Shown: positions 1 to 64,000 of the stretch, piece after piece
Layout of the letters: the number at the start of each line of letters is the position of its first letter
Numbering within the stretch: position 1 is the stretch's first letter
Source: Mytilus edulis
Lineage: Eukaryota
DNA: 64,000 bases
Direction of reading: 5' to 3'
NCBI RefSeq assembly: GCF_963676685.1
Contig: NC_092347.1
Location: forward strand, 73,408,001-73,472,000
The notes under the pieces: model-generated
What the model saw: the letters and a program-made list of their open reading frames with translations, nothing else
The model's database searches: none
Told to the model about the DNA's origin: nothing
Program-made: the position numbers and the translations under genes

Positions 1-12
1 TTTATGGCGTTC

Positions 13-21
13 TTCTACGAA
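13..21. promoter_or_regulatory. Candidate STAT (GAS) site TTCTACGAA upstream of the cytokine-like gene
   Basis: Exact TTC-N3-GAA match about 230 nt upstream of the putative TSS; motif match only. Confidence 0.4.
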
Positions 22-163
22 AGTTTTGAAATTGTCTATGCTGCATTCCAGGGATTTTTGTGGGGTATAAAATACATCACGTATCTTAATAAATGTATCC
101 TTAACAATCTAAGTGTCCTTGTGAAAACGGATTTGTTCAAGTGGGTATACTGTAAATATATTT

Positions 164-173
164 GGGGAAACCT
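164..173 (+). promoter_or_regulatory. Candidate NF-kB site GGGGAAACCT
   Basis: Resembles the kB consensus and lies about 50 nt upstream of the TATA box. A weaker GGGATTTTTG is at 51..60. Confidence 0.4.
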
Positions 174-221
174 ATTTCCATGCGTGTTGGATTGTAGTTG
201 TATAACATCCGACTAAGAGGG

Positions 222-255
222 TATATAAACGAATAAATTCTGAGTTCCTTCAGTT
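222..255 (+). promoter_or_regulatory. Core promoter: TATA box (TATATAAA 222..229) and Inr (TCAGTT 250..255)
   Basis: Canonical ~28-30 nt TATA-to-Inr spacing, followed by ATG at 279 and a GTAAGT donor at 303. Confidence 0.65.
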
Positions 256-278
256 AAACGTCCTCAGTTTAAAGTAAA

Positions 279-302
279 ATGACAAAAGCTACAATGATTT
301 CA
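279..302 (+). CDS. Exon 1 of putative IL-6-family-like helical cytokine (MTKATMIS)
   Basis: ATG at 279 (second ATG at 294), 8 codons, perfect GTAAGT donor at 303, phase 0, in frame with exon 2. Confidence 0.65.
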
Positions 303-363
303 GTAAGTATGTCGCATTAGCATATCACATCATCTTATTACATTACAGAGGTACCAGTTTTAT

Positions 364-459
364 CAATCTTATTAAAATATTGATCTCTGATTTCGTTATA
401 CGGCATATGAGCTCATCTGTAGTTTAACGAAATCAGAGATCAATATTTTAATTAGATTG
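364..459. mobile_element. 96-bp hairpin MITE with 9-bp target-site duplication (Mutator-like) in intron 1
   Basis: Near-perfect ~35-bp inverted arms (caatct...agattg) flanked by CAGTTTTAT at 355..363 and 460..468. Confidence 0.65.
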
Positions 460-1176
460 CAGTTTTATATGAATCACTACTGTTTAATTTATGTATATTC
501 TAATTTGTACTGTTTAATTTATGTAAATTCTGATTAGAACCAAAGCTTGCAGATGGTTAACTTTCTTAATTGTTTGCGAATTTTGTCATGTTTATTTAGA
601 ATCATAAAAGCTAAAGAATTTTACTAATGTCTATCATCAAGTCTTCATTTTCAAGAACGATTATAATTTATTGAAATAAATTTTATTCAATTCATACAAA
701 ATTACACATACAGTAAAATCAGAGATTTTCTAAATGATTTTTTATATTCGTAAATTGTGAACGGATAGGTTTCGAAATAAAAAAAAGTATTTTGACTTTT
801 AACAGCATTATTTTGTGCAAATCTTTTATTGAACCATGAATAGAAATGTTATTGTTTTATCCGTTGTTCAATAATCCAATAATAATAAATGCATGCAGTT
901 TCTGAATTTAAAGTCTTCACCTTTCAAAATTCTGACTTAAAAATTGTAATACTGATACACGTACGTCACCAAACGTGCATGAAATGTATACAAATTTCAG
1001 TTCTAAGATTTATGGTGGTAGTTAAAATGACACTTAGGTTATATTTCTAATGATACCAAATATTGAATCTACGCAGAAAATAATCCTGGTAATTTTATAA
1101 ATCAAGTACTACTAGACATAAGTAAAGAATATTTTATGACTTATTTACGCCATAATTGAATGTAAAAAATGCTGGT

Positions 1177-1257
1177 TGGTGACCTTCTGCTGTTGTCTGT
1201 TCTATGGTCGGGTCGTTGTCTTTTTGATACATTCCCCATTTTCATTTTCAATTTTAT
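1177..1257 (+). mobile_element. Short 3'-end fragment of the Penelope-like element family seen at 13447 and 34021
   Basis: ggtgaccttctgctgttgtctg...cattccccatt...caatttta matches the 3' terminus of the longer copies. Confidence 0.6.
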
Positions 1258-1289
1258 GATTATCATTTGTGTGCATTCTATTCATATAT

Positions 1290-1567
1290 ACATTTATCGC
1301 TATTTTGTGCATTTTTCTTTTGATCTTTTCTAGTGATAATTTTCATATCATGCTTCTCGCTTGAGATGGAAAAATTATCGCTAGAAACTAAGGAGGCCAC
1401 GTGGCGTTGCTAACGAAATTGACATGAAATTGACAACGTCGTCATAGGTAAAATAGCGATAAAAAGATTATCATTGGTCATCTCAACTCGATTGCTTTTC
1501 TCACTTTCGCTGTACCAGCTCAAGCGAGAAAATCAATCTCGTTGAGATGATCAACGATAATCTATAA
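1290..1567. mobile_element. Non-autonomous element ending in a long imperfect hairpin (1465..1563)
   Basis: Inverted arms agattatcattggtcatctcaac / gttgagatgatcaacgataatct, plus a second inverted pair tttatcgctatttt / aaaatagcgataaa. Confidence 0.5.
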
Positions 1568-1646
1568 GTACAGCTATGTGAATGGCACTCGAGATCTGAT
1601 ATTTATATAATCAGGAAATATTATCGTCGTATATTGTCGATTTCAG

Positions 1647-1850
1647 AGAATCTCGTTGATAGTTTTATTTTTGTTATGTGCAACACTACTTTGTGATGCA
1701 AAGCCTGGCAATAGAGGTAAACCCCAATGGATAAAAAATGATTCCAGTATTGTTTCAATTTCCTGTCCAGATAACGTACAAAGACTGAGGATACTAGACA
1801 TAATACATTCTGGATTGACACCAACAGCTAAAACTTTGAAGGAGAAAACA
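1647..1850 (+). CDS. Exon 2 of putative IL-6-family-like cytokine (signal peptide and helix A)
   Basis: tttcag acceptor ends at 1646. 68 codons RISLIVLFLLCATLLCDA|KPGNRG...TLKEKT with a hydrophobic signal core and CDA cleavage site. GTAAGT donor at 1851, phase 0. Confidence 0.8.
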
Positions 1851-2440
1851 GTAAGTCAATGTTTATTAACCTTTGTGTGAATTTTATGTTTAACATTACT
1901 GAAAACTAAACATTAAAAAGTAAATTATGTGGTGTAAAAGCGAGATTGTATGCATCTTTGCGGGATCGCTGATCGGCTGATTCAAAAATAAAATACAAAG
2001 TACTGTGAGTACTATAACACAATTCTGAAAAACTTATATAACAATTATCAGTACGTCCATGTCAACTGTTAAATTACAGAAGAAAATGACGTAGATGGAG
2101 ATATTTCAACAAAGACTTAACAAAAATATGCTACTGAAAACGATAAGGTTCTCACTGTTTATTGGCTATTTGAATTTTACTGATTTCGTTTGATGTTTGC
2201 ATCCAGGAAATGTTCTACAACAAACAAAAAACTGCCATTCTTTTTATTATTACGTAGATAAACTCGTTAATTTATTGTTTTTTAGAATGCAACTTTTCTA
2301 TCCAAAATTATTTTTTGTGTTTTTTATGATAATGAATATCTTAGATTTGATGCATGCGTATAATGAATTTATTCAACTATAATTTAAGGGCAAAGGGCAA
2401 TGCAACTGACTTTTATAATCAAATAAAAATATAATTTCAG

Positions 2441-2548
2441 ACATCAAGGATCAATCTACCTTGGATGATGCCATATTTAGATAAAGCTCCTGTATTGGTA
2501 GGATTTCCTTCTTTAGATACTGAGGGAAACTGCTCTATCTGCAATAAG
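2441..2548 (+). CDS. Exon 3 of putative IL-6-family-like cytokine (AB loop)
   Basis: tttcag acceptor ends at 2440. 36 codons TSRINLPWMMPYLDKAPVLVGFPSLDTEGNCSICNK, GTATGA donor at 2549, phase 0. Not in the ORF track. Confidence 0.75.
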
Positions 2549-3165
2549 GTATGACGGTTGTGAGAGATATTACATCTTGTCAAATTTTCTGTAAAACTTA
2601 GTACGGTATTATGCCACCACAACAGATAAATAATTTTTAGTAAATTTTCTGTGAAGGTAGTGTTGTAACTTGTAGAATACCACCACCTCACAAAACATAA
2701 AGTAGAATAAAAAAACTGCCGAACTCCAAGGACATTTTAAAACGGAAAGTCCCTGATCTAATGGGAAAATCAAAAGCTGAAACACATAAAACGCAAGGAA
2801 AAACAACTGTCTTGGTACAGCCATTTTCTTGTGTTGAAAATTTTAGATTAAACCTTTTTATAGCTAGCTTAATCTCTCACTTATATGACAGTCGCATGAT
2901 ATTCCATTATATTGACAACAAAATGTGAAATGTAAAATAACAAAAATACTGAAGGCATATAGACAATGTTTGGCCAAGATGTTACACGTTTTATTTAATC
3001 AAATTCTGTTTATTTCATGGTTGTTTCAATTAAACGAATAATTCCATAAGATGTAATTGGTATAATGTTTTTTTTTTACTTTCTCTCTAGTTATGTTGTA
3101 CTGAAATTTTCATGTATTACAAAATAAAAACTTATTTTTTATTTTTTATTGGATATATTTTGTAG

Positions 3166-3429
3166 ATCAACCCTTGCTTTAAAGCTGACTGTGAGTCCTT
3201 GGGAAACCTGATGATACTTATAAATAATCTCATGTCTTCAATGTATTCTAAAGATATAGCAAATATAACACGTGACTTCTATTTCATCAGAAGGCAAATG
3301 AAATGTGAACCCTTAAGGGTATTCAAGTATAAGGAAGAATGGCAACGAATTGATATAGAGTACAGAATCGCAAAAGATCTCGTTGAATTCGCAGATGCAC
3401 TGCAAAGCCGATATGCTAATATTTATTAA
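3166..3429 (+). CDS. Exon 4 (terminal) of putative IL-6-family-like cytokine (helices B, C, D)
   Basis: ttttgtag acceptor ends at 3165. INPCFKADCESLGNLMILINNL...EEWQRIDIEYRIAKDLVEFADALQSRYANIY*, in frame with ORF 3199..3429. AATAAA at 3705..3710. Confidence 0.8.
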   Translation: MNPCFKADCESLGNLMILINNLMSSMYSKDIANITRDFYFIRRQMKCEPLRVFKYKEEWQRIDIEYRIAKDLVEFADALQSRYANIY

Positions 3430-5698
3430 TATCGCATGAATGTTAATTTGTTATTCGACTATCAGGAATTTAATGTAGTATCTGACTTTTAAAAAAACAG
3501 CAATGAATTTTCAGACAAACTTTTTGAAGCGAAAACTTCAAGTTTATTTCTTTTTCACACAAAAGGACTATATTGATAGACTAACTGTTTACAAAATATG
3601 CATATCTTTACTTTGAATTCATTACATAAAAATATTTTATGGGCTTATTAATATATTTTCCAAATATATGATGCAGCTACGACTGTGATGTTGATTCCAT
3701 CTTTAATAAATACTAACATCTGATTTAGTACTTTCATATATTTTTATAACAGCCTGCAACCTTATCATATAATTAATCTAAATTGCTCGCTCTTATTGTA
3801 CATTACGAAGCTGTACATAGTGATCAATTACTTCTCGTTATAATACAATAGTTTTTTTTTATTAACTAATCCAAGTGCTCTTATAAATATATGAGTAGAA
3901 TAATAAGAATTTGATTATCACTTCAAGACAAAACATGGATTTTTCTCATTGTTGAAGGTCTAACGGCTGCGTATTATTGCTTTCAAACACTTCTGATTAT
4001 TTTTATGTTAATTAATACTTAAATGATTTCAATGATTGAGTAAATTAAAACATTCAACATACATATTTTATTACATAGTTAGTACCCCTTGTTTGTGATA
4101 TTCTCCTGGTAGAAACAATCACCACTTCAGACCATAAGCTGCATCGACTCTTTAATTCATTAAACAAATTATGTACCGAGCTTATAATTTCGCAAAACCG
4201 TCGAAGATGATTTATAAAGCTGAAGCATACAATCGAAATTGTAATTTGTAATAATGATACCATTTTTTTCAATTTTTACCTTAAGATTACTGTAATGATT
4301 GCGTTTCCTGATTGGATTCATTCAAGGTGTTTGATATTTTTATGTTTAAGCCCCCAATGACTTCTATTGTCATAAGTATTATAGGACGCATCTCTTCAGT
4401 AACTCCTTGACCCCTTAAAATTTTCAATTGGTCAAATTTAGATTGTTTATCACTTGTGTTGACAGACCATTGATCTTTATTATGTTTCTAAGTTTCAAAA
4501 TACTTGGAACTAATCCGTTAAAAATGTTTCAATACTTATTGAATTTTAAGGTAATAAAGGGACTTTTAATTTCTCATTACAACCATAATATAATTCTTTT
4601 TAGAAAAAGAAAGAAATCGGAGTTATCTTTCATATACCATAAATACACGATCTCGCCTCCCACGTTACTTATTTGCCAGTTACATAAGTTAACACGGCAT
4701 AACTATATTTTTTAATCTCTTATCATAAATTTTGATGTCTTACGACTTTTAGCATTAATTTGTAAAACGTTATAATTATAAGTAGTGGAGTGACAAATCG
4801 GGAAAAGTCTCTTATTTAAGGAGTTTAATGGACCGAAATACCTCACGGTTGAAAATTCACATGAAGATAGAGTAAACATTATGCATCAAACTTTAATATC
4901 ATATGAACATATAAATTTAGTTAATTGGACGATTTTTAAATGTATGTAACATTTTTTTTCAATCTTACCGTCTATACCGTCTAGCAAATTTTAATACATT
5001 TCTTATATATATATCACCAATAGTAAATGTTCACAAAAAATAGGGGAACAACCAATACTTAAGAAGTTTTGATATATTAAAAAGTGTGATAGAACATACA
5101 AATCAACTTTTACGAGCATTTTTATAAAATTCATCACATAGCAGTATTACTTCTCAATTTTCACCTCAATGAGTCGTGTAACGTTCCCCTTTCCCATTTT
5201 TCCCTGTCATATGAAATGCAATGAATTTGATATGCATTTTCTTACGTTTAATAAAAAAAATTATAGTTGTATCAATAGTTGTCTATTTGTGCTTTAATAA
5301 GTACAGATGCTAAGGTTAATAACTTTTATGGTGCTTTATTCTTGTTTTTCGAAAATACTAATTGTAAACCACATTGGAACACATCCGAAAAATTCCGGAA
5401 AATTATTGTCAGTGCTAATTCCATTAAAGAAGAACGCGTAAAGTAGCTTAGATCGTGTTATTAAGCCTTTACATGTCCATGAAGAAAACATGATCATGCT
5501 TTTGAATTAGTGAGAAAAAAGCATACGTGTAACGATGAATCAACTTTCGTTAAAACACGCTTCATGGCATTACCATGACTGGTATAACTTTACATGTCTA
5601 TTCTGGAGACAAAAGTCATACAACAAGCTAAGTAATTAAGGCATGTCGATTCATTTGAGCGTTTCGATATTGTTTTAAATGACGCAAATTATCAGGTA

Positions 5699-5713
5699 GG
5701 CCATCTAGTGGCG
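5699..5713 (-). promoter_or_regulatory. Candidate CTCF site CGCCACTAGATGGCC
   Basis: Close match to the CTCF core CCAC[CT]AG[AG][TG]GGC; GC-rich island in AT-rich intergenic DNA. Confidence 0.35.
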
Positions 5714-6297
5714 AGTTTACTGGTCATAAATAATTCAAGGACAAGCCGCTTCAACATTCAGCATGCATTGTAAACTATTTGATGAAATTGAAAATAATTT
5801 GCTTCTGATGCTTCAAATTAATCGGGACATGATGTTGCTTTTCAAAAACTACAGTGCAGCATGTCTTCATTCATTAAGTCTACATGATGATCTGTTTGCG
5901 ATAAAAGAAGAAAACATTTACGTTGTCGTATATAGTTGTCCATTTACATTTGTTTAATGATATTACATTTTGTGAAATAAAAATGTGAAAAGCGGTTTAT
6001 GATCGTTCGAAATTTCAAATTATTTCTATCTTTACAATGAATTCCAACTTCTCTGATAAATGTTTTGCCTGGTTAGTAGATGACATTTTTTTTTCAAAGG
6101 GATAATGATTACAATGCACTCTCATTTGATACTGAACGGAAATGTATACTTTAAAAGCTAAGTGTGTGATATTTCTTTATGAAGAACCAGTACACCCCTG
6201 ATCAAAAAGATGGTATTGGTATTGTCCAAAGTCTTTATGTAAAATGGTACAACAGTTATTGAGATTTGGCCAATGACTGCTTTAAAACCATAATAAA

Positions 6298-6780
6298 AAA
6301 ATGTGATATGATTGCCAATTAAACAAATCGCCACAAAAGACATACGATTCACATACATTTAGAACTATAGGTCATTGTAAAGCCTTCAACAATAAGCAAA
6401 GTCCTTACCGCATAGTCAACAATAAAGGGCCCGAATTGACAAATGTAAAACAATTCAAACGAGAAAAACAACGGCCTAGTTAATTTACAAAATAATAAAC
6501 GAACAACAAAAATGTAACAGCAACAAATGACAACCACTGAATAACAGGCTCCTGACCTTGGATAGCCACATACAGAATGTGGCGAGATTAAACATGTCAG
6601 TAGGCGCCCGACCCTCTCCTTACTTCGGACATTGGTGTATATAATGTATATATGTGGTATGATTGCCAAGGAATAACTCTTCACAAGAGACCAAATGACA
6701 CAGATATTTATAACTATTGGTTACTGCAAGACCTCCAAGAATGAGCAAATCCCATACCATAGTCAGCTATTAAAGGCTGA
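6298..6780 (+). repeat. Two adjacent copies of an abundant dispersed repeat (atgtggtatgattgccaatgagacaac...)
   Basis: Homologous copies also occur near 11390-11520 (minus), 32828, 47290, 50600 and 61360. Confidence 0.6.
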
Positions 6781-8997
6781 TATTGAAAAGTTATTTTAGG
6801 GGTTGCATCATATTAAAATCATGACAGTTATGTTTTATTTCTAATAAGGTCTTTTCCTCAGATGTCAATGCAAACCAGATGAATTGTGGTTTTAGACTGG
6901 AGGCGTTTCTTCAACCAAAGCCACAAGACAGTGTTTACCTACTCACGACTTTAAAAAGTTATTGGACTCCTGATGTCTAGCACACCAACAAAAACTAGCG
7001 CTCGTATAGAATGCGACACGTCTTCTATTATCAAAATTGGCTAAGGAAGACAATCACAAGGGGTCTGGAAAAACATGCATGTATCAAAATTTGTCATTCT
7101 AGCTGGTTCTTATATTGACACATATTTTGCAGTAAAAATCACTTTACCGCGGATCAAAATGACCCCATAAGCAATGGTTAATCAGTGCATGGTGATCTGA
7201 ATAAACTCATGAGTATTGTCGGCACCATACAATGACATCTGCTTTTTTGTTAGTATTCCGTTACCTTTTCAAATTGATGTGCATATTGGTGTCTAGTGAT
7301 AGTGTATTATAATTATACATAGGCAGCAACTTTTGAAGCTCTTGGCTCACACCGAACAGTAAGAGCTTCAAAAAATGACTAGTGTGAAACCATTGCAACG
7401 GTCTAATCTATATAAAATTTAGAAACAAGAAACATTTATGAATCACATAAACAAACGACAACCATGTCTGTTGTTGTTTTATAAAAAGAAAAGGGGGACA
7501 CATCTTCTCAATGTGCAATTGGTCTAGTCCTAATTTATTTATTAACATAAAAAAAAATCATATTCTATAGTGTCTTGAACATGAAGACTCATTTTTATAG
7601 TTCTAACATCCCTTTATAAGTTTAAATAATCAGAAAAGAATTTCATCATTTATTTCATAACATCATGGACAGGGTGTTTTAACTTTACAGGTCTTATATC
7701 TCCTCTGTTCTTAATGGCATTTTAATCAAACTTTCCCAAAAGTATCTTTATGTATGGCTATATATTATTACATAGCCAAATCTTAACTATGAATATTTTT
7801 GTCGATTATTTCCGTAGATAAAGATATTTATTTCATTTTCTTACATGTTGCAAGCGAGGGTACGTATCATTAATATCTGGTATAAATCAGACATACATAT
7901 GACTACATGTAGCTGTAATTGTGGAGCATTCTTTGCACATGCTTCAATCGGAAAAATTTCTCAAGTAAAATGAGAGACTACCGAGAAATTGTCCCAAATG
8001 TCGAAAATTTGCGATTTTTTAAAATCCCCAATTTGACCTTTGAACGCAGTTTTCAAAACTCTGCACCACATTTGCACTCTACGACATGCCTTAATCAAGG
8101 ATATTATATTTATCTACAAAATAAGATCAAAATTAGCCGTGAGGTATTTCGGTCCATTTAATTTTCAAATTCACCTTATTTGTCACCGTACTAAAGTATC
8201 TGTATTTAAAATTCTCTCACTATTTATTTATATTTTGGGGGTAAATGTTTGCAGACGATTTTCAAAGGAAGCCATGATGTTTAACTCCAGGTTCCATCCT
8301 CTTGTAAGTATCGTTTATGCACATTGGGGTATATATATATATAATACATTGCGGAGAGTGGTGTAAATAACCAAACCTTGTTGCTGGTAAAAGTAAGGTT
8401 ATCTGAGCTATTTCGCCTTATTTGGTAAAGTTGAAAAAAATAAAACTTACAATTTTTTGTATAACAGTTGTATTGATTATTAAATAAAACACGAGAAGTA
8501 CGTCATACTTCTCTCCATTTAAACGAAAACGTTTATAAATGATCATTCCTTTCCACCAATTTGTATATTTTATTAAATAAATATCTAGAAATTTTTTTCT
8601 GATATTTCTACCATAATTTGTTTTGATAGTTTAGTCAAACTTTCCAATAACTGTGTGCATAATCTACAGCCGGTAAACATTATTTAATTATTTGACTACC
8701 TTTGTCACAACCTTTCTCAGTATTTGAAATAATACTGTCACTAAGGCTCCGGCTGTTCATCTGTTTTTGATTTTTTTTGGAGGAATGTTGTTTGTCCTTA
8801 ATTGTCGTGAGACTAGTATACAGTAACTGTTTACATCGTTCTTATTGTGCCTGATATATATTTGATATCAGACGTTATAAAACAGCTCCAAATCTCTTAT
8901 AGCAGTCTACCTGAATATGCAATTATATATATTATATATAAGTAAGTAAGTAAATTATGTATCATAGGGACATGTGTTTTTCACAAAATATAATTAA

Positions 8998-9233
8998 CTG
9001 TTTACAAAATTTAGAATTTTTGAAATACTAAGGCTTTTCTACCTCAGGCATAGATTACCTGAGCTGGATTTGGCAAAACTTTTGGGAATTTTGGTCCTCG
9101 ATGCTCTTCAACTTCGTACTTTATTTGGCCTTTTTAACTTTTTCGGATTCGAGCGTCACTGATGAGTCTTTTGTAGACGAAACGCGCGTCTGGCGTATAT
9201 ACAAAATTTAGTCCTGGTATCTATGATGAGTTT
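8998..9233 (+). mobile_element. Retrozyme-like repeat carrying a hammerhead ribozyme
   Basis: Homologous to copies near 11700-12215 (-), 13010-13290 (-), 15530-15650 (+), 23040-23277 (+), 28780-28890 (-) and 59350-59430 (+). Confidence 0.7.
9153..9196 (+). ncRNA. Type I hammerhead ribozyme, intact core
   Basis: Stem I gcgtca/tggcgt; CTGATGA 9159..9165; stem II gtct-tttgt-agac; GAAA 9179..9182; minimal stem III with palindromic GCGC loop; GTC cleavage triplet 9188..9190. Confidence 0.8.
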
Positions 9234-9309
9234 ACATACCATACAGTGAAATATAAAAACAATAAGAACACCCCATCCTATGGGTATATAAGTGTCTTTA
9301 AACATTAAT

Positions 9310-10245
9310 GTCAATAAGTACGTCTGAACCAGTGCGACTCTACAACAGATTTTATCCATTGGATCACCAGCAGTATTAGTGAAACAAGGTTGACAATACA
9401 TTCTGTATAGGTAATTCGTCTAAACATCAGCCCTACAATGTTAGATCTGTGAATTTGCTTTTGCACTCATTTTGTTCTTCCCTCGTCGGAATTCAAACTC
9501 ATGCTACTGAAATATTGTAGCGCAAAATCGCCGTGCACTATACCCGACGCTAGACCACTCGACCACATATATATTGACAAATAAAAAGTCATTGGTACAG
9601 ACAATATAGTTTAATAAAAAAAAACACATAAAAAATCACATTATAAATCGAACATTGTTTCTGTAACAATGCTATTGAGATATCGTGGCACAAAATCCCC
9701 TTGCACTACTAGTATACCCGACGCGCTAGACGATGGTGATACAAGGCTGACAATACATTATGTATATATAAATCGTCTAATCATCAGCCCAATTATGTCA
9801 GATCTGTAAAGTTGTTGTTTTCCCCTCGCCGGGATTCGAACACATGCTACTGAGATATCGTGGCACCAAATCGCCTGTTACTATACCCGAGGCGCTAGAC
9901 CACTCGACCACTTAGGATCTACAATACTAAAGCTTTCGATGGACGGGCGTTACCTTTCCTGGTCAATTTTAATCTAGAGTCGTAATACAGTACATTATAG
10001 ATTAGACATGAAGATGGAACTGTTACAGATCAGCTTAAGTATCTGATCCAACGAATTAATGCAAGATACAGTCACAGAAAGAATTAAATTATAAGTACAT
10101 CTGAACCAGTGACGACTCTACAACATATTTCATCCATCGGATCACCAGCAGTGGTGGCGAAAAAATGCTGACAATACATTCTGTATATATAATTCGTCTA
10201 AACATCAGCCCAACAATGTTATACTTGTAAATTTGCTTTCGAATT
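9310..10245 (-). repeat. Locally duplicated tRNA-derived (Leu/Ser-like) SINE-type repeat
   Basis: Minus strand reads gtggtcgagtggtctagcg...gttcgaatccc (A and B boxes) at about 9822..9911 and 9480..9566. The block starting ataagtac(g/a)tctgaaccagtg recurs at 9314 and 10091. Confidence 0.6.
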
Positions 10246-11696
10246 TATATGATTTGTCGCCAGTCGTAATATCTTGGGGTCACTCAAGTGAGCATGAACT
10301 GAGCACTTTGATTAAAACTACATTAAACTGATCTTGCATAATTTTCGATAAACTGCAATATTTCCACTTAAACTTTTGAAATATATTATCACTTAAAGGA
10401 TAACTTATTGAAGTTTAACATTATCTATGTTAGGTGTCGGCTACCTAATTGTAACATTATGCACCAAATCAAAGGACGAATTTGATACAAGTGTCATTCA
10501 TTCACATGATACTTTCTGCATTGTTTAAGTTGGATACCAAGTAATCATGTATTTTTAGAACCTGGAATTTCCCTTCATAAAATCAATTCACCAGGAATGT
10601 AACTGCCACAAAGGTACAGTTCTTCGTGGTTTATTTATAAATTAATCGTTTATACTTTTTAAACTATGCTTTTCTAAGTGAATGTTCTTTCTTCAATCAT
10701 ATCAGACCATGTATATTAATTTATATATATATGAGCATAGTCATACAGATAAGTGTAAAACGGCATAATTTCATATCGACAGGTAAAACATTGTGCATAC
10801 CTTTCCTGATTGTGAGTATTATTGTTTTATTTGCTTGTATTTGTGTTTTTTGATATTTGCAATAACATAGTTGGTTGTTTTTTATATCATTACAAAGAGA
10901 TTAAAGGTTCATTAGAATGACACAAAATAACAAAAAAAAACAACAAAAACATATTGAAGGTAACATAACGTTAGTAACATTGTATTAAAAACTAGCCTTT
11001 ACTTGACTGATTTCTTTGAAAGCTCTGAATAATTTAACAGACATGATAACAAATCCGCCATCCGCTCAAAACAACAAAAACATTTAAAAGATATAACATA
11101 CACGACAAGCACCGACAAGGTTCCTGACATTCGAAAGGCACATTATTGCGAAGTACTGATTTTTTTTCAGGGTTGATGTTTTTCTGAAATTGTTAAACAT
11201 TTCACTTTTATTATTCATCCCTTATTTTTATTAATTTTGTATTTGCATTGTATTATAGATCATATTTATTCGTCCAGTGTATGTTCATTTGTGTTACTAC
11301 GTCTGTTGATTGAGTTAACCCATTCAATTGATATTTTATAGTATGCCTGTTACACTATTGGTTCAAATAAGGGTTAATGTTTGGAACCATTGGCCCTTTA
11401 TAGCTTGCTGTTCGGTGTGAGCCAAGGATCAGTGTTCAAGACCTATAATGGTTTACTTTTATAAATTGTGACTTGGACGGAGAGCTGTCTCATTGACACT
11501 CATATCTCATTTTTTTTATATCTACTTACAAATGAGGCAGGCTAACGTATTTTATTTAGGGTCGCAGTTTTCGCTCTTTTTATCTCGATTAAGGTAGCTC
11601 AAGTGCCCTCCTCTAGATTTTCCATGATTTTGAAGTAGCAGATAACGAATGATCTGTCTATATCTTTAATGAATTGTGCAAATATTTAGAGAAGTA

Positions 11697-12215
11697 TGTA
11701 AATAGTTATCAAAGGTACCAGGATTATAATTTAATACGCCAGACGAGTTTTTCGTCTACATAAGACTCACCAGTGACGCTCAGATCAAAATATTTATCAT
11801 TAAGCCAAACAAGTACATAGTTGAAGAGCATTGAGGGCCAAAATACGGCTCAGGTAATCTATTCCTGGGATATGAAAATCCTTTGTTTTTCGAAAAATTC
11901 AAAGTTTTGTTAACAGGAAATTTCTTAAAATGAATGTCAACACCGAAGTGCTGACTACTAGGCTGCTGATACCCTCGGGGACGAAACTTCCACCAGCAGT
12001 GGCATCGACCCGTTGGTGAAAATAGTTATCAAAGGTGCCAGGATTATAATTTAATACGCCAGACGCGCAATTCATCTACATAAGACTCATCAGTGACGCC
12101 CAGATCAAAATAGTTATGAAGCCAAACAAGTACAAAGTTGAAGAGCAGTGATGACCATAAATTCAAAAACGTTGTGCCAAATACGGCTAAGGTAATCTAT
12201 ATCTAGGATAAGAAC
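11697..12215 (-). mobile_element. Tandem (~1.6 units of ~320 bp) retrozyme-like repeat with mutated hammerheads
   Basis: aaatagttatcaaagg at 11700 and 12020. Hammerhead remnants near 11735..11786 and 12055..12107 have substitutions in CTGATGA or GAAA. Confidence 0.65.
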
Positions 12216-12229
12216 ACTTTCGCTGTACC

Positions 12230-12672
12230 TGTATAAATCGGATTTCGAACGGGATACCCTTTCTCTAATTTTTGTGCTATTTTCACATTTCTTGATCGGT
12301 GTCAGAAAAATATTTCTCCTCACTAGTGAAATATCTGTTCTCGGCAAATGATTAGTCGAAATTTGATTATGACCGAAATTTTTTTATTTTCTGCTGAATT
12401 TTCCTATTGTGACGTCATGAAAAAGGCGACCATGCCTGATGACGTCGGATATAAGGAACACAAGTTTCTGAAAATCTTTGAAAAAGAACGATAAAAATCA
12501 TCAAAGAAACATGTTCCAACACTATAACTCGTGTTTTACGATATTTCTCCACTCTCGACAGTTACATTTTAATTATTTAAAAAGCTCGCAAGCCTCGCGC
12601 TTTATATAATAAAATTCAACTGTCTCAAGTGGAGAAATATCGTAATACACTTGTTGCAGTGTAGGAATCTAT
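12230..12672. mobile_element. Non-autonomous element with 3' long hairpin (12515..12668)
   Basis: Inverted arms ttacgatatttctccact / agtggagaaatatcgtaa; element ends in TA. Confidence 0.5.
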
Positions 12673-13446
12673 ATTTCTAATTTAACGTTGATGTTTTTTA
12701 AGCACCCGTAACTTATTTTAGATACGATCCATTTTAAACTTATTCATCCTAGAAATGAACTTATTATGAAAGGTTATCAATTTAAAATTGTAGAAATATT
12801 TTTGAATACTGTCTTCATCGACAAATATTTCATAAATATGTATGCCTATACAATTATGCACACTATTGGTATAATATTCTTCAATATTTTGCATTGCACA
12901 CAGCCATGATTTTCGCAAACTAACATCTGTACACTTAACTAATTTGATGCGTACTGACCGATGTCGGGGAAACACAGTCAATTAAATATCAAACTAGCTT
13001 CAAGTAAATTAACTCATCATAGATAACAGACTTTTATGCTTGGTCGCCAGACTCATCAGTGACACTCGAGTAAAAAAAGATAGGAATCCCAAATTAAATA
13101 GAAAGATGAAGAGCATTTATAAATCAAGGTTCCTAAATATTTTGCCAGGTACAGGTCGGAGTTTATTCAAGAGTAACTCAAAGTTTAACTAACAGTAAAT
13201 TCACAGTTTTGCTTATATCAATGATAACTTATGTCATCACAATAGGAATTGATAACTACAATAGTGCTGACAATTGGGCTGGTGAAACCTTTTAAAAATC
13301 AACCTCCATATGCATGAGCTGTTCTTATATCGGTACCTTGTGTATTTTGTCTTTTTGTAGGGATAATTGTTTGCTTTGGGCCGAACTTATTAGTCAAGCC
13401 TTTTTCAAACTGGTTTTATACGTGTTTAATTTTTTTTAAATTGTAG

Positions 13447-14572
13447 TAAAATTGAGAATGGAAATGGGGAATGTGCCAAAGAGACAACAACCCGACCATA
13501 GAGCAGACAACAGCAGAAGGTCACCAACAGGTCTTCAATGCAACGAGAAATTCCCGCACCCGGAGGCGTCCTTCAGCTGGCCCCTAAACAAATATATACT
13601 AGTTCAGTGATAATGAACGCCATACTAAACTCCAAATTGTACACAAGAAACTAAAAGTTAAAATAATACAAGACTAACAAAGGCCAGAGGCTCCTGACTT
13701 GCGACAGGCGCAAAAATGCGGCGGGGTTAAACATGTTTGTGAGATCTCAACCCTCCCCCTATACCTCTAGCCAATGCAGAAAGGTGAACGCATAACAATA
13801 CGCACATTAAAATTCAGTTCAAGAGAAGTCCGAGTCTGATGTCAGAAGATGTAACTAAAAATAATAAACAAAATGACAATAATACATAAATAACATCAGA
13901 CTACTAGCAGTTAACTGACATGCCAGCTCCAGACTTCAATTAAACTGATTGAAAAGTTATGTCTTCATCATATGAATATCAGGCACAATCCTCCCCGTGA
14001 GGGGTTTAGTATCATACCATCATACCATATATGAGAAGAACATAACCCGTGTCATGCCAACAACTGGTTTATTAATAATAAATGTGTTTAGTTCCGATGC
14101 AAAGACCCTATAAGTGAATCAATATTAACGCCACAATATGCAATCTTTAATGACCTGACAACAGTATCGTAACTATATCCCTTCTTAATAAGTCTATTTA
14201 AAGGTTTTCTTAGCTTCTGATGTGAGTACTGACATTTTTGTGCTTTATAAAGAATATTTCCATAAAATATTGGATGTGAAATACCTGAACGTATAAGAAG
14301 TCTGCATGTTGAGCTATATTTCCGAATGATGTCCTTATACCGATGATAAAATTTAGTAAATGTTTTGACTAGTTTGTGATATCGAAAACCCTGGTGTAAT
14401 AATTTTTCAGTAATATATAAATTTCTCTCGTTAAAATCTAAAACATTGTTACATACACGAGCGAATCGTACAAGTTGAGATATATAAACACCGTAAGATG
14501 GTGACAAGGGAACGTCACCATCTAAAAATGGATAATTAACGATAGGAAATGAGAAATCATCTCTTTTTTTAT
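13447..14572 (-). mobile_element. 5'-truncated Penelope-like retroelement (RT C-terminal region and 3' UTR)
   Basis: KRDDFSFPIVNYPFLDGDVPLSPSYGVYISQLVRFARVC...IGSLHRN* (ORF 14088..14507), typical of the PLE RT C-terminus, followed by a ~640-nt 3' UTR. Second copy at 34021..36506. Confidence 0.8.
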
Positions 14573-15798
14573 TCTAATGTTTTCTTATTTGTACATGTTT
14601 TATTTGTATCATTTCACTGAAAATTTTCAGTCTATTTATAAATTATGATTTAAAAATAAATCACTTTTTTTCCTAAAGTATTTTTAACTAAAGAATGTTT
14701 CAATTGCTGGTAGACAAATCAATTAAATTTTTAGAAAGTCGAATTTCCGGTAGACCTTCTTTCAAGGTTTGTATTGAACTTTGACATGTCTATTTAATTA
14801 GTGTTTTCTACCACGGTAATATATTATTTTATCTTTGGATTGTATTTGGCAAAACCTTTTAGAATTATGTGTTATCAATGGCCTACTTCAATTTGTTCAA
14901 CTCGGGTTAGTACTTGTTGAGTTTACTCGACTGACAATCGAATCCCCCGAGTTTGACCTCTTGAACTTACCTGAATTATCTCGACATCACCCCTGTTTTT
15001 TTGTCAGGTTTAGTACAGTTTTAAAATGGCGACAAATATAAATAGCAGAGACGAATATGATACTAATAAAATGACATTTTACAAGTACATATATAGGTAG
15101 GGATATCAAGTAACATTTACTGTTTGTTGTGTTTGCGTCAGTAAAAAAATATCCTGTGTAAATTCTGTCGTTGGTGTTTATAAGAATAGAAAAAAAATCA
15201 TATTTATCAGGATTGGTAACATTAAAATGTGAAAGCGATAATACATTCCCTTACTACGGACATCGGGAACGGGGCAAGATGAATAAATTACATGAAAATA
15301 GTGGCACAATAAGAACTGGAAATGATTAAATGAAAGAAGTTCTTAAATTTGATTATGTTACTTATTCGACGTCCATAAAAAGAAAATTGACAACTGCTGC
15401 TATACTTATATCGTATATTTATACATCTTCCATTTTAAAACTTTTCACTTCGATTCGAGAAGGATGCGCACATGCGCATTAACACTAGTTTTATTGTCAA
15501 ACTGAGCTGGACGAATTGAGGTAGGCCAATGCTTTTCAACTTCTCTCTTTATTTGACCTTCTTGACCTCTTTGGTTCGACTTCCAGCGTCACTAATGAGT
15601 CTGTTATAGACGAAACGCCCGTCTGGCATACAAACCGTAAATCCTGGTAAGGAGCTTTTTTAGATTTATGAGTCATTGCATTTATAATAAGCATAATTAA
15701 CATCTAATTTGATGATATATATTTGATATATATTAAACTTTGTTTTTATTGTAACAATGTTTTAGCAATATCACGGATCAAGCAAAAAGTAAAATCAT

Positions 15799-16268
15799 AA
15801 CAAGAATGTGTGCACAGTACACGGATGCCCCACTCGCACTATCATTTTATATGTTTAGTGGACCGTGAAATTGAAATAAATTCTCTAATTTGGCATTAGA
15901 ATTAGAATGATCTTATCAAAGGGAACAAGTATACTAAGTTTCAAGTTGATTGGACTTCTACTTTATCAAAAACTACCTTGACCAAAAACTTTAACCTGAA
16001 ATTTGCACTATCATTTTCTATGTTCAGTGAACCGTAAAATTGGGGTCAAAACTCTAATTTGGCATTTAAATTAGAAAGATCATATCATAGGGCACATGTA
16101 TACTAAGTTTCAAGTTGATTGGACTTCAACTTCATCAAAAACTACCTTGACCAAAAACTTTAACCTGAAGCGGGACAGACGGACGGACGAACGAACGGAC
16201 GGAGGGACAACGGACGCACAGACCAGAAAACATAATGCCCCTCTACTATCGTAGGTGGGGCATAAAAA
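15799..16268 (-). mobile_element. Helentron-associated (DINE-1-like) non-autonomous element
   Basis: Minus strand starts tttttatgccccacc..., has a (gtcc)n-like microsatellite and two internal ~168-bp tandem units (15836 and 16004). Confidence 0.65.
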
Positions 16269-17350
16269 TACTAAACTTAGAGGAAAAACAATTCGGATAG
16301 TCCATAATCACATGGCAAAATCAAATAACAAAACGCATCAAAAACGAATGGACAAGAACTGTCATATTCCTGACCTGTTGCAGGCATTTTCAAATGTAGA
16401 AAATGGTGGATTAAACCTGGTTTTAAAGCGCTAACCCAAGTTAGAAATTATTTTTTTATGTTTTGTAATTTTTGCCCTTGAAATCTGTAAAATTTGATAG
16501 TATAGTGATGATAACACTTACAGAAAAACAAGTTTTTTCTTACTCAACGTAATTGTGTCTCCCTTAGAATAAAAGCAGAAAGAATCTTAAAAGAGCAATG
16601 TAGTTTTAAGCATTTCAATGTGAAAAATAAACTTCGTCAGAAAATAAGGTCCATAATTATTCTATCATGTCTATATTTATAATTGACACTGTTTTACTAA
16701 CAATTGATTTTATTGAAGACAATATCATACTTGTAAAAAGTGCAGTTACATTTTGAATTCAAGACCAGACAAATATCGCAACAACTTGCATAAACATTTT
16801 TTTATCCGATTAATGATAGACACCTAAGAGACACTCAAACTAAAATTTCGAAAACAAACAGACAAAACCATGGCCAAAAAAGATAAACGACCACAAGTTA
16901 AACCGCAAAGACCAAGAATGTACAACACAAACCCAACCACAAACCGAGACGATCTCATGTGCTCTTGAAGGTTAAACTGGTCTGATCCACATATGGCACC
17001 TGTCATGTTGCTCATGAAAATAAAAAAATGGAGAATCTTAATTCGGTATAGGTAAAAAAAAGAAGACGGGATTGTGTTAAAGACAATTGAAACATTTATG
17101 TTGTCATTTATGTTTAGAGATATTGTATATATATCTGATGTCAGTGGCTGTTCCCTTAAACTAACCAAGAGTCTTCTTATTTATGTTCATATTTCATTTT
17201 TAAGTACTTTACCTTATGTCTTTTTTTCTTAATATTTGTATGTATGTATCTTTCTAATTGTCAAACGATAAGATATTTTAGAACTTCATTTTATGATTAA
17301 TATATTTCAGTTGAAGGAATTTCTTAATCTATCAGAATGTGATTCTGTGA

Positions 17351-18669
17351 ATGGATAACCATAGTTCACCTTCGAAAAGTTATGCATATTTTCAAAATGA
17401 ACAGGATTCTCTTAATAGTAATTGTCATACTTTGTCTATGCCATTCAATGGAGGCACCATCTTTACAACAATTTGTGGAGAAGGGACCTACATCGAAAAT
17501 AATTGTCCATATCCAGAACACAAAAAATGTAGTATGCTCCAAGGAGAACTTCCATCTAAAGATGGAAAAGTTAAGACATCGAAAAGAAGAATCACGAAAT
17601 CAATTCGCGTACACAATGATTCAAAATCAAGCAGTCAATTTGAAGAGTTTGTTCATGATGTTTTCAGCAATAGAACCACCAACAAGACTTCTGCTGGGAA
17701 TCCACATACTAGTATTCAGAAAGGCAACCATAAACAAGTTTTGTCATGCACAAATTTAATACAAGAGACATCGGAACACAAATGTTCGTTTCATTACGAA
17801 ACACCATTCGTAAACAAAGAAAGAAATCACAAAAAACAACATTGTCAAAATAAACCTAACGAAGGGTTAATGGACTATTCGCTTTATTCAAATTTCACAG
17901 TTGTTGATATAGAGCTTTATCATTCTGATACAGAATATTTTATGCAAATGGATAAGTTTAAACCCTCCAACAAAATTCCTGCTAGTAACTCACATACTAG
18001 TACCAAAAAAGTCAGTAATGAACACGTGCTGTTAGGTGCGAAGTTATTTCAAGAGACATCGGACTCCAAATTTTCGTTCAATTGCGAAAAATTATTTGTA
18101 AGCAGTGAAAAAAATAACAGTATACAAAATTGTCATAGTAAACAAATAGAAGGATTGAGTGACTCTGCGCTTTCCTCAAATTTTTCTGTGGTTGATGTAG
18201 AGCTTTATCAGTCTGATAGAGCATATTTTATGCAATTGGATAAGTTTAAACCCTCCAACAAAATTCCTGCTAGTAGTTCAAATACTAGTACCCAAAGAGT
18301 CAGTAATGAACACGTGTTGTCAGGTGCGAAGTTAATTCAAGAGACATCGGACTCCGGGATTCCATTTGTAAACAAGGAAAGATATAACAATTTACAGAAT
18401 TGTCATAATAAACAAATAGAAGGATTAAGCGACTATTCGCTTTCTTCAAATTTCACAGTTGTTGATGTAGAGCCTTATCAGACTGATAGAGCATATTTTA
18501 TGCAATTGGATAAGTTGTGTATCCAGCAGGGTAAACCCTGGACTCGAGAATATGTATCTGAGGTACAAAACAACGTACTGATGCAAAATACCGCACCTGA
18601 CCTGAAACATAATTGCCTCCTGACTGAGGATAACAAACATGAAGTATCACAGGAAAAAGGAGTAGTAGA
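17351..18669 (+). CDS. Coding exon 1 of TRIF/TRAM (TICAM)-like cytoplasmic TIR protein, repeat-containing N-terminus
   Basis: tttcag acceptor ends at 17310; in-frame TGA immediately before ATG 17351; 439 codons + 2 nt; GTAAGT donor at 18670 (phase 2). Confidence 0.8.
17669..18514 (+). repeat. Three in-frame coding tandem repeats (288, 288, 270 nt)
   Basis: Units end in YFMQ(M/L)DK; gataag at 17951, 18239 and 18509. Confidence 0.85.
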
Positions 18670-19304
18670 GTAAGTTTGAAAAGGATGGCTTCACGGCTAT
18701 TAGATATTTAAAATTATAAAAGTAAAACGGAATTGACAACACCATGTCGAGGGAGGGGGAGAGGTAAAAAAAAATGACAAACAATATTACGAGTAAGCGA
18801 AGACAAAAACGTGAAAAATACATGAACAACTACAGCTAACTGTAAAGCATGAAATCGAAAAGGAACTGACAATATCATTGAAAAACGACGAAAAGACAAT
18901 AAAAGTCTACACAAATTACATAGAAAATTAAATCCTGATCAATTGCACCAATAACAATAATTTATCTCAGGGACTTTACAAGGTAGAACGGTTAGCCGAC
19001 CCTACTACACGTGTGGCACCCGTCGACCTGTAAGTGATTATAACAAGGTCATTGTTCATTCTCCTTCGGTTATTTCACAACGGAGATGTTTATAATGTAC
19101 TGTTTCAAACATATCCCAAATTCGGATGCTCTTTAATTTTAATATGAAAACCTTTTCTTATATATTTTGGTTTTTTTTTATCCTACGCTCACATTTATTT
19201 TCGTTTTGCATCTGACCTCAACGCTTGTCGTGTCAATATGAATGCTATTATACAAAATTCTCGTGAATCACAATGTATTCAGATTTAACAACGTTTCATT
19301 ACAG

Positions 19305-19450
19305 AATTTTAAGTGAAACTAGTAGAAGAACTTTAAATGGACAAAACTTATCCTGTGGTGGTATAATAAAATCTACACGTCCCACAGATATATCCCCCCA
19401 TATTTGGACTGAAAAAACACCATCAGAGGAAATTTCTACCAAGGAAAAGG
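19305..19450 (+). CDS. Coding exon 2 of TICAM-like TIR protein
   Basis: ttacag acceptor ends at 19304. Phase 2 entry gives ILSETSRR...TPSEEISTKEK; GTATGT donor at 19451 (phase 1). Confidence 0.75.
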
Positions 19451-21419
19451 GTATGTTATTACAGATAGAATATTTGTTAATAAATATATTTTAAAATAAA
19501 AATGGAATAACACAAAAAAAGTTTCATTGTCAGCCGTTCATTCTGCTCTTCAGACAGTAATGGAGCGTTATTATGCAGCAACATAGCATCTTCAGTAGCC
19601 AAGGGTAACGATACAGTTACATCCTCTCAACCCTTAGCGCATTAAGGGCAAATTTCAGATCTACGAATTGATGATTTCCAGTGGTTGCAGTTTTAACTGT
19701 CTATATCAAATTAAAAAGCGTCTTTAAAGTAATCAAGTGTGAATGTAGAAACAGTAGATTGTCACGTGTTGATTGTGCAACAAGTGTTTGCCGACGAAAC
19801 ATGTGATAATATTTAGTGACAATTTCAAAGTTCAAAAGTAACTTCTAGTAATTAAAAGTTCCAGAATATGTTTCTCGAGCAAACTTTAAAATGACAACGT
19901 TTAATTTTTGTTCCTGCTTCGCGAAATTTCTAAACACTGGACACAACAATTAAACACCTCAACATTGAGGAGAGTTCTTGTGCTGCCGTTGGTCAAGAAT
20001 GGTGTAGTCGGAATGGGAGTGACTTTTATCTACAGGCATATGACGCAGCATTGTTATCACAAATGCTGGTTTAATCTGGATGAGGAGAAGGGGATCTGTG
20101 TCCTTTTACTTTTTGACATCATAAAATAATCTTATATTACTAAATACCGGGTAATATACATACGTTATGGTTACAGGTTAGGAAAAATTTAACAGTCGGA
20201 AACCAGGTTGAAATAGAATTAGAGAAGGCGATAAATGTTTACTGTATTGTTTACTATAGTGACAAATTTTTAAAAAGTTAATAGAAACAAACAAAACTGC
20301 AATTTTCTTCTCAATTACGAGGTGTTTTATTTCAAAAACACCATTTGCATAAGTTTTCAATTTATCTAGTACATAGTTAAGCAGAACAATTAGATATCAA
20401 GTCGACGACATGGGTATCTTTCAAGTTGGATGACAAAAATGCATAACCTCCGATTTTTTTGAAAAAATTACCACGGACGGAAAAGATATCAATCTATTAG
20501 TTCAGTAATTTTCGTGTCTGCCCTTCCATTATGTGACTGAAGAAAAAAATCCAAAAAATAGGTAACAATTGTATCGAAAAGAGAAAATCGAGTGCATCTT
20601 TTTATGTTAGGGCGTGTTTGAGTTGAGTATTTTGTCTTGATATCGTTCAAAGTAAGATTATTTCATACATCGTCTCGCTTCAGATTCTATCATTTTTATA
20701 TATTAAAGCTACAGGTTGACTTTATAACACAAAAAAATAACAGTACTAAAAGATGAAATATATGGGTCAAGTGAAATACCCATCTTATGAGTCACAAAAA
20801 CAGGGAAGGTGTGTTCGAATAGCTATTTTTTTACTGAAAGTACTTGACGACAGTCTTACAAGTTGGATGATGAAAATGCATATCTTCGAAAAATTCTAAT
20901 TTTTTGTGTGTGATAACTAGGGTTTATAGTCTTCAACCACTAAAAAAATCTAGTCTGCCCTTCCACGAAATATTTAATTAGATTTTTTTTAAATGTTTAT
21001 GATTTTTCGAAAATTCCACCGAACAACCGATCAGACAATAGTTTTAAGTTGAATCAATGCAGACAATATCATTAACTGATGCTCATTAGCTAGTTGATAC
21101 ATTTGTCTTTTAAAATATAACTGACATATAAGGATCGTATTGGTGCAATGTGGATAAATTTATCGGTTTCCAAGAGCAAAATTGGTAGCGCGTCATCGCT
21201 ACAATGGCTTCCATTTTTACGATTGTGAAAATGAACTGGCGTAATGGGGAGATAATTTTGACGAAGTAGGATCCTGACTGTTAAGAATAGGATAGAGTTG
21301 TTCTTCTTTTATCAATTTCAAACGAGTTCAATTGATTCAGAAATATCAGCTTTTTGAGAAAAAGATATTATTACATGTATTTAGGGATCGATATGCAGTT
21401 ATTTTTTGCTGATATTTTT

Positions 21420-21463
21420 TTTCCGATCGCAAGTTTTTTACGGTCGAATATCGCTATGACTTT

Positions 21464-21501
<38 letters not shown>

Positions 21502-21810
21502 ATGGATCTCTATGAAACTGTACTAAAAGGTTTCATGCCACCAAAGGAAGTTATGGGATTGTTTTGGGCTTCTTTTGTTTTTGGCATTAGGAGCAAAAAA
21601 CAATACTTTTCAAATACTTCGTATAAATTGCTCAAATTTTGGCCAATTTCAACGGACTTGTATTCAAAGTCTTGAATTTTAGGCTATTTTAAATATACTG
21701 AATTTAACCATGTATTTGGATTACTGATATTGGACCAGGAAAGGTAAATGTCCAACTTTAAAATTTTTAAGTTCTTATAGCACACTCATACTGTGTCAGA
21801 ATTTTTTCCA
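21420..21810 (+). mobile_element. Degenerate copy of the Helentron-like element at 57461, with (GTC)n microsatellite
   Basis: Shares the (gtc)n tract, the atctctatgaaa motif and the ctgtgtcagaa 3' segment. Confidence 0.55.
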
Positions 21811-24031
21811 ACGCACGTAGAAATATCATTCAATATTTACATGTAAAAATAGACAAATGCCGTGGTAAATTATCAAGTTTGTTAGGCATGCGTAATTGTT
21901 TTGCGGATCATAAAGTCATTTCATAATGATCAAACAGGCACATTATTCATAAAACATTGTTGCGCATGGTGGAAAGTATAATGCGGTATTTTTAAGGATT
22001 TACCTTGTCATTTTTTTAAACACCGTAGTAATCATACGATACATGATGCCGTCCGTACAACTTGTGGAGTTATAATCTTAGGCGTTATTTTTCAAATATT
22101 GCGTTTTAAGATCTTTCTGTTAATGAGATCATAGATCGTCGATCTCATATTTCTTATCAATTAAGATACCTCAAAGGCATGTACAGGAAATTTTTTTGAC
22201 CGACAAATATTCAGTTTTTCCCTTTCCCTTCACAATATTTTTAAAATGCTATGCTGTTGTAATATCAGGGTTAAAAGCTGAACTTTTTTTCGGATTAATA
22301 TTCTGATATTCAAAATGACTTTCTAATCAATGATTGAAAGGGTTTTTTTTAAAGTCAAATATTTTATGGCACGATTACGATAGCTGAGATGCATTATGTT
22401 CTTTCTTGTTACCCGTACAATATTAAAACTTGGATTTAGGTATGTTTAGGTAGATTAAATATTGTTTATAGTATTATTATTTTTTTGTTATATCTAGTCG
22501 TAGTAAACGTGATACTTGTTAATAGTACTATAAGTAATATACCCCAGTATTCTATAATACAAAATTCGGTGTTGTTTCAACTTTCAGTTCACAAAACAAA
22601 ACAATATGATAATTTAATGGAACTTAGTATGTATGTTTCTCATTACAAATGTAAGTAAATTGTTCAGGATTCATGCCTAATAAGGGTTTTGGACAAGATT
22701 TGATTGTTCGCTAAAAATTTAAACATGAAAGTACGACAGTCCCTTATGGTATCTAGTTTATAAATTGTATCCGAAGTTTTGATCCATCAACAAACATGAC
22801 CGCCATAGCTAAAAATAGAACATAGGGGTCAAATGCAGTTTTCAAAAACTAAAGCTTTTAGAAAAAAATATGACATGGGGTAAAATTGTTCAATTGGTCA
22901 AGATCTATCAAGACTCATTAATATATTTTGAAAAGCAAAAATAATCATTGATGAAAGATTTAAGCAAAAATAAATAGCAGGTGAGCGATTCAGGCTATTG
23001 ATAGACTCTTGTTTTTTTTACATTTTTTTATAAATTTTTCATACATTTACTGTTTGCAAAAGTAAGAATTTTTCCAACGATTTTCTTATCCCAGGAATAG
23101 ATAACTTTAGCCGTATTTGGCACCACGTTTTAGAAATTTGTGTCACCAATGATCTTCAACTTTGTTCTAGTAGGCTTTCTTTACTATTTTGATCCGAGCG
23201 TCACTTGTGAGTCTTATGTAGACCAAACGCACGTATGGTGTATTAAATTAACCATCCTGGTACCTTTGATAACTATTAGCATGTCGAAATTTCCTATTGT
23301 AATGTTATTTGTGTAGTAATTTGTCCTAAATGTTCTTGTATTTATTTGTACTGTCGTCCTGTCATGTAATGTTGTCATTGTAATGTTATATTTAACATTG
23401 CCATAAAAGCGAGAGGTTTGACTAGCCGCAAAAACAGGTTCAACCCAACATTCGTTTCTTAACATTTCCTGTACCAAGAAAATGGCCATTGTTATATTAT
23501 AGTTCGTTTCTGTGTGTGTTACATTTAAGTGTTGTGTTTATGTTGTGTCGTAGTTCTCCTCTTATATTTACTGTGTTTCCCTCAGTTTTAGTGAGTAACC
23601 CGGATTTGTTTTTTTCTCAATCAATTTATGAATTTCGGACAGCGATATACTACTGTTGCCTTTATTTAGTTCATATGCCTTTTTACAATAATATAGTGAC
23701 ATTGACATTTATTCCTTCTCTTTTATCTAAATGTAAATCGTGGAATGTAATTCACTATACAGAAACTTGGTTCGGGAGTTTATTTCATCTTTTAAAGGTT
23801 CCGTATTGTTCTATTCTTAATTTTTCAAAACAAATCCAGATCAAATTATTACGAAATTTACTTAACATTTTGTTTTTTTATGTTGCTTTTTTCTTATGCT
23901 TCTTTATATTTGGTTTCCCTGTTGAAGACTAGTTTTAACCAGCAATTTAACTTATGTCACTTAGTTTCTTTGGTGACTGAATTAAATAGAAAAGTAAAGA
24001 ATTGAAAATTAATATATCCTTTTTTTTTTAG

Positions 24032-24690
24032 ATACGTTTAATGTTAGTGGTAAGCCGTTTAAAGACTTGGAAAGATACGTCATTGAAAATTACCAAAGAG
24101 TTCCAGATGTCATTAAGCATAAATACTTCGATGCAACAGTAGTTTACCATGAGGACGATAGGTATGAAGCTGAAAAATTCCGAAATCATATAACAACACA
24201 AAATACACGCCAACCTCTAAGCATAGCTATGTACGATGGACCTGATTTAGAGCATATGTCACGATCAAAATTGGAACTACTTGAAATGATGTGTGAATTT
24301 TCAACATTTATAATAATATTTTTTACTGAAAATGTTATGCTGAGAGCAAATTTCTGGAGATTAGATAAACCATTCAGCCCATCAACACATGATTCTGAAG
24401 ATGAATGGTTATATATGTTTAACTCCATTTGCGTTAAATATTGTAGAACAGGAAAAGTAATACCAGTTAAAAACAGAACGCGTTTAAGGCTTCCACTCAG
24501 TTTAATAGCACTTAGGTCATTTGACTATTCACAACAAGATGATCAGTGCATTGCGAAATTGTACAAAATTATTTTTGAAAAAAGAGATCAACGAATAAAA
24601 AGAGAGATCGTTTTATTAAAGAAACAATTCGATTATCTAATGAAAAATCGACATTTGTGTGTATCATCATCAAAATTTGGGTCTATTTAG
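24032..24690 (+). CDS. Terminal exon of TICAM-like protein encoding the TIR domain
   Basis: Poly-T ag acceptor ends at 24031; phase 1 entry in frame with ORF 24067. YFDATVVYHEDDRYEAEKF, STFIIIFFTEN, KVIPV and RLPLSLIAL align by eye to TRAM FVILHAEDDTDEALRV, SAWTILLLTEN, SVIPM and RTPFALQTI. Confidence 0.8.
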
Positions 24691-27600
24691 ACCAAGCTAC
24701 TGTAGTTGATTATTTTAGATCACATCATAAGCTTCATGCTTTTAACTCATACATCAGGGAAATCAAATAATTTAACCAAATAATAAAAGTTTTAAATAAT
24801 TGTTCTCTATGCACATTGAAACCCACTCTTTTGTGAACTTTCAATTGCATATGCAGGGATTGGTATATGCATAATGTCTTTACCATGAACAATGAGTGAC
24901 TTACAAGATGATAATAGAATTATAGACTAAACAAACTGTATATCTTCTTTTATTTTATTGGAACGACGTAGTTTAATTTCTACTACACAATGTACTAATT
25001 CCGTTTGTATTTTATGCTTTTATTTCTAGCATCATGACAAAATTGTGGCCATTCTGAACGTCCTCTAATAGTATTAGAACAGGTTATTGATTTCACATTT
25101 TCTGGAGGAATTTTGTCAAATTTCAAACTATTGCGCGAGTCGTGCATTAGGTTCAGAGACCGTGACTCCCTTTGTTTGCAACTATTAGAATACATCTCAA
25201 TAATATTAGTTACGTAGTGTGCTAGTGACCTAATACGATATTTATAGGGTCAGTAAATTCCACATGGTGTGAGAGCAAAACTCGAATCCCCATATGGACT
25301 TTACTGACCCATATACATAGTATGCTGTATAACCAACTTATTCTACCGACTATCTTAACATGTGGTATTTAGAATAGTGGCCTTTCAAAGTACTTAGTAT
25401 TCAGAACCTACTTACATTTGTCTGTACAAAAAGAAATGCCATCAATAACAATTTGTTATCTCAAAATGTGTTTTATTGATTTATTTTAATCGTTCATCAT
25501 CAATTTTCTTGTTCTGCTGAAACCTTTCAGATTTTTTTCCAAGCACCATGTTGTTTTTATAAAAAGACATAGCATCACAACTAACCGTGTATTGAAATAA
25601 TCTCCCATCTTTTTTTTGTTTTAAAGGGAAGTATCTCCTTACTAACCCAATATTGTAACTTACTCTATATTTTTAGGACACCCTATTAAATATATGCAGT
25701 CACCTAGTGTAGTCCTTTAAAAATTATATCCCCATAAATCTATAGGAGGTAAGATAACAATGAATATATTTATATCAAAATTTTACTCTTAATCTGTGGT
25801 CTCTCGCTTTACTTTGTTAGATGCTTGTATTCTACTAGGATAAACATTGCATTTTTCTGTATATTTGTAAAATAGTGTGTTCTTATAGTACAGTGTATAG
25901 TTTTTCTCAGCTTCAAAAGAAAAAATATATACGGATAAAACAAAATTCACAGAATATTTTGAAATATCCTACATTTTTAAAAGATAATAAAAAATCATTG
26001 ACAAATATTACATCGAGTCATATCGAATTAATGCGTATGCAAACGACCGCAATTGTTTAAATTTCATTATGGTATTATGGAGGTACAAGAAGCGGTTTCT
26101 TTCACAATTGTATAAAATATCGAGGTTGTCAAAAGTTTCTACAGTTTTATTTCTCTTCAGCATTTTATATGATCAATTGTATTATACAGACAGTCATTTT
26201 AAGAAAGCCAAAAAATTCATTGGAATTTGATATCAAAAACTTTGGGATTTCAATATCTGATGTTAAATATTAGAAATTCATTATGGGAAATTAAATATCT
26301 TTATTCAGATTTCGTCATTCAAAATTGTGAATTCAATAAATTCATTAGACACGGTGTTGAGTATAATATCCACTGCATCTAGTCAAAAAACAGTTGAAGC
26401 ACTAAAAGGTCAATAATGCTAATATACTAGTATATATCTGATTAAGCAGAGCTCTACTTATTATGCATTACATTAAATAATTGTCACAAATGAAGTTCAA
26501 AATGGATAATGTAAAATATGAACTTTCACATGTGAATTCTCCAAAAGATGCAAGAACTGGATAAAGAGCACTTGAATTTTGGAAGGGATTTTAAATCATT
26601 TGGTAAAGGACGACATCAAATGTTAAATGTAGGATAAAACAAACTTAATTCATATACCCCCTCTTAAATTACTTTGGGAAAAATTGATTGACCAATAAGT
26701 ATATGTATAAAATCGATGTCAATTAAACAAAACTTAGAGGCAAATTTTACCCCCACCCTCAAACTATTTGAATTGAGATTTTTATCCTTATTGATGTTTT
26801 TATGTCGTCCATTCAATTCGTCAGTGGATTAGATTACCGTCCATTTTCCTTTGGATGGATTTTCCTTCCAAACAGCAGATTTTGAGTTCGGATGGTTATT
26901 ATCTTTTCTTCTTGATGTAGGTAAACAGAAAAGTACTTTCGTGTTGATTTGAAAGTCTGTTCCATTGTTTGTATATATTTTTTTTTTAATATAAAACTTA
27001 ATATAAACTGCTATTATAATTGTTTAATAGATTTGATTTTTTATTGATTTACTGTAATTTTAATTGCTTGGTAGTATTTTTGATTGCTTCTGTGTTTATT
27101 TTCTTGCTTTATGTCTTCTGTATACACATCGACTCTTATTTAAAATCGTATATGCAAACGTAACTGGTTACTCACACAATTAAAGTAAATATTTCATATT
27201 TTATAATATATGGCAGTAAATATCTTGTTAGGAACGATTTGTCAGCTTTTGAATGATGTATTTCTTTTATTCGTTTCAGACATAATTTGTCCCGCGCATC
27301 ATTTTCTAAAGTAATACAGGGTATTAAAAAAAACATTATACTTATTTATCATATGTTTAGTAGTAAATACAGTAGTTTTGCATATGTGATAAATAGCCTG
27401 CTGTTTAATCCATATCGCGCAACTTTGATGCGCACCCTTTATCGCATACCCTTTATCACACCCCTACCCTTTATCGCATACCCTTTATCACACCCCTACC
27501 TTTTTTTTTTCTTTTTCTTTTACATAAAGTCAGTTTTGGTTTTTTTTTTGCTTTAAGAAAAATTTTCCTCAAAATAGGTACATTTTTTGAATGACGTCAT

Positions 27601-29387
27601 TGTTTGGTATGTGACATCACGAACGTCGAGTTTTCATATTGTATGTGACGTCACGAACGTTAAGTTTTCATATTTTTTGGCACACTAAATGCAACTATGA
27701 AAAATACAAAACACATATATTAATACAATAATAAACAAAATATTTTTAAAACAACAGCACGCAAATTGTAAGGTAACCCAGGTGCTTCGGATAAGTAATT
27801 GAGCAGTTCTTTCTAAGGCCTTTGAAACAAGACAAAAGTAGAACTGAAGGTAACCCAGTGCTATGGATCAGAAAACAGTTTATATAATATAATACTCTTC
27901 TGTTGAAATATATGATAAAGTGTATAATACATGGCAAAATCCGTATCACATGCCGTATCACCCTCGACCAATATCATCCCTTGGGCCTAAAGGCCCTTGG
28001 GCTTATATTGATGTCTCTATATCTTGTACTCCTTTACAAAATTCCAGGTACTGACAAGAATGATAAATTTAAGCATCTATGTTTATTTGTAAATATTTTT
28101 AAGTAAGTTGTAAAGTTTTGTGATCTTTTGTGTGTGTGATTTTATGTTGGTTATTGGTAAATAAACTCTTCATAGATACTAGGATTTAATTTTTGTACGC
28201 CAGACGTGCGGTTTTTTTTTTACAAATAACTCAATAGACTGCAGTTGCATCGAACACAGTTTTTGAAACTAGATATGCCAATGATGATTGTCACTAAGTT
28301 TGATGTATGCTGAAAGTGATAGTTTCAAAGCAGAAGATTTTTAAAAGAAGTTAACGGACGACGATAGACGCCAAGTTATGAAGTGCTCTTTTGGCCTTAT
28401 TGTGTTTATTCAATGGATTTTGTGTTCTTTTTTTAAATTTCTGTAAATGACAGAAAGTTGAATTTGGTCTTTTTTATTTAGCGACATTGTGCGTGGTGGA
28501 TTCAAAATTTCTTCGATTTACTCCTCATCAAAAACTTACACTTTTGCATGATACAGGGTGTGATGCATTTAGAAAGTGTATTTCATCAGCACATCGATGT
28601 TCTGTAAATGTTCCACTACTAGCAAATGCTTAACATTTGTTTGTATGTGCATCATATAATAGTAAAATGGCATCATTATTAACTGTATTCAATTTTGAAG
28701 CCATATATTTATAAATGCAGTGGTGACATCAACTTTTTCTAGTTTTGTAGGGTTAAGGTGATATGTAAACAAACGCCTCATAAATACCTGGAATGAAATT
28801 TTTCATTTGCGACGGACTCATCAGTGACGTTCGAATAAAAAAAGTTAAAAAGGCCAAATCAAGTACGAAGTAGATCATTTAGAACCAAAAGATTATAAAG
28901 GATGTTTTGGGTTCAAATGAAATATGACAGGACTCAAAAGATATCTAGATGATTAATTAATAGTTCCATAGAAAAATCAAAACACATACAAGTCTTAAAA
29001 GAAATATGAAAAATTTAAAAGCACAAGATATGAGAACAGTGTTTTGCATTATCCAATAAAACGAAAATGTCAAACCTCTTAAGTTGTATTAACCTTTTCT
29101 CTCGTCCAGGTTTTGTAACGCCAGTACATTTTTATGCAAATTACTATATCTGAATGGAGGAAGCTGCAATGGTAAATAATATTTTTAATATAATCAGTAA
29201 TTACACAGCAATCTTTTAAGAAATTCTAAATACTGTTTTAACTCATTGTTCACTAGTTCATATGTATAGACGTGTATGAATGCTAATAGATATATGCATT
29301 TATCATGCAGTGTATTATTTAAATATTGCAATTTGTATTGGTTTCATTAGATAATTTCATATCAAATTGTATTTTCGTGGTACAAAG

Positions 29388-31946
29388 TTACAGTATGTCT
29401 GCAATGAGAGCTCTTCTTAAGTTTTCCCAGTCATTTTCATTCTCCGCTTCACTCCAATTTATTAAAATTACATCATTTAAAATATGTTCAAATTCTGTTG
29501 GAAAATTTTCTACTGGCACCTGCCTTGTAACTATTATAATTTTCTGTAAATTGCTTGCATATTTTTCATACTTCGCTCTTTCAATTTCAAAACGCCCCCA
29601 GTGTTTGTCTGAAAAATCTTTTGTTATCACAAAAATAATGTTCCGGCTTTGCTGGATTGAGTCACAAATGGCATCTACATAAGCATCGCCAACGGAGATA
29701 TCACGATCTTCAAGGCACATTTTCATTTTCCAGGAATTTTCAATTTTCGGCATTAGGAGATTTTTCACCCAGTAAAGACTTTGATTTGAATACGATAAAT
29801 AAATATCATACACAAATTTCTTTTTAAGTTCTGTTTCAACAGCTTTCCGAAATTTTCGATAAAACCAATACGTTATTTGCCATTTGAAATTTATAATAAG
29901 AGCTAAAGGGACGGTAATGGTGATAAACGAAACAAGCAATCCAATGCCGACTCGAAGCCATATTTCATTGTGACAGATACTGAAATAGTCATGAAACTTT
30001 TGATAAACTTTGATAGTTGTAGTAATAGAACCATTACTCAACATACATTTATATTGTTTGTTTGGTTCATCAAATTCAATATTAGTTTCAAATAACCATC
30101 GAATGAAATCTTTTGTTTCACAGGTACACTTAAATATGTTTCTTTTCAGAAATAGCTTGAAAGTCCCATTCTTTTTCTGTTGTTTGTCAAGCCAGTTCCT
30201 CATAGTTGCGTTTATCGAATCTAAAATATTTCCCGAAAAATCAAGAAAATTTAATTTCTCTAGCGGCATTAAAGCCGTTGGTAACTCATCAAATAAATTA
30301 CCCTGCATTATAAGTTTTCTTAATTTTTGGTTATAAAAAAAGGTATCGTATCTAAGTTGCCATAACTGGTTACCAGAAATGTCTAATTCTTCTACTTCTG
30401 GAATGAAACTAAAATAGTGTCGGGTATGTTGAACAGTCTGCCATATCCCAGTAAAACCAAGAATCACGGTTGTCGAATTTGCAAATAACGACATTGAAGT
30501 GTTCCAAGACGGAATTCCAGAAAAATCTATATACTTGATGTTATTTTCACCTTTTAATTCAATTTCAGGAAAATTTCTTATATTGACGTATGCCAAATCT
30601 AAATATGTCAGATTTGAAGCATTCAAGAATACTATTTTGTTCCTAAGTTGTTGATTTGCAAGGTAGTATCTGTGTCGTATCTGTCTCAAGTTTGGGGGAA
30701 GCGGAAGGTGTACAGTCTGCACAGGAGATTCCCTTGCTGGTGTAACAGAATTTCGTTTTCCTAGACACAGAGGCTTGTCACTTTCTGTATTTTTCCAAAA
30801 AATTGAATTAAAGTTCGATAACTTATTGTCATGAAGAATTTTAATGTTTTGTTCAACATTTCTGTACGAAAGAGGATTATAAGACATGTCAAACGATATC
30901 AGGTTGGTAAGCTTTCTACTAATATCCCATAACTCTGTCAATTTGAATCCGTTGATCAGGGAAAACCTATTACCTGACAATTCTATGTTTTGTATGCATT
31001 CTGGGTATCGGTTCCACAACAAGGACTTAGGTTCAAAATCAGCAATCCCATTCTCTGTCAAAACTAACGTATTGAAACAAATTTTCTGCAAATGCTGCAT
31101 CATTTGTCTTGTTAGTATAACTGCAGATGGCGTTTCTATGGGACATTTGTACCCTGGATTAACTCTTGTGAACTGAATCCTGCGCATTTGCTTATTTTCA
31201 AATGGATACAATAATTTTAAGGCAGATTCCAATGTCATGTTTGAATGATGTATAACTAATGTTTTCAAATTTCGTAATGATCGGAAGGCGTCAGCTTCAA
31301 TACTGCGAATCATGTTACATTTCCTCAAATGTATTTCTTCCAAATTTTCTGGTAGCATTGAGAACGTGTTGTTCAATATCAATCTTAAATCACAGTTTTC
31401 AAAGACGATTTTAGTTATATTTTGTAGTTTTTCGAACCCACAATTGTCAAAACCAGGATCACCAATCAAATCCAAAGATAACTCCTTTAAATTGGAAAGG
31501 TTTTCAAACAAAGGATATTGTACTTTTGATGTATATTCTTTTTTCATATTATGTCTTATATCTAGCATTTCAAGTCTTTTTAGAGGACGAAAAACGTCGA
31601 CTTCGTAAGACACAGAAAAATCCAGATTGTTGTTGGTTAAAAAAAGACCATGAAGATGTTCCAAGCCATCAAATGCATTTGTTGGAAGAAATGAAATGTT
31701 ATTGTTATCAAGATGAAGAGTTTTCAGATTACGATATTTCCCCAACACATCACCATCTATTCGATGTATTACATTGAACTTCAAATCCAAAACAACAATA
31801 CTGTCTGGTAAATCATTCGGAACATTTCTAAGTTCTTTATAAGAGCAATTGGCAGTGAAATCATGTATTTCGCAAATATGAGCATGACATTTGTAGCGTT
31901 CTAAGCAAAAGACGAATACCATTATCGTAATTTGAAATAAATCCAT
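29388..31946 (-). CDS. Toll-like receptor, single cysteine cluster type, intronless, 852 aa
   Basis: Signal peptide; LRRNT (CEIHDFTANCSYKELRNVP); many LxxLxLxxN repeats; LRRCT (NIFKCTCETKDFIRWL...YKC); TM (IWLRVGIGLLVSFITITVPLALII); TIR boxes YDIYLSYS, CLEDRDISVG, WGRFEI, WENLRRAL. Confidence 0.97.
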   Translation of the reverse strand: MDLFQITIMVFVFCLERYKCHAHICEIHDFTANCSYKELRNVPNDLPDSIVVLDLKFNVIHRIDGDVLGKYRNLKTLHLDNNNISFLPTNAFDGLEHLHGLFLTNNNLDFSVSYEVDVFRPLKRLEMLDIRHNMKKEYTSKVQYPLFENLSNLKELSLDLIGDPGFDNCGFEKLQNITKIVFENCDLRLILNNTFSMLPENLEEIHLRKCNMIRSIEADAFRSLRNLKTLVIHHSNMTLESALKLLYPFENKQMRRIQFTRVNPGYKCPIETPSAVILTRQMMQHLQKICFNTLVLTENGIADFEPKSLLWNRYPECIQNIELSGNRFSLINGFKLTELWDISRKLTNLISFDMSYNPLSYRNVEQNIKILHDNKLSNFNSIFWKNTESDKPLCLGKRNSVTPARESPVQTVHLPLPPNLRQIRHRYYLANQQLRNKIVFLNASNLTYLDLAYVNIRNFPEIELKGENNIKYIDFSGIPSWNTSMSLFANSTTVILGFTGIWQTVQHTRHYFSFIPEVEELDISGNQLWQLRYDTFFYNQKLRKLIMQGNLFDELPTALMPLEKLNFLDFSGNILDSINATMRNWLDKQQKKNGTFKLFLKRNIFKCTCETKDFIRWLFETNIEFDEPNKQYKCMLSNGSITTTIKVYQKFHDYFSICHNEIWLRVGIGLLVSFITITVPLALIINFKWQITYWFYRKFRKAVETELKKKFVYDIYLSYSNQSLYWVKNLLMPKIENSWKMKMCLEDRDISVGDAYVDAICDSIQQSRNIIFVITKDFSDKHWGRFEIERAKYEKYASNLQKIIIVTRQVPVENFPTEFEHILNDVILINWSEAENENDWENLRRALIADIL

Positions 31947-32176
31947 TACTTTTCACGCGCTCGGACAATGCTATTTTAATTGAATTCAGGTCTCTCGAGA
32001 CTTACATTCTGACTAATATAAACCAAGAGCCGTAATAACTATACTTTTATAATAATAATGGTGTTGTAAGCTTTAACTTCTTTACTTATACGGGTATCTT
32101 TTGGCTTACGGAATAGAAATATGTCTACCCCCAGAGTTCAGAAAAACCAATAAAGAAATAAACGAAAAGGGTAAGC

Positions 32177-32185
32177 TTCCGGGAA
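32177..32185. promoter_or_regulatory. Candidate STAT (GAS) site TTCCGGGAA upstream of the TLR
   Basis: Optimal GAS consensus 231 nt upstream of the TLR ATG. Confidence 0.5.
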
Positions 32186-34135
32186 GTATGTTCGAGACAA
32201 CACACAATTATATAGCTTTCATGAATGTTGACTTTGATCATTTGTAATCTTCTTTGTGGATAGATAAACTTTTAAATTGTTATTTCCATATTAAATGAAC
32301 ATTGTTTCGTATCCCGATAATCAGCTATGAGGAAAGTTATTTTACTAAGCATGAAACGTTTATTAGATGGCTTAAGTATATCTCAAAGATGGGGATTTAT
32401 TTCAAATTTACCCATAAAATCCGCTTTCCATCTTCGCATGTATATTATTTTCCTTCCGATCATATACATGAATATCTTGATAAGAAACTATTGGTAATAA
32501 TGATACAGCATTTTCGAGTTATAAATCTAGACTTTGATATATTAAACTTTTTTCAATAAACTATAAACTCATCCATTCTACCTCAGACACCAGGTCTTTT
32601 AAATTTAAAAAAAGTAACAAATTTCTATTTGGTTGCAATATCTCGTAGGAACTGAAAATCGGACTTAATAGGTACTAGTATAGAATATTTGGCTTCCAAT
32701 TGAATATGAACTTCTAGTATAATAGTTGTGTTTGCAATTAAAAACACTTTATCAGATGAATTCAGGAAATTCAATTGAAAATACTGATATAGATAAGGTA
32801 TAGCGGTTTCACCAGACTAAAGTTAACTGTGGTATGATTGCAATGAGACAACTGTCCACGGCTTTCAAGTGACGTATACATGTTAGTGACTATAATGGGC
32901 CATCGTACAGCCTTTTGAATTGTTTCACGTTCTATCGAGCTGGAAACTTTTGCGAATGTGGTTGTTAATGTCATCCTACTCTGGTCTCTGTTGGATAGTT
33001 CTCACAATGACAGTCGTACCAAAATCTGCTTATTTCTATATTGCTAAAGTTTGTTAATATTCTTTACTCTAAATAAGTCCCACAGATTAAAATAATCTCA
33101 ACTATCCACGTCAAGTTGTCCTCGGGACATATCTGGGGGGATTTTTTTCTTCTTCTTTCTGTGATCCTGATTCCATATACCATGATTTTATGAATGTTTT
33201 AGTTTAACATATTTTTGGGCTACAGAAATGGCATACATCGCATATGTATATAATCATGTAGTTTTTTAAAAACATCATGACCTTATATTCCTGCAAGGGT
33301 TACAAAATAATTTTTCATACCCTTTTCTTAAACTTTTAACAGCATTTAATTTACCAATCAACAGAAGCAATAACTCCGTGAACAATAGTCTCATTCATTA
33401 ATAAATATCTGCAAAACAGAGAAGTTTCAGGAAATCTTTGAAATTTGGAAGATGCAATAAGTTGGAGACATTTGTCCAGCTAAAGATGATTTCATAGATG
33501 TTGCCCCTAAGCCTAAGGACGAGACGTTCTTTGACATACCCCCTGGTTCATCAACAGTCTGTTCAGACACTGGTGAGTGTCATTCGAAAGATATACGTTC
33601 TCAACTGTACATCTTTGATTTGTTTAAGACACTTGTCCAGCTATACTTGCTATGATAGATGTTGTTTGATGGGAAACAGTAAAATAACAAAAAATATTGA
33701 ACTCCGAGGAAAATTCTAAATAGAAAGTCCCAAAGCAAATGGCGAAATCAAGAGCTCAAACACATCAAACGATCGGATAACAACTGTCATACTCACGAAT
33801 TGGTACAGGCATTTTCTTACTTAGAAAATACTGGATCAAACCTGGTTTCATATCTAGCTAAATCTCTCAATTGTATGACAGTCGTATATAATTCCATGAT
33901 ATTGACAACAATGTGTGAACATGTAAAAATGTCAAAAATAGGGGAAAACAGTCAACATTGTGTTGAAATTTAATCACTATAAAAACAAACAAATATGTCA
34001 ACAAATGAGAGAATACTGTTTCTGTATTGTTTTAAGTTACAATGTATGACTAAAATCAGCAAAGACCCATCGAAACAACATCTGCTACAAAAATTTTACA
34101 ATACTTTTAGATATTTGGATGAAATGTTGGCTCTC

Positions 34136-34689
34136 ATTCTATTATAACGTTACGTGCTTCTTTCGCTTTGTGAATATACCCATGCTCTAAATCCAATAAA
34201 ATTTGTTCGCACATGCGTATATTTACTACTTCAGAATAATGAATTTTATCAAATTGGCATGCATTTTATATATTTCATTAATTTAAAACACTTCCTAACT
34301 CTTAGTTGTTACTAATTCATTTATTATGACTGTTATGTATTGCATTTCGAAATTAACATATTTGACCTAGATACAACAATCGTTCATGCTGGCTGTTCAA
34401 AACTTCTCCCCCTGAAAAATTACAGTGCCAGTCGTTTACTTCTTTACAAACAAAAAAGGGAGAAGGTGCTCTCCACTTATACACATAGGACATAGAAATT
34501 ACCTTAATTGTCCTAATCAGAATCGAAATAATTGATGCAAGCTATATTTCATTGTAGTTTTAACATGGGTAGGCATTAAATTTGTGTTATTTTAGCCCTC
34601 ACTTTCGCTCGGGCAAAAAAAAATCACGAATATAATGCCTACCCATGTTAAAACTACAATAAAGTATAGCTTGCATCAATTATTTCTTA
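34136..34689. mobile_element. Hairpin-ended non-autonomous element inserted in the PLE
   Basis: Interrupts the RT frame; near-perfect ~65-bp inverted arms spanning 34526..34686. Confidence 0.6.
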
Positions 34690-35231
34690 AATAATGACGA
34701 CTTCAGTATGTATACTAAAGAAATTTATCCTGTTGAACTAACTTTGAATAAAGTTAATACTAACAATGCACACTGCCCTTTCCTCGATCTTGATATCTAT
34801 ATCATTAACGGGAAGCTTAATACCAATTTTTTTTATAAAAGAGATGATTTTTCATTTCCTATCGTTAATTGTCCATTTTTAGATTTGACGTTCCCTTGTC
34901 ACCATCTTGTGGTGTATATATATCTCAACTTGTACGATTCGCTCGTGTTTGTAACAACGTATTAGATTTTAGCGAGAGAAACTTATGCATAAAATAAAAA
35001 TATTACACCAGGGTTTTCGATATCACAAACTAGTCAAAACATTTACTAAATTTTATCATCGATACATCTGTCATGGACATCATTCGTAAATATGATTGAA
35101 CATGCAGACATCTTATACGTTCAGGTAATTCACATCCAATTTTTTATGGTAATATTCTTTACAAAACACAAAAATGCCGACATTCCCCTCAAAAGCTAAC
35201 AAAACCTTTAAACAGACTTATTAAGAAGGGA

Positions 35232-35786
35232 GAACGATAAATGCAATTTTTGTAAAACAAAAGAAGAAGATTATTTGCATTTCTTTATTACATGTTCATT
35301 TTTGAAAGATTTTTGGGAGAAAGTACATTATCTTCTAGCAAAAATGAATTTTCAAAACAAGATATTAGCAAAACATATAGTATTTGGATACAAAATATCA
35401 GATCAAGGGTATAACGGTTTTAATTATTTCTTGACAATTATAAGTTTTTGTATTTACAAGTCGTACTATGTATCCGAGCAAAAACTGAAATTTTTAGATG
35501 TGTATGCTATGTTTATAAAGGATTTACGAAGGTTTATGAATGAGAACCAAACAGTATCTCAAAATGTATTTTTCATAAAGTTAAAAACATTAATATAATT
35601 GATGGGGGAAAAAAATAATGTTTTATTATTTTTTATTATATTCTGTGTATTTTCCTGGATACTCAGAAAGTAATTCACAGGGATACTTTATTGAAGCTTG
35701 GACAATGAAGTAAAGATGTAACAAGCAATTTGAAGAATAAAGAATATTTATTTGTTGGTAAAAAAAAAAAAAAAAAAAAAAAAAAA
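35232..35786 (+). mobile_element. 5'-truncated L1/Tx1-clade LINE 3' end nested in the PLE
   Basis: CNFCKTKEEDYLHFFITC (C-x2-C-x8-H-x4-C ORF2 zinc knuckle), stop at 35598, AATAAA 35736, poly(A) 35760..35786, TSD AAGGGA at 35226 and 35785. Confidence 0.85.
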
Positions 35787-37168
35787 GGGATATAAGTACG
35801 ATACTGTTGTCAGGTCATTAAAGATTACATATTTTGGCTTTAATAATGATTCACTCATAGGGTCTTTGCATCGGGAATAAACACATTTATTCTAAAACCA
35901 GTTGTTGGCATCTTTCGTCCCTCTTTTATGTTCTTATATATTTTATGATGATATAATACTAAACCTCCAACAGGAGGGGTTGTGCTTGATATTCATATGA
36001 TGAAGACATTTTCTTTCAATTAGTTTAATTGAGGTCTGCAGCTGGCATGTCAGTAACTGCTAGTTCAGTGTCCTTTATTAATTTATGTATCATTGTCATT
36101 TTGTTTTGTTGGGTTTTTTTTTTTGTTGTTTTTTTTTTTTTTGTTACCTATTCTGACATCGGAGTCGGACTTCTTTTAAACTGAGTTTTACTGTGCGTAT
36201 TGTTGTATGTTGTTTTTTCTACATTGGCTAGAGGTATAACGGGAGGGTTGAGACGCATTTTTGCGCTTGTCCCAAGTAAGGAGCCTCTGGTCTTTGTTAG
36301 TCTTGTAAGATTTTCGATTTTAGTTTCTTTTACATCTTTCGGAGTTTAGTATGACGTCCATTATCACTGAGCCAGCATAAGCACGCCTCCAGGTGCGGGA
36401 TTTTCTCGCTGCACTGAAAACCCATTGGTGGCCTTCGGCTGTTGTCTGCTCTTTGGTCGGGGTGTTGACTCTTTGACACATTCCAAATTTCCATTCCCAA
36501 TTTTATTTAACACGCTTTTAAGATAATGAACAACGTCAGTCCCCGGCTAAAATCTATACTTCAAGACCATCATGTATTATTTGTGAAGTTGGTACGGAAT
36601 ATTTATCAATAATGTCTTCGTATATCTTCCAATGATTTTTTTAGAAAAAGCACGAGACGTTCTTTGACATACCCCTGGTTAATCAACTATCTGCTCAGGC
36701 ACTGGTTGCGTGTCATTCAAAAGGTATGCGTTCTCAACTGTACATCATTGTTTTCAGTACATGGCCAAAAGTATTCGTCACCTGAATTTTTTTGCTATAT
36801 ATTTCACATAAAAACACATTTTTTCCAAAAAATATTTTGAGGGCATTTATGGTTGGATTTTTATCAACAAGGCCTTAAAAGACGTAGAATTGTCGAAAGT
36901 ATGTTTTCCAATCAGCAATGATCAGGGTCCCACAGGAGGCATTTACAATTACCAATTATGATAGTATAAGCAACAAACATGAGACATGTGCAATGTACAG
37001 TATATAACGTGACAGATATTATAATAGACAAATAAAAATAGCATTAATAACAAAAATACATTAAAAATACTTTTTTTTTTCCTTCCTTCCTTTCTACCAG
37101 TATTATTTCTATGTCAAGCTGTGCACAAATAAAAAAATATTAATAATAAAGTTTAAACAGACTTAAAT

Positions 37169-37975
37169 TGCAGACTTTGGCAAAACCACAATATCCAATA
37201 TCCACAAAAAATGCAAGATTTCTGCTCAATTCATGAAAAAAATTGGTACCAACATAATCAGACATGATATCTAGACAGGAACATGAACATGTATGCAACA
37301 TTCAAATTTGAGTTTTTTGTCTGTACTATTGTTGTCTCTCTTCCACTTTTGAGGGCCAGGACTTTTATGGCAAAATGGTAAAAGTAGTCAAACTACCAAA
37401 TCACTTTCCTTACGACACTGGGGTGGTGCACGTAAGTTCAAATTCAGCACAGGACAGGTGCACTCAACACGAATCTAAATCGACTATGATAATGTAAGAG
37501 TCCCTACTAAAGGTCTGTGGTTATCTCCCGGCGCTCCGGCTTCCTCCACCAATAAAAACTGATAACTAAGAAATATCACAATGATATAGAAAGTAGGGCC
37601 AAAAACATGATTCAATCGATCAATCCACTTTTGAGTTTTGTTTCTCTCTTTTGTATCTGCTGCTTCTTTTAGAAGTTTGTATCATGTTCAAATTCACATC
37701 CATTTCTTTCAGTAGTATGGCAGGGTTCTGTAAAACAAAACAAAAAATATGGTTTAAAAATCTTTTTTAAATATTTATGTCAATCTGGTTTATGTTCAAG
37801 TGAGTGTCAATCAACAAGTGAGCACTTTATAAATAATTACACCAAGATGTAATTACATGTACATGTATATGAAATTGGATACCCTGCATACATGTACATG
37901 TATATCATGTGTTTTAATAACATGAACAAATTGCTGTATTACCCCCTCCTGAATTATTGAAAACAAACATTCTAC
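37169..37975 (+). repeat. ~800-bp segment duplicated at 40291..41104, including a V-type tRNA SINE (37352..37624)
   Basis: Colinear similarity from tgcagactttggcaaaaccac to gaaaacaa(a/t)cattctac. Confidence 0.8.
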
Positions 37976-38363
37976 AAGGCCTTAAAAGACGTAGAATTGT
38001 CGAAAGTATGTTTGGTTATTTGGTAATAGTTTTGTCTTCAAGTGTTTTTGTTTTCTCTTGATGTGAACACATACAATAATTTTTTATAATTTAATTTGGT
38101 TGAATATATATGCGAATTTCTGAACAGAAAATAATATTTGTGTTTATTACATTGGTTGCTATAAATTACATTGATTTCCCAGTTAGATAAAAACCGATAA
38201 TTTCACATGTTATTTCACTCTCTGACGTCATACAACAATAGTCGTTGTCAAGACGTCGATAACGTCGGATTAAAACAAATTGTGAATGCGTAGGAAAAAC
38301 ATATAGTTCCTTACATTTTCTACATTAATTCCATAAAAAAAGCCATTAGCCAATGTAATAAAA

Positions 38364-38544
38364 AGTATAACTAATCGCCGTATTTGAATATCAAAAATAA
38401 GACAACTTGTGACCGAACGCCGCTATGTATTAAACTCGTGCTGCGCACTCGTTTAATGACCCCCCCCCCCCCTCTTTAATCCATGCGTCGTTCGGTCACG
38501 CGTTGTCTTATTTTTGATATTCAAATACGGCGATTAGTTATACT
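38364..38544. mobile_element. Hairpin MITE with 43-bp perfect inverted arms
   Basis: agtataactaatcgccgtatttgaatatcaaaaataagacaac and its exact reverse complement ending at 38544. Confidence 0.75.
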
Positions 38545-39502
38545 ATAATTATCTTGCGAAAAAATGAAAATGATCCAGAAAATAAATATAAACAAATAAA
38601 CAAATAAACCTGTGACAATTCTGCTTCTATTGGTACCAAGTTGCTTAAAATCAAACAAAAATCGACCCCAGAATGTTTTTTTGAAAAAATGTAGTTTTAT
38701 ATACAATATATCGCAAAAAAATCTCAAGTGACGAATACTTTTGGCCACCCTATAATATATACGTGATATGTGTATTTTCCCCATCTTAATTTCAAAATAA
38801 TGAGGTGAGTTTGATATGATTGTCAATGAACTTCAATGAAGCCAATAAAAGTAATGAACGAACGAATGAATGAATATTCTATTGCAGAATCAAACATAAT
38901 ACTACAACAAAATAGGATAATATATAAAGTAAGCTGATAACAAAATAATAAAGTCATAACAAGAACAGAACTACAACTGTATTAAAATTTACATAAATTT
39001 TCGGTTAACTTGAATTCTTCAAGTCTCAATTAGCTAGTTTGCAAAAGAAATACAAGCTTTCTAAGTTTTGGCAATGAACAATAATATAGTTTGGTAAGAA
39101 CTGTAGCCTCAATTGTGTTCAATTACCTAAATGCGGGACATATCAAGGATTTGTATAGATCTAACTATACAAATCCTTGGACATATACAATTAATACAAA
39201 CAATACATGTAATGAATTTATACGCATTTTCTATAAAGATATGGCATTAATTATATATTAGTTGGGGATTTTTTTTCGACTAATGTCCCTATGGGTTTGA
39301 TCATGCACGGGCACTTGTCTGAAAAAAAATTATATCTTCAGAGATCAGTTTTAAATTTCCCGCAAAGTTTACTTTCTTTATCAACAATCAGCCAATGAAA
39401 GTTGATGTTACAATCAGACGAAAGTAACAAGGAACTTATAAATAAACATTGAAGAAATATGAAGTATAACTTTTAAGTGCTATAAGTACTAATTTCCTGA
39501 CA

Positions 39503-39772
39503 ATGTTAGCAGGAAACAGAGGACAAGATGGGTTTTATGAGTCAAACAGCGGAGGTTTCTCCTCGGATGTACTGCCTAAAACAAAGCCAAAACGCAACCA
39601 AAACACTCGGAGAGCTATCAAAGACACGCGAACGTCAGAGAAAGCACTCCAAGGAATGGGAAATAATGGAGGCAAATTATCAGAGATAAATTTTGATTCC
39701 AATAGTGATGACAATTCCGTAAAATGTTCTGGGAAGGTTAAGAGAGGAAAAGAAATAAATTCAAACAGTCAG
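39503..39772 (+). CDS. Probable first coding exon of SHB/SHF/SHD-like adaptor
   Basis: 90 hydrophilic codons from ATG; CAG|GTATGA donor, phase 0, compatible with the exon at 48222; CCAAT at about 39391. Confidence 0.6.
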
Positions 39773-40455
39773 GTATGAACTTTGATGTGCATCCCCCTTT
39801 TTTCTGTGCATAACCTCATGTCATGTGCATATAACGCGTACTAATAACCTACGTTCCACAGAATGGGTAACCTGGCATCCTGACACAGTCTTATACTTTG
39901 TCGATCTACTGTTGAGCATTAAGCCAGGATCCCAGGCAAAGGAATTATGGTGGGGTGTATACCTGTATACTAGTAGTATCCTCACTTTTAACAGTTAAGA
40001 AGTAATATACAATGTAGAAATGTGATGATTTTTTTTTTATATTTTCAGAGGTTCAATACAATAATTGATTATGAATAACTTATAAAGGTTCATTTAATTC
40101 ATTGTTGTATAATTTCAAACAACTTTCCATAAGTCCAAATTTGAAATATTCTGCACAGAAAATTTTCCTTTTTTGGCTTTTAGTTTTTAGGCTGTAAGGC
40201 TTAGGACTACAAATATTTTATAAGTTGTACAACATGTATGAAGCAGAGTACATATAAACCACAATTACAAATTTTCTATCATCTTCTATATGCAGACTTT
40301 GGCAAAACCACAAATTCCAATATCCACAAAAAATACAAAACTTCTCCTCAATCCATGAACAAATCTAGACATGAACAATCAACATGAACATGTATGCAAC
40401 ATTCAAATTTGAGTTTTTTGTCTGTGTTTTTGTTGTCTCTCTTCTACTTTTGAGG

Positions 40456-40722
40456 GCCAGGGCTTCTATGGCCGAATGGTCTAAGTAGTCAAACTACTAA
40501 ATCACTAGCCTGTCAACACTGAGGTTGTGAGTTCAAATCCTGCACAGGACAGGTGCACTCTACTCCATTCTTTAAATAATCGACGAAGATTGTCAGTTAT
40601 CCTACAGAAGGTTAGTTGTTCTCTCCAGGCACTCCTGGTGCTTCCTCCACCAATGAAAACTTATCTCTAAGATATAGCCAAATTATTTTGACAGTAGTAC
40701 CAAAAAATATGATTCAATCATT
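40456..40722 (+). mobile_element. tRNA-derived SINE with V-domain-like core
   Basis: A box tggccgaatggtctaag, B box gagttcaaatcc, core tctctccaggcactcc...ttcctccacc, (tcaa)n tail. Confidence 0.65.
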
Positions 40723-42310
40723 CAATCCACTTTTGAGTTTTGTTTCTCTCTTTTGTATCTGTTGCTTCTTTTAAAAGTTCGTATCATGTTCACATCCATT
40801 TCATTGAGTAGTATATACAATGTATGGTACAGGGTGCTGCAAAACAGACAAAACCCATGGTTTAACAATCTTATCGAAATATGTATGTCAATCTGGTGAA
40901 TGTTCAAGTGGAGTCTGTCAATCAACAAGTGAGAACCTAAATTTATGAATTATTATACACCAAGATGTCCTTAAATGTATATATATATGAAACTGGATAC
41001 CCTGCATACATGTACAGATATATCATGTGTTTTAATAACATTTGAACAAATTGCTGTAATTCCCCCTCCTAAATTATCATGATTATTGAAAACAATCATT
41101 CTACCAAAAAATGTAAGTTGAGAATGATATCCTGGTGTAAATTAGATACATGTACATTTGAACACCAATTTAAGCTAAAGACATTAAAAGATGTATCTGA
41201 AATACATGTATCTATTGATGTCTGGGATTGGAAAGATTTTTCTGCGTTGCTGATAAAAACATATGTATACATTTATTATGTAATATTATCATGATTACAT
41301 GTATCACTAAATATTATGTGCAGTAAGACTCCACCACTAATTTTTGAATTTCTACTTAAATATCTGAATATATATGTAGATACAAACATGACCTTTACAT
41401 TTTGTACATGACTTGTAATAATCTGACAAGAAGTTGAAAAATGCAAAATCTTGTTATCACAGTATCCTTGTGACTTATGGTCAATTAAAAATCAGCCTAA
41501 AACATATAATTTTTAGGCACTAAAAATTAGGGTACATGTAGTTAGGGTTAGCAGAAAGGTAATGAGAAAGGGGACCTTTGAATTTTGGTTCAATATGCAT
41601 AGGTGTTAGTACTACATGTAGGTACAGGGGGGAACACTAGAAGAGTATGATCAACTAATTATAAGGAATAATGTTTTTGCTGAATAGAGCTGGTGACCTC
41701 CAGCAGGTTTTACTGTATAAATGTTACAGATAAATTGCTGATAAAATCTGTGGATAATTCAAGGTCAACCAACAATCAAAATTATTGAGGAAGTTCAGGT
41801 CTCATTGGCACTCTTACCACATCTTCGTATTTTCATATTTAATATAAAATTACATTGTTCTAGAAAATAAAAATTGTTCAACGTTTTACAAATTTAAAAG
41901 CTTGTGTATTACATACATACAATGTATTAGAACTGCTATTAGTTTAAGCCAAGGGGGCATTGTTCCTTCTTCCTTGTATGAATAGGCTAACATATATCAT
42001 GTATATATATTTGTTTTATCTCAATAATGGAGACAGCATGATTTTAAGTCATAATTTCACCCCCAGAATTTGAAAATCAAACATCAAATGAAATTCTAAA
42101 AAATATAGGTTAACCAAACAGTCAGATATACATGTATCATGATAATATTACATCATATGAGTGTTTACATATTTAAATTTTTGTTAAGGTTTCAAACTAA
42201 ATCACCAAAGCCACAATCTTTAACTCCTTTAATCTTAACATTATAGTAACTTGAGAGAGAGAGAAAAAAATAAAATTATATCCATACATGTACTTTGCTT
42301 TGTTTAAGTT

Positions 42311-42468
42311 CTGGACCATATGAGTGTTTGGACCATACCCGTATGGTCATGACAATATGTGTATACTCATACGGTCTGACCATACACGTATGCTCCGACC
42401 GGACGTGTATTAATACCCATATGGTCATGAACATACACGTATGGTCCAAATACTCATATGGTCTGGAA
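42311..42468. repeat. Palindromic element built of short ccatacNcgtatgg-type subrepeats
   Basis: Terminal inverted arms gaccatatgagtgtttggaccatac / gtatggtccaaatactcatatggtc. Confidence 0.55.
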
Positions 42469-42584
42469 CCTTTACATACATGTATTAATGTGTGCACATT
42501 TATGTATTGAAAGTCCTATGACAATGAAACGTGGTAAAAAGGACTTGGGAACTTCTTCATCAGTTTTACTTTACAACACAACTT

Positions 42585-42922
42585 TGGCTGGCCTTAATTC
42601 ATACAGTACTTCATCCTAGAATGATAAAAAGCCTGGTCCGATTCCTGTCTGGGATGAAAATGTCAGGGACTGAATTTTCGGCTCTCCCTTGACACCATTT
42701 ATGAGTATGGTCTTGAGAAAACGATGATAGTTCGTCGGAAGGGGACATTAAATGGCTGACCTGTGTTAAGATAGAGCCATATCTCTCGCACGTTAAAGAC
42801 ACCCTTGTAGATTTCGAAAAAGAGCAGGCTAATGCCGCTACAAGGCAGCACTCGCACCGGCAAAGTGGAAAGGGATTAATATAAGTTGCAAAACTTGTTT
42901 CCCAATACACTATAAACTAAAA
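42585..42922 (+). mobile_element. SINE with Meta/Nin-like central domain
   Basis: Contains cgtcggaaggggacattaaatgg...gcacgttaaagacaccc and an A-rich 3' end. Confidence 0.45.
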
Positions 42923-45900
42923 AGCCTGTTCATAAAGACTTTTTCATAACATAAAAATTCCTTAAAAAACAGTATTAATATTAACCCAATGTCTTGTATT
43001 TCATTCAGAAGATACTAATTTTTTTTCGGTTAAAGAAACATTGTATTTTTGTTAATACTGGATTTCATTGTTAAATGCAAACTTTACATGTACCTTACAT
43101 GTGTATAAACCTATAGGAAATTAATACTTTTTTGGACATTTGAATTCATAGTTACACATGAATCATAGAAAATTGGTAACCAAAAAATAATAATGAATCC
43201 AGAGTAAGTGATAAACTGATTTTTATGACATTAAGTTTTTGCCAGCTACTACAGTAAGCTATGAGGAGCTGGATGGTGTTGACAGAATTAAAAGTAATAG
43301 GCAAACAGTATACAGAATAAAGAGCAAAGCAAATTAAAGAAAAGAGAAAAAGATAATAAACAACAGTGAATATTCTAAGGTGTTAAAATATAAAGAATGA
43401 AGAATAAGGGTCAAAATGAAAATGAGAAGGGAAGAATGGTCTAAAAAATTAAAGAATAAAGTAGTTCAAGACTGCCCTCCCTTTGTCTCCATTCCAGGCC
43501 ATCAGTTATTGCCTGCCACCATAACAAGAAGTGCAAAGGACTAAATAGTGGGTATATTGCCATGATTCGGTAATAAGAAATTGCTAAATCCACCATGTTA
43601 ATTAAGCATGTCATAAAGAGACCTATCCATCAGTCGGATTTCTCTGTATTTACTTACATTACATGGAATTTAAGTACTTTAAAATAAATCATGTGCATCA
43701 TTCTTTTAGATGTATATATGTACATCCTTTTATATTTCTAAATATACATGTTCAGGTGCAGGATAATATCCTGTTAATGCAAACTGATGGATAAGGTTAT
43801 AAACTGACTGTATTTAAATGTTTTAAATGTGGGCGGCTAGTATAATGATATATGGTTTTAACTTTATAAAATTTTGTAGAAGCATTGAGTTCAGTTTATA
43901 AGTGCTTTTCCTATAAGATACTGTTCTTATCATGATCATAAAGTTTAAAGTGCTACTTGAGTGTGGCATGATTAAAAATATCTTATTATATACCTTGTGG
44001 GATATCCATCCATAAATTAAATCAAATCAAAAGTACATGTAATAAGTCCCTCACATGTTGTTAGTTCAACAAATCTATTAAATACTTTAACAATGCCATA
44101 TCTAATCTTCTCCATTTTCAATTTGTGAAAGCATTTATATTAGGTAGAGTCTACTGTATATAATGGAATTGTTATCAATTGTCAGGTTCAGGGCCTTTTA
44201 TAGCTAACAGGGCAGTATGGTCTTTACTCATTGTTTAAAGCCATTCTGTGATGTATAAGCCATTTGGTCTATATATTTTAATTATTTATATAACACTTAA
44301 AAAAGGCCATGCAGACCATGATCTGTATTTATTATTTTTAAATATTTACAATTTTACTGCTAAAAGTAAGATCAAATCAGGAAACATGAAAAGGTTTTAT
44401 TATAGCTAGGACATTTTGTTTTGGGGTAAACTTGCACAAAATCAAAACGCTATGGTACTGATTATATTGATATCTTCCAAGATAAATAAAATAATTTGAA
44501 AATGTCTTTAGATTTGAAATCCCCTTTCTCCCTGTTCTGTTATTTTTATACACAAACATTGAGTTTTAAATAAATTTAAAATGACAGTTCAAACGTTTTA
44601 ATCTATTAATGAAGTGGAAAATAATTGTTATCTCCCTTAGAATATAAAGTTATCTGTATTTTTACACATGTATCTTTATTCATGTGAGACACCGAAACAA
44701 CTTTTATTAAAAACATTGAATTTAATGCATAAATTTGTCATTTCATGATGGAAAGATAAAGAAAAAGGATGAGGTTTTGCTTTAAAATAAAAACAATTTA
44801 GAACCACAATAGGAAGTTTGGAAAATGCAAAAGGCCTGTGCTACATTGATTTGCAAGAAATTTAAAGGGGGAAATACTGTAATTGAAAGCAAGTGTCTTT
44901 CGGACATTATCACTGCATAGTGTAGACACACAAGCAAGGGTTAAATGAATGAATATTTGTTATGGAAGAAATAAAAACATCTGCAGGTTACTTCTAAAAA
45001 ATTAAAGAAGAGATTGATATCTGCATCAAATTTTTGGGATTATCAAAGCTAAAAGTACGTCAGTACATTGATTTAATTAAGATTGACACTTAAAACAACT
45101 AAAAGTGAAACAATAAAAAATTTTTTCATAAGTTTATATAAGTGTTCTTGAAGTATCTGGGAAGTTTTGCTATCATTTGGCAATTGCGTCAGCGCTTTTA
45201 CTACGTTTTTTTTTTTTTATACATGAACAGACTCAATCACCTCAAGGGTTTCTCGATTCAAAATGATATCAAGTATATCGGATGATGCATGCTTTAACTT
45301 GTGAAGAACTTTTTATGTGACAGTTAATTACATATACATGCATGGACACTTTGTACGCTTATCAAGCACCTAAGGGCTGTTAAAGTTATCAATTGCAACT
45401 GATTCAAATGATTGTACCAATTTTGTAATAAACCATAAAGAAAAATTATGAGTAATACATATCCGACTAGCAAATGTTTGTATCATTCAGAAAATAATAA
45501 GTAAATACATGTACATATAAAAAAAACACATCCTGATTTCCTTATAAATGTATATGCAAATACATGCACATGTATAATGTTTAAAAATTTTTTTTAGAAT
45601 CACTATTACCGGTAAATTGTTAATTGAGTACTCATTGACATAATCTACAAAATAATCTTACCTACATAGAAGTGAATAGGTTTACAATAGTATAACATTG
45701 ATCATTTCCTCTCCCGGATGGGAAACCCAAAATAATTAAAGCTTTCTTTTTCCTGTTTTAAAAACAGGAGTATCTGAATGTATGAGAAAACGATGTAAAC
45801 AAAATATTCGTTTGAATTAAAAGTTAGTACTTGAAATCTTGATTTGTGAATATTTGCTTAGTCAGTATTTTTGTAGTGATTTATTATAAACATGTGTTTT

Positions 45901-46410
45901 CTCCCTAATTACTGGATGTTAGGCTACTTCTAGTAATACAAAACCACAAAGAAAATGACATCATAATAAATTGAAGGAAAAACAAATTGGCGATATCCTG
46001 TCGTTATTGTATCTTAAAGACAGCTTTGAGGAAAGAAAAATACTTTTAAATTAAATAGTGAATTTTCAAGAAAAACTGCAGTAAAACTTTGCACATATTG
46101 CTGGACTTAAACATGTTAGAATTGGATTCTTATTGCTACAAATTGGAGTATTTGTAATTTGAGTGTAAAATGTACTTTTTTCAACAAATGTTATTGTAAC
46201 TAAAAGGAAATAGATTACATTCTGCTTCCTTGAAATACAAACTTGCATGACTTGTGCAACTGTGAATCCAGGAATGGATATATACTTTCACCATTTATAA
46301 ATGCACTTTGAAGATCTGAATTTTATTCAGTGAATGAAGGGAAAACAAGGAATTCTCAAAAGGAATAATAGTTGACCTTCATTTTAAGACTTTTTATGCA
46401 TCATTGAGCT

Positions 46411-46428
46411 ATGAATGAGGAGGACCAG
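46411..46428 (+). CDS. Possible alternative first coding exon (MNEEDQ) of the SHB-like gene
   Basis: ATG followed by a strong CAG|GTATGT donor in phase 0; acceptor-like ttattcag ends at 46330. Confidence 0.3.
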
Positions 46429-48221
46429 GTATGTTTATGGACCAAACCTTACAGATTGGTCCCAGAATTTCAGAACATAAGGGGAGGGGGAGGGCAGAAT
46501 ATAGAATAACTGTTCTATAACTATAATTTGTTAAATTCAATGCCGTCTCCAGAAATTTTTAAAAGGTGGAGGGGGACACTGACTGCATAAGAGGGGCCCT
46601 CTCTAGCAATGTTTCATTGATTCCCTATATAATCAACCAATTTTTTCCTACAAGGTGGGGGTGGCTAGGCACCCACTTAATCCACCCCTGCAAATAGCCA
46701 TGACAAATTGGGTATTTTCTGTTCCCTTTATTCACTAAAGTTTATTCATTTCTATGATTTGTAAGCTAACATTAAAAGGCCTTTTGGTGTTCTGATGAAA
46801 ATGAGGTGTATGGGTACAAGCAGTTAACCTGCCATTGTATAAAAGTCATGGTCAAATTTTACAGAGGAAACCTATTTTTGTGTAATTGATAATTTTGCAG
46901 TTTTATTTTGTTGGCCTTTGCTAATTGGTCAATGAATTGAATAGTCCGAAGGTGGCATCTGCCTAGTAGTCAGGAAATATGTACTGGCTTGATTAAGTGA
47001 TTCATTTTGGTCCCAGTAATGTTTTTATTCTTTATTTGTTTCCTTGTACCTGATTCAGATTTTAAACCATCTAAAATCCATCATTAATTTGTGTCAGGGA
47101 CATTTTTTTTAGATATAATCTTAATCAAGATATAAACAACAATATATAGTTTAGGAAAATATTTATCGGTTTTGTGTGTGTGTGTGCTGAAATTGATAAC
47201 ATATATATTCATGAATTTATACATTCAATTTAAAAGAAAAATAAAGGATGTTGACAATGGAATAGGAATTAGTAATATTATAATAAGGAGATGTGGTACG
47301 ATTGCCAATGAGACAACAATCCACCAGGACTAGTTCAAATGAAGGGGATGTAAGCAAATATAGGCAAACGTTATAAACCACCTTCAATAATGAGAAAAAC
47401 CTATACAGGATGGTTGGCCCTGACATGAAAAATATGAAAGAATTCAATTCAGAAACCTAACAGGCTTATTTATAACAAAACAATTTATGACAGACCAACA
47501 AAAACCACTGAACTACAGGCTCCTAACTTGGGACCCGAACATAAAGAATGTGGCCCCTAATCTGGGACAGTGGTGTAAAACATAAGAACAACTATAATAA
47601 TCAGTGGAAAAAGGCTGAGCTTATCAGATGGATAAAAATCAATACACATCTAACAAAAACACTGAGTTGACTGTTTGTGGACAATCATTTTTAAAAGGGT
47701 GATTCCCCACCCTTGATGAAAAAAGGGGGGAGGGGGTCCAACTACATGTCCCCATTCAGATGCATTGATTGAGGTCTATAACTTGAATTTTATCTGCTTC
47801 TCTGAATATGTCAGAAACAAGACATAGTGCAATTTGAGTATTGAATTTCATCAGGTTTGTTAACATTTTAACAATAAGGGTGATTAGTTTTTTTTATAAG
47901 CAAAAAATAAAGATGTAATATTGTACATCAAATTTTATGTATTTTGTCTATTCTCAGTACGCGTAACCTTGTACCCACGAAAGGTTACAGTAGATCCCCA
48001 AAATATTCTTTTTTATAAATGAACTAACTAATAGTCAAGTGACTTACACTCAATCTTATATGACGTTCAGGAAATTGGTTCGTACTGTAACCATATATAT
48101 ATATATATAGATTCTAAAAAGGAAATTGATATATTATTTAAAATTTGTTCAGAATCATTACTTATTGAAGGAAGGATACAATCTTAATTTTATGTGAAGG
48201 ATGTACAAAATGTCATTTCAG

Positions 48222-48339
48222 ATTCAGTTGGGGGATTATTGTTTACCCCCTGACAAAAAGGAGGAGACACTTGGTGGAATAGCCTCCAGTAGGACAACAG
48301 AATATGCAGATCCATATGAAACAAAACAGATGTTAGAAG
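48222..48339 (+). CDS. Internal exon of SHB/SHF/SHD-like adaptor
   Basis: tttcag acceptor; IQLGDYCLPPDK...EYADPYETKQMLE; YADP(F/Y) motif as in the SHB family; phase 0 to 1. Confidence 0.75.
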
Positions 48340-51300
48340 GTATTTATCTTACATTTTATTACTGTAAATTCGGAAATTATTGCCAGCATTTATTAGTTTC
48401 TTTGTAGAACTGTATAAAAAAGTTGAGCTTTGAATTCAAAGCTTCATGATAATTAATTTATATTGTTTCAAGGGTAAACAAATTTTTTGAGAAAGTTGGA
48501 ACCTACTTTGTGTAATCTAGGAGGTATTTAGTATGTCAATTTAATACTTCCATGATGTTTTTAACTCCTACATTTTTCCACCCAGGTCCCTGAAACTTCA
48601 CAGGAAGATTGTGCACATGTGGAAGTTGTGCATCTGCTATTATAGAGTTGTTTGGGTATTAATTTCTCATTTTTCCAGTCTTTTTTCAGCAAAATTTATG
48701 AAACAGAATACAAGTTTTGTGTGACCATCTTTCAACCAAGATCCCTGAAACGTCACAGGAAGATTTGTCACCTAATGAAGTTGTGCACCTTTTATATTTC
48801 AAATATGTACATTTGTAAATATGCAGTATAGAGCAATCTCCTGGCCATTTGAGTCTTTGATCTATTTTTGTAAATCTTGTACCTTATAAATCAATTGTAA
48901 AATTATCTCACATCACATGCTGAAGCTTGATGGTTAGCCTGAGGCAATGATCCCCACAAAAAAGCATACATATACCTATTTATAAATAGAAAATGGTGTA
49001 GTACATGTACCATTCAACAATCTTTTTTATCTAAATCTTAGCTTATTTCTGGGTAATTATAAGAGACTAAGAGTGCATAATTTGTCTTTAACTTTTATTG
49101 CATTTTATTCTGATTTGTTTAATCAAGTAACAGGATTGCATGGACATAAACATTTTTTATAGACTGCCTTATAATGTGATGGCATTGTACACGTGGCATT
49201 GGTTGATTGTCAACTGAAGGCAATTGGTTTTCCAGACAATAACTTGATTATAATAGAGGTGTATGAATCACTATAAAATTGTACCACAAAGTTATATACC
49301 ACAACAGGAAGGTTGGGACAGAATTATGGAGGTTATGGCCTGAACAGATTAGGAATAAGGGGGCAAAAAACTTAGATTTCTTTTTTTTTAGGTCATTTAA
49401 ATTAAACTGGTGTACAATGTATATACCGTAGTTTAAATAGTGTATGGATCTCTATGAAATTGCTACATGAAATTTTAAGAAATTATACAGGGGAAATAAA
49501 TAATGGTACAGCAATAGTTTGCGCCAAAAACTTTTTAATCTACTAGTCCAGACACTTAATATCATCAAACTTGTCCCTATATGACTATATAAAATTTTGA
49601 AAATTTTTACTAGTCTGAATCAATATTTACTGGTCTAGGGCATCGGACATGGGGCTAAGGGTGCAGACTGCAGTGAGCAAGTGTCTTTTATACAGTCACT
49701 TAATAGTGTAAACACAAGCACATTCCCCATTTCTGTTCTCAATTTTATAGACTTTAATTTTTTTTACCTGTTGTTTTTTTTTTACATCTACCACATTACC
49801 ACCAAAGGGTCCAAATTGTTCGCATTCAACAAAAATTGAATAATGGGGTACCTTTGTATGCTAATCTAACCATGTATTTGGATTTCGGGCCCTGTTGTCA
49901 ATTGAGGTCTAATGGAGATTTGAACAAAATAAAAAAAAGCACATGTTGAAATGAAAAACATTTAACCAAACTATCATGAACAGAAGAGACATCAAGGAAT
50001 AAGCCAATAATTGTCTCTCAGATTGTACTAAGTTTCTACAGTCAGAATGATAAACAGTAATATATTGCACAAAAAGAAGGGTAGAAACATATCTCAAAAT
50101 ATTTTCAATGACTGTCAATTTTCTCAGTCAGTTAGATGCTACATTAATATGAAAAATTCCTTTGATGTATTGTTGTGTGTATGCATGGCAGGCAGTGACT
50201 TTAGGCATTGTTGGTCATATGCCAGGCTTAACCTAAATGCCTCATTTGGGATGAAAGGGTTAAGAAAACATTAGGTATATTTATAATGGAAATTAAAAAT
50301 TATTCCACTATTTCACAACCCCATATGATGCAGAATTTGAATATAGTTGTCATACCTTTAACATGTTTAAATTTGAATTAATTCCTTAAAAATCAAGGAG
50401 ATTTTTTAGATAGCTCTCAGAGAAAAAATGTCTACAGTGCTTTTTCTATTGCTTCAAAGGAGTGGAGGCATGCTGATTCAGGCAGTGGCTTCAACAATGT
50501 ATAAATAAGTTTGTTATTAGGTCATTTCAATGGAGATTATTTGGCAGTACCCCGTCATCCATTACATGGTTTATTGACTTGAAACTTGCTTATTAAAAAG
50601 AAGATGTGGTATGATTGCCTATGAGACATCTCTCCACAAAGACCAAATGACATAGAAATTATAGATCACTGTTGCATGTATTCGATTGTGATTAAGTCAG
50701 TTTAAGAGGAACCATTAGTGGTAGGTACATGATATTTGGTATGCAGTTGTACTAAAAGTGTTGGTAGACCCCATATCAATGGAGATTACTTTGTCCAGCC
50801 CCCTCAGTCATGGTCTATTATTGACTTTGTAACTTTCACATAGTTTATATATTACAGATCAGTTTAAGGGAAACTATTAGTGGTAGATTGTTTATCTCCC
50901 ACTCATTCATCTTTCATTGACTTTGAATATTTTGCATTACACATATTTACATTTTAAAGTTTGTGACTAGGTCAGTTTAAGATGAACATCTGATATTAAC
51001 GAAGTCAATGATATAAGGTATGCAGTTGTATTGGCATTTGCAAATCTCATTTCCTTGAGAATTATATGGCTTGAATCCCTCATTAATGTTTTTGAAACTT
51101 TTCAATACATTTAGGGGAACATTTTTTGGAGTAAAAATCCTTAAAATGGTCCAAAATTTCATAAAAAAGGGAAAGTTGAGTATTCCTTTTTATGTTCAGG
51201 GTTGTTTGAGTTGACTATTTGATCTTGAAAATGCATAAAGAAATACAAAAATTAGGCATCCTCTTGCTTCGTTTTCTATAAATTCATGCTACATTTTTAT

Positions 51301-52099
51301 ATAATTAGTTTTAAAACTCACAGTACTAAAAATAAAATATATGGGTCAAGTTCAATACTTTTCTCATGAGTCAGTGTAAGAATGAGTTTGTGTGTTTGAA
51401 TAACACTTGACAGACTTAACAAAGGGATCTTAAAAATGCATAACTTCTAATATAGGGACATAATTTTCAGAGAGTAGAATTCTGATTTAAATCATAGTAG
51501 TTCAACTGAATAATTTGGAACTAAAGAAAAGTTTTTGGATACAGAAAACACAAGAAAAATTTAAAGGTCCTGGACAAAAAGTAATTTTATACCTCTAAAA
51601 AAGAAAGATACTTTTTTTATAAATTCAGTTAGTACTAAACAAGGGCTTTTAATTTTTTTTAGTTTAATTTAATACAGTAGTGTCAGCTATAGTAAAGTGA
51701 AGATACAGTTGTTTTAAATTGTTGACTAAGGGAGATAACTGGAGTTTGATATGAGGAACAGTAAAACATGGGGATTCAGTTTAATATTTCTTTTTGCTGG
51801 TGTTTAGTAAATCACTGTCTTAGGTTAGGGGGAGTTGAGCACTCACAAATATGTTTAACCCCGCCACATTCTTTATGTGCCCGACTTAAGTCTTAAGTAG
51901 TTCAGTTGTTGTCATAATGGTTACTGTCTGTAATATTTGGTTTTTTTTTTTGTATAAAACTGTTTTGTTATTAATTAGGTAGTTAATTTTCTAAATTGAA
52001 TAGTTTTATATTTTTCATGTCAGACCCTTTTATAGCCAACTATCATGACTATACACATATTGTGCAGACCAATTAATTAAATCCGAGTTAGTACAAATG

Positions 52100-52702
52100 T
52101 AGAGTGGGGTGCGCCGGGGACACAATTTCGCCGTTTTATAATTTGGAGTTGTAAATACTTCAAAAGATGGCTGAAATGGAAGAAATATGCCGGTAACTAA
52201 GATTTTTATAACAAACATGATTTTCTTTTAAACTACGACAAAATTGCGGCACTTACCGCAAAGGACCGAAAAACGGATAACGATTTTCGACCAATTTTCT
52301 GAATGAATAACACGATTTCAAAGAAGTATTTCTTAGTAAATCTTTGACTGATTGCCCTAAATTTCAGTTCTGTACACCTTTAAAATGTCTGCCATCGCCA
52401 TCTATAATGAAATTGATTTGAAAAATATTGTTTAAAGCTGCAGTTATTTGGGTTAAAATAGATGTATAAAAACGGCAAATATGTGTCCCCCATTGACAAA
52501 ACATCAGGCAATTTCAAACACCCTTTAATCTAACTTTTCAGATGATTATTATTTTCAAACAAACACGTTTTCAAGCTTAAGAATATTTTGCATTTGAAGT
52601 TATCTTCATATAGAAATATCAGTATACTTCAAAGGCATATAGACCTGAACATAAACTGTGGAAAACATGGAAAGATATGGCAAAAATGATCACCCCACTC
52701 TA
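52100..52702. mobile_element. Non-autonomous DNA transposon (hAT-like) with 12-bp TIRs
   Basis: TAGAGTGGGGTG ... CACCCCACTCTA; no convincing TSD. Confidence 0.55.
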
Positions 52703-53817
52703 GTACATTTACTGACATGAAAACTCATAAAATATTACCTATTAAAAATTCATATAAATTGGGAACTCATAGTGTTAGCAATTATGCTAACATGATACAT
52801 AAAAAAAATTAAAAAATCAGATTATGTGGAACTAATATATATATACATCTTATAGATTCCTCCTCCTTAGATTTTGTAATTCATGTTTGCCCCTGGCAAT
52901 TGAAAGCCTGACAAATATTGTGAATGGGCATATATCTATTGTTGAAGATTGTATGTTGACCTTGACATGTAAATCAGATTTCCTTTTTTAACATGGTCAA
53001 ATGCAAGATCAAGAGGTCAGAAGGAAATATTTTGTGATAGTTTACTTACAATCAAGTTAGCTGCACAATGTAGCATGCTTTATATAAAATCCTATGGATT
53101 TTTTCTCTGAAAATATTTGGTCAATTCAAAAGAAATTAAGTGCAAGCCTTTAGGAACTTCTTTATTTAATTTATTTTTTTAGAAATTCCAGTCTAATTTT
53201 AAATCTAACAAGAAAAGATGCATATTTTTATAATTGAATTAAATTGGCTTTAATAAGTACATAATTATAAGTAAATCAAGAACCAACCTTTTATAATCAG
53301 GAATTCCCTCCTTGAAAGAAAGTTATTGTTGAAAGTTGTTGACAGTATTATTCATTTCCGAGACATGACATACAAGTACGCCTTGGGCAATAATATCACA
53401 ACTGTTTTGGTTCTATTAAGGTTAAACAAGAATTACGTATTAGTGGTGTTTTTAATATAACTTTATGACCAAGGGATTGTTATATTAAGTGCAAGCGGAA
53501 AAGTATGAATTGTTATTTATTAGAAGTAGGCACTGCATGATGTAAACAAATAGACTATTATATATATATATAGCTTTACTTTAATATTTGGATTATAAGT
53601 GGATTGTTTATCAACAATTTGTTTTGTTTACAGAAATCAGAGGTTTGTATTGAGTTTTAAAATTTACTTTATCAGCATTAATTCATCTTTCTTCCTAAAT
53701 AATCCAAAAAATTTAAAAAAGCCTTGAATAATCCAGTAGCTCGAATTCTTTCCACTAATGAGTGATTATGGAAGGGATGGGTTTGCCCTTCTTATAACTC
53801 AGTTATATGTTATATAA

Positions 53818-53998
53818 CACCTGAGATCACCCCTAGTTTTGGTGGGGTTCGTGTTGTTTATTCTTTATAGTTTTGTATGTTGTGTCATGTGTACTATTGT
53901 TTTTCTGTTTGTCTTTTTCATTTTTAGCCATGGCGTTGTCAGTTTGTTTTAGATTTATGAGTTTGACTGTCCCTTTGGTATCTTTCGTCCCTCTTTTA
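53818..53998 (+). repeat. Dispersed repeat (cacctgagatcacccc...cgtccctctttta)
   Basis: Inverted relative near 16825..17010 and a partial copy after 59920. Confidence 0.55.
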
Positions 53999-56900
53999 TA
54001 CACTTTTTTTTTAGATGTTTTCTCCACCTTTTTTTTAAATTTATTTTGTAATACTACTGTTCCTGCCGTTTGGAATTGTTGGCTGTACATGGTTTACCTT
54101 CCATTTCTATCCTTCCTTTAATCCCCTATTTGCTGTCATAATTTTAATTCCCAATTCCCTATGCTTTTAAAGAAGGGGTATAATGTATGTTCATTCTTTC
54201 TTATGTGTGTCTGTCTCAAGAAATTTTGTTGTATTGTTCTCAAGAACTTCATGTACAAATTGAGTTTACTGAAAATGGGTACTAGGCTTCAAGTTCATTT
54301 GAGCATTCTACAATTAGTGATGCATTTTCATATTTCATCAACACCCTTTACAAAATATATTCTTGCTCATAATGGTTGTGTATTATATAACAGTTTTGTC
54401 AAATTTTACTTGAAATACTTTCTGAAATTTGGTATCAAGCTTCATGTGAGCATATTGTACTGCTTGATGCCTTTTATTGCTTCTTAACTTCCTGCTAATT
54501 GAAAACTGTATAATTTCTTACAATATTTGCACATAATAATGGCCATGAATGAAAAGTTTTGTCAATTTTTTCTCAGGAACTACAAATTAGAACTTTCTTT
54601 ATTTCGGCATTAAGCTTAATGTGGGCATGCTAATAGACCAGAAACATATAAAATATAATACTCTGAACAGACTAATGTTTTTCAATACATGGCTCATCAA
54701 CTTCCTGTTCAGAGAATAATTAAGGGTATCATAAGTGAGCCATAGTTCAACTTGTTTACAAATTTTTAAGGATCTTGAAGATTTAGAGCTTTGACATATT
54801 GTATACACCATTATTACCAATCATTGAAGTCTGTCAGCAGACCAAAAATAATATGCTTGCTGTAATGGAAATAACTTACTGCAAATATATATTTAACAGA
54901 CTGAAGATTCCAATGAATACATATAGAAAAAAAATAACTTATAATCAATTATGAAGGAAAAGAAAGTCTACTGGCTGAATAGAATACTGTGAATTCATTA
55001 TTATTGGTTAAATACCAATTTTCATGGTTTACTTGGGCACAGGTGAACCATGAATTCTTGTAATTAGACATAATTTAAATAAAGAATTAAAATTAAAAAT
55101 TAAATCTATAATGAAGTCATAAAAATGTGTATTTACTCCTTATCCTAGTTTATGACTCGATAAATACTTCCACCATGACTCCCAAACAAGTGTTGTTATA
55201 ATATATCCTTCTAGTTTATCATCCATAATTAGAATTTTTATATGTACATGTACAAACATGCATTTCCTCCGAATTCAGTATTTTTGTGATTTGATTTCAC
55301 TTTTTACATATAACTGAATTTTTACTCCAAAAAAATGACTTGTGTTTTAGAAAATAGGGGTTACTTTTCACATAAAATATTTAAATGTTTTTAATTTCTC
55401 ACAATGGTCATTATGGATAAAGAAAAGATTAAAATGTAACATCCCATTATAATATATTTGTCCACTTGAGATCTTTATTATTGTAAACGCATTATTATGT
55501 ATACACGTCTTTGCCCCAAGGACATGTAATATATTTTTTCCCCTTTGGGTGATATAAGTTTGATTAGTTACTAGCATCATAAATATTTTAATCATTGGTC
55601 ATAATTTATAAGTGTATGGATGAATTTCCTTATGTACAAAATATACAGCTATTTTTACTTTTAACTTTTTTTCAATGATCCTAAGGTGAAATTTAAACAA
55701 AACATGACTTTTGTTAGACTATGATCAAGGTCTAGGATATCTATACAAACTTTATAAAGAAGAACAGGTAAACGTTTTGAGTTATTTAAACCATGAGGAC
55801 ATATTTTGAATTGTTTCCTTGTGTTGATCGGGGACAGGGAAGAAAATAGAGGTAATTTTGTCTCAGTATAATCCATATATTAAATTAATGGCATTAAGTT
55901 TAAGATAAAACAATAGGACAATCCGGAAATTGATAGTATTACTAAGAATGAATAATATGATGCCAATTGTTGGTAAATCTTGTGACTTTATATTTATCTT
56001 TTAAACAGAAAATTTGCAAACTTAATTGATTATTCTAAAATATTAGGTTAGACCTACATGACAGATTTTAGATAGGTGGGATAAATATTTTTCTGCTGGG
56101 GTCTCAAGATTTATAACAAATATTTTCTCCCCAAAATTGTTTCAAAATGTCAAAAATGTGTGTCATATTAACGTGTACCGGTACATGTACTTTTAAAGGG
56201 GGCAGGGCCTGAAAAAATGAATGTTGACATGATTAGCAATCTATTGTTATATATTTTCTTTAAGTTCTAGAACTTATAAAAGTATTACAATGTATCACCA
56301 ATATTTAAGATAAAGGCTGAAATCAGTTAAAATACTATATAAATTTAAATCAAGATCCTGATCATTCCAATTCACTATTTTTGGGGTAAAATAATAAAAA
56401 TATCATGTATATATTTTTCCCTAAATGAGGGGGTGGCAATGTAATTTAAATATAACATGCATTGATATATTGACATGGACAATAGAAGCATGTCAAATTG
56501 ATTGTATACAAAATGACCACATACAAATAAATATGTTAAAAATGTCACAGATTTTAAATGACTCACTTGTAAGTGTGTTACTAATCTTTTATTAAAGGAG
56601 AAAAGAAGATTAATATAGACATGATACATATGTATGTGTAAAATTATGAGGTAACTACTATAAGTCTTGATTTAAAAAAAATACTTTGGACATAAAAGAT
56701 TGTTTTACTAATATAGACAGTTGTAAGTATTTATAAAACAGTTCTGTGTAAGCTGGTGTCTAATACATGTAGGGTTCACATTAGACAGATTTACACTGTA
56801 CTTAGAATTATTTTCAAGTTCATGATATATTTCAAGTAGAATTGTTGAAAAGGTCAAGAACTGCACCAGGATGAGGCAAATACCTTATATATATACAATA

Positions 56901-57110
56901 TTAGGTCAATGAAAGAAAAATATAAACTTTTTTGTATGAGGCTGAATAACTGGGGAAGCCCTTCCCCAGTTTTGCGCAGAGTAAAAAAAGTATATATTTT
57001 TATGACATTGATCTAATATTGTTTTTATACTTCAACTTAAATTAATAAATTGATAGCTTTTAAATCGTTACAAAAAGGTAAAAATTATTTACATCCCTTA
57101 ATGAATATTG

Positions 57111-57248
57111 CGGAGAAAGTGTTCCATGATGAAATTGACATTGCACAGAAATTAAAATATAGGAGAAAGTGTTCCATGATGAAATTGACATTGCACAAAA
57201 TATAGGAGAAAGTGTTCCATGATGAAATTGACATTGCACAAAATATAG
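57111..57248. repeat. Three tandem ~43-50-bp units ggagaaagtgttccatgatgaaattgacattgcac
   Basis: Directly visible near-identical copies. Confidence 0.85.
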
Positions 57249-57460
57249 CTGTGTTACTATATTTAGGAAAAAAACACAACCAGTTGCAGTATAAAAACTG
57301 TTAAATTACATTTTATTTAAACTTTTAAGGATTAAAAGGTTGGAGAAAAAAAAAAATTTTCTTAGTATTCATATTTCATTTGTATTTGTACATATAGTTT
57401 GAAAGTTTGTAAGTTATTCTGGTAGATTAAAAAATAAAAAGAAAATAATCATTAACATTG

Positions 57461-57525
57461 TTTTTATACGACCGCAAAATTTGAAAAAATTTTCGTCGTA
57501 TATTGCTATCACGTTGGCGTCGTCG

Positions 57526-57557
<32 letters not shown>

Positions 57558-59040
57558 GTCGTCCGAATACTTTTAGTTTTCGCACTCTAACTTTAGTAAA
57601 AGTGAATGGAAATCTATGAAATTTTAACACAAGGTTTATGACCACAAAAGGAAGGTTGGTATTGATTTTGGGAGTTTTGGTCCCAACATTTTAGGAATTA
57701 GGGACCAAAAAGGGCCCAAATAAGCATTTTCTTGGTTTTCGCACTATAACTTTAGTTTAAGTTAATAGAAATCTATGAAATTTTGACACAAGGTTTATGA
57801 CCACAAAAGAACGGTTGGGATTGATTTTGGGAGTTTTGGTTTCAACAGTTTAGGAATTAGGGGCCAAAAAGGGCCCAAATAAGCATTATTCTTGGTTTTC
57901 GCACAATAACTTTAGTTTAAGTAAATAGAAATCTATGAAATTTAAACACAAGGTTTATGACCATAAAAGGAAGGTTGGTATTGATTTTGGGAGTTTTGGT
58001 CCCAACAGAATAAGGGGCCCAAAGGGTCCAAAATTAAACTTTGTTTGATTTCATCAAAATTGAATAATTGGGGTTCTTTGATATGCCGAATCTAACTGTC
58101 ATGACTGTGTATGTAGATTCTTAACTTTTGGTCCCGTTTTCAAATTGGTCTACATTAAGGTCCAAAGGGTCCAAAATTAAACTTAGTCTGATTTTAACAA
58201 AAATTGAAATCTTGGGGTTCTTTGATATGCTGAATCCAAAAATGTACTTAGATTTTTTATTATGGGCCCAGTTTTCAAGTTGGTCCAAATCAGGATCTAA
58301 AATTATTATATTAAGTATTGTGCAATAGCAAGTCTTTTCAATTGCACAGTATTGCTCAATGGCAAGAAATATATAATTGCACAATATTGTGAAATAGGAA
58401 ATTTTTTTTTAATTAGAGTTATCTTTCTTTGTCCAGAATAGTAAGCAAGAAATATCTAATTGCAAAATATTGTGCCATAGCAAGATTTTTTTTAATTGGA
58501 GTTATCTTTCTTTGTCCAGAATCAACTTAAATCTTTGTTATATACAATATACAATGTATATTCACTTTTTACTACCAACTGATAAATTAAAATAATCTTT
58601 ACCATTCAGTGATAACAAGCAGTTTTTTTTACATCTTAATATTTTATGATGTATTTAAATGAGTAGTTATTGTTGCAAACTCCATTAGAAATTTTAATTG
58701 AGATTAGTTTTGGAATAAGGGAAAGGGGGATGTGATTAAAAAAATTGGGTTCAATTTTTCTCATTTGAAATTTCATAAATAAAAAAGAAAATTTCTTCAA
58801 ACATTTTTTTGAGAGGATTAATATTCAACAGCATAGTGAATTGCTCTAAGAGAAAACAAAAATTTTAAGTTCATTAGAACACATTCATTCTGTGTCAGAA
58901 ACCTATGCTGTGTCAACTATTTAATCACAATCCAAATTTAGAGCTGAATCCAGCTTGAATGTTGTGTCCATACTTGCCCCAACCGTTCAGGGTTCAACCT
59001 CTGCGGTCGTATAAAGCTACGCCCTGCGGAGCATCTGGTT
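57461..59040 (+). mobile_element. Apparently complete Helentron-associated (DINE-1-like) element
   Basis: Subterminal inverted repeat tttatacgaccgca (57463..57476) / tgcggtcgtataaa (59002..59015); (GTC)n microsatellite; three ~160-bp internal tandem units (57577, 57736, 57896); short 3' stem-loop and TT end. Confidence 0.75.
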
Positions 59041-59435
59041 AAAACTGCAATATGATGTTACATTAACTTTGCAATAATTGACACTATATCTATTTGCTAG
59101 ACCCAAAATTTTACTGGACAGATGGATACAGTACAGTATTAACTGTCCAGTAGTCCATATGCTCATTGGTGTGGTAATCATTCTCTATAATTCTAAATCC
59201 ATAAAAATGTTCAAATACTGTTTATTCCAAACATGTAAGGTTTTTCTACCCCTGGGCATAGATGACAGTAACCCCATTTAAATGATTATTTTTTTATGGG
59301 AATATTGGGATATTTGATTTTCAACTTTGAAATAAGTTAAGCTTCAAACTGTTTTGAATTTAGCACCACTGATGAGTCTTGTGTAGACAAAATGAAAATC
59401 TAGAGTACGAAATTAAAATCTTGGTGATTATACCC

Positions 59436-59942
59436 TTTTTAAGTACCTATGATCACCCCCAGGTTTAAGTACCTATGATCATCCCCAGGTTTTTAAGTAC
59501 CTATGATCACCTTCAGGTTTTTAAGTACCTATGATCACCCCAAGGTTTTTAAGTACCTATCATCACCCCCAGCCTATGATCACCCCCAGGTTTAAGTACC
59601 TATGATCACCCCCAGGTTTAAGTACCTATGATCACCCCCAGGTTTAAGTACCTATGATCACCCCCAGGTTTTTAAGTACCTATGATCACCCCCAGGTTTT
59701 TAAGTACCTATGATCAACCCAAGGTTTAAGTACCTATGATCACCCCCAGGTTTAAGTGCCTATGATCACCCCCAGGTTTAAGTACCGATGATCACCCCCA
59801 GGTTTAAGTACCTATGATCACCCCCAGGTTTTTAAGTACCTATGATCACCCCCAGGTTTAAGTACCTATGATCACCCCCAGGTTTTTAAGTACCTATGAT
59901 CACCCCCAGGTTTTTAAGTACCTATGATCACCCCCAGGTTTT
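59436..59942. repeat. Minisatellite, about 19 copies of 26-28 bp aagtacctatgatcacccccaggttt(tt)
   Basis: Directly visible head-to-tail array without spacers. Confidence 0.95.
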
Positions 59943-60208
59943 GGGTGGGGTTCTTGTTGCTCAGTCTTAAGTATTCTTTGTTGTGTTGTGCTAATGCAGC
60001 GTAAAGCAACCAATAATCAATCAATCAATCTTTGTTGTGTTTTGTGTACTATTGTTTGTCTGTATATTCTAGATATTTATCCACTTTTCTCGACTTAGCT
60101 CAGTTTGAACATGTCATACTTAAATTTGGATATATCAAATAAATATTTGGTTGTGAAATTTTGTCTTTAATGTAAATTAATGTTGATTCATTCTTTTGTT
60201 TCTTCCAG

Positions 60209-61165
60209 CTTTAAGAAGTAGAGGAGGAGGGCCTCGTTTCTCTGCGCCAGTTGAGGATCAATTTACATATGCTTTAGCTAAACCTCTTGAAGACAACGAT
60301 CATCCATCCAAATCACAAAAGGAAAGTTTCCGCCATACTTATACTGAAGGAAGTAAACAAGTTTGTACCTCGTTAAGTGGGACAAGTGTAGATTCGGGAG
60401 TTGAGGACCCAGATGAATATGATCATACTGTGACGTGGGTCACAAACGGTGGTAAAAACAGAATGGCACAGGTAATACCTAATCCTACTTCTATTCAGAC
60501 AGAGAAACATATTATACATGAACACAGTGAGACCAAAGATCCCAGTTCGCAAACAAATCCTGATGCTCATAAAAAAGACACTAAATTGTATGCTGCACCT
60601 TATGAGGATGCATGGGACACAACTGATAGCCAAATGAAATTTGACAAGATTATCGACAAGGCTAAAAAAGAATATCGTAAAAAGTCTCATTCAGATGATT
60701 ATGAAGAACCGGTATCAACTTCAACTTCAACTCCAACTTCAGCAACATATGAAGAAGCTTGGGATTTAAAACCTAGGGAACAAAAATTAGAAAATACTGT
60801 GCAGGAAGCTCACAGGAGAATGAGTGAGGGACAGCAAAACTTATCAAAGCGAAGAGATAATTATGAGTACAAGGAACCATGGTCAATGAAAGGTCAACCT
60901 GAACCCAGTTCAAAGGTAAAAAATGGAAATCCAGAACACCCAGTGTATTCAGAAGCCTATGAGGATCCCTGGGATATTAAACAGCGTGAAAAAGTAAAAG
61001 CTTTAGAAAAACGATTTAATAGTGCTGCGATTTCACCAAAATCACCAAATAGTCAAGATCATATGGATGTGCCAAGTTTTCCTGCACCCCCACCGCCAAA
61101 TGTACAAACATATGAAGAAACATGGGATAAAAATCAGTTTGTTAATCGAACATCTCATCACTCAG
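60209..61165 (+). CDS. Large internal exon of SHB/SHF/SHD-like adaptor with repeated Y-E-[DE]-x-W-D motifs
   Basis: ttccag acceptor ends at 60208, phase 1; YEDAWD, YEEP, YEEAWD, YKEPWS, YEDPWD, YEETWD; proline-rich PAPPPP; donor at 61166, phase 1. Confidence 0.85.
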
Positions 61166-63666
61166 GTAAATTATTGATATTGTATTCTCATAGTTTGTAG
61201 AAATAGTACAGATTTGAATTTTAACTTTCGCTTTCATATCATAATAATAATTAATGTATAGTTTGATGAATGAAGAAAATAACGGTTGAGGTTGCTCAGA
61301 AAACTAATTAAGCTTAAACCAGTAACATGCCAATATTCCTGTCCTTATATGAAACTAAGAAGATGTGGTATGATTGCCAATGTAACAACTCTCCACCAGA
61401 GAATAATGGCATGTGATTTAACATCCATAGGTCCGACACTGTATAGCCTTCAACAATGAGCAATACCCATACTGCATTTTTCGCAATAATAAAAACATCG
61501 CAATAATTTCTGAATTTACAGTAATAACAAATTAAATGTATTTAGCATGACATTGTGCAGTGTCATTCTAATTTTAGGGATATCATAAAGCCATTTCAAA
61601 GCACCATGGGTTTTTTCTCCTAATTTGACAGGAACTATAGTTTTCATAATACATGTACATGTAATACATAGGCACAAACTCTTTAGAGCCTCTAGTTTGT
61701 TCTTTAAGTACATTTCTAATGACAAATCATGGCTAGATTTTAATCTATTCACTACTTCAAATTAAAACTAAAGATCCTTATATGGTATAGACACTTGCCT
61801 ATTACTAAAGTCGAAATATATGTTGACCTCTAGATGATTTAGGGTGGATTTTTCCCTTGGTTGCTGTCTCGTTAATGTATAATGTACTGTCAGAATAAAT
61901 TAAATTAAAGTATTCACGGTAAATTTTTTAATCCACAAGTCAGAAGCTTAATTTTACAAAACTTTTTGGTGGATTCTGTTGGATCGTAGAGAAGAATTTT
62001 ACAAGCCTAGGCTGGTGGTCTTATGGTTAAGAGTGAAGACTCTCATCTTTTTTTTTTGTATTTAAAGTTTAGATCTGAAACAACTACATGTATCAACCAT
62101 CTTGAACCAAACTGAATCATCCTGAAAAACTTTTGAAAACTTTTTTTTTTATCTTAAACATGTTAAATTCAGCCATCATAGAAGTTGTGCAATAAAAAAT
62201 TTCAAAAAAGAGGGAAATACTGAAAATGGTCTGTTGATAGATGCTTACTTCAATACTTAAGTCTTGTTAAAAGATGCTTAATAAAACTTGTTGTTTTGGG
62301 AGGGGCTAAATTTCAGCTTGTGTCACAGCTCTGATCATTATTATATGAAATATATTTCTAAATGTGGGTCCAATTGTTATTAAGAAATTATTCAAAATAC
62401 AGATTTCAACTTCCTGAATATTATACAAACTACATTGTATTTGGTGAATCTTATTCTTTTGTGAAAACAATTTTATTTGAACAGTGATGTACAATGTACG
62501 TTGCTTTCACAAACATTCAAGTCGCTGTAATGAAAGCCTCTTTCTTCCTGGATGCATCGATGCGATACAAAATTACTTTAGTTTTACTGCATAAATCATG
62601 AAAATGAATGCAATTTAATCAATTTTTACCTGGGTACTGTAATGAATTATTTTCTGTTTGAAATGTTTCATGGTACTAAGATACCCCCAATACCTGGTGT
62701 TAAGGAGCATACTGTTTCTGGTAAGCATTGGGTTATTTAATTGTATAGATCTTTATATTTCAAATAGAAAAGGTAAGCATATACATTTAAATACAGATTT
62801 ATTATCATTTTTCAATGCCTTTTATGAGGTGCTCTTTTAATTCATGCACATATGATAATCCAATGAAAAATTTACATTGTTACAAGATGTCATTTCAGTC
62901 TTATATAGGCAAAATGTATTAAAAAATGGGGTGACAGCTATACTACAATAGAATACTATTATTGCATTGAATGAATGCAGAGGTAAATGTCAGTCACACT
63001 TCCTGATTAAGAAATAAAAATGTCTGCTCTTAATTTAATATGACATGCGACAATGATGCATTAAGCTTTTGCCTTTACACTAAGCATTAGCATTAACAAA
63101 CGGTAAAATATGCACCTAAAATATGCCTTACCCAGGATGAAAGTAGAAAACAGCATGGCATTAAAGATTTATAACAATTCTATTAGATTAATTGTGAACT
63201 TTTTTACTTTGAAGTAAACAAAAAAACAAAGAAAAGCAGCCATTTTGATTTATCATGTATCAAAAACGTTTCAAAAAACATTTATTCTTCACGTTAAAAT
63301 GCCATATTTTGATTGGCTAATATGAGGGTGTTAATTTACTCTATCATGTGGCTGAGCAGGTGACAATTCTTTCGAATGTCACCCTCTTAATTGTCCAGAC
63401 CAATCAAAAATCGACAATTCAGAGTACAATGAATTGAATCTACATCAAGTAATTTAAGACAATGCTTAAGTATTACGTGTTTGTTCAGATTTTATTACTT
63501 GACTGTCAAAATAAAACATTTATTTTTCACTTCTGTTGATTTTTTAATACCCTTAATGTTGTTATGTACATGACGTCATAGAAAATACTTTTAAATACAA
63601 TTCATCTGCAAAAGAAAATAATGATAGGACATTCAGTATAATTAATTAAATAATACATACATTTTG

Positions 63667-63780
63667 TAGCTGAGAGGGTGATAGAGCAGACTGGTACCTC
63701 CCTAAAACGCATTGTCAACCTTGGCTGTGGTTGACAATGTTTTCTCGAGGTAACAGTCTGCTCTATCACCCTCTCAGCTA
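63667..63780. repeat. Long hairpin at the end of a non-autonomous element
   Basis: tagctgagagggtgatagagcagactg and its exact reverse complement. Confidence 0.7.
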
Positions 63781-63858
63781 TGTATTTATATAGTGATAAT
63801 TGTGATCAAAGTGTAAGTTAAGCAGCAAATCTAGATATTTACTTTTAATTTTTTTTAG

Positions 63859-63961
63859 GTAATTCACCAAACCAAAGAAGGCAATCAGAAGGAATGAGAA
63901 CAAGTCGGACAGAGATGATTGCAGAACGAATAAATCCAGATATTCCATTAGATATACAAAA
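63859..63961 (+). CDS. Exon of SHB-like adaptor immediately preceding the SH2 domain; gene continues beyond the window
   Basis: Poly-T ag acceptor, phase 1; AERINPDIPLDIQ matches the SHB-family pre-SH2 motif GERVDPAVPLEKQ; GTAAGT donor at 63962. Confidence 0.8.
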
Positions 63962-64000
63962 GTAAGTGAAGCTCCACCTATTATAGCAGATGTATATTAT

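Follow-up and report, generated by a model that had tools for sequence, protein, structure and literature searches.

A predicted helical cytokine, a TICAM-like TIR adaptor and a Toll-like receptor side by side in Mytilus edulis, likely neighbours through duplication history

Genes of the locus and their relatives

The window (the whole stretch of 64,000 nucleotides of M. edulis analysed here) holds a cytokine gene (279-3429, + strand), a TIR adaptor gene (17351-24690, + strand) and a single-exon Toll-like receptor (TLR) gene (29388-31946, - strand), in this order. These three consecutive genes had been proposed in an initial annotation, and gene models, splicing and Pfam hits bear out their positions and strands. 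The names given there (cytokine-like, TICAM-like TIR adaptor and TLR) also hold, with better support now for the cytokine and the adaptor. As had been noted, no further gene was recognised between the three; the remaining frames of at least 80 amino acids resemble repeat or retroelement pieces or noise, and 37% of positions 1-33000 matches other genomic loci compared. The phosphotyrosine adaptor described further downstream is indeed present as a + strand gene whose SH2 domain lies just past the window end, and which we take to be SHB/SHF-like. The genes and exons are the following:

279-3429, + strand: gene for a predicted long-chain class I helical cytokine, four exons, 199 aa (splicing, database identity, predicted fold)
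17311-18669, + strand: adaptor exon with the ATG at 17351, N-terminal region (gene model and contigs)
19305-19450, + strand: internal coding exon of the adaptor, frame kept (GT..AG joints in 4/4 runs)
24032-24690, + strand: last coding exon of the adaptor, with a divergent TICAM-like TIR that ends the protein and no RHIM tail (contigs, TIR family comparison)
29388-31946, - strand: single-exon TLR of 852 aa, with LRRs, a C-terminal cysteine cluster, a transmembrane helix and a TIR (BB loop RDISVG) (ORF and Pfam)
60187-63961, + strand: SH2 adaptor exons with tyrosine-rich repeats (SH2 exons just past the window end)

The four exons of the cytokine gene (279-302, 1647-1850, 2441-2548 and 3166-3429) are separated by introns that all have GT..AG ends, spliced contigs were found in two of the four runs, and the model is identical to database protein P0005 at 199/199 residues. 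All three introns are in phase 0, and the paralogues show the same exon borders when read by eye. Phase-0 introns between helix-coding exons are a hallmark of long-chain class I helical cytokines. Absent from the initial annotation is the fact that this gene is the last of six tandem copies, in an array that extends over about 146 kb upstream of the window; with those at C12:30.71 Mb and C4:99.86 Mb the family amounts to eight, and all eight proteins are labelled 'uncharacterized' in databases. The N-terminus bears a hydrophobic stretch (residues 10-24), modelled as a helix in the AlphaFold structure, and is predicted to act as a secretory signal peptide, with a mature chain of about 175 aa.

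An AlphaFold model built without templates on a 22-row alignment (in which 5 fragment rows have 4 residues out of place) reached a pLDDT of 71.8. An earlier model from 8 rows had been discarded (pLDDT 41.6, uninformative fold searches). In the structure comparison (VIA), the best 14 rows are all long-chain class I cytokines (IL-23p19, CLCF1, LIF, IL-11, IL-12p35 and IL-6; Z 10.3-12.6, rmsd 3.0-6.6, 112-146 residues aligned), with Z values just below the caution of Z 13 for helical bundles, yet helical cytokines fill 35 of the first 36 rows. The best Foldseek rows are G-CSF and IL-11 (probability 0.96-1.00, E-values >0.001), and the Atlas feature scores to the IL-6, IL-12a, IL-11 and G-CSF clusters are 0.91-0.93, the nearest cluster being a molluscan one in which 11% of the 114 members carry Pfam IL6. 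Sequence-profile searches against PDB and Pfam gave no cytokine match and no Pfam IL6/IL12 hit. On the model, the protein is predicted to adopt the long-chain class I cytokine fold, a four-helix bundle; because the best structural matches are tied, no one-to-one vertebrate orthologue can be assigned to it.

The adaptor model is identical to database protein P0036 (707 aa), and all four contig sets, which come from 4 studies, show GT..AG joints at both of its coding junctions. Its 3' UTR reaches at least 25137, and one contig has 71 more letters on the upstream side. The N-terminus consists of about three repeats of 96 aa (288 bp), of which no second genomic copy was found, and no homologue of the full-length adaptor turned up among longer proteins. 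About 20 residues follow the TIR before the C-terminus. P0036 contains no RHIM-like, TRAF6-type (PxExx[FWYDE]) or LxIS motif and has no Pfam hit for the TRIF N-terminal domain; as the sole query, it has no PDB hit, and its BB-loop region holds no PG, the xxPG motif of TRIF-type TIRs being taken from PMC7075850.

The TIR family to which the adaptor belongs spans bivalves. When its profile was compared with solved structures, no TIR other than TRAM/TICAM2 (E 3e-9 to 4e-9) was hit up to E 10, a match that full-length alignment weakens to E 0.002, and the Atlas neighbours include the TICAM2 and TICAM1 clusters (scores <0.9). By these comparisons, the family TIR appears nearer to TICAM than to MyD88, MAL, SARM or TLR TIRs. 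A RHIM-like motif follows the TIR in 14 of 30 representative relatives and in the full-length Mytilus paralogue P0062, as counted with a pattern derived from the same sequences; Pfam RHIM gave E 0.06, below cut-off, in one of the three pieces scanned, and the family profile matched the RIPK3 RHIM fibril chain with E 0.079. In a tree made of bivalve-type sequences and one TLR outgroup, the window adaptor falls in a long-branch clade with the copies at C4:64.155 and 64.253 Mb (support 98/96), a grouping that may be an artefact. Judged by its sequence, the window adaptor appears to be a fast-evolving, RHIM-less derivative of its family.

The TLR frame is uninterrupted, with LRR and TIR Pfam hits above cut-off, and the protein exhibits the features of its class: a signal peptide, an LRR ectodomain with a cysteine cap, one transmembrane helix (about residues 664-688) and a TIR. 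An exact database look-up of the protein with two start codons found no match, and its coding region has only traces of contig cover in the four runs, which were picked by the adaptor and report presence only. The genome contains at least 150 single-exon TLR-type loci (150/150 scored candidates matched, of 586 candidates), in 54 clusters, 29 of them singletons. The window TLR is a singleton on its chromosome arm; about 10 Mb separate it from the closest TLR scored, and its nearest relatives (59%) are on another chromosome, C1.

It could be argued that one or two of these genes are decaying duplicates, that is, a silent or dispensable TLR or an adaptor under relaxed selection, which would make the cluster in part a relic. 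The very long branch of the adaptor TIR (1.69 changes per column), for which there is no Pfam TIR hit, and the frameshift in the adjoining upstream cytokine copy are consistent with such decay, as is the dispensability of 30% of mussel TLRs. However, none of the three frames is interrupted, splicing of the adaptor is seen in every one of the four runs, its M. galloprovincialis counterpart is 97% identical, and the cytokine has orthologues in M. trossulus (91%) and M. coruscus (75%), so that this explanation is considered very improbable.

NF-kB and STAT motifs

The motifs reported in the initial annotation, namely a kB site at 10564, a GAS at 32177, and a kB-like site and a GAS before the cytokine gene, are found at those positions:

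13-21: palindromic TTCTACGAA, a loose match to GAS, 266 bases before the cytokine ATG
164-174, + strand: putative kB-like site GGGGAAACCT in the cytokine promoter, with a TATA box (222-229) about 50 bases downstream
10564-10573: putative consensus kB site GGAATTTCCC in single-copy DNA, 6.7 kb upstream of the first coding exon of the adaptor
32177-32185: putative perfect GAS TTCCGGGAA in single-copy DNA, 239 bases before the TLR ATG

Over the whole window, motif counts are at chance, and some positions are promoter-proximal. Three strict kB sites were observed against 3.2 expected, one of them in a 16-copy repeat (2744) and another inside the TLR coding sequence, and perfect GAS motifs gave 4 strand-hits (2 sites) against 1.65 +/- 2.0 expected. 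In the cytokine promoter, GGGGAAACCT is kept in the 86%-identical duplicate, while TTCTACGAA is not kept in the aligned promoter of the nearest duplicate. Sites resembling kB just upstream of a TATA box also occur in the candidate promoters of two older cytokine paralogues, and because these lie 110-125 kb from the adaptor, such promoter sites look like a trait of the cytokine family. A candidate splice donor (about 10783) lies near the kB site at 10564.

Adjacency and its explanations

Under a naive uniform model, the chance that any of the three TICAM-like places falls within 10 kb of a TLR is 0.6-2%, and the chance of a cytokine place within 15-30 kb of any of them is 0.05-0.07%. Given these percentages, only a large look-elsewhere factor would keep the gene triple from being rare, and because the adjacency is rarer than the naive model predicts, the genes may share inducible regulation. 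Conservation of the linkage across bivalve assemblies had been put forward as a check, and this stands for two of the genes and one sister species: in M. galloprovincialis, the cytokine and the adaptor adjoin by accession order, as their numbers are consecutive (VDI15251 and VDI15252/3) and the contig given for each has one and the same length. Runs X1 and X14 each contain spliced contigs of both genes (presence only). No partner genes were found near other copies at any of the four places examined, which were the C12 cytokine (90 kb), the C4:99.86 cytokine (80 kb), the C4:64.07-64.28 adaptors (200/210 kb) and the C2:38.0 adaptor (60 kb).

The rarity of the adjacency and its occurrence in M. 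galloprovincialis would fit a neighbourhood of inflammatory genes kept together by shared NF-kB/STAT-responsive enhancers, with no specific mutual signalling. The consensus kB site at 10564, in single-copy DNA, could be one such enhancer, and the perfect GAS at -239 of the TLR is of a kind present within 1 kb upstream in only 2 of the 20 TLR loci with an upstream kilobase (the window TLR and L107). Nevertheless, the motif counts do not exceed chance, the site at 10564 cannot be assigned to a located adaptor start site, and the transcript support consists of assembled contigs, which show presence only. Shared regulation is regarded as an unlikely explanation, albeit the foremost of the alternatives.

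The linked circuit inferred in the initial annotation, from TLR to adaptor, NF-kB, cytokine, JAK-STAT and back to the TLR, has gained no support from the analysis, nor has it been refuted. In such a circuit, the TLR would recruit the adaptor, which would drive (or, being RHIM-less, dampen) the NF-kB induction of the cytokine, with JAK-STAT feedback on the TLR GAS. All three component types are the correct ones, and the motifs are located where the circuit requires them. A proline in the BB loop is used for MyD88-type signalling in mammals, and the window TLR lacks it; its absence was dropped as a mark of TICAM coupling, since 9 of 9 close TLR relatives also lack the residue and proline-less loops are the rule in this clade. 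Moreover, the chance-level motif counts and the absence of such neighbours around the other cytokine and adaptor copies examined argue against a circuit, as does the lack of RHIM-like, TRAF6-type and LxIS motifs in the adaptor, whereas amphioxus TICAM is described as activating NF-kB via its RHIM in the portion of PMC6043800 available. A dedicated circuit is therefore held to be improbable.

The three immune genes are real, and it is likely that they are neighbours through duplication history, and not as one wired circuit. The explanation given a somewhat better than even chance is that the end of an array of genes for predicted IL-6/IL-12-type secreted proteins, a RHIM-less TICAM-like duplicate and a solitary TLR were juxtaposed by separate duplications, each probably being induced via ordinary NF-kB or STAT pathways. 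In its favour, mussel TLR positions are only partly conserved between species and 30% of mussel TLRs show presence-absence variation, according to the available text of Saco et al. 2023 (PMC10279657). The cytokine would be secreted after Rel/NF-kB activation, as suggested by the kB-like site that closely precedes its TATA box, and may signal via a gp130/Domeless-type receptor to JAK-STAT. The TLR may be STAT-inducible through its promoter GAS, and the adaptor, with only a divergent TIR, would more probably bridge to or compete with the full-length TIR+RHIM paralogue (C4:64.09-64.11 Mb) than activate NF-kB alone. Observations that count against separate duplications are the rare adjacency, the three best motifs in plausible promoter positions or single-copy DNA, the M. 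galloprovincialis arrangement, the possible long-branch artefact, the Foldseek E-values and the absence of a profile hit to a vertebrate cytokine.

The cytokine and the adaptor, both unnamed in databases, outrank the three-gene linkage in value, and the linkage would gain importance only if it were conserved or co-regulated. The eight-copy family with a predicted IL-6/IL-12 fold would provide direct candidates for the ligand of mussel JAK-STAT, which, together with its receptor, is described as undiscovered in the available part of PMC3308963. A bivalve-wide, TRAM-nearest TIR family with a RHIM-like motif would challenge the chordate-only distribution of TRIF-type adaptors given in the available parts of two reviews. 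A far bolder proposal, to which little credence is given, is that bivalves own a true TICAM/TRIF-lineage adaptor (TIR+RHIM) and IL-6/IL-12-type cytokines, and that the Mytilus locus is one co-regulated feedback unit. In that case, TLR signalling independent of MyD88 and signalling by long-chain helical cytokines would both be older than the protostome-deuterostome split, and the locus would join a TLR inducible by STAT, a TICAM decoy that lacks the RHIM and a cytokine inducible by NF-kB.

Comparison with known systems

Among the papers listed in a literature search, none deals with an IL-6-type family of mussels, with a TIR+RHIM adaptor of bivalves or with this cluster, although the families may have been described before in Xin 2021, Gerdol 2017 and Tassia 2017. 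A related group is that of the bivalve ecTIR-DC (evolutionarily conserved TIR-domain-containing) proteins; the adaptor family may already be one of the numbered groups of Gerdol 2017, reportedly the paper that defined them. In the available text of PMC6321704, these are cytosolic TIR proteins of invertebrates, for which a role as adaptors or regulators is hypothesised. With TICAM1/TRIF, TICAM2/TRAM and amphioxus bbtTICAM, the bivalve family appears to share a TRAM-like TIR profile and, in part of its members, a RHIM-like motif, a likeness drawn from profile and pattern comparisons. The window copy differs by lacking the RHIM-like motif, the TRIF N-terminal domain, LxIS and the BB-loop PG, and by its unique repetitive N-terminus.

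The TLR resembles the Mytilus single-exon, single-cysteine-cluster TLRs, as described in the available text of Saco et al. 2023 (PMC10279657), in being an intronless LRR-TM-TIR protein of about 850 aa from a very large family; it differs in being solitary, with its closest relatives on another chromosome.

In comparison with IL-6, IL-11, G-CSF, LIF, OSM, CLCF1, IL-12p35 and IL-23p19, the modelled mussel cytokine shows a signal-peptide-like N-terminus, long AB and CD loops and a four-helix bundle, but only 7-16% identity and eight copies in one genome. Among molluscs, the oyster interleukin-12 p35 homolog, reportedly the subject of Xin et al. 2021 (PMID 34051203), would likewise be a helical-cytokine-like protein, judged by the title of that paper. 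The already reported CgIFNLP is a further molluscan protein of this kind, described as class II-like in the available text of PMC9756803, whereas the mussel cytokine is modelled as class I.

The three genes and the cytokine

The gene types and positions originally assigned to the cytokine, the adaptor and the TLR were borne out by gene models, by the splicing of the first two genes and by the domains of the third:

279-3429, + strand: cytokine gene (P0005), exons 279-302, 1647-1850, 2441-2548 and 3166-3429, three phase-0 GT..AG introns, 199 aa
17351-24690, + strand: TICAM-like TIR adaptor gene (P0036)
29388-31946, - strand: TLR gene

P0005 and P0036 are identical to the cytokine and adaptor gene models, and both are annotated as 'uncharacterized protein' of Mytilus edulis. 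The cytokine has a hydrophobic N-terminus, and in contigs from two of four runs its exons 2 and 4 are separated by 106 letters, the size of exon 3. Its orthologues are 98% identical in M. galloprovincialis, 91% in M. trossulus and 75% in M. coruscus.

The window covers C4:73,408,001-73,472,000 of a 1.37-Gb genome, and its cytokine gene closes a tandem array of six copies that spans ~146 kb (C4:73.265-73.411 Mb). The nearest upstream copy (C4:73,393,478-73,395,146) is a recent duplicate, ~80% identical, with a frameshifted last exon and with exon 3 not found, while the older four are 37-43% identical to the window gene. Outside the array, copies are located at C12:30.71 Mb and at C4:99.86 Mb, the latter being a distant minus-strand paralogue near the chromosome end (C4:99,864,839-99,868,530; 28% in the last exon). 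P0003, annotated as an isoform of the window gene, starts 35 kb further upstream (C4:73,373,039), in a different first exon located where the 5' part of an LTR retroelement lies, and skips the frameshifted copy.

Sequence profile searches of the cytokine against PDB and Pfam returned no named family. Its nearest neighbour in the ESM Atlas is a molluscan cluster, 11% of which carries Pfam IL6 (score 0.93, 210/256 features), followed by clusters of IL-12 alpha, IL-6, IL-11 and G-CSF. AlphaFold2, run without templates, gave a pLDDT of 41.6 on 8 rows, and of 71.8 (pTM 0.67) when given 22 rows, some of them exon fragments of paralogues, with three of the five 22-row models near 70 and two near 42. 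The modelled helices comprise residues 49-79, 113-134, 137-156 and 174-196; the AB and CD loops are long. When this model was compared with 48,161 solved chains, the best 14 matches were long-chain class I cytokines only, headed by IL-23p19 (Z 12.6, rmsd 3.2, 125 aligned) and including CLCF1 and LIF (both 12.0), IL-11 (11.9), OSM (11.8), and IL-12p35 and IL-6 (both 11.7); interferons, leptin and others came after them. Foldseek ranked G-CSF and IL-11 first, with probabilities of 0.96-1.00, yet with E > 0.001. Based on the structural, Foldseek and Atlas results, a predicted long-chain class I fold is well supported, while these data do not single out a vertebrate orthologue.

A TICAM-like adaptor family

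The two adaptor joints (18669>19305 and 19449/50>24031/2) are both GT..AG and appear in all four contig sets, from four studies; the spliced frame is intact and encodes 707 aa. The N-terminal 490 residues contain about three 96-aa repeats, and no second genomic copy of this region was found. On visual inspection, a motif in the 288-bp coding repeat (17756-18516) looks like the strand and helix with which the adaptor's own TIR begins, and one contig is short of one unit, representing either an allele or an assembly collapse. Contigs at similar depth run 2.7 kb beyond the stop (25137-27373), towards the TLR 3' end, which suggests that the adaptor, convergent with the TLR, has a long 3' UTR.

A Pfam TIR scan of the C-terminal domain alone gave no match. 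Among 1.84 billion proteins, 30 are related to this domain (E up to 0.001), most of them with weak TIR_2 hits of their own, and the named sources of the 20 clusters examined are Mytilus, Crassostrea virginica, Argopecten, Ruditapes, Mactra, Potamilus and Solemya. Against all PDB chains, a 19-member family profile matched significantly only TRAM/TICAM2 (E 3e-9), with no further TIR at E up to 10. A RHIM-like motif lies C-terminal to the TIR in 14 of 30 representatives and in P0062, a full-length Mytilus paralogue, although the pattern was derived from these same sequences and several of the hits are fragments that could not accommodate it. Pfam RHIM was reached in one of three scanned pieces (E 0.06, under the cut-off), and the full-length family profile gave E 0.079 against the RHIM chain of RIPK3.

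In the tree, the window adaptor clusters on long branches with copies at C4:64.155 and 64.253 Mb (support 98/96), and RHIM-like, TRAF6-type and LxIS motifs, which were sought in P0036, were not found. On these grounds, it is read as a derivative copy of the family. P0062 (C4:64,085,770-64,109,814; 918 aa) holds a TIR, then a histidine-rich stretch and the RHIM-like motif, along with three TRAF6-type motifs, and is the strongest candidate for the mussel equivalent of TRIF. At C4:64,232,635-64,253,820, a TICAM-like TIR exon is preceded at a distance of 14-20 kb by Roc and COR exons in the same orientation, an arrangement that may encode a ROCO-TIR fusion. At C2:38,025,921-38,030,451, a TICAM-like TIR is followed by a trypsin-like peptidase exon, and P0015 from M. 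trossulus combines both in a single protein, a TIR-protease fusion.

Promoter motifs and the TLR

A kB-like site lies 115 bases 5' of the cytokine ATG, a short distance upstream of a TATA box. In candidate promoters of other copies, whose first exons are predictions, comparable sites occur at -102/-89 and -129 in two older paralogues and at about -255 in a third; no candidate promoter was found for two copies. The loose kB pattern is present in 2.3% of 80-base windows. A perfect kB motif at 2744-2753 belongs to a dispersed repeat, for which the compared loci hold at least 16 matches, and repeats thus spread kB sites in the mussel genome.

The TLR, 852 aa long, is encoded in one uninterrupted frame and combines LRRs and a C-terminal cysteine cluster with a transmembrane helix and a TIR. 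A genome TIR search gave 586 candidates (150/150 scored matched; 54 clusters, 29 singletons). The nearest relatives of the TLR are on C1 (59%), and the BB-loop proline is absent from it and from all nine close relatives. It has a perfect GAS at -239; among the 19 of 20 other TLR loci with an upstream kilobase, eight have a loose GAS, about as many as expected by chance, and one has a perfect GAS.

Adjacency, regulation and known systems

The initial annotation read the locus as a circuit from TLR through adaptor, NF-kB, cytokine and JAK-STAT back to TLR. Three observations speak for more than plain adjacency. Under a uniform model, the odds of a TICAM-like gene next to a TLR are 0.6-2%, and next to a cytokine gene 0.05-0.07%; M. 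galloprovincialis has consecutive accessions for cytokine and adaptor, on a contig of equal length; and the kB site at 10564 lies in single-copy DNA. However, these odds are a post hoc figure for a single combination out of the many that immune families can form in a genome where such families are very large, and the shared order is expected because the sister species is 97-98% identical. In addition, window-wide motif counts show no excess over chance, partner genes are absent from all four other cytokine/adaptor places over the 60-200 kb inspected, and PMC10279657 describes the positions of mussel TLRs as labile. The interpretation is supported in part, in its cytokine, TICAM-like and TLR labels. 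A neighbourhood sharing an enhancer is conceivable, if rather unlikely, and a dedicated three-gene circuit is improbable; that the cluster is a relic of partly decayed duplicates seems very improbable. We lean towards separate duplication histories, in which the genes would have come together independently, each under ordinary inducible regulation. Beyond the SH2 adaptor, a secretin/adhesion-type GPCR follows on the minus strand (C4:73,487,193-73,494,982).

The value of the locus lies in two unnamed families, expanded IL-6/IL-12-fold cytokines and bivalve-wide TICAM-like TIR(+RHIM) adaptors, neither of which was found described in mussels in a literature search. An oyster protein is already named in print as an 'interleukin-12 p35 homolog', so cytokines of class I-like type have a precedent in molluscs. 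Regarding the adaptors, two reviews (PMC6043800, PMC9334734) state that known TRIF homologues are confined to chordates, and PMC7075850 limits its TRIF group to gnathostomes; Philipp 2012 (PMC3308963) gives one weak TRAM match in M. edulis and mentions reports of cnidarian TRIF/TRAM. According to PMC6043800, the TICAM of amphioxus uses its RHIM to activate NF-kB, and P0036 has none, which makes the step from adaptor to NF-kB the weakest of the circuit. The window adaptor would more likely compete or act as a bridge in the manner of TRAM.

What the first reader, a model, noticed from the sequence alone, without database searches (positions are those of the whole stretch)
279..3429. Hidden 4-exon gene encoding a candidate invertebrate IL-6/G-CSF-family four-helix cytokine
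Seen: exons 279..302, 1647..1850, 2441..2548 and 3166..3429 splice with all phase-0 GT-AG introns into a 199-aa protein with a signal peptide (cleavage after about A26), 6 Cys in the mature part and N-glycosylation sequons NDS, NCS and NIT. The ORF track shows only fragments. Knowledge: IL-6 and G-CSF genes have a tiny exon 1, a signal + helix A exon and a 36-38-codon AB-loop exon bounded by phase-0 introns; exon 3 here is 36 codons. FPSLDTEGNC aligns without gaps to human IL-6 LPKMAEKDGC. C-x8-C-x6-S-L-x2-L-x3-I is a near match to the IL-6/G-CSF signature C-x9-C-x6-G-L-x2-[FY]-x3-L, with the intron just before the second Cys as in IL-6. The last helix WQRIDIEYRIAKDLVEF is in register with IL-6 WLQDMTTHLILRSFKEF, including the site-III Trp (codon 3340). 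Inference: this is a ligand for the molluscan gp130/Domeless-type JAK-STAT receptor, a class of ligand poorly identified in lophotrochozoans because of sequence divergence.
Basis: partly seen in the sequence, partly recalled or inferred. Interest (0 to 1): 0.93.

Follow-up and report, generated by a model that had tools for sequence, protein, structure and literature searches.

The report
Mussel secreted IL-6-like helical cytokine gene
A real four-exon mussel (Mytilus edulis) gene, listed in public databases only as "uncharacterized", encodes a secreted protein whose predicted shape is that of the long four-helix cytokines (IL-6, IL-11, LIF, G-CSF), which makes it a candidate for the missing JAK/STAT ligand of molluscs.

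Summary
The four exons, the GT-AG phase-0 introns and the 199-aa product are as stated. The product is letter for letter the RefSeq protein XP_071169166.1 of Mytilus edulis, named "uncharacterized protein isoform X3". The gene is therefore annotated, not hidden, but it has no assigned function.

It is the last member of a same-strand cluster of about six copies spread over roughly 150 kb, with one more copy on another chromosome. One copy is broken. All intact copies share the same intron positions, and dN/dS is 0.2-0.6.

Sequence methods (Pfam, PDB, PROSITE signature) find no IL-6/G-CSF relationship. Two other methods do point to long-chain class-I helical cytokines:
- AlphaFold2 models of this protein and of a paralogue that is 37% identical. 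Best matches are IL-11 Z 13.4, LIF 12.7, and G-CSF, IL-6 and CNTF at 12.1. The first non-cytokine appears at Z 6.7.
- Protein-language-model neighbours, which are IL-6, IL-11, IL-12a and G-CSF clusters.

The fold claim is therefore supported. Membership of the IL-6/G-CSF family in the strict sense is not shown, and receptor binding was not tested. RNA reads could not be examined. The scan's first stage had separately noted three of the paralogues on other DNA of this genome (s1-834619).

The parts
222..228 (+). TATA box (TATATAA), about 50 nt upstream of the start codon
   Evidence: Regex scan; sequence read
279..302 (+). Coding exon 1: 8 codons (start Met and the n-region of the signal peptide), followed by a GTAAGT donor
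   Evidence: offset 0 in P0009
303..1646 (+). Intron 1 (phase 0). It carries two palindromic hairpin elements, at 364-459 and 1465-1563
1647..1850 (+). Coding exon 2: 68 codons. It encodes the signal-peptide core, the predicted cleavage site near A26|K27, sequon N39, Cys48 and helix A (residues 49-77)
1851..2440 (+). Intron 2 (phase 0), placed at the end of helix A
2441..2548 (+). Coding exon 3: 36 codons. It encodes the AB loop with its mini-helix 83-91, the conserved P-Y-L-D ... G-F-P block, sequon N106, Cys107 and Cys110
2549..3165 (+). Intron 3 (phase 0), placed at the start of helix B
3166..3429 (+). Coding exon 4: 87 codons plus TAA. It encodes helices B (110-134), C (137-157) and D (173-196), Cys116, Cys121 and Cys159, and sequon N145
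3340..3342 (+). Codon of Trp171, two residues before helix D. The next residue, Gln172, is nearly invariant in the family, while the Trp is Phe in most paralogues
3705..3710 (+). AATAAA, the likely polyadenylation signal, about 275 nt after the stop codon

Best explanation
This is a genuine protein-coding gene of Mytilus edulis (chromosome-scale contig C4, 73,408,279-73,411,429). It is the most 3' member of a tandem family that sequence searches find only in Mytilus and a few unnamed records. After removal of a signal peptide of about 26 residues, the product is a glycosylated protein of about 173 residues with three inferred disulfides. It is predicted to fold as a long-chain class-I helical cytokine: four long helices, A 49-77, B 110-134, C 137-157 and D 173-196, with a long AB loop, a two-residue BC turn and a long CD loop. 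The most likely mode of action is inferred from the fold, not shown. The protein would be secreted, engage a receptor with a cytokine-binding homology region (gp130/Domeless class) through helix faces A/C and A/D and the N-terminal end of helix D, and so activate JAK and STAT. It is better filed as a new, very divergent family with the IL-6/IL-11/LIF/G-CSF/IL-12-alpha type of fold than as an IL-6 or G-CSF orthologue.
For: Gene:
- Exons, splice sites and product are as stated.
- The product is identical to XP_071169166.1. Orthologues exist in M. trossulus, M. galloprovincialis and M. coruscus at 75-98% identity.

Family:
- The genome holds paralogous final exons at C4 73.27, 73.29, 73.30, 73.35 and 73.39 Mb and on C12.
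- Exons 2-4 are conserved. GT and AG sites fall at identical codon positions.
- dN/dS is 0.2-0.6. The least saturated pair gives dN 0.048 and dS 0.223.

Fold:
- AF2 model of P0009: core pLDDT about 85-96, pTM 0.69.
- AF2 model of paralogue P0012: mean pLDDT 80.5, pTM 0.77, all five models 76-80.
- Foldseek's 49 listed rows are all long-chain helical cytokines. G-CSF is best, with probability 1.0 and target TM 0.58-0.62.
- VIA-align against 48,161 chains gives IL-11 Z 12.5, LIF 12.3, IL-23p19 12.2, IL-6 12.1 and CLCF1 11.9. The top 31 are all helical cytokines and the first unrelated bundle scores Z 6.7.
- A second look gives IL-11 Z 13.4 with 145 residues aligned at 3.5 A.
- The paralogue model gives the same ranking.

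Independent of AF2: ESM Atlas feature neighbours of both proteins are IL-6, IL-6-like, IL-11, IL-12a and G-CSF-like clusters, plus a mollusc cluster in which 11% of members carry PF00489 (score 0.92, 203 of 256 features shared).

Pathway: a STAT DNA-binding exon is present in this genome. PMC13203501 reports IL6R-like receptor, JAK and STAT in Mollusca but no ligand.
Against: - No sequence-level link to any cytokine family: Pfam gives nothing, PDB sequence and profile searches give nothing, and PF00489 finds nothing real in the genome.
- The family signature is not met.
- Foldseek E-values are weak (0.03 at best).
- The tool's own notes warn that Z below about 13 can be a common arrangement for helical bundles.
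- The alignments behind both models are shallow (16-17 rows, all from one family) and overlap. Two of the five models of P0009 were poor (mean pLDDT 40-45).
- No expression data could be examined.
- No receptor was identified here.
- A shared fold does not prove a shared function.
Confidence: 0.6

Rival explanations
1. It is a class-II (interferon/IL-10-type) helical cytokine, like the oyster interferon-like protein CgIFNLP, and would signal through a class-II-like receptor in antiviral defence.
For: - Type-I interferons appear among the structural matches: IFN-beta Z 9.9 and fish IFNs 9.0-9.5 for this protein, and 8.4-8.7 for the paralogue.
- The all-phase-0 intron pattern (0-0-0) is the one described for classical IFN genes (0-0-0-0) and for lamprey Ifn2/3 (four exons, 0-0-0) in bioRxiv 10.64898/2026.05.30.728932.
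- CgIFNLP is the only published bivalve helical-cytokine candidate.
Against: - In both models, class-I long-chain cytokines score 2.5-3.5 Z units higher and fill the first 14 places.
- No interferon or IL-10 cluster appears in the language-model neighbour rows shown.
- The models have four long helices plus short loop helices, not the five to seven helices of class II.
- By my recollection, the 8-codon first exon resembles IL-6/G-CSF rather than IFN genes.
Confidence: 0.1
2. It is a secreted four-helix protein with a function other than cytokine signalling, for example a haemolymph carrier, an antimicrobial or adhesive protein, or a reproductive protein. Its resemblance to helical cytokines would then be convergent or merely architectural.
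For: - No sequence homology to cytokines.
- By sequence the family is found only in Mytilus and a few unnamed records.
- Tandem, fast-diverging secreted families in mussels are often effectors rather than signals (general knowledge).
- Helical-bundle Z-scores of 12-13 are not conclusive, by the tool's own note.
Against: - The matches are restricted to cytokines with the unusual up-up-down-down connectivity. They cover 135-147 residues of chains of 157-178 residues, while ordinary bundles score Z 6.7 or less.
- An independent language-model search reaches the same families.
- Size, signal peptide, glycosylation sites, loop lengths and intron positions at helix boundaries all fit helical cytokines.
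Confidence: 0.2
3. The cytokine-like fold is a modelling artefact of a shallow alignment, and the true structure differs.
For: - Only 16-17 closely related rows fed the models.
- Two of five models of P0009 had mean pLDDT 40-45.
- The two models share most of their alignment rows.
Against: - All five models of the paralogue scored 76-80.
- The core pLDDT is about 85-96 in both.
- ESM features, which use no alignment, agree.
- Cys co-loss in natural variants fits the model. Cys121 (early helix B) and Cys159 (just after helix C) are lost together, and in the model they lie at the same end of the bundle.
Confidence: 0.08

Closest known systems
Vertebrate gp130-family cytokines and G-CSF (IL-6, IL-11, LIF, CNTF, CLCF1, OSM; Pfam IL6 PF00489, IL11 PF07400, GCSF PF16647)
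   Same: - Predicted long-chain four-helix fold, with Z 12-13.4 over 135-147 residues.
- Secreted, mature size about 170 aa.
- Long AB loop containing a short helix, and a tight BC turn.
- Cysteines clustered where the AB loop meets helix B.
- An aromatic residue just before helix D, where IL-6 and IL-11 carry their site-III Trp and LIF/CNTF/OSM their F-x-x-K. Most paralogues read F-Q-E-K there. The vertebrate positions are from my own knowledge and are a lead, not a test.
- A tiny first coding exon and phase-0 introns at the end of helix A and the start of helix B, with a 36-codon exon between them. The vertebrate exon sizes and phases are from my memory. Five exons and four introns for IL-6 are cited in PMC5716431 and PMC3271213.
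   Different: - No detectable sequence similarity.
- The signature C-x9-C-x6-G-L-x2-[FY]-x3-L is not met.
- Six Cys with inferred pairs 48-107, 110-116 and 121-159, instead of the two IL-6 pairs.
- Three introns rather than four: none between helices C and D.
- The first intron is phase 0, whereas by my recollection it is phase 1 in IL-6 and G-CSF.
- It belongs to a tandem multigene family.
IL-12-family alpha subunits (IL-23 p19, IL-12 p35, IL-27 p28)
   Same: Structural matches equal to the gp130 cytokines: p19 Z 12.2 and 11.9, p35 11.0 and 11.3, p28 11.1 and 11.2. IL-12a clusters are among the top language-model neighbours.
   Different: These act as heterodimers with a soluble receptor-like beta subunit. 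No such partner was sought or found here. No sequence similarity.
Drosophila Unpaired ligands (Upd1-3) of Domeless
   Same: They are the known protostome ligands of a gp130-like receptor driving JAK/STAT. They are described as IL-6-like helical cytokines and are equally undetectable by sequence from vertebrate cytokines (PMC13203501; general knowledge).
   Different: No similarity was detected and no Upd cluster appeared in the neighbour rows shown. By my knowledge Upd proteins are about twice as long. The relationship was not tested here, and no solved Upd structure appeared among the matches.
Oyster interferon-like protein CgIFNLP
   Same: The only published bivalve protein claimed to be a helical cytokine acting on a JAK/STAT-linked receptor (PMC9756803).
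   Different: It is described as class-II-like with an IFN domain. The mussel family scores higher against class-I cytokines.

Membership tests
IL-6/G-CSF/MGF family (Pfam PF00489/PF16647, PROSITE signature) | Significant match to the Pfam IL6 or GCSF profile | tested here: not met
   hmmscan at E up to 10 on the three longer exon translations and on 8 family proteins lists neither family. PF00489 against the whole genome gives only a low-complexity 18.7-bit hit with stops.
IL-6/G-CSF/MGF family (Pfam PF00489/PF16647, PROSITE signature) | Signature C-x9-C-x6-G-L-x2-[FY]-x3-L (as quoted in PMC5716431 and PMC3271213) | tested here: not met
   A regex over 8 family proteins finds no strict match. 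This protein has C107-x8-C116-x6-S-L-x2-L-x3-I. Across paralogues only the two Cys and the two Leu persist, and two members lack even a relaxed form.
IL-6/G-CSF/MGF family (Pfam PF00489/PF16647, PROSITE signature) | Two conserved disulfides (human IL-6 C44-C50 and C73-C83) | tested here: inconclusive
   There are six Cys. Co-loss in natural variants implies pairs 121-159 (both absent in P0012 and L020) and 48-107 (both absent in P0003), which leaves 110-116. A Cys pair at the AB-loop/helix-B junction exists, but the framework differs.
IL-6/G-CSF/MGF family (Pfam PF00489/PF16647, PROSITE signature) | [quoted passage not shown] | tested here: inconclusive
   The mussel gene has four coding exons and three phase-0 introns: inside the signal peptide, at the end of helix A and at the start of helix B. 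The intron after helix C is absent. Five exons and four introns for IL-6 are cited. The vertebrate phases and exon sizes are from my memory only.
Long-chain class-I helical cytokines (fold level: gp130 cytokines, G-CSF, IL-12 alpha subunits, GH/PRL, leptin) | Four helices of about 20-30 residues with a long AB loop, a short BC turn and a long CD loop (up-up-down-down) | tested here: met
   This is a prediction, not an experiment. DSSP on the models gives A 49-77, B 110-134, C 137-157 and D 173-196, with the same layout in the paralogue. Sequential alignments of 135-147 residues to IL-11, LIF, IL-6 and G-CSF have rmsd 3.0-3.5 A for most and up to 4.5 A for some LIF chains.
Long-chain class-I helical cytokines (fold level: gp130 cytokines, G-CSF, IL-12 alpha subunits, GH/PRL, leptin) | Nearest solved structures are members of the class and stand clear of unrelated bundles | tested here: met
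   For P0009 the top 31 of 48,161 chains are all helical cytokines (Z 12.5 down to 7.1), and the first unrelated chain scores Z 6.7. For the paralogue the top 24 are all cytokines. Foldseek's 49 listed rows are all cytokines.
Long-chain class-I helical cytokines (fold level: gp130 cytokines, G-CSF, IL-12 alpha subunits, GH/PRL, leptin) | Secreted protein with a cleavable signal peptide | tested here: met
   Read from the sequence only: a basic n-region, a 13-residue hydrophobic core and small residues at -3 and -1 (C-D-A|K). That segment has low pLDDT in the model. No dedicated predictor was available.
Long-chain class-I helical cytokines (fold level: gp130 cytokines, G-CSF, IL-12 alpha subunits, GH/PRL, leptin) | Binds a receptor with a cytokine-binding homology region and activates JAK/STAT | not testable with these tools
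   No receptor protein could be obtained. PF09240 and PF06328 give no usable exon-level hit in the genome, which does not show absence. A STAT exon is present. The complex prediction was not run.
Class-II helical cytokines (interferons, IL-10 family) | Closest structural neighbours are IFN/IL-10 members, with five to seven helices | tested here: not met
   IFN-beta and fish IFNs score Z 8.4-9.9, below 14 class-I cytokines in both searches. IL-22 and IL-20 score 6.1-7.8.

The most novel reading that the evidence does not exclude
The Mytilus family is a true descendant of the same ancestral gene as the vertebrate IL-6/IL-11/LIF/G-CSF/IL-12-alpha cytokines. Long-chain class-I cytokines would then predate the split of protostomes and deuterostomes, and these proteins would be the missing ligands of the molluscan IL6R/gp130/Domeless-type receptor. 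The W-type and F-x-x-K-type members might use different receptor combinations.
Probability: 0.3. Interest if true: 0.85.

Novelty: new variant of a known kind. Interest (0 to 1): 0.7.

Why it matters
Molluscs have JAK, STAT and IL6R/gp130-like receptors, but no ligand has been identified. A 2026 survey states that IL-6-family cytokines are detected only in vertebrates and that the molluscan receptor-kinase-STAT module may use other ligands (PMC13203501). A secreted Mytilus family with a confident IL-6/IL-11/LIF/G-CSF-type predicted fold gives that question concrete candidates to express and test. It would also bear on how old the class-I helical cytokines are. The gene lies 14-28 kb from a TIR-adaptor-like gene and a Toll-like receptor gene, so an immune role is a reasonable first hypothesis. 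All of this rests on prediction. No expression, binding or signalling has been shown.

Tried and rejected
**Searches that gave nothing useful**
- Pfam on the three longer exon translations and on 8 family proteins: only sub-threshold noise (ParB-CE, VP6, HEPN).
- PDB sequence search with exon 4 and with the family profile: troponin I and RNase P at E 0.2-1.5, rejected as chance.
- PF00489 against the whole genome: one 18.7-bit hit on C11 that translates to low-complexity sequence with stops, rejected.
- PF09240 and PF06328 to find a receptor: nothing usable. These are six-frame, exon-level searches, so this says nothing about absence.
- Two profile searches of the 5.8-billion-protein collection, the second at E up to 10: no member outside Mytilus and a few unnamed Logan/ENA records.
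- The alternative first exon of isoform X2 (P0007, 208 aa) was not located in the window or in the 11.6 kb upstream.
- ATTTA motifs in the 3' UTR are no denser than in intron 1 (6.6 against 6.7 per kb), so they are not evidence.
- Literature searches found no earlier description of this family.

- Complex prediction was not run, because no receptor sequence was in hand.
The exons were searched separately by reference. All full-length work used the database protein P0009, which a tool returned and which contains the four exon translations in order.
- dN/dS was summed over three exon-wise alignments.
Full report

Yes. Window 279-302, 1647-1850, 2441-2548 and 3166-3429 translate on the + strand into open pieces of 8, 68, 36 and 87 residues followed by TAA. 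The donors are GTAAGT, GTAAGT and GTATGA. The acceptors are TTTCAG, TTTCAG and TTGTAG. Every intron falls between codons. A TATATAA box lies at 222-228 and an AATAAA at 3705.

I searched them separately by reference. A search of 1.84 billion representative proteins with exon 4 returned a 199-aa protein that matched at residues 113-199. Its 90% cluster holds XP_071169166.1, "uncharacterized protein isoform X3 [Mytilus edulis]", on a contig of 100,079,844 bases, which is the length of the window's own contig. That protein (P0009) contains the four exon translations at offsets 0, 8, 76 and 112 and nothing else.

The gene is not hidden, only unnamed. Orthologues are annotated in M. trossulus, M. 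galloprovincialis and M. coruscus at 75-98% identity. A second isoform (P0007, 208 aa) swaps the first 8 residues for 17 others. I could not locate that exon.

**2. The gene belongs to a family**

The genome holds further copies of the last exon. All are on the + strand of the same chromosome, at 73.267, 73.286, 73.300, 73.346 and 73.395 Mb, and one more lies on contig C12. Exons 2, 3 and 4 are recognisable in five of them, and the GT and AG sites sit at the same codon positions.

dN/dS summed over the three exon-wise alignments is 0.2-0.6. For the least saturated pair (L016 and L017) it is dN 0.048, dS 0.223, ratio 0.22. These are therefore coding genes under constraint.

The nearest copy lies 16 kb upstream and is broken. 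The segment holding exon 3 is replaced by unrelated DNA, and exon 4 has a frame break.

Conserved across the family are:
- R-L-x-I-L and A-x-x-L-K in helix A;
- a P-Y-L-D-x-A-P ... G-F-P block in the AB loop;
- C-F-x-x-D-C at the start of helix B;
- S-S-x-Y in helix C;
- Q-x-x-D-x-x-Y-x-I-A-K-D and R-Y in helix D.

Natural variants lose cysteines in pairs. P0012 and L020 lack both Cys121 and Cys159. P0003 lacks both Cys48 and Cys107. From this I infer disulfides 121-159, 48-107 and 110-116. This is an inference; it was not measured.

Profile searches found no member outside Mytilus apart from a few unnamed Logan/ENA records.

**3. What sequence methods say**

They say nothing. Pfam, the PDB sequence and profile searches and the IL6 profile run against the genome all give only noise.

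The IL-6/G-CSF/MGF signature is quoted in PMC5716431 and PMC3271213. No family member meets it. This protein has x8 instead of x9 between the cysteines, and S, L and I where G, [FY] and L are required. The paralogues keep only the two Cys and the two Leu.

**4. What structure and language-model methods say**

AlphaFold2 on a 17-row family alignment gave, for P0009, a core with pLDDT of about 85-96 and pTM 0.69. The helices are 49-77, 83-91 (short, in the AB loop), 110-134, 137-157 and 173-196. That is a long AB connection, a two-residue BC turn and a long CD connection, the connectivity of up-up-down-down cytokines.

- Foldseek against the PDB listed only long-chain helical cytokines. G-CSF was first (E 0.03, probability 1.0, target TM 0.58-0.62), followed by IL-11, leptin, IL-27, IL-6, IL-23 and GH.
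- An exhaustive VIA-align search of 48,161 representative chains gave IL-11 Z 12.5, LIF 12.3, IL-23p19 12.2, IL-6 12.1, CLCF1 11.9, IL-31 11.5 and viral IL-6 11.2. The first 31 places were all helical cytokines. The first unrelated bundle scored Z 6.7.
- Realigning Foldseek's list gave IL-11 Z 13.4 (145 residues, 3.5 A), LIF 12.7, and G-CSF, IL-6 and CNTF at 12.1. GH, prolactin and leptin scored 11.2-11.4.
- A second model, of paralogue P0012 (37% identical), scored mean pLDDT 80.5 and pTM 0.77, with all five models at 76-80. It has the same helices and the same neighbours: IL-23p19 11.9, IL-11 11.4, IL-12p35 11.3.

The ESM Atlas feature search uses no alignment. It placed both proteins next to IL-6, IL-6-like, IL-11, IL-12a and G-CSF-like clusters. 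It also placed them next to a 114-member mollusc cluster of which 11% carry PF00489 (score 0.92, 203 of 256 features shared).

Caveats:
- The two AF2 alignments overlap and are shallow.
- Two of the five P0009 models were poor.
- The tool notes that Z below about 13 can be common for helical bundles.
- Rows within 1 Z are ties, so the fold cannot pick out IL-6/G-CSF from the gp130, IL-12-alpha and G-CSF group.

**5. Gene structure**

The three introns lie in the signal peptide, at the end of helix A and at the start of helix B. By my recollection, IL-6 and G-CSF have introns at the corresponding places, with 38- and 36-codon exons between the last two, plus one more intron after helix C that the mussel genes lack. 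Also by recollection, their first intron is phase 1, whereas here it is phase 0.

An all-phase-0 pattern is also the hallmark reported for interferon genes (bioRxiv 10.64898/2026.05.30.728932). This evidence is therefore suggestive but not specific.

**6. The proposed site-III Trp**

Trp171 (codon 3340-3342) sits two residues before helix D. By established knowledge, this is where IL-6 and IL-11 have their site-III Trp and where LIF, CNTF and OSM have F-x-x-K. In the family the position is aromatic but not fixed. It is Trp in this gene and its orthologues, Phe in most paralogues (several of which read F-Q-E-K) and Cys in one. The next residue, Gln172, is nearly invariant. This is a lead for mutagenesis, not evidence of gp130 binding.

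**7. Mechanism and rivals**

The best reading (about 0.6) is a secreted, glycosylated, disulfide-bonded long-chain helical cytokine that acts on a receptor of the gp130/Domeless class and on JAK/STAT. The gene, the family, the selective constraint and the predicted fold are shown. Secretion is read from the sequence. Receptor use and signalling are inferred.

The pathway exists in the animal. A STAT DNA-binding exon is present in this genome, and PMC13203501 reports an IL6R-like receptor, JAK and STAT in molluscs but no ligand.

The rivals are:
- a class-II, interferon-like cytokine (0.1);
- a secreted four-helix protein with another function (0.2);
- a modelling artefact (0.08).

**8. Novelty**

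The papers I could search describe no molluscan IL-6-type ligand. The oyster CgIFNLP is the only bivalve helical-cytokine claim, and it is described as class-II-like. I rate the finding a new variant of a known kind: a new, sequence-orphan family with the class-I long-chain cytokine fold in a phylum where none is recognised.

The scan's first stage had separately noted three of the paralogues as "four-helix cytokine-like genes" (s1-834619). My genome search found the same copies independently.

**9. What could not be done**

- No receptor sequence was obtainable, so no complex was predicted.

Noticed in passing
L015:2816-5147 (G000:C4:73392815-73395146), 16 kb upstream of the window's gene: A tandem duplicate of the gene, about 90% identical in DNA. 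Its exon 1 is intact and exon 2 is 80% identical at protein level. The segment that should hold exon 3 is replaced by about 730 nt of unrelated sequence, and exon 4 has a frame break. It is probably a pseudogene.
   Followed up: partly
window:364-459 and window:1465-1563 (intron 1): Two perfect-hairpin palindromes with 48-nt arms (90% and 83% complementary, 0-3 nt between the arms). The block 1297-1567 that contains the second one is absent from the duplicate copy L015, so it looks like a MITE-like insertion.
   Followed up: partly
window:29388-31946 (-) and window:24067-24690 (+), 17351-18673 (+): An 852-aa single-exon ORF with leucine-rich repeats, a transmembrane segment and a TIR-like tail (a Toll-like receptor). 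Nearby is a 207-aa ORF with a TIR-like sequence, preceded by a repeat-rich 440-aa ORF. These were already noted by the first stage (s1-837050, s1-837078, s1-837025). They lie 14-28 kb downstream of the cytokine-like gene.
   Followed up: no
P0007 (XP_071169165.1, isoform X2, 208 aa): RefSeq lists an isoform whose first 17 residues replace the 8 residues of exon 1. No matching exon was found in the window or in the 11.6 kb upstream, so its first exon lies further away or is split.
   Followed up: partly
L017 (G000:C12:30707000-30713800): One paralogue lies on a different chromosome-scale contig. It differs from the C4 copy L016 by only dN 0.048 and dS 0.223, which suggests a recent interchromosomal duplication or an assembly placement issue.
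   Followed up: no
ESM Atlas neighbour list: The Atlas holds a cluster of 114 mostly molluscan hypothetical proteins (representative 229 aa) of which 11% carry Pfam IL6 (PF00489). This hints at further IL-6-like proteins in molluscs. The tools here could not retrieve them.
   Followed up: no
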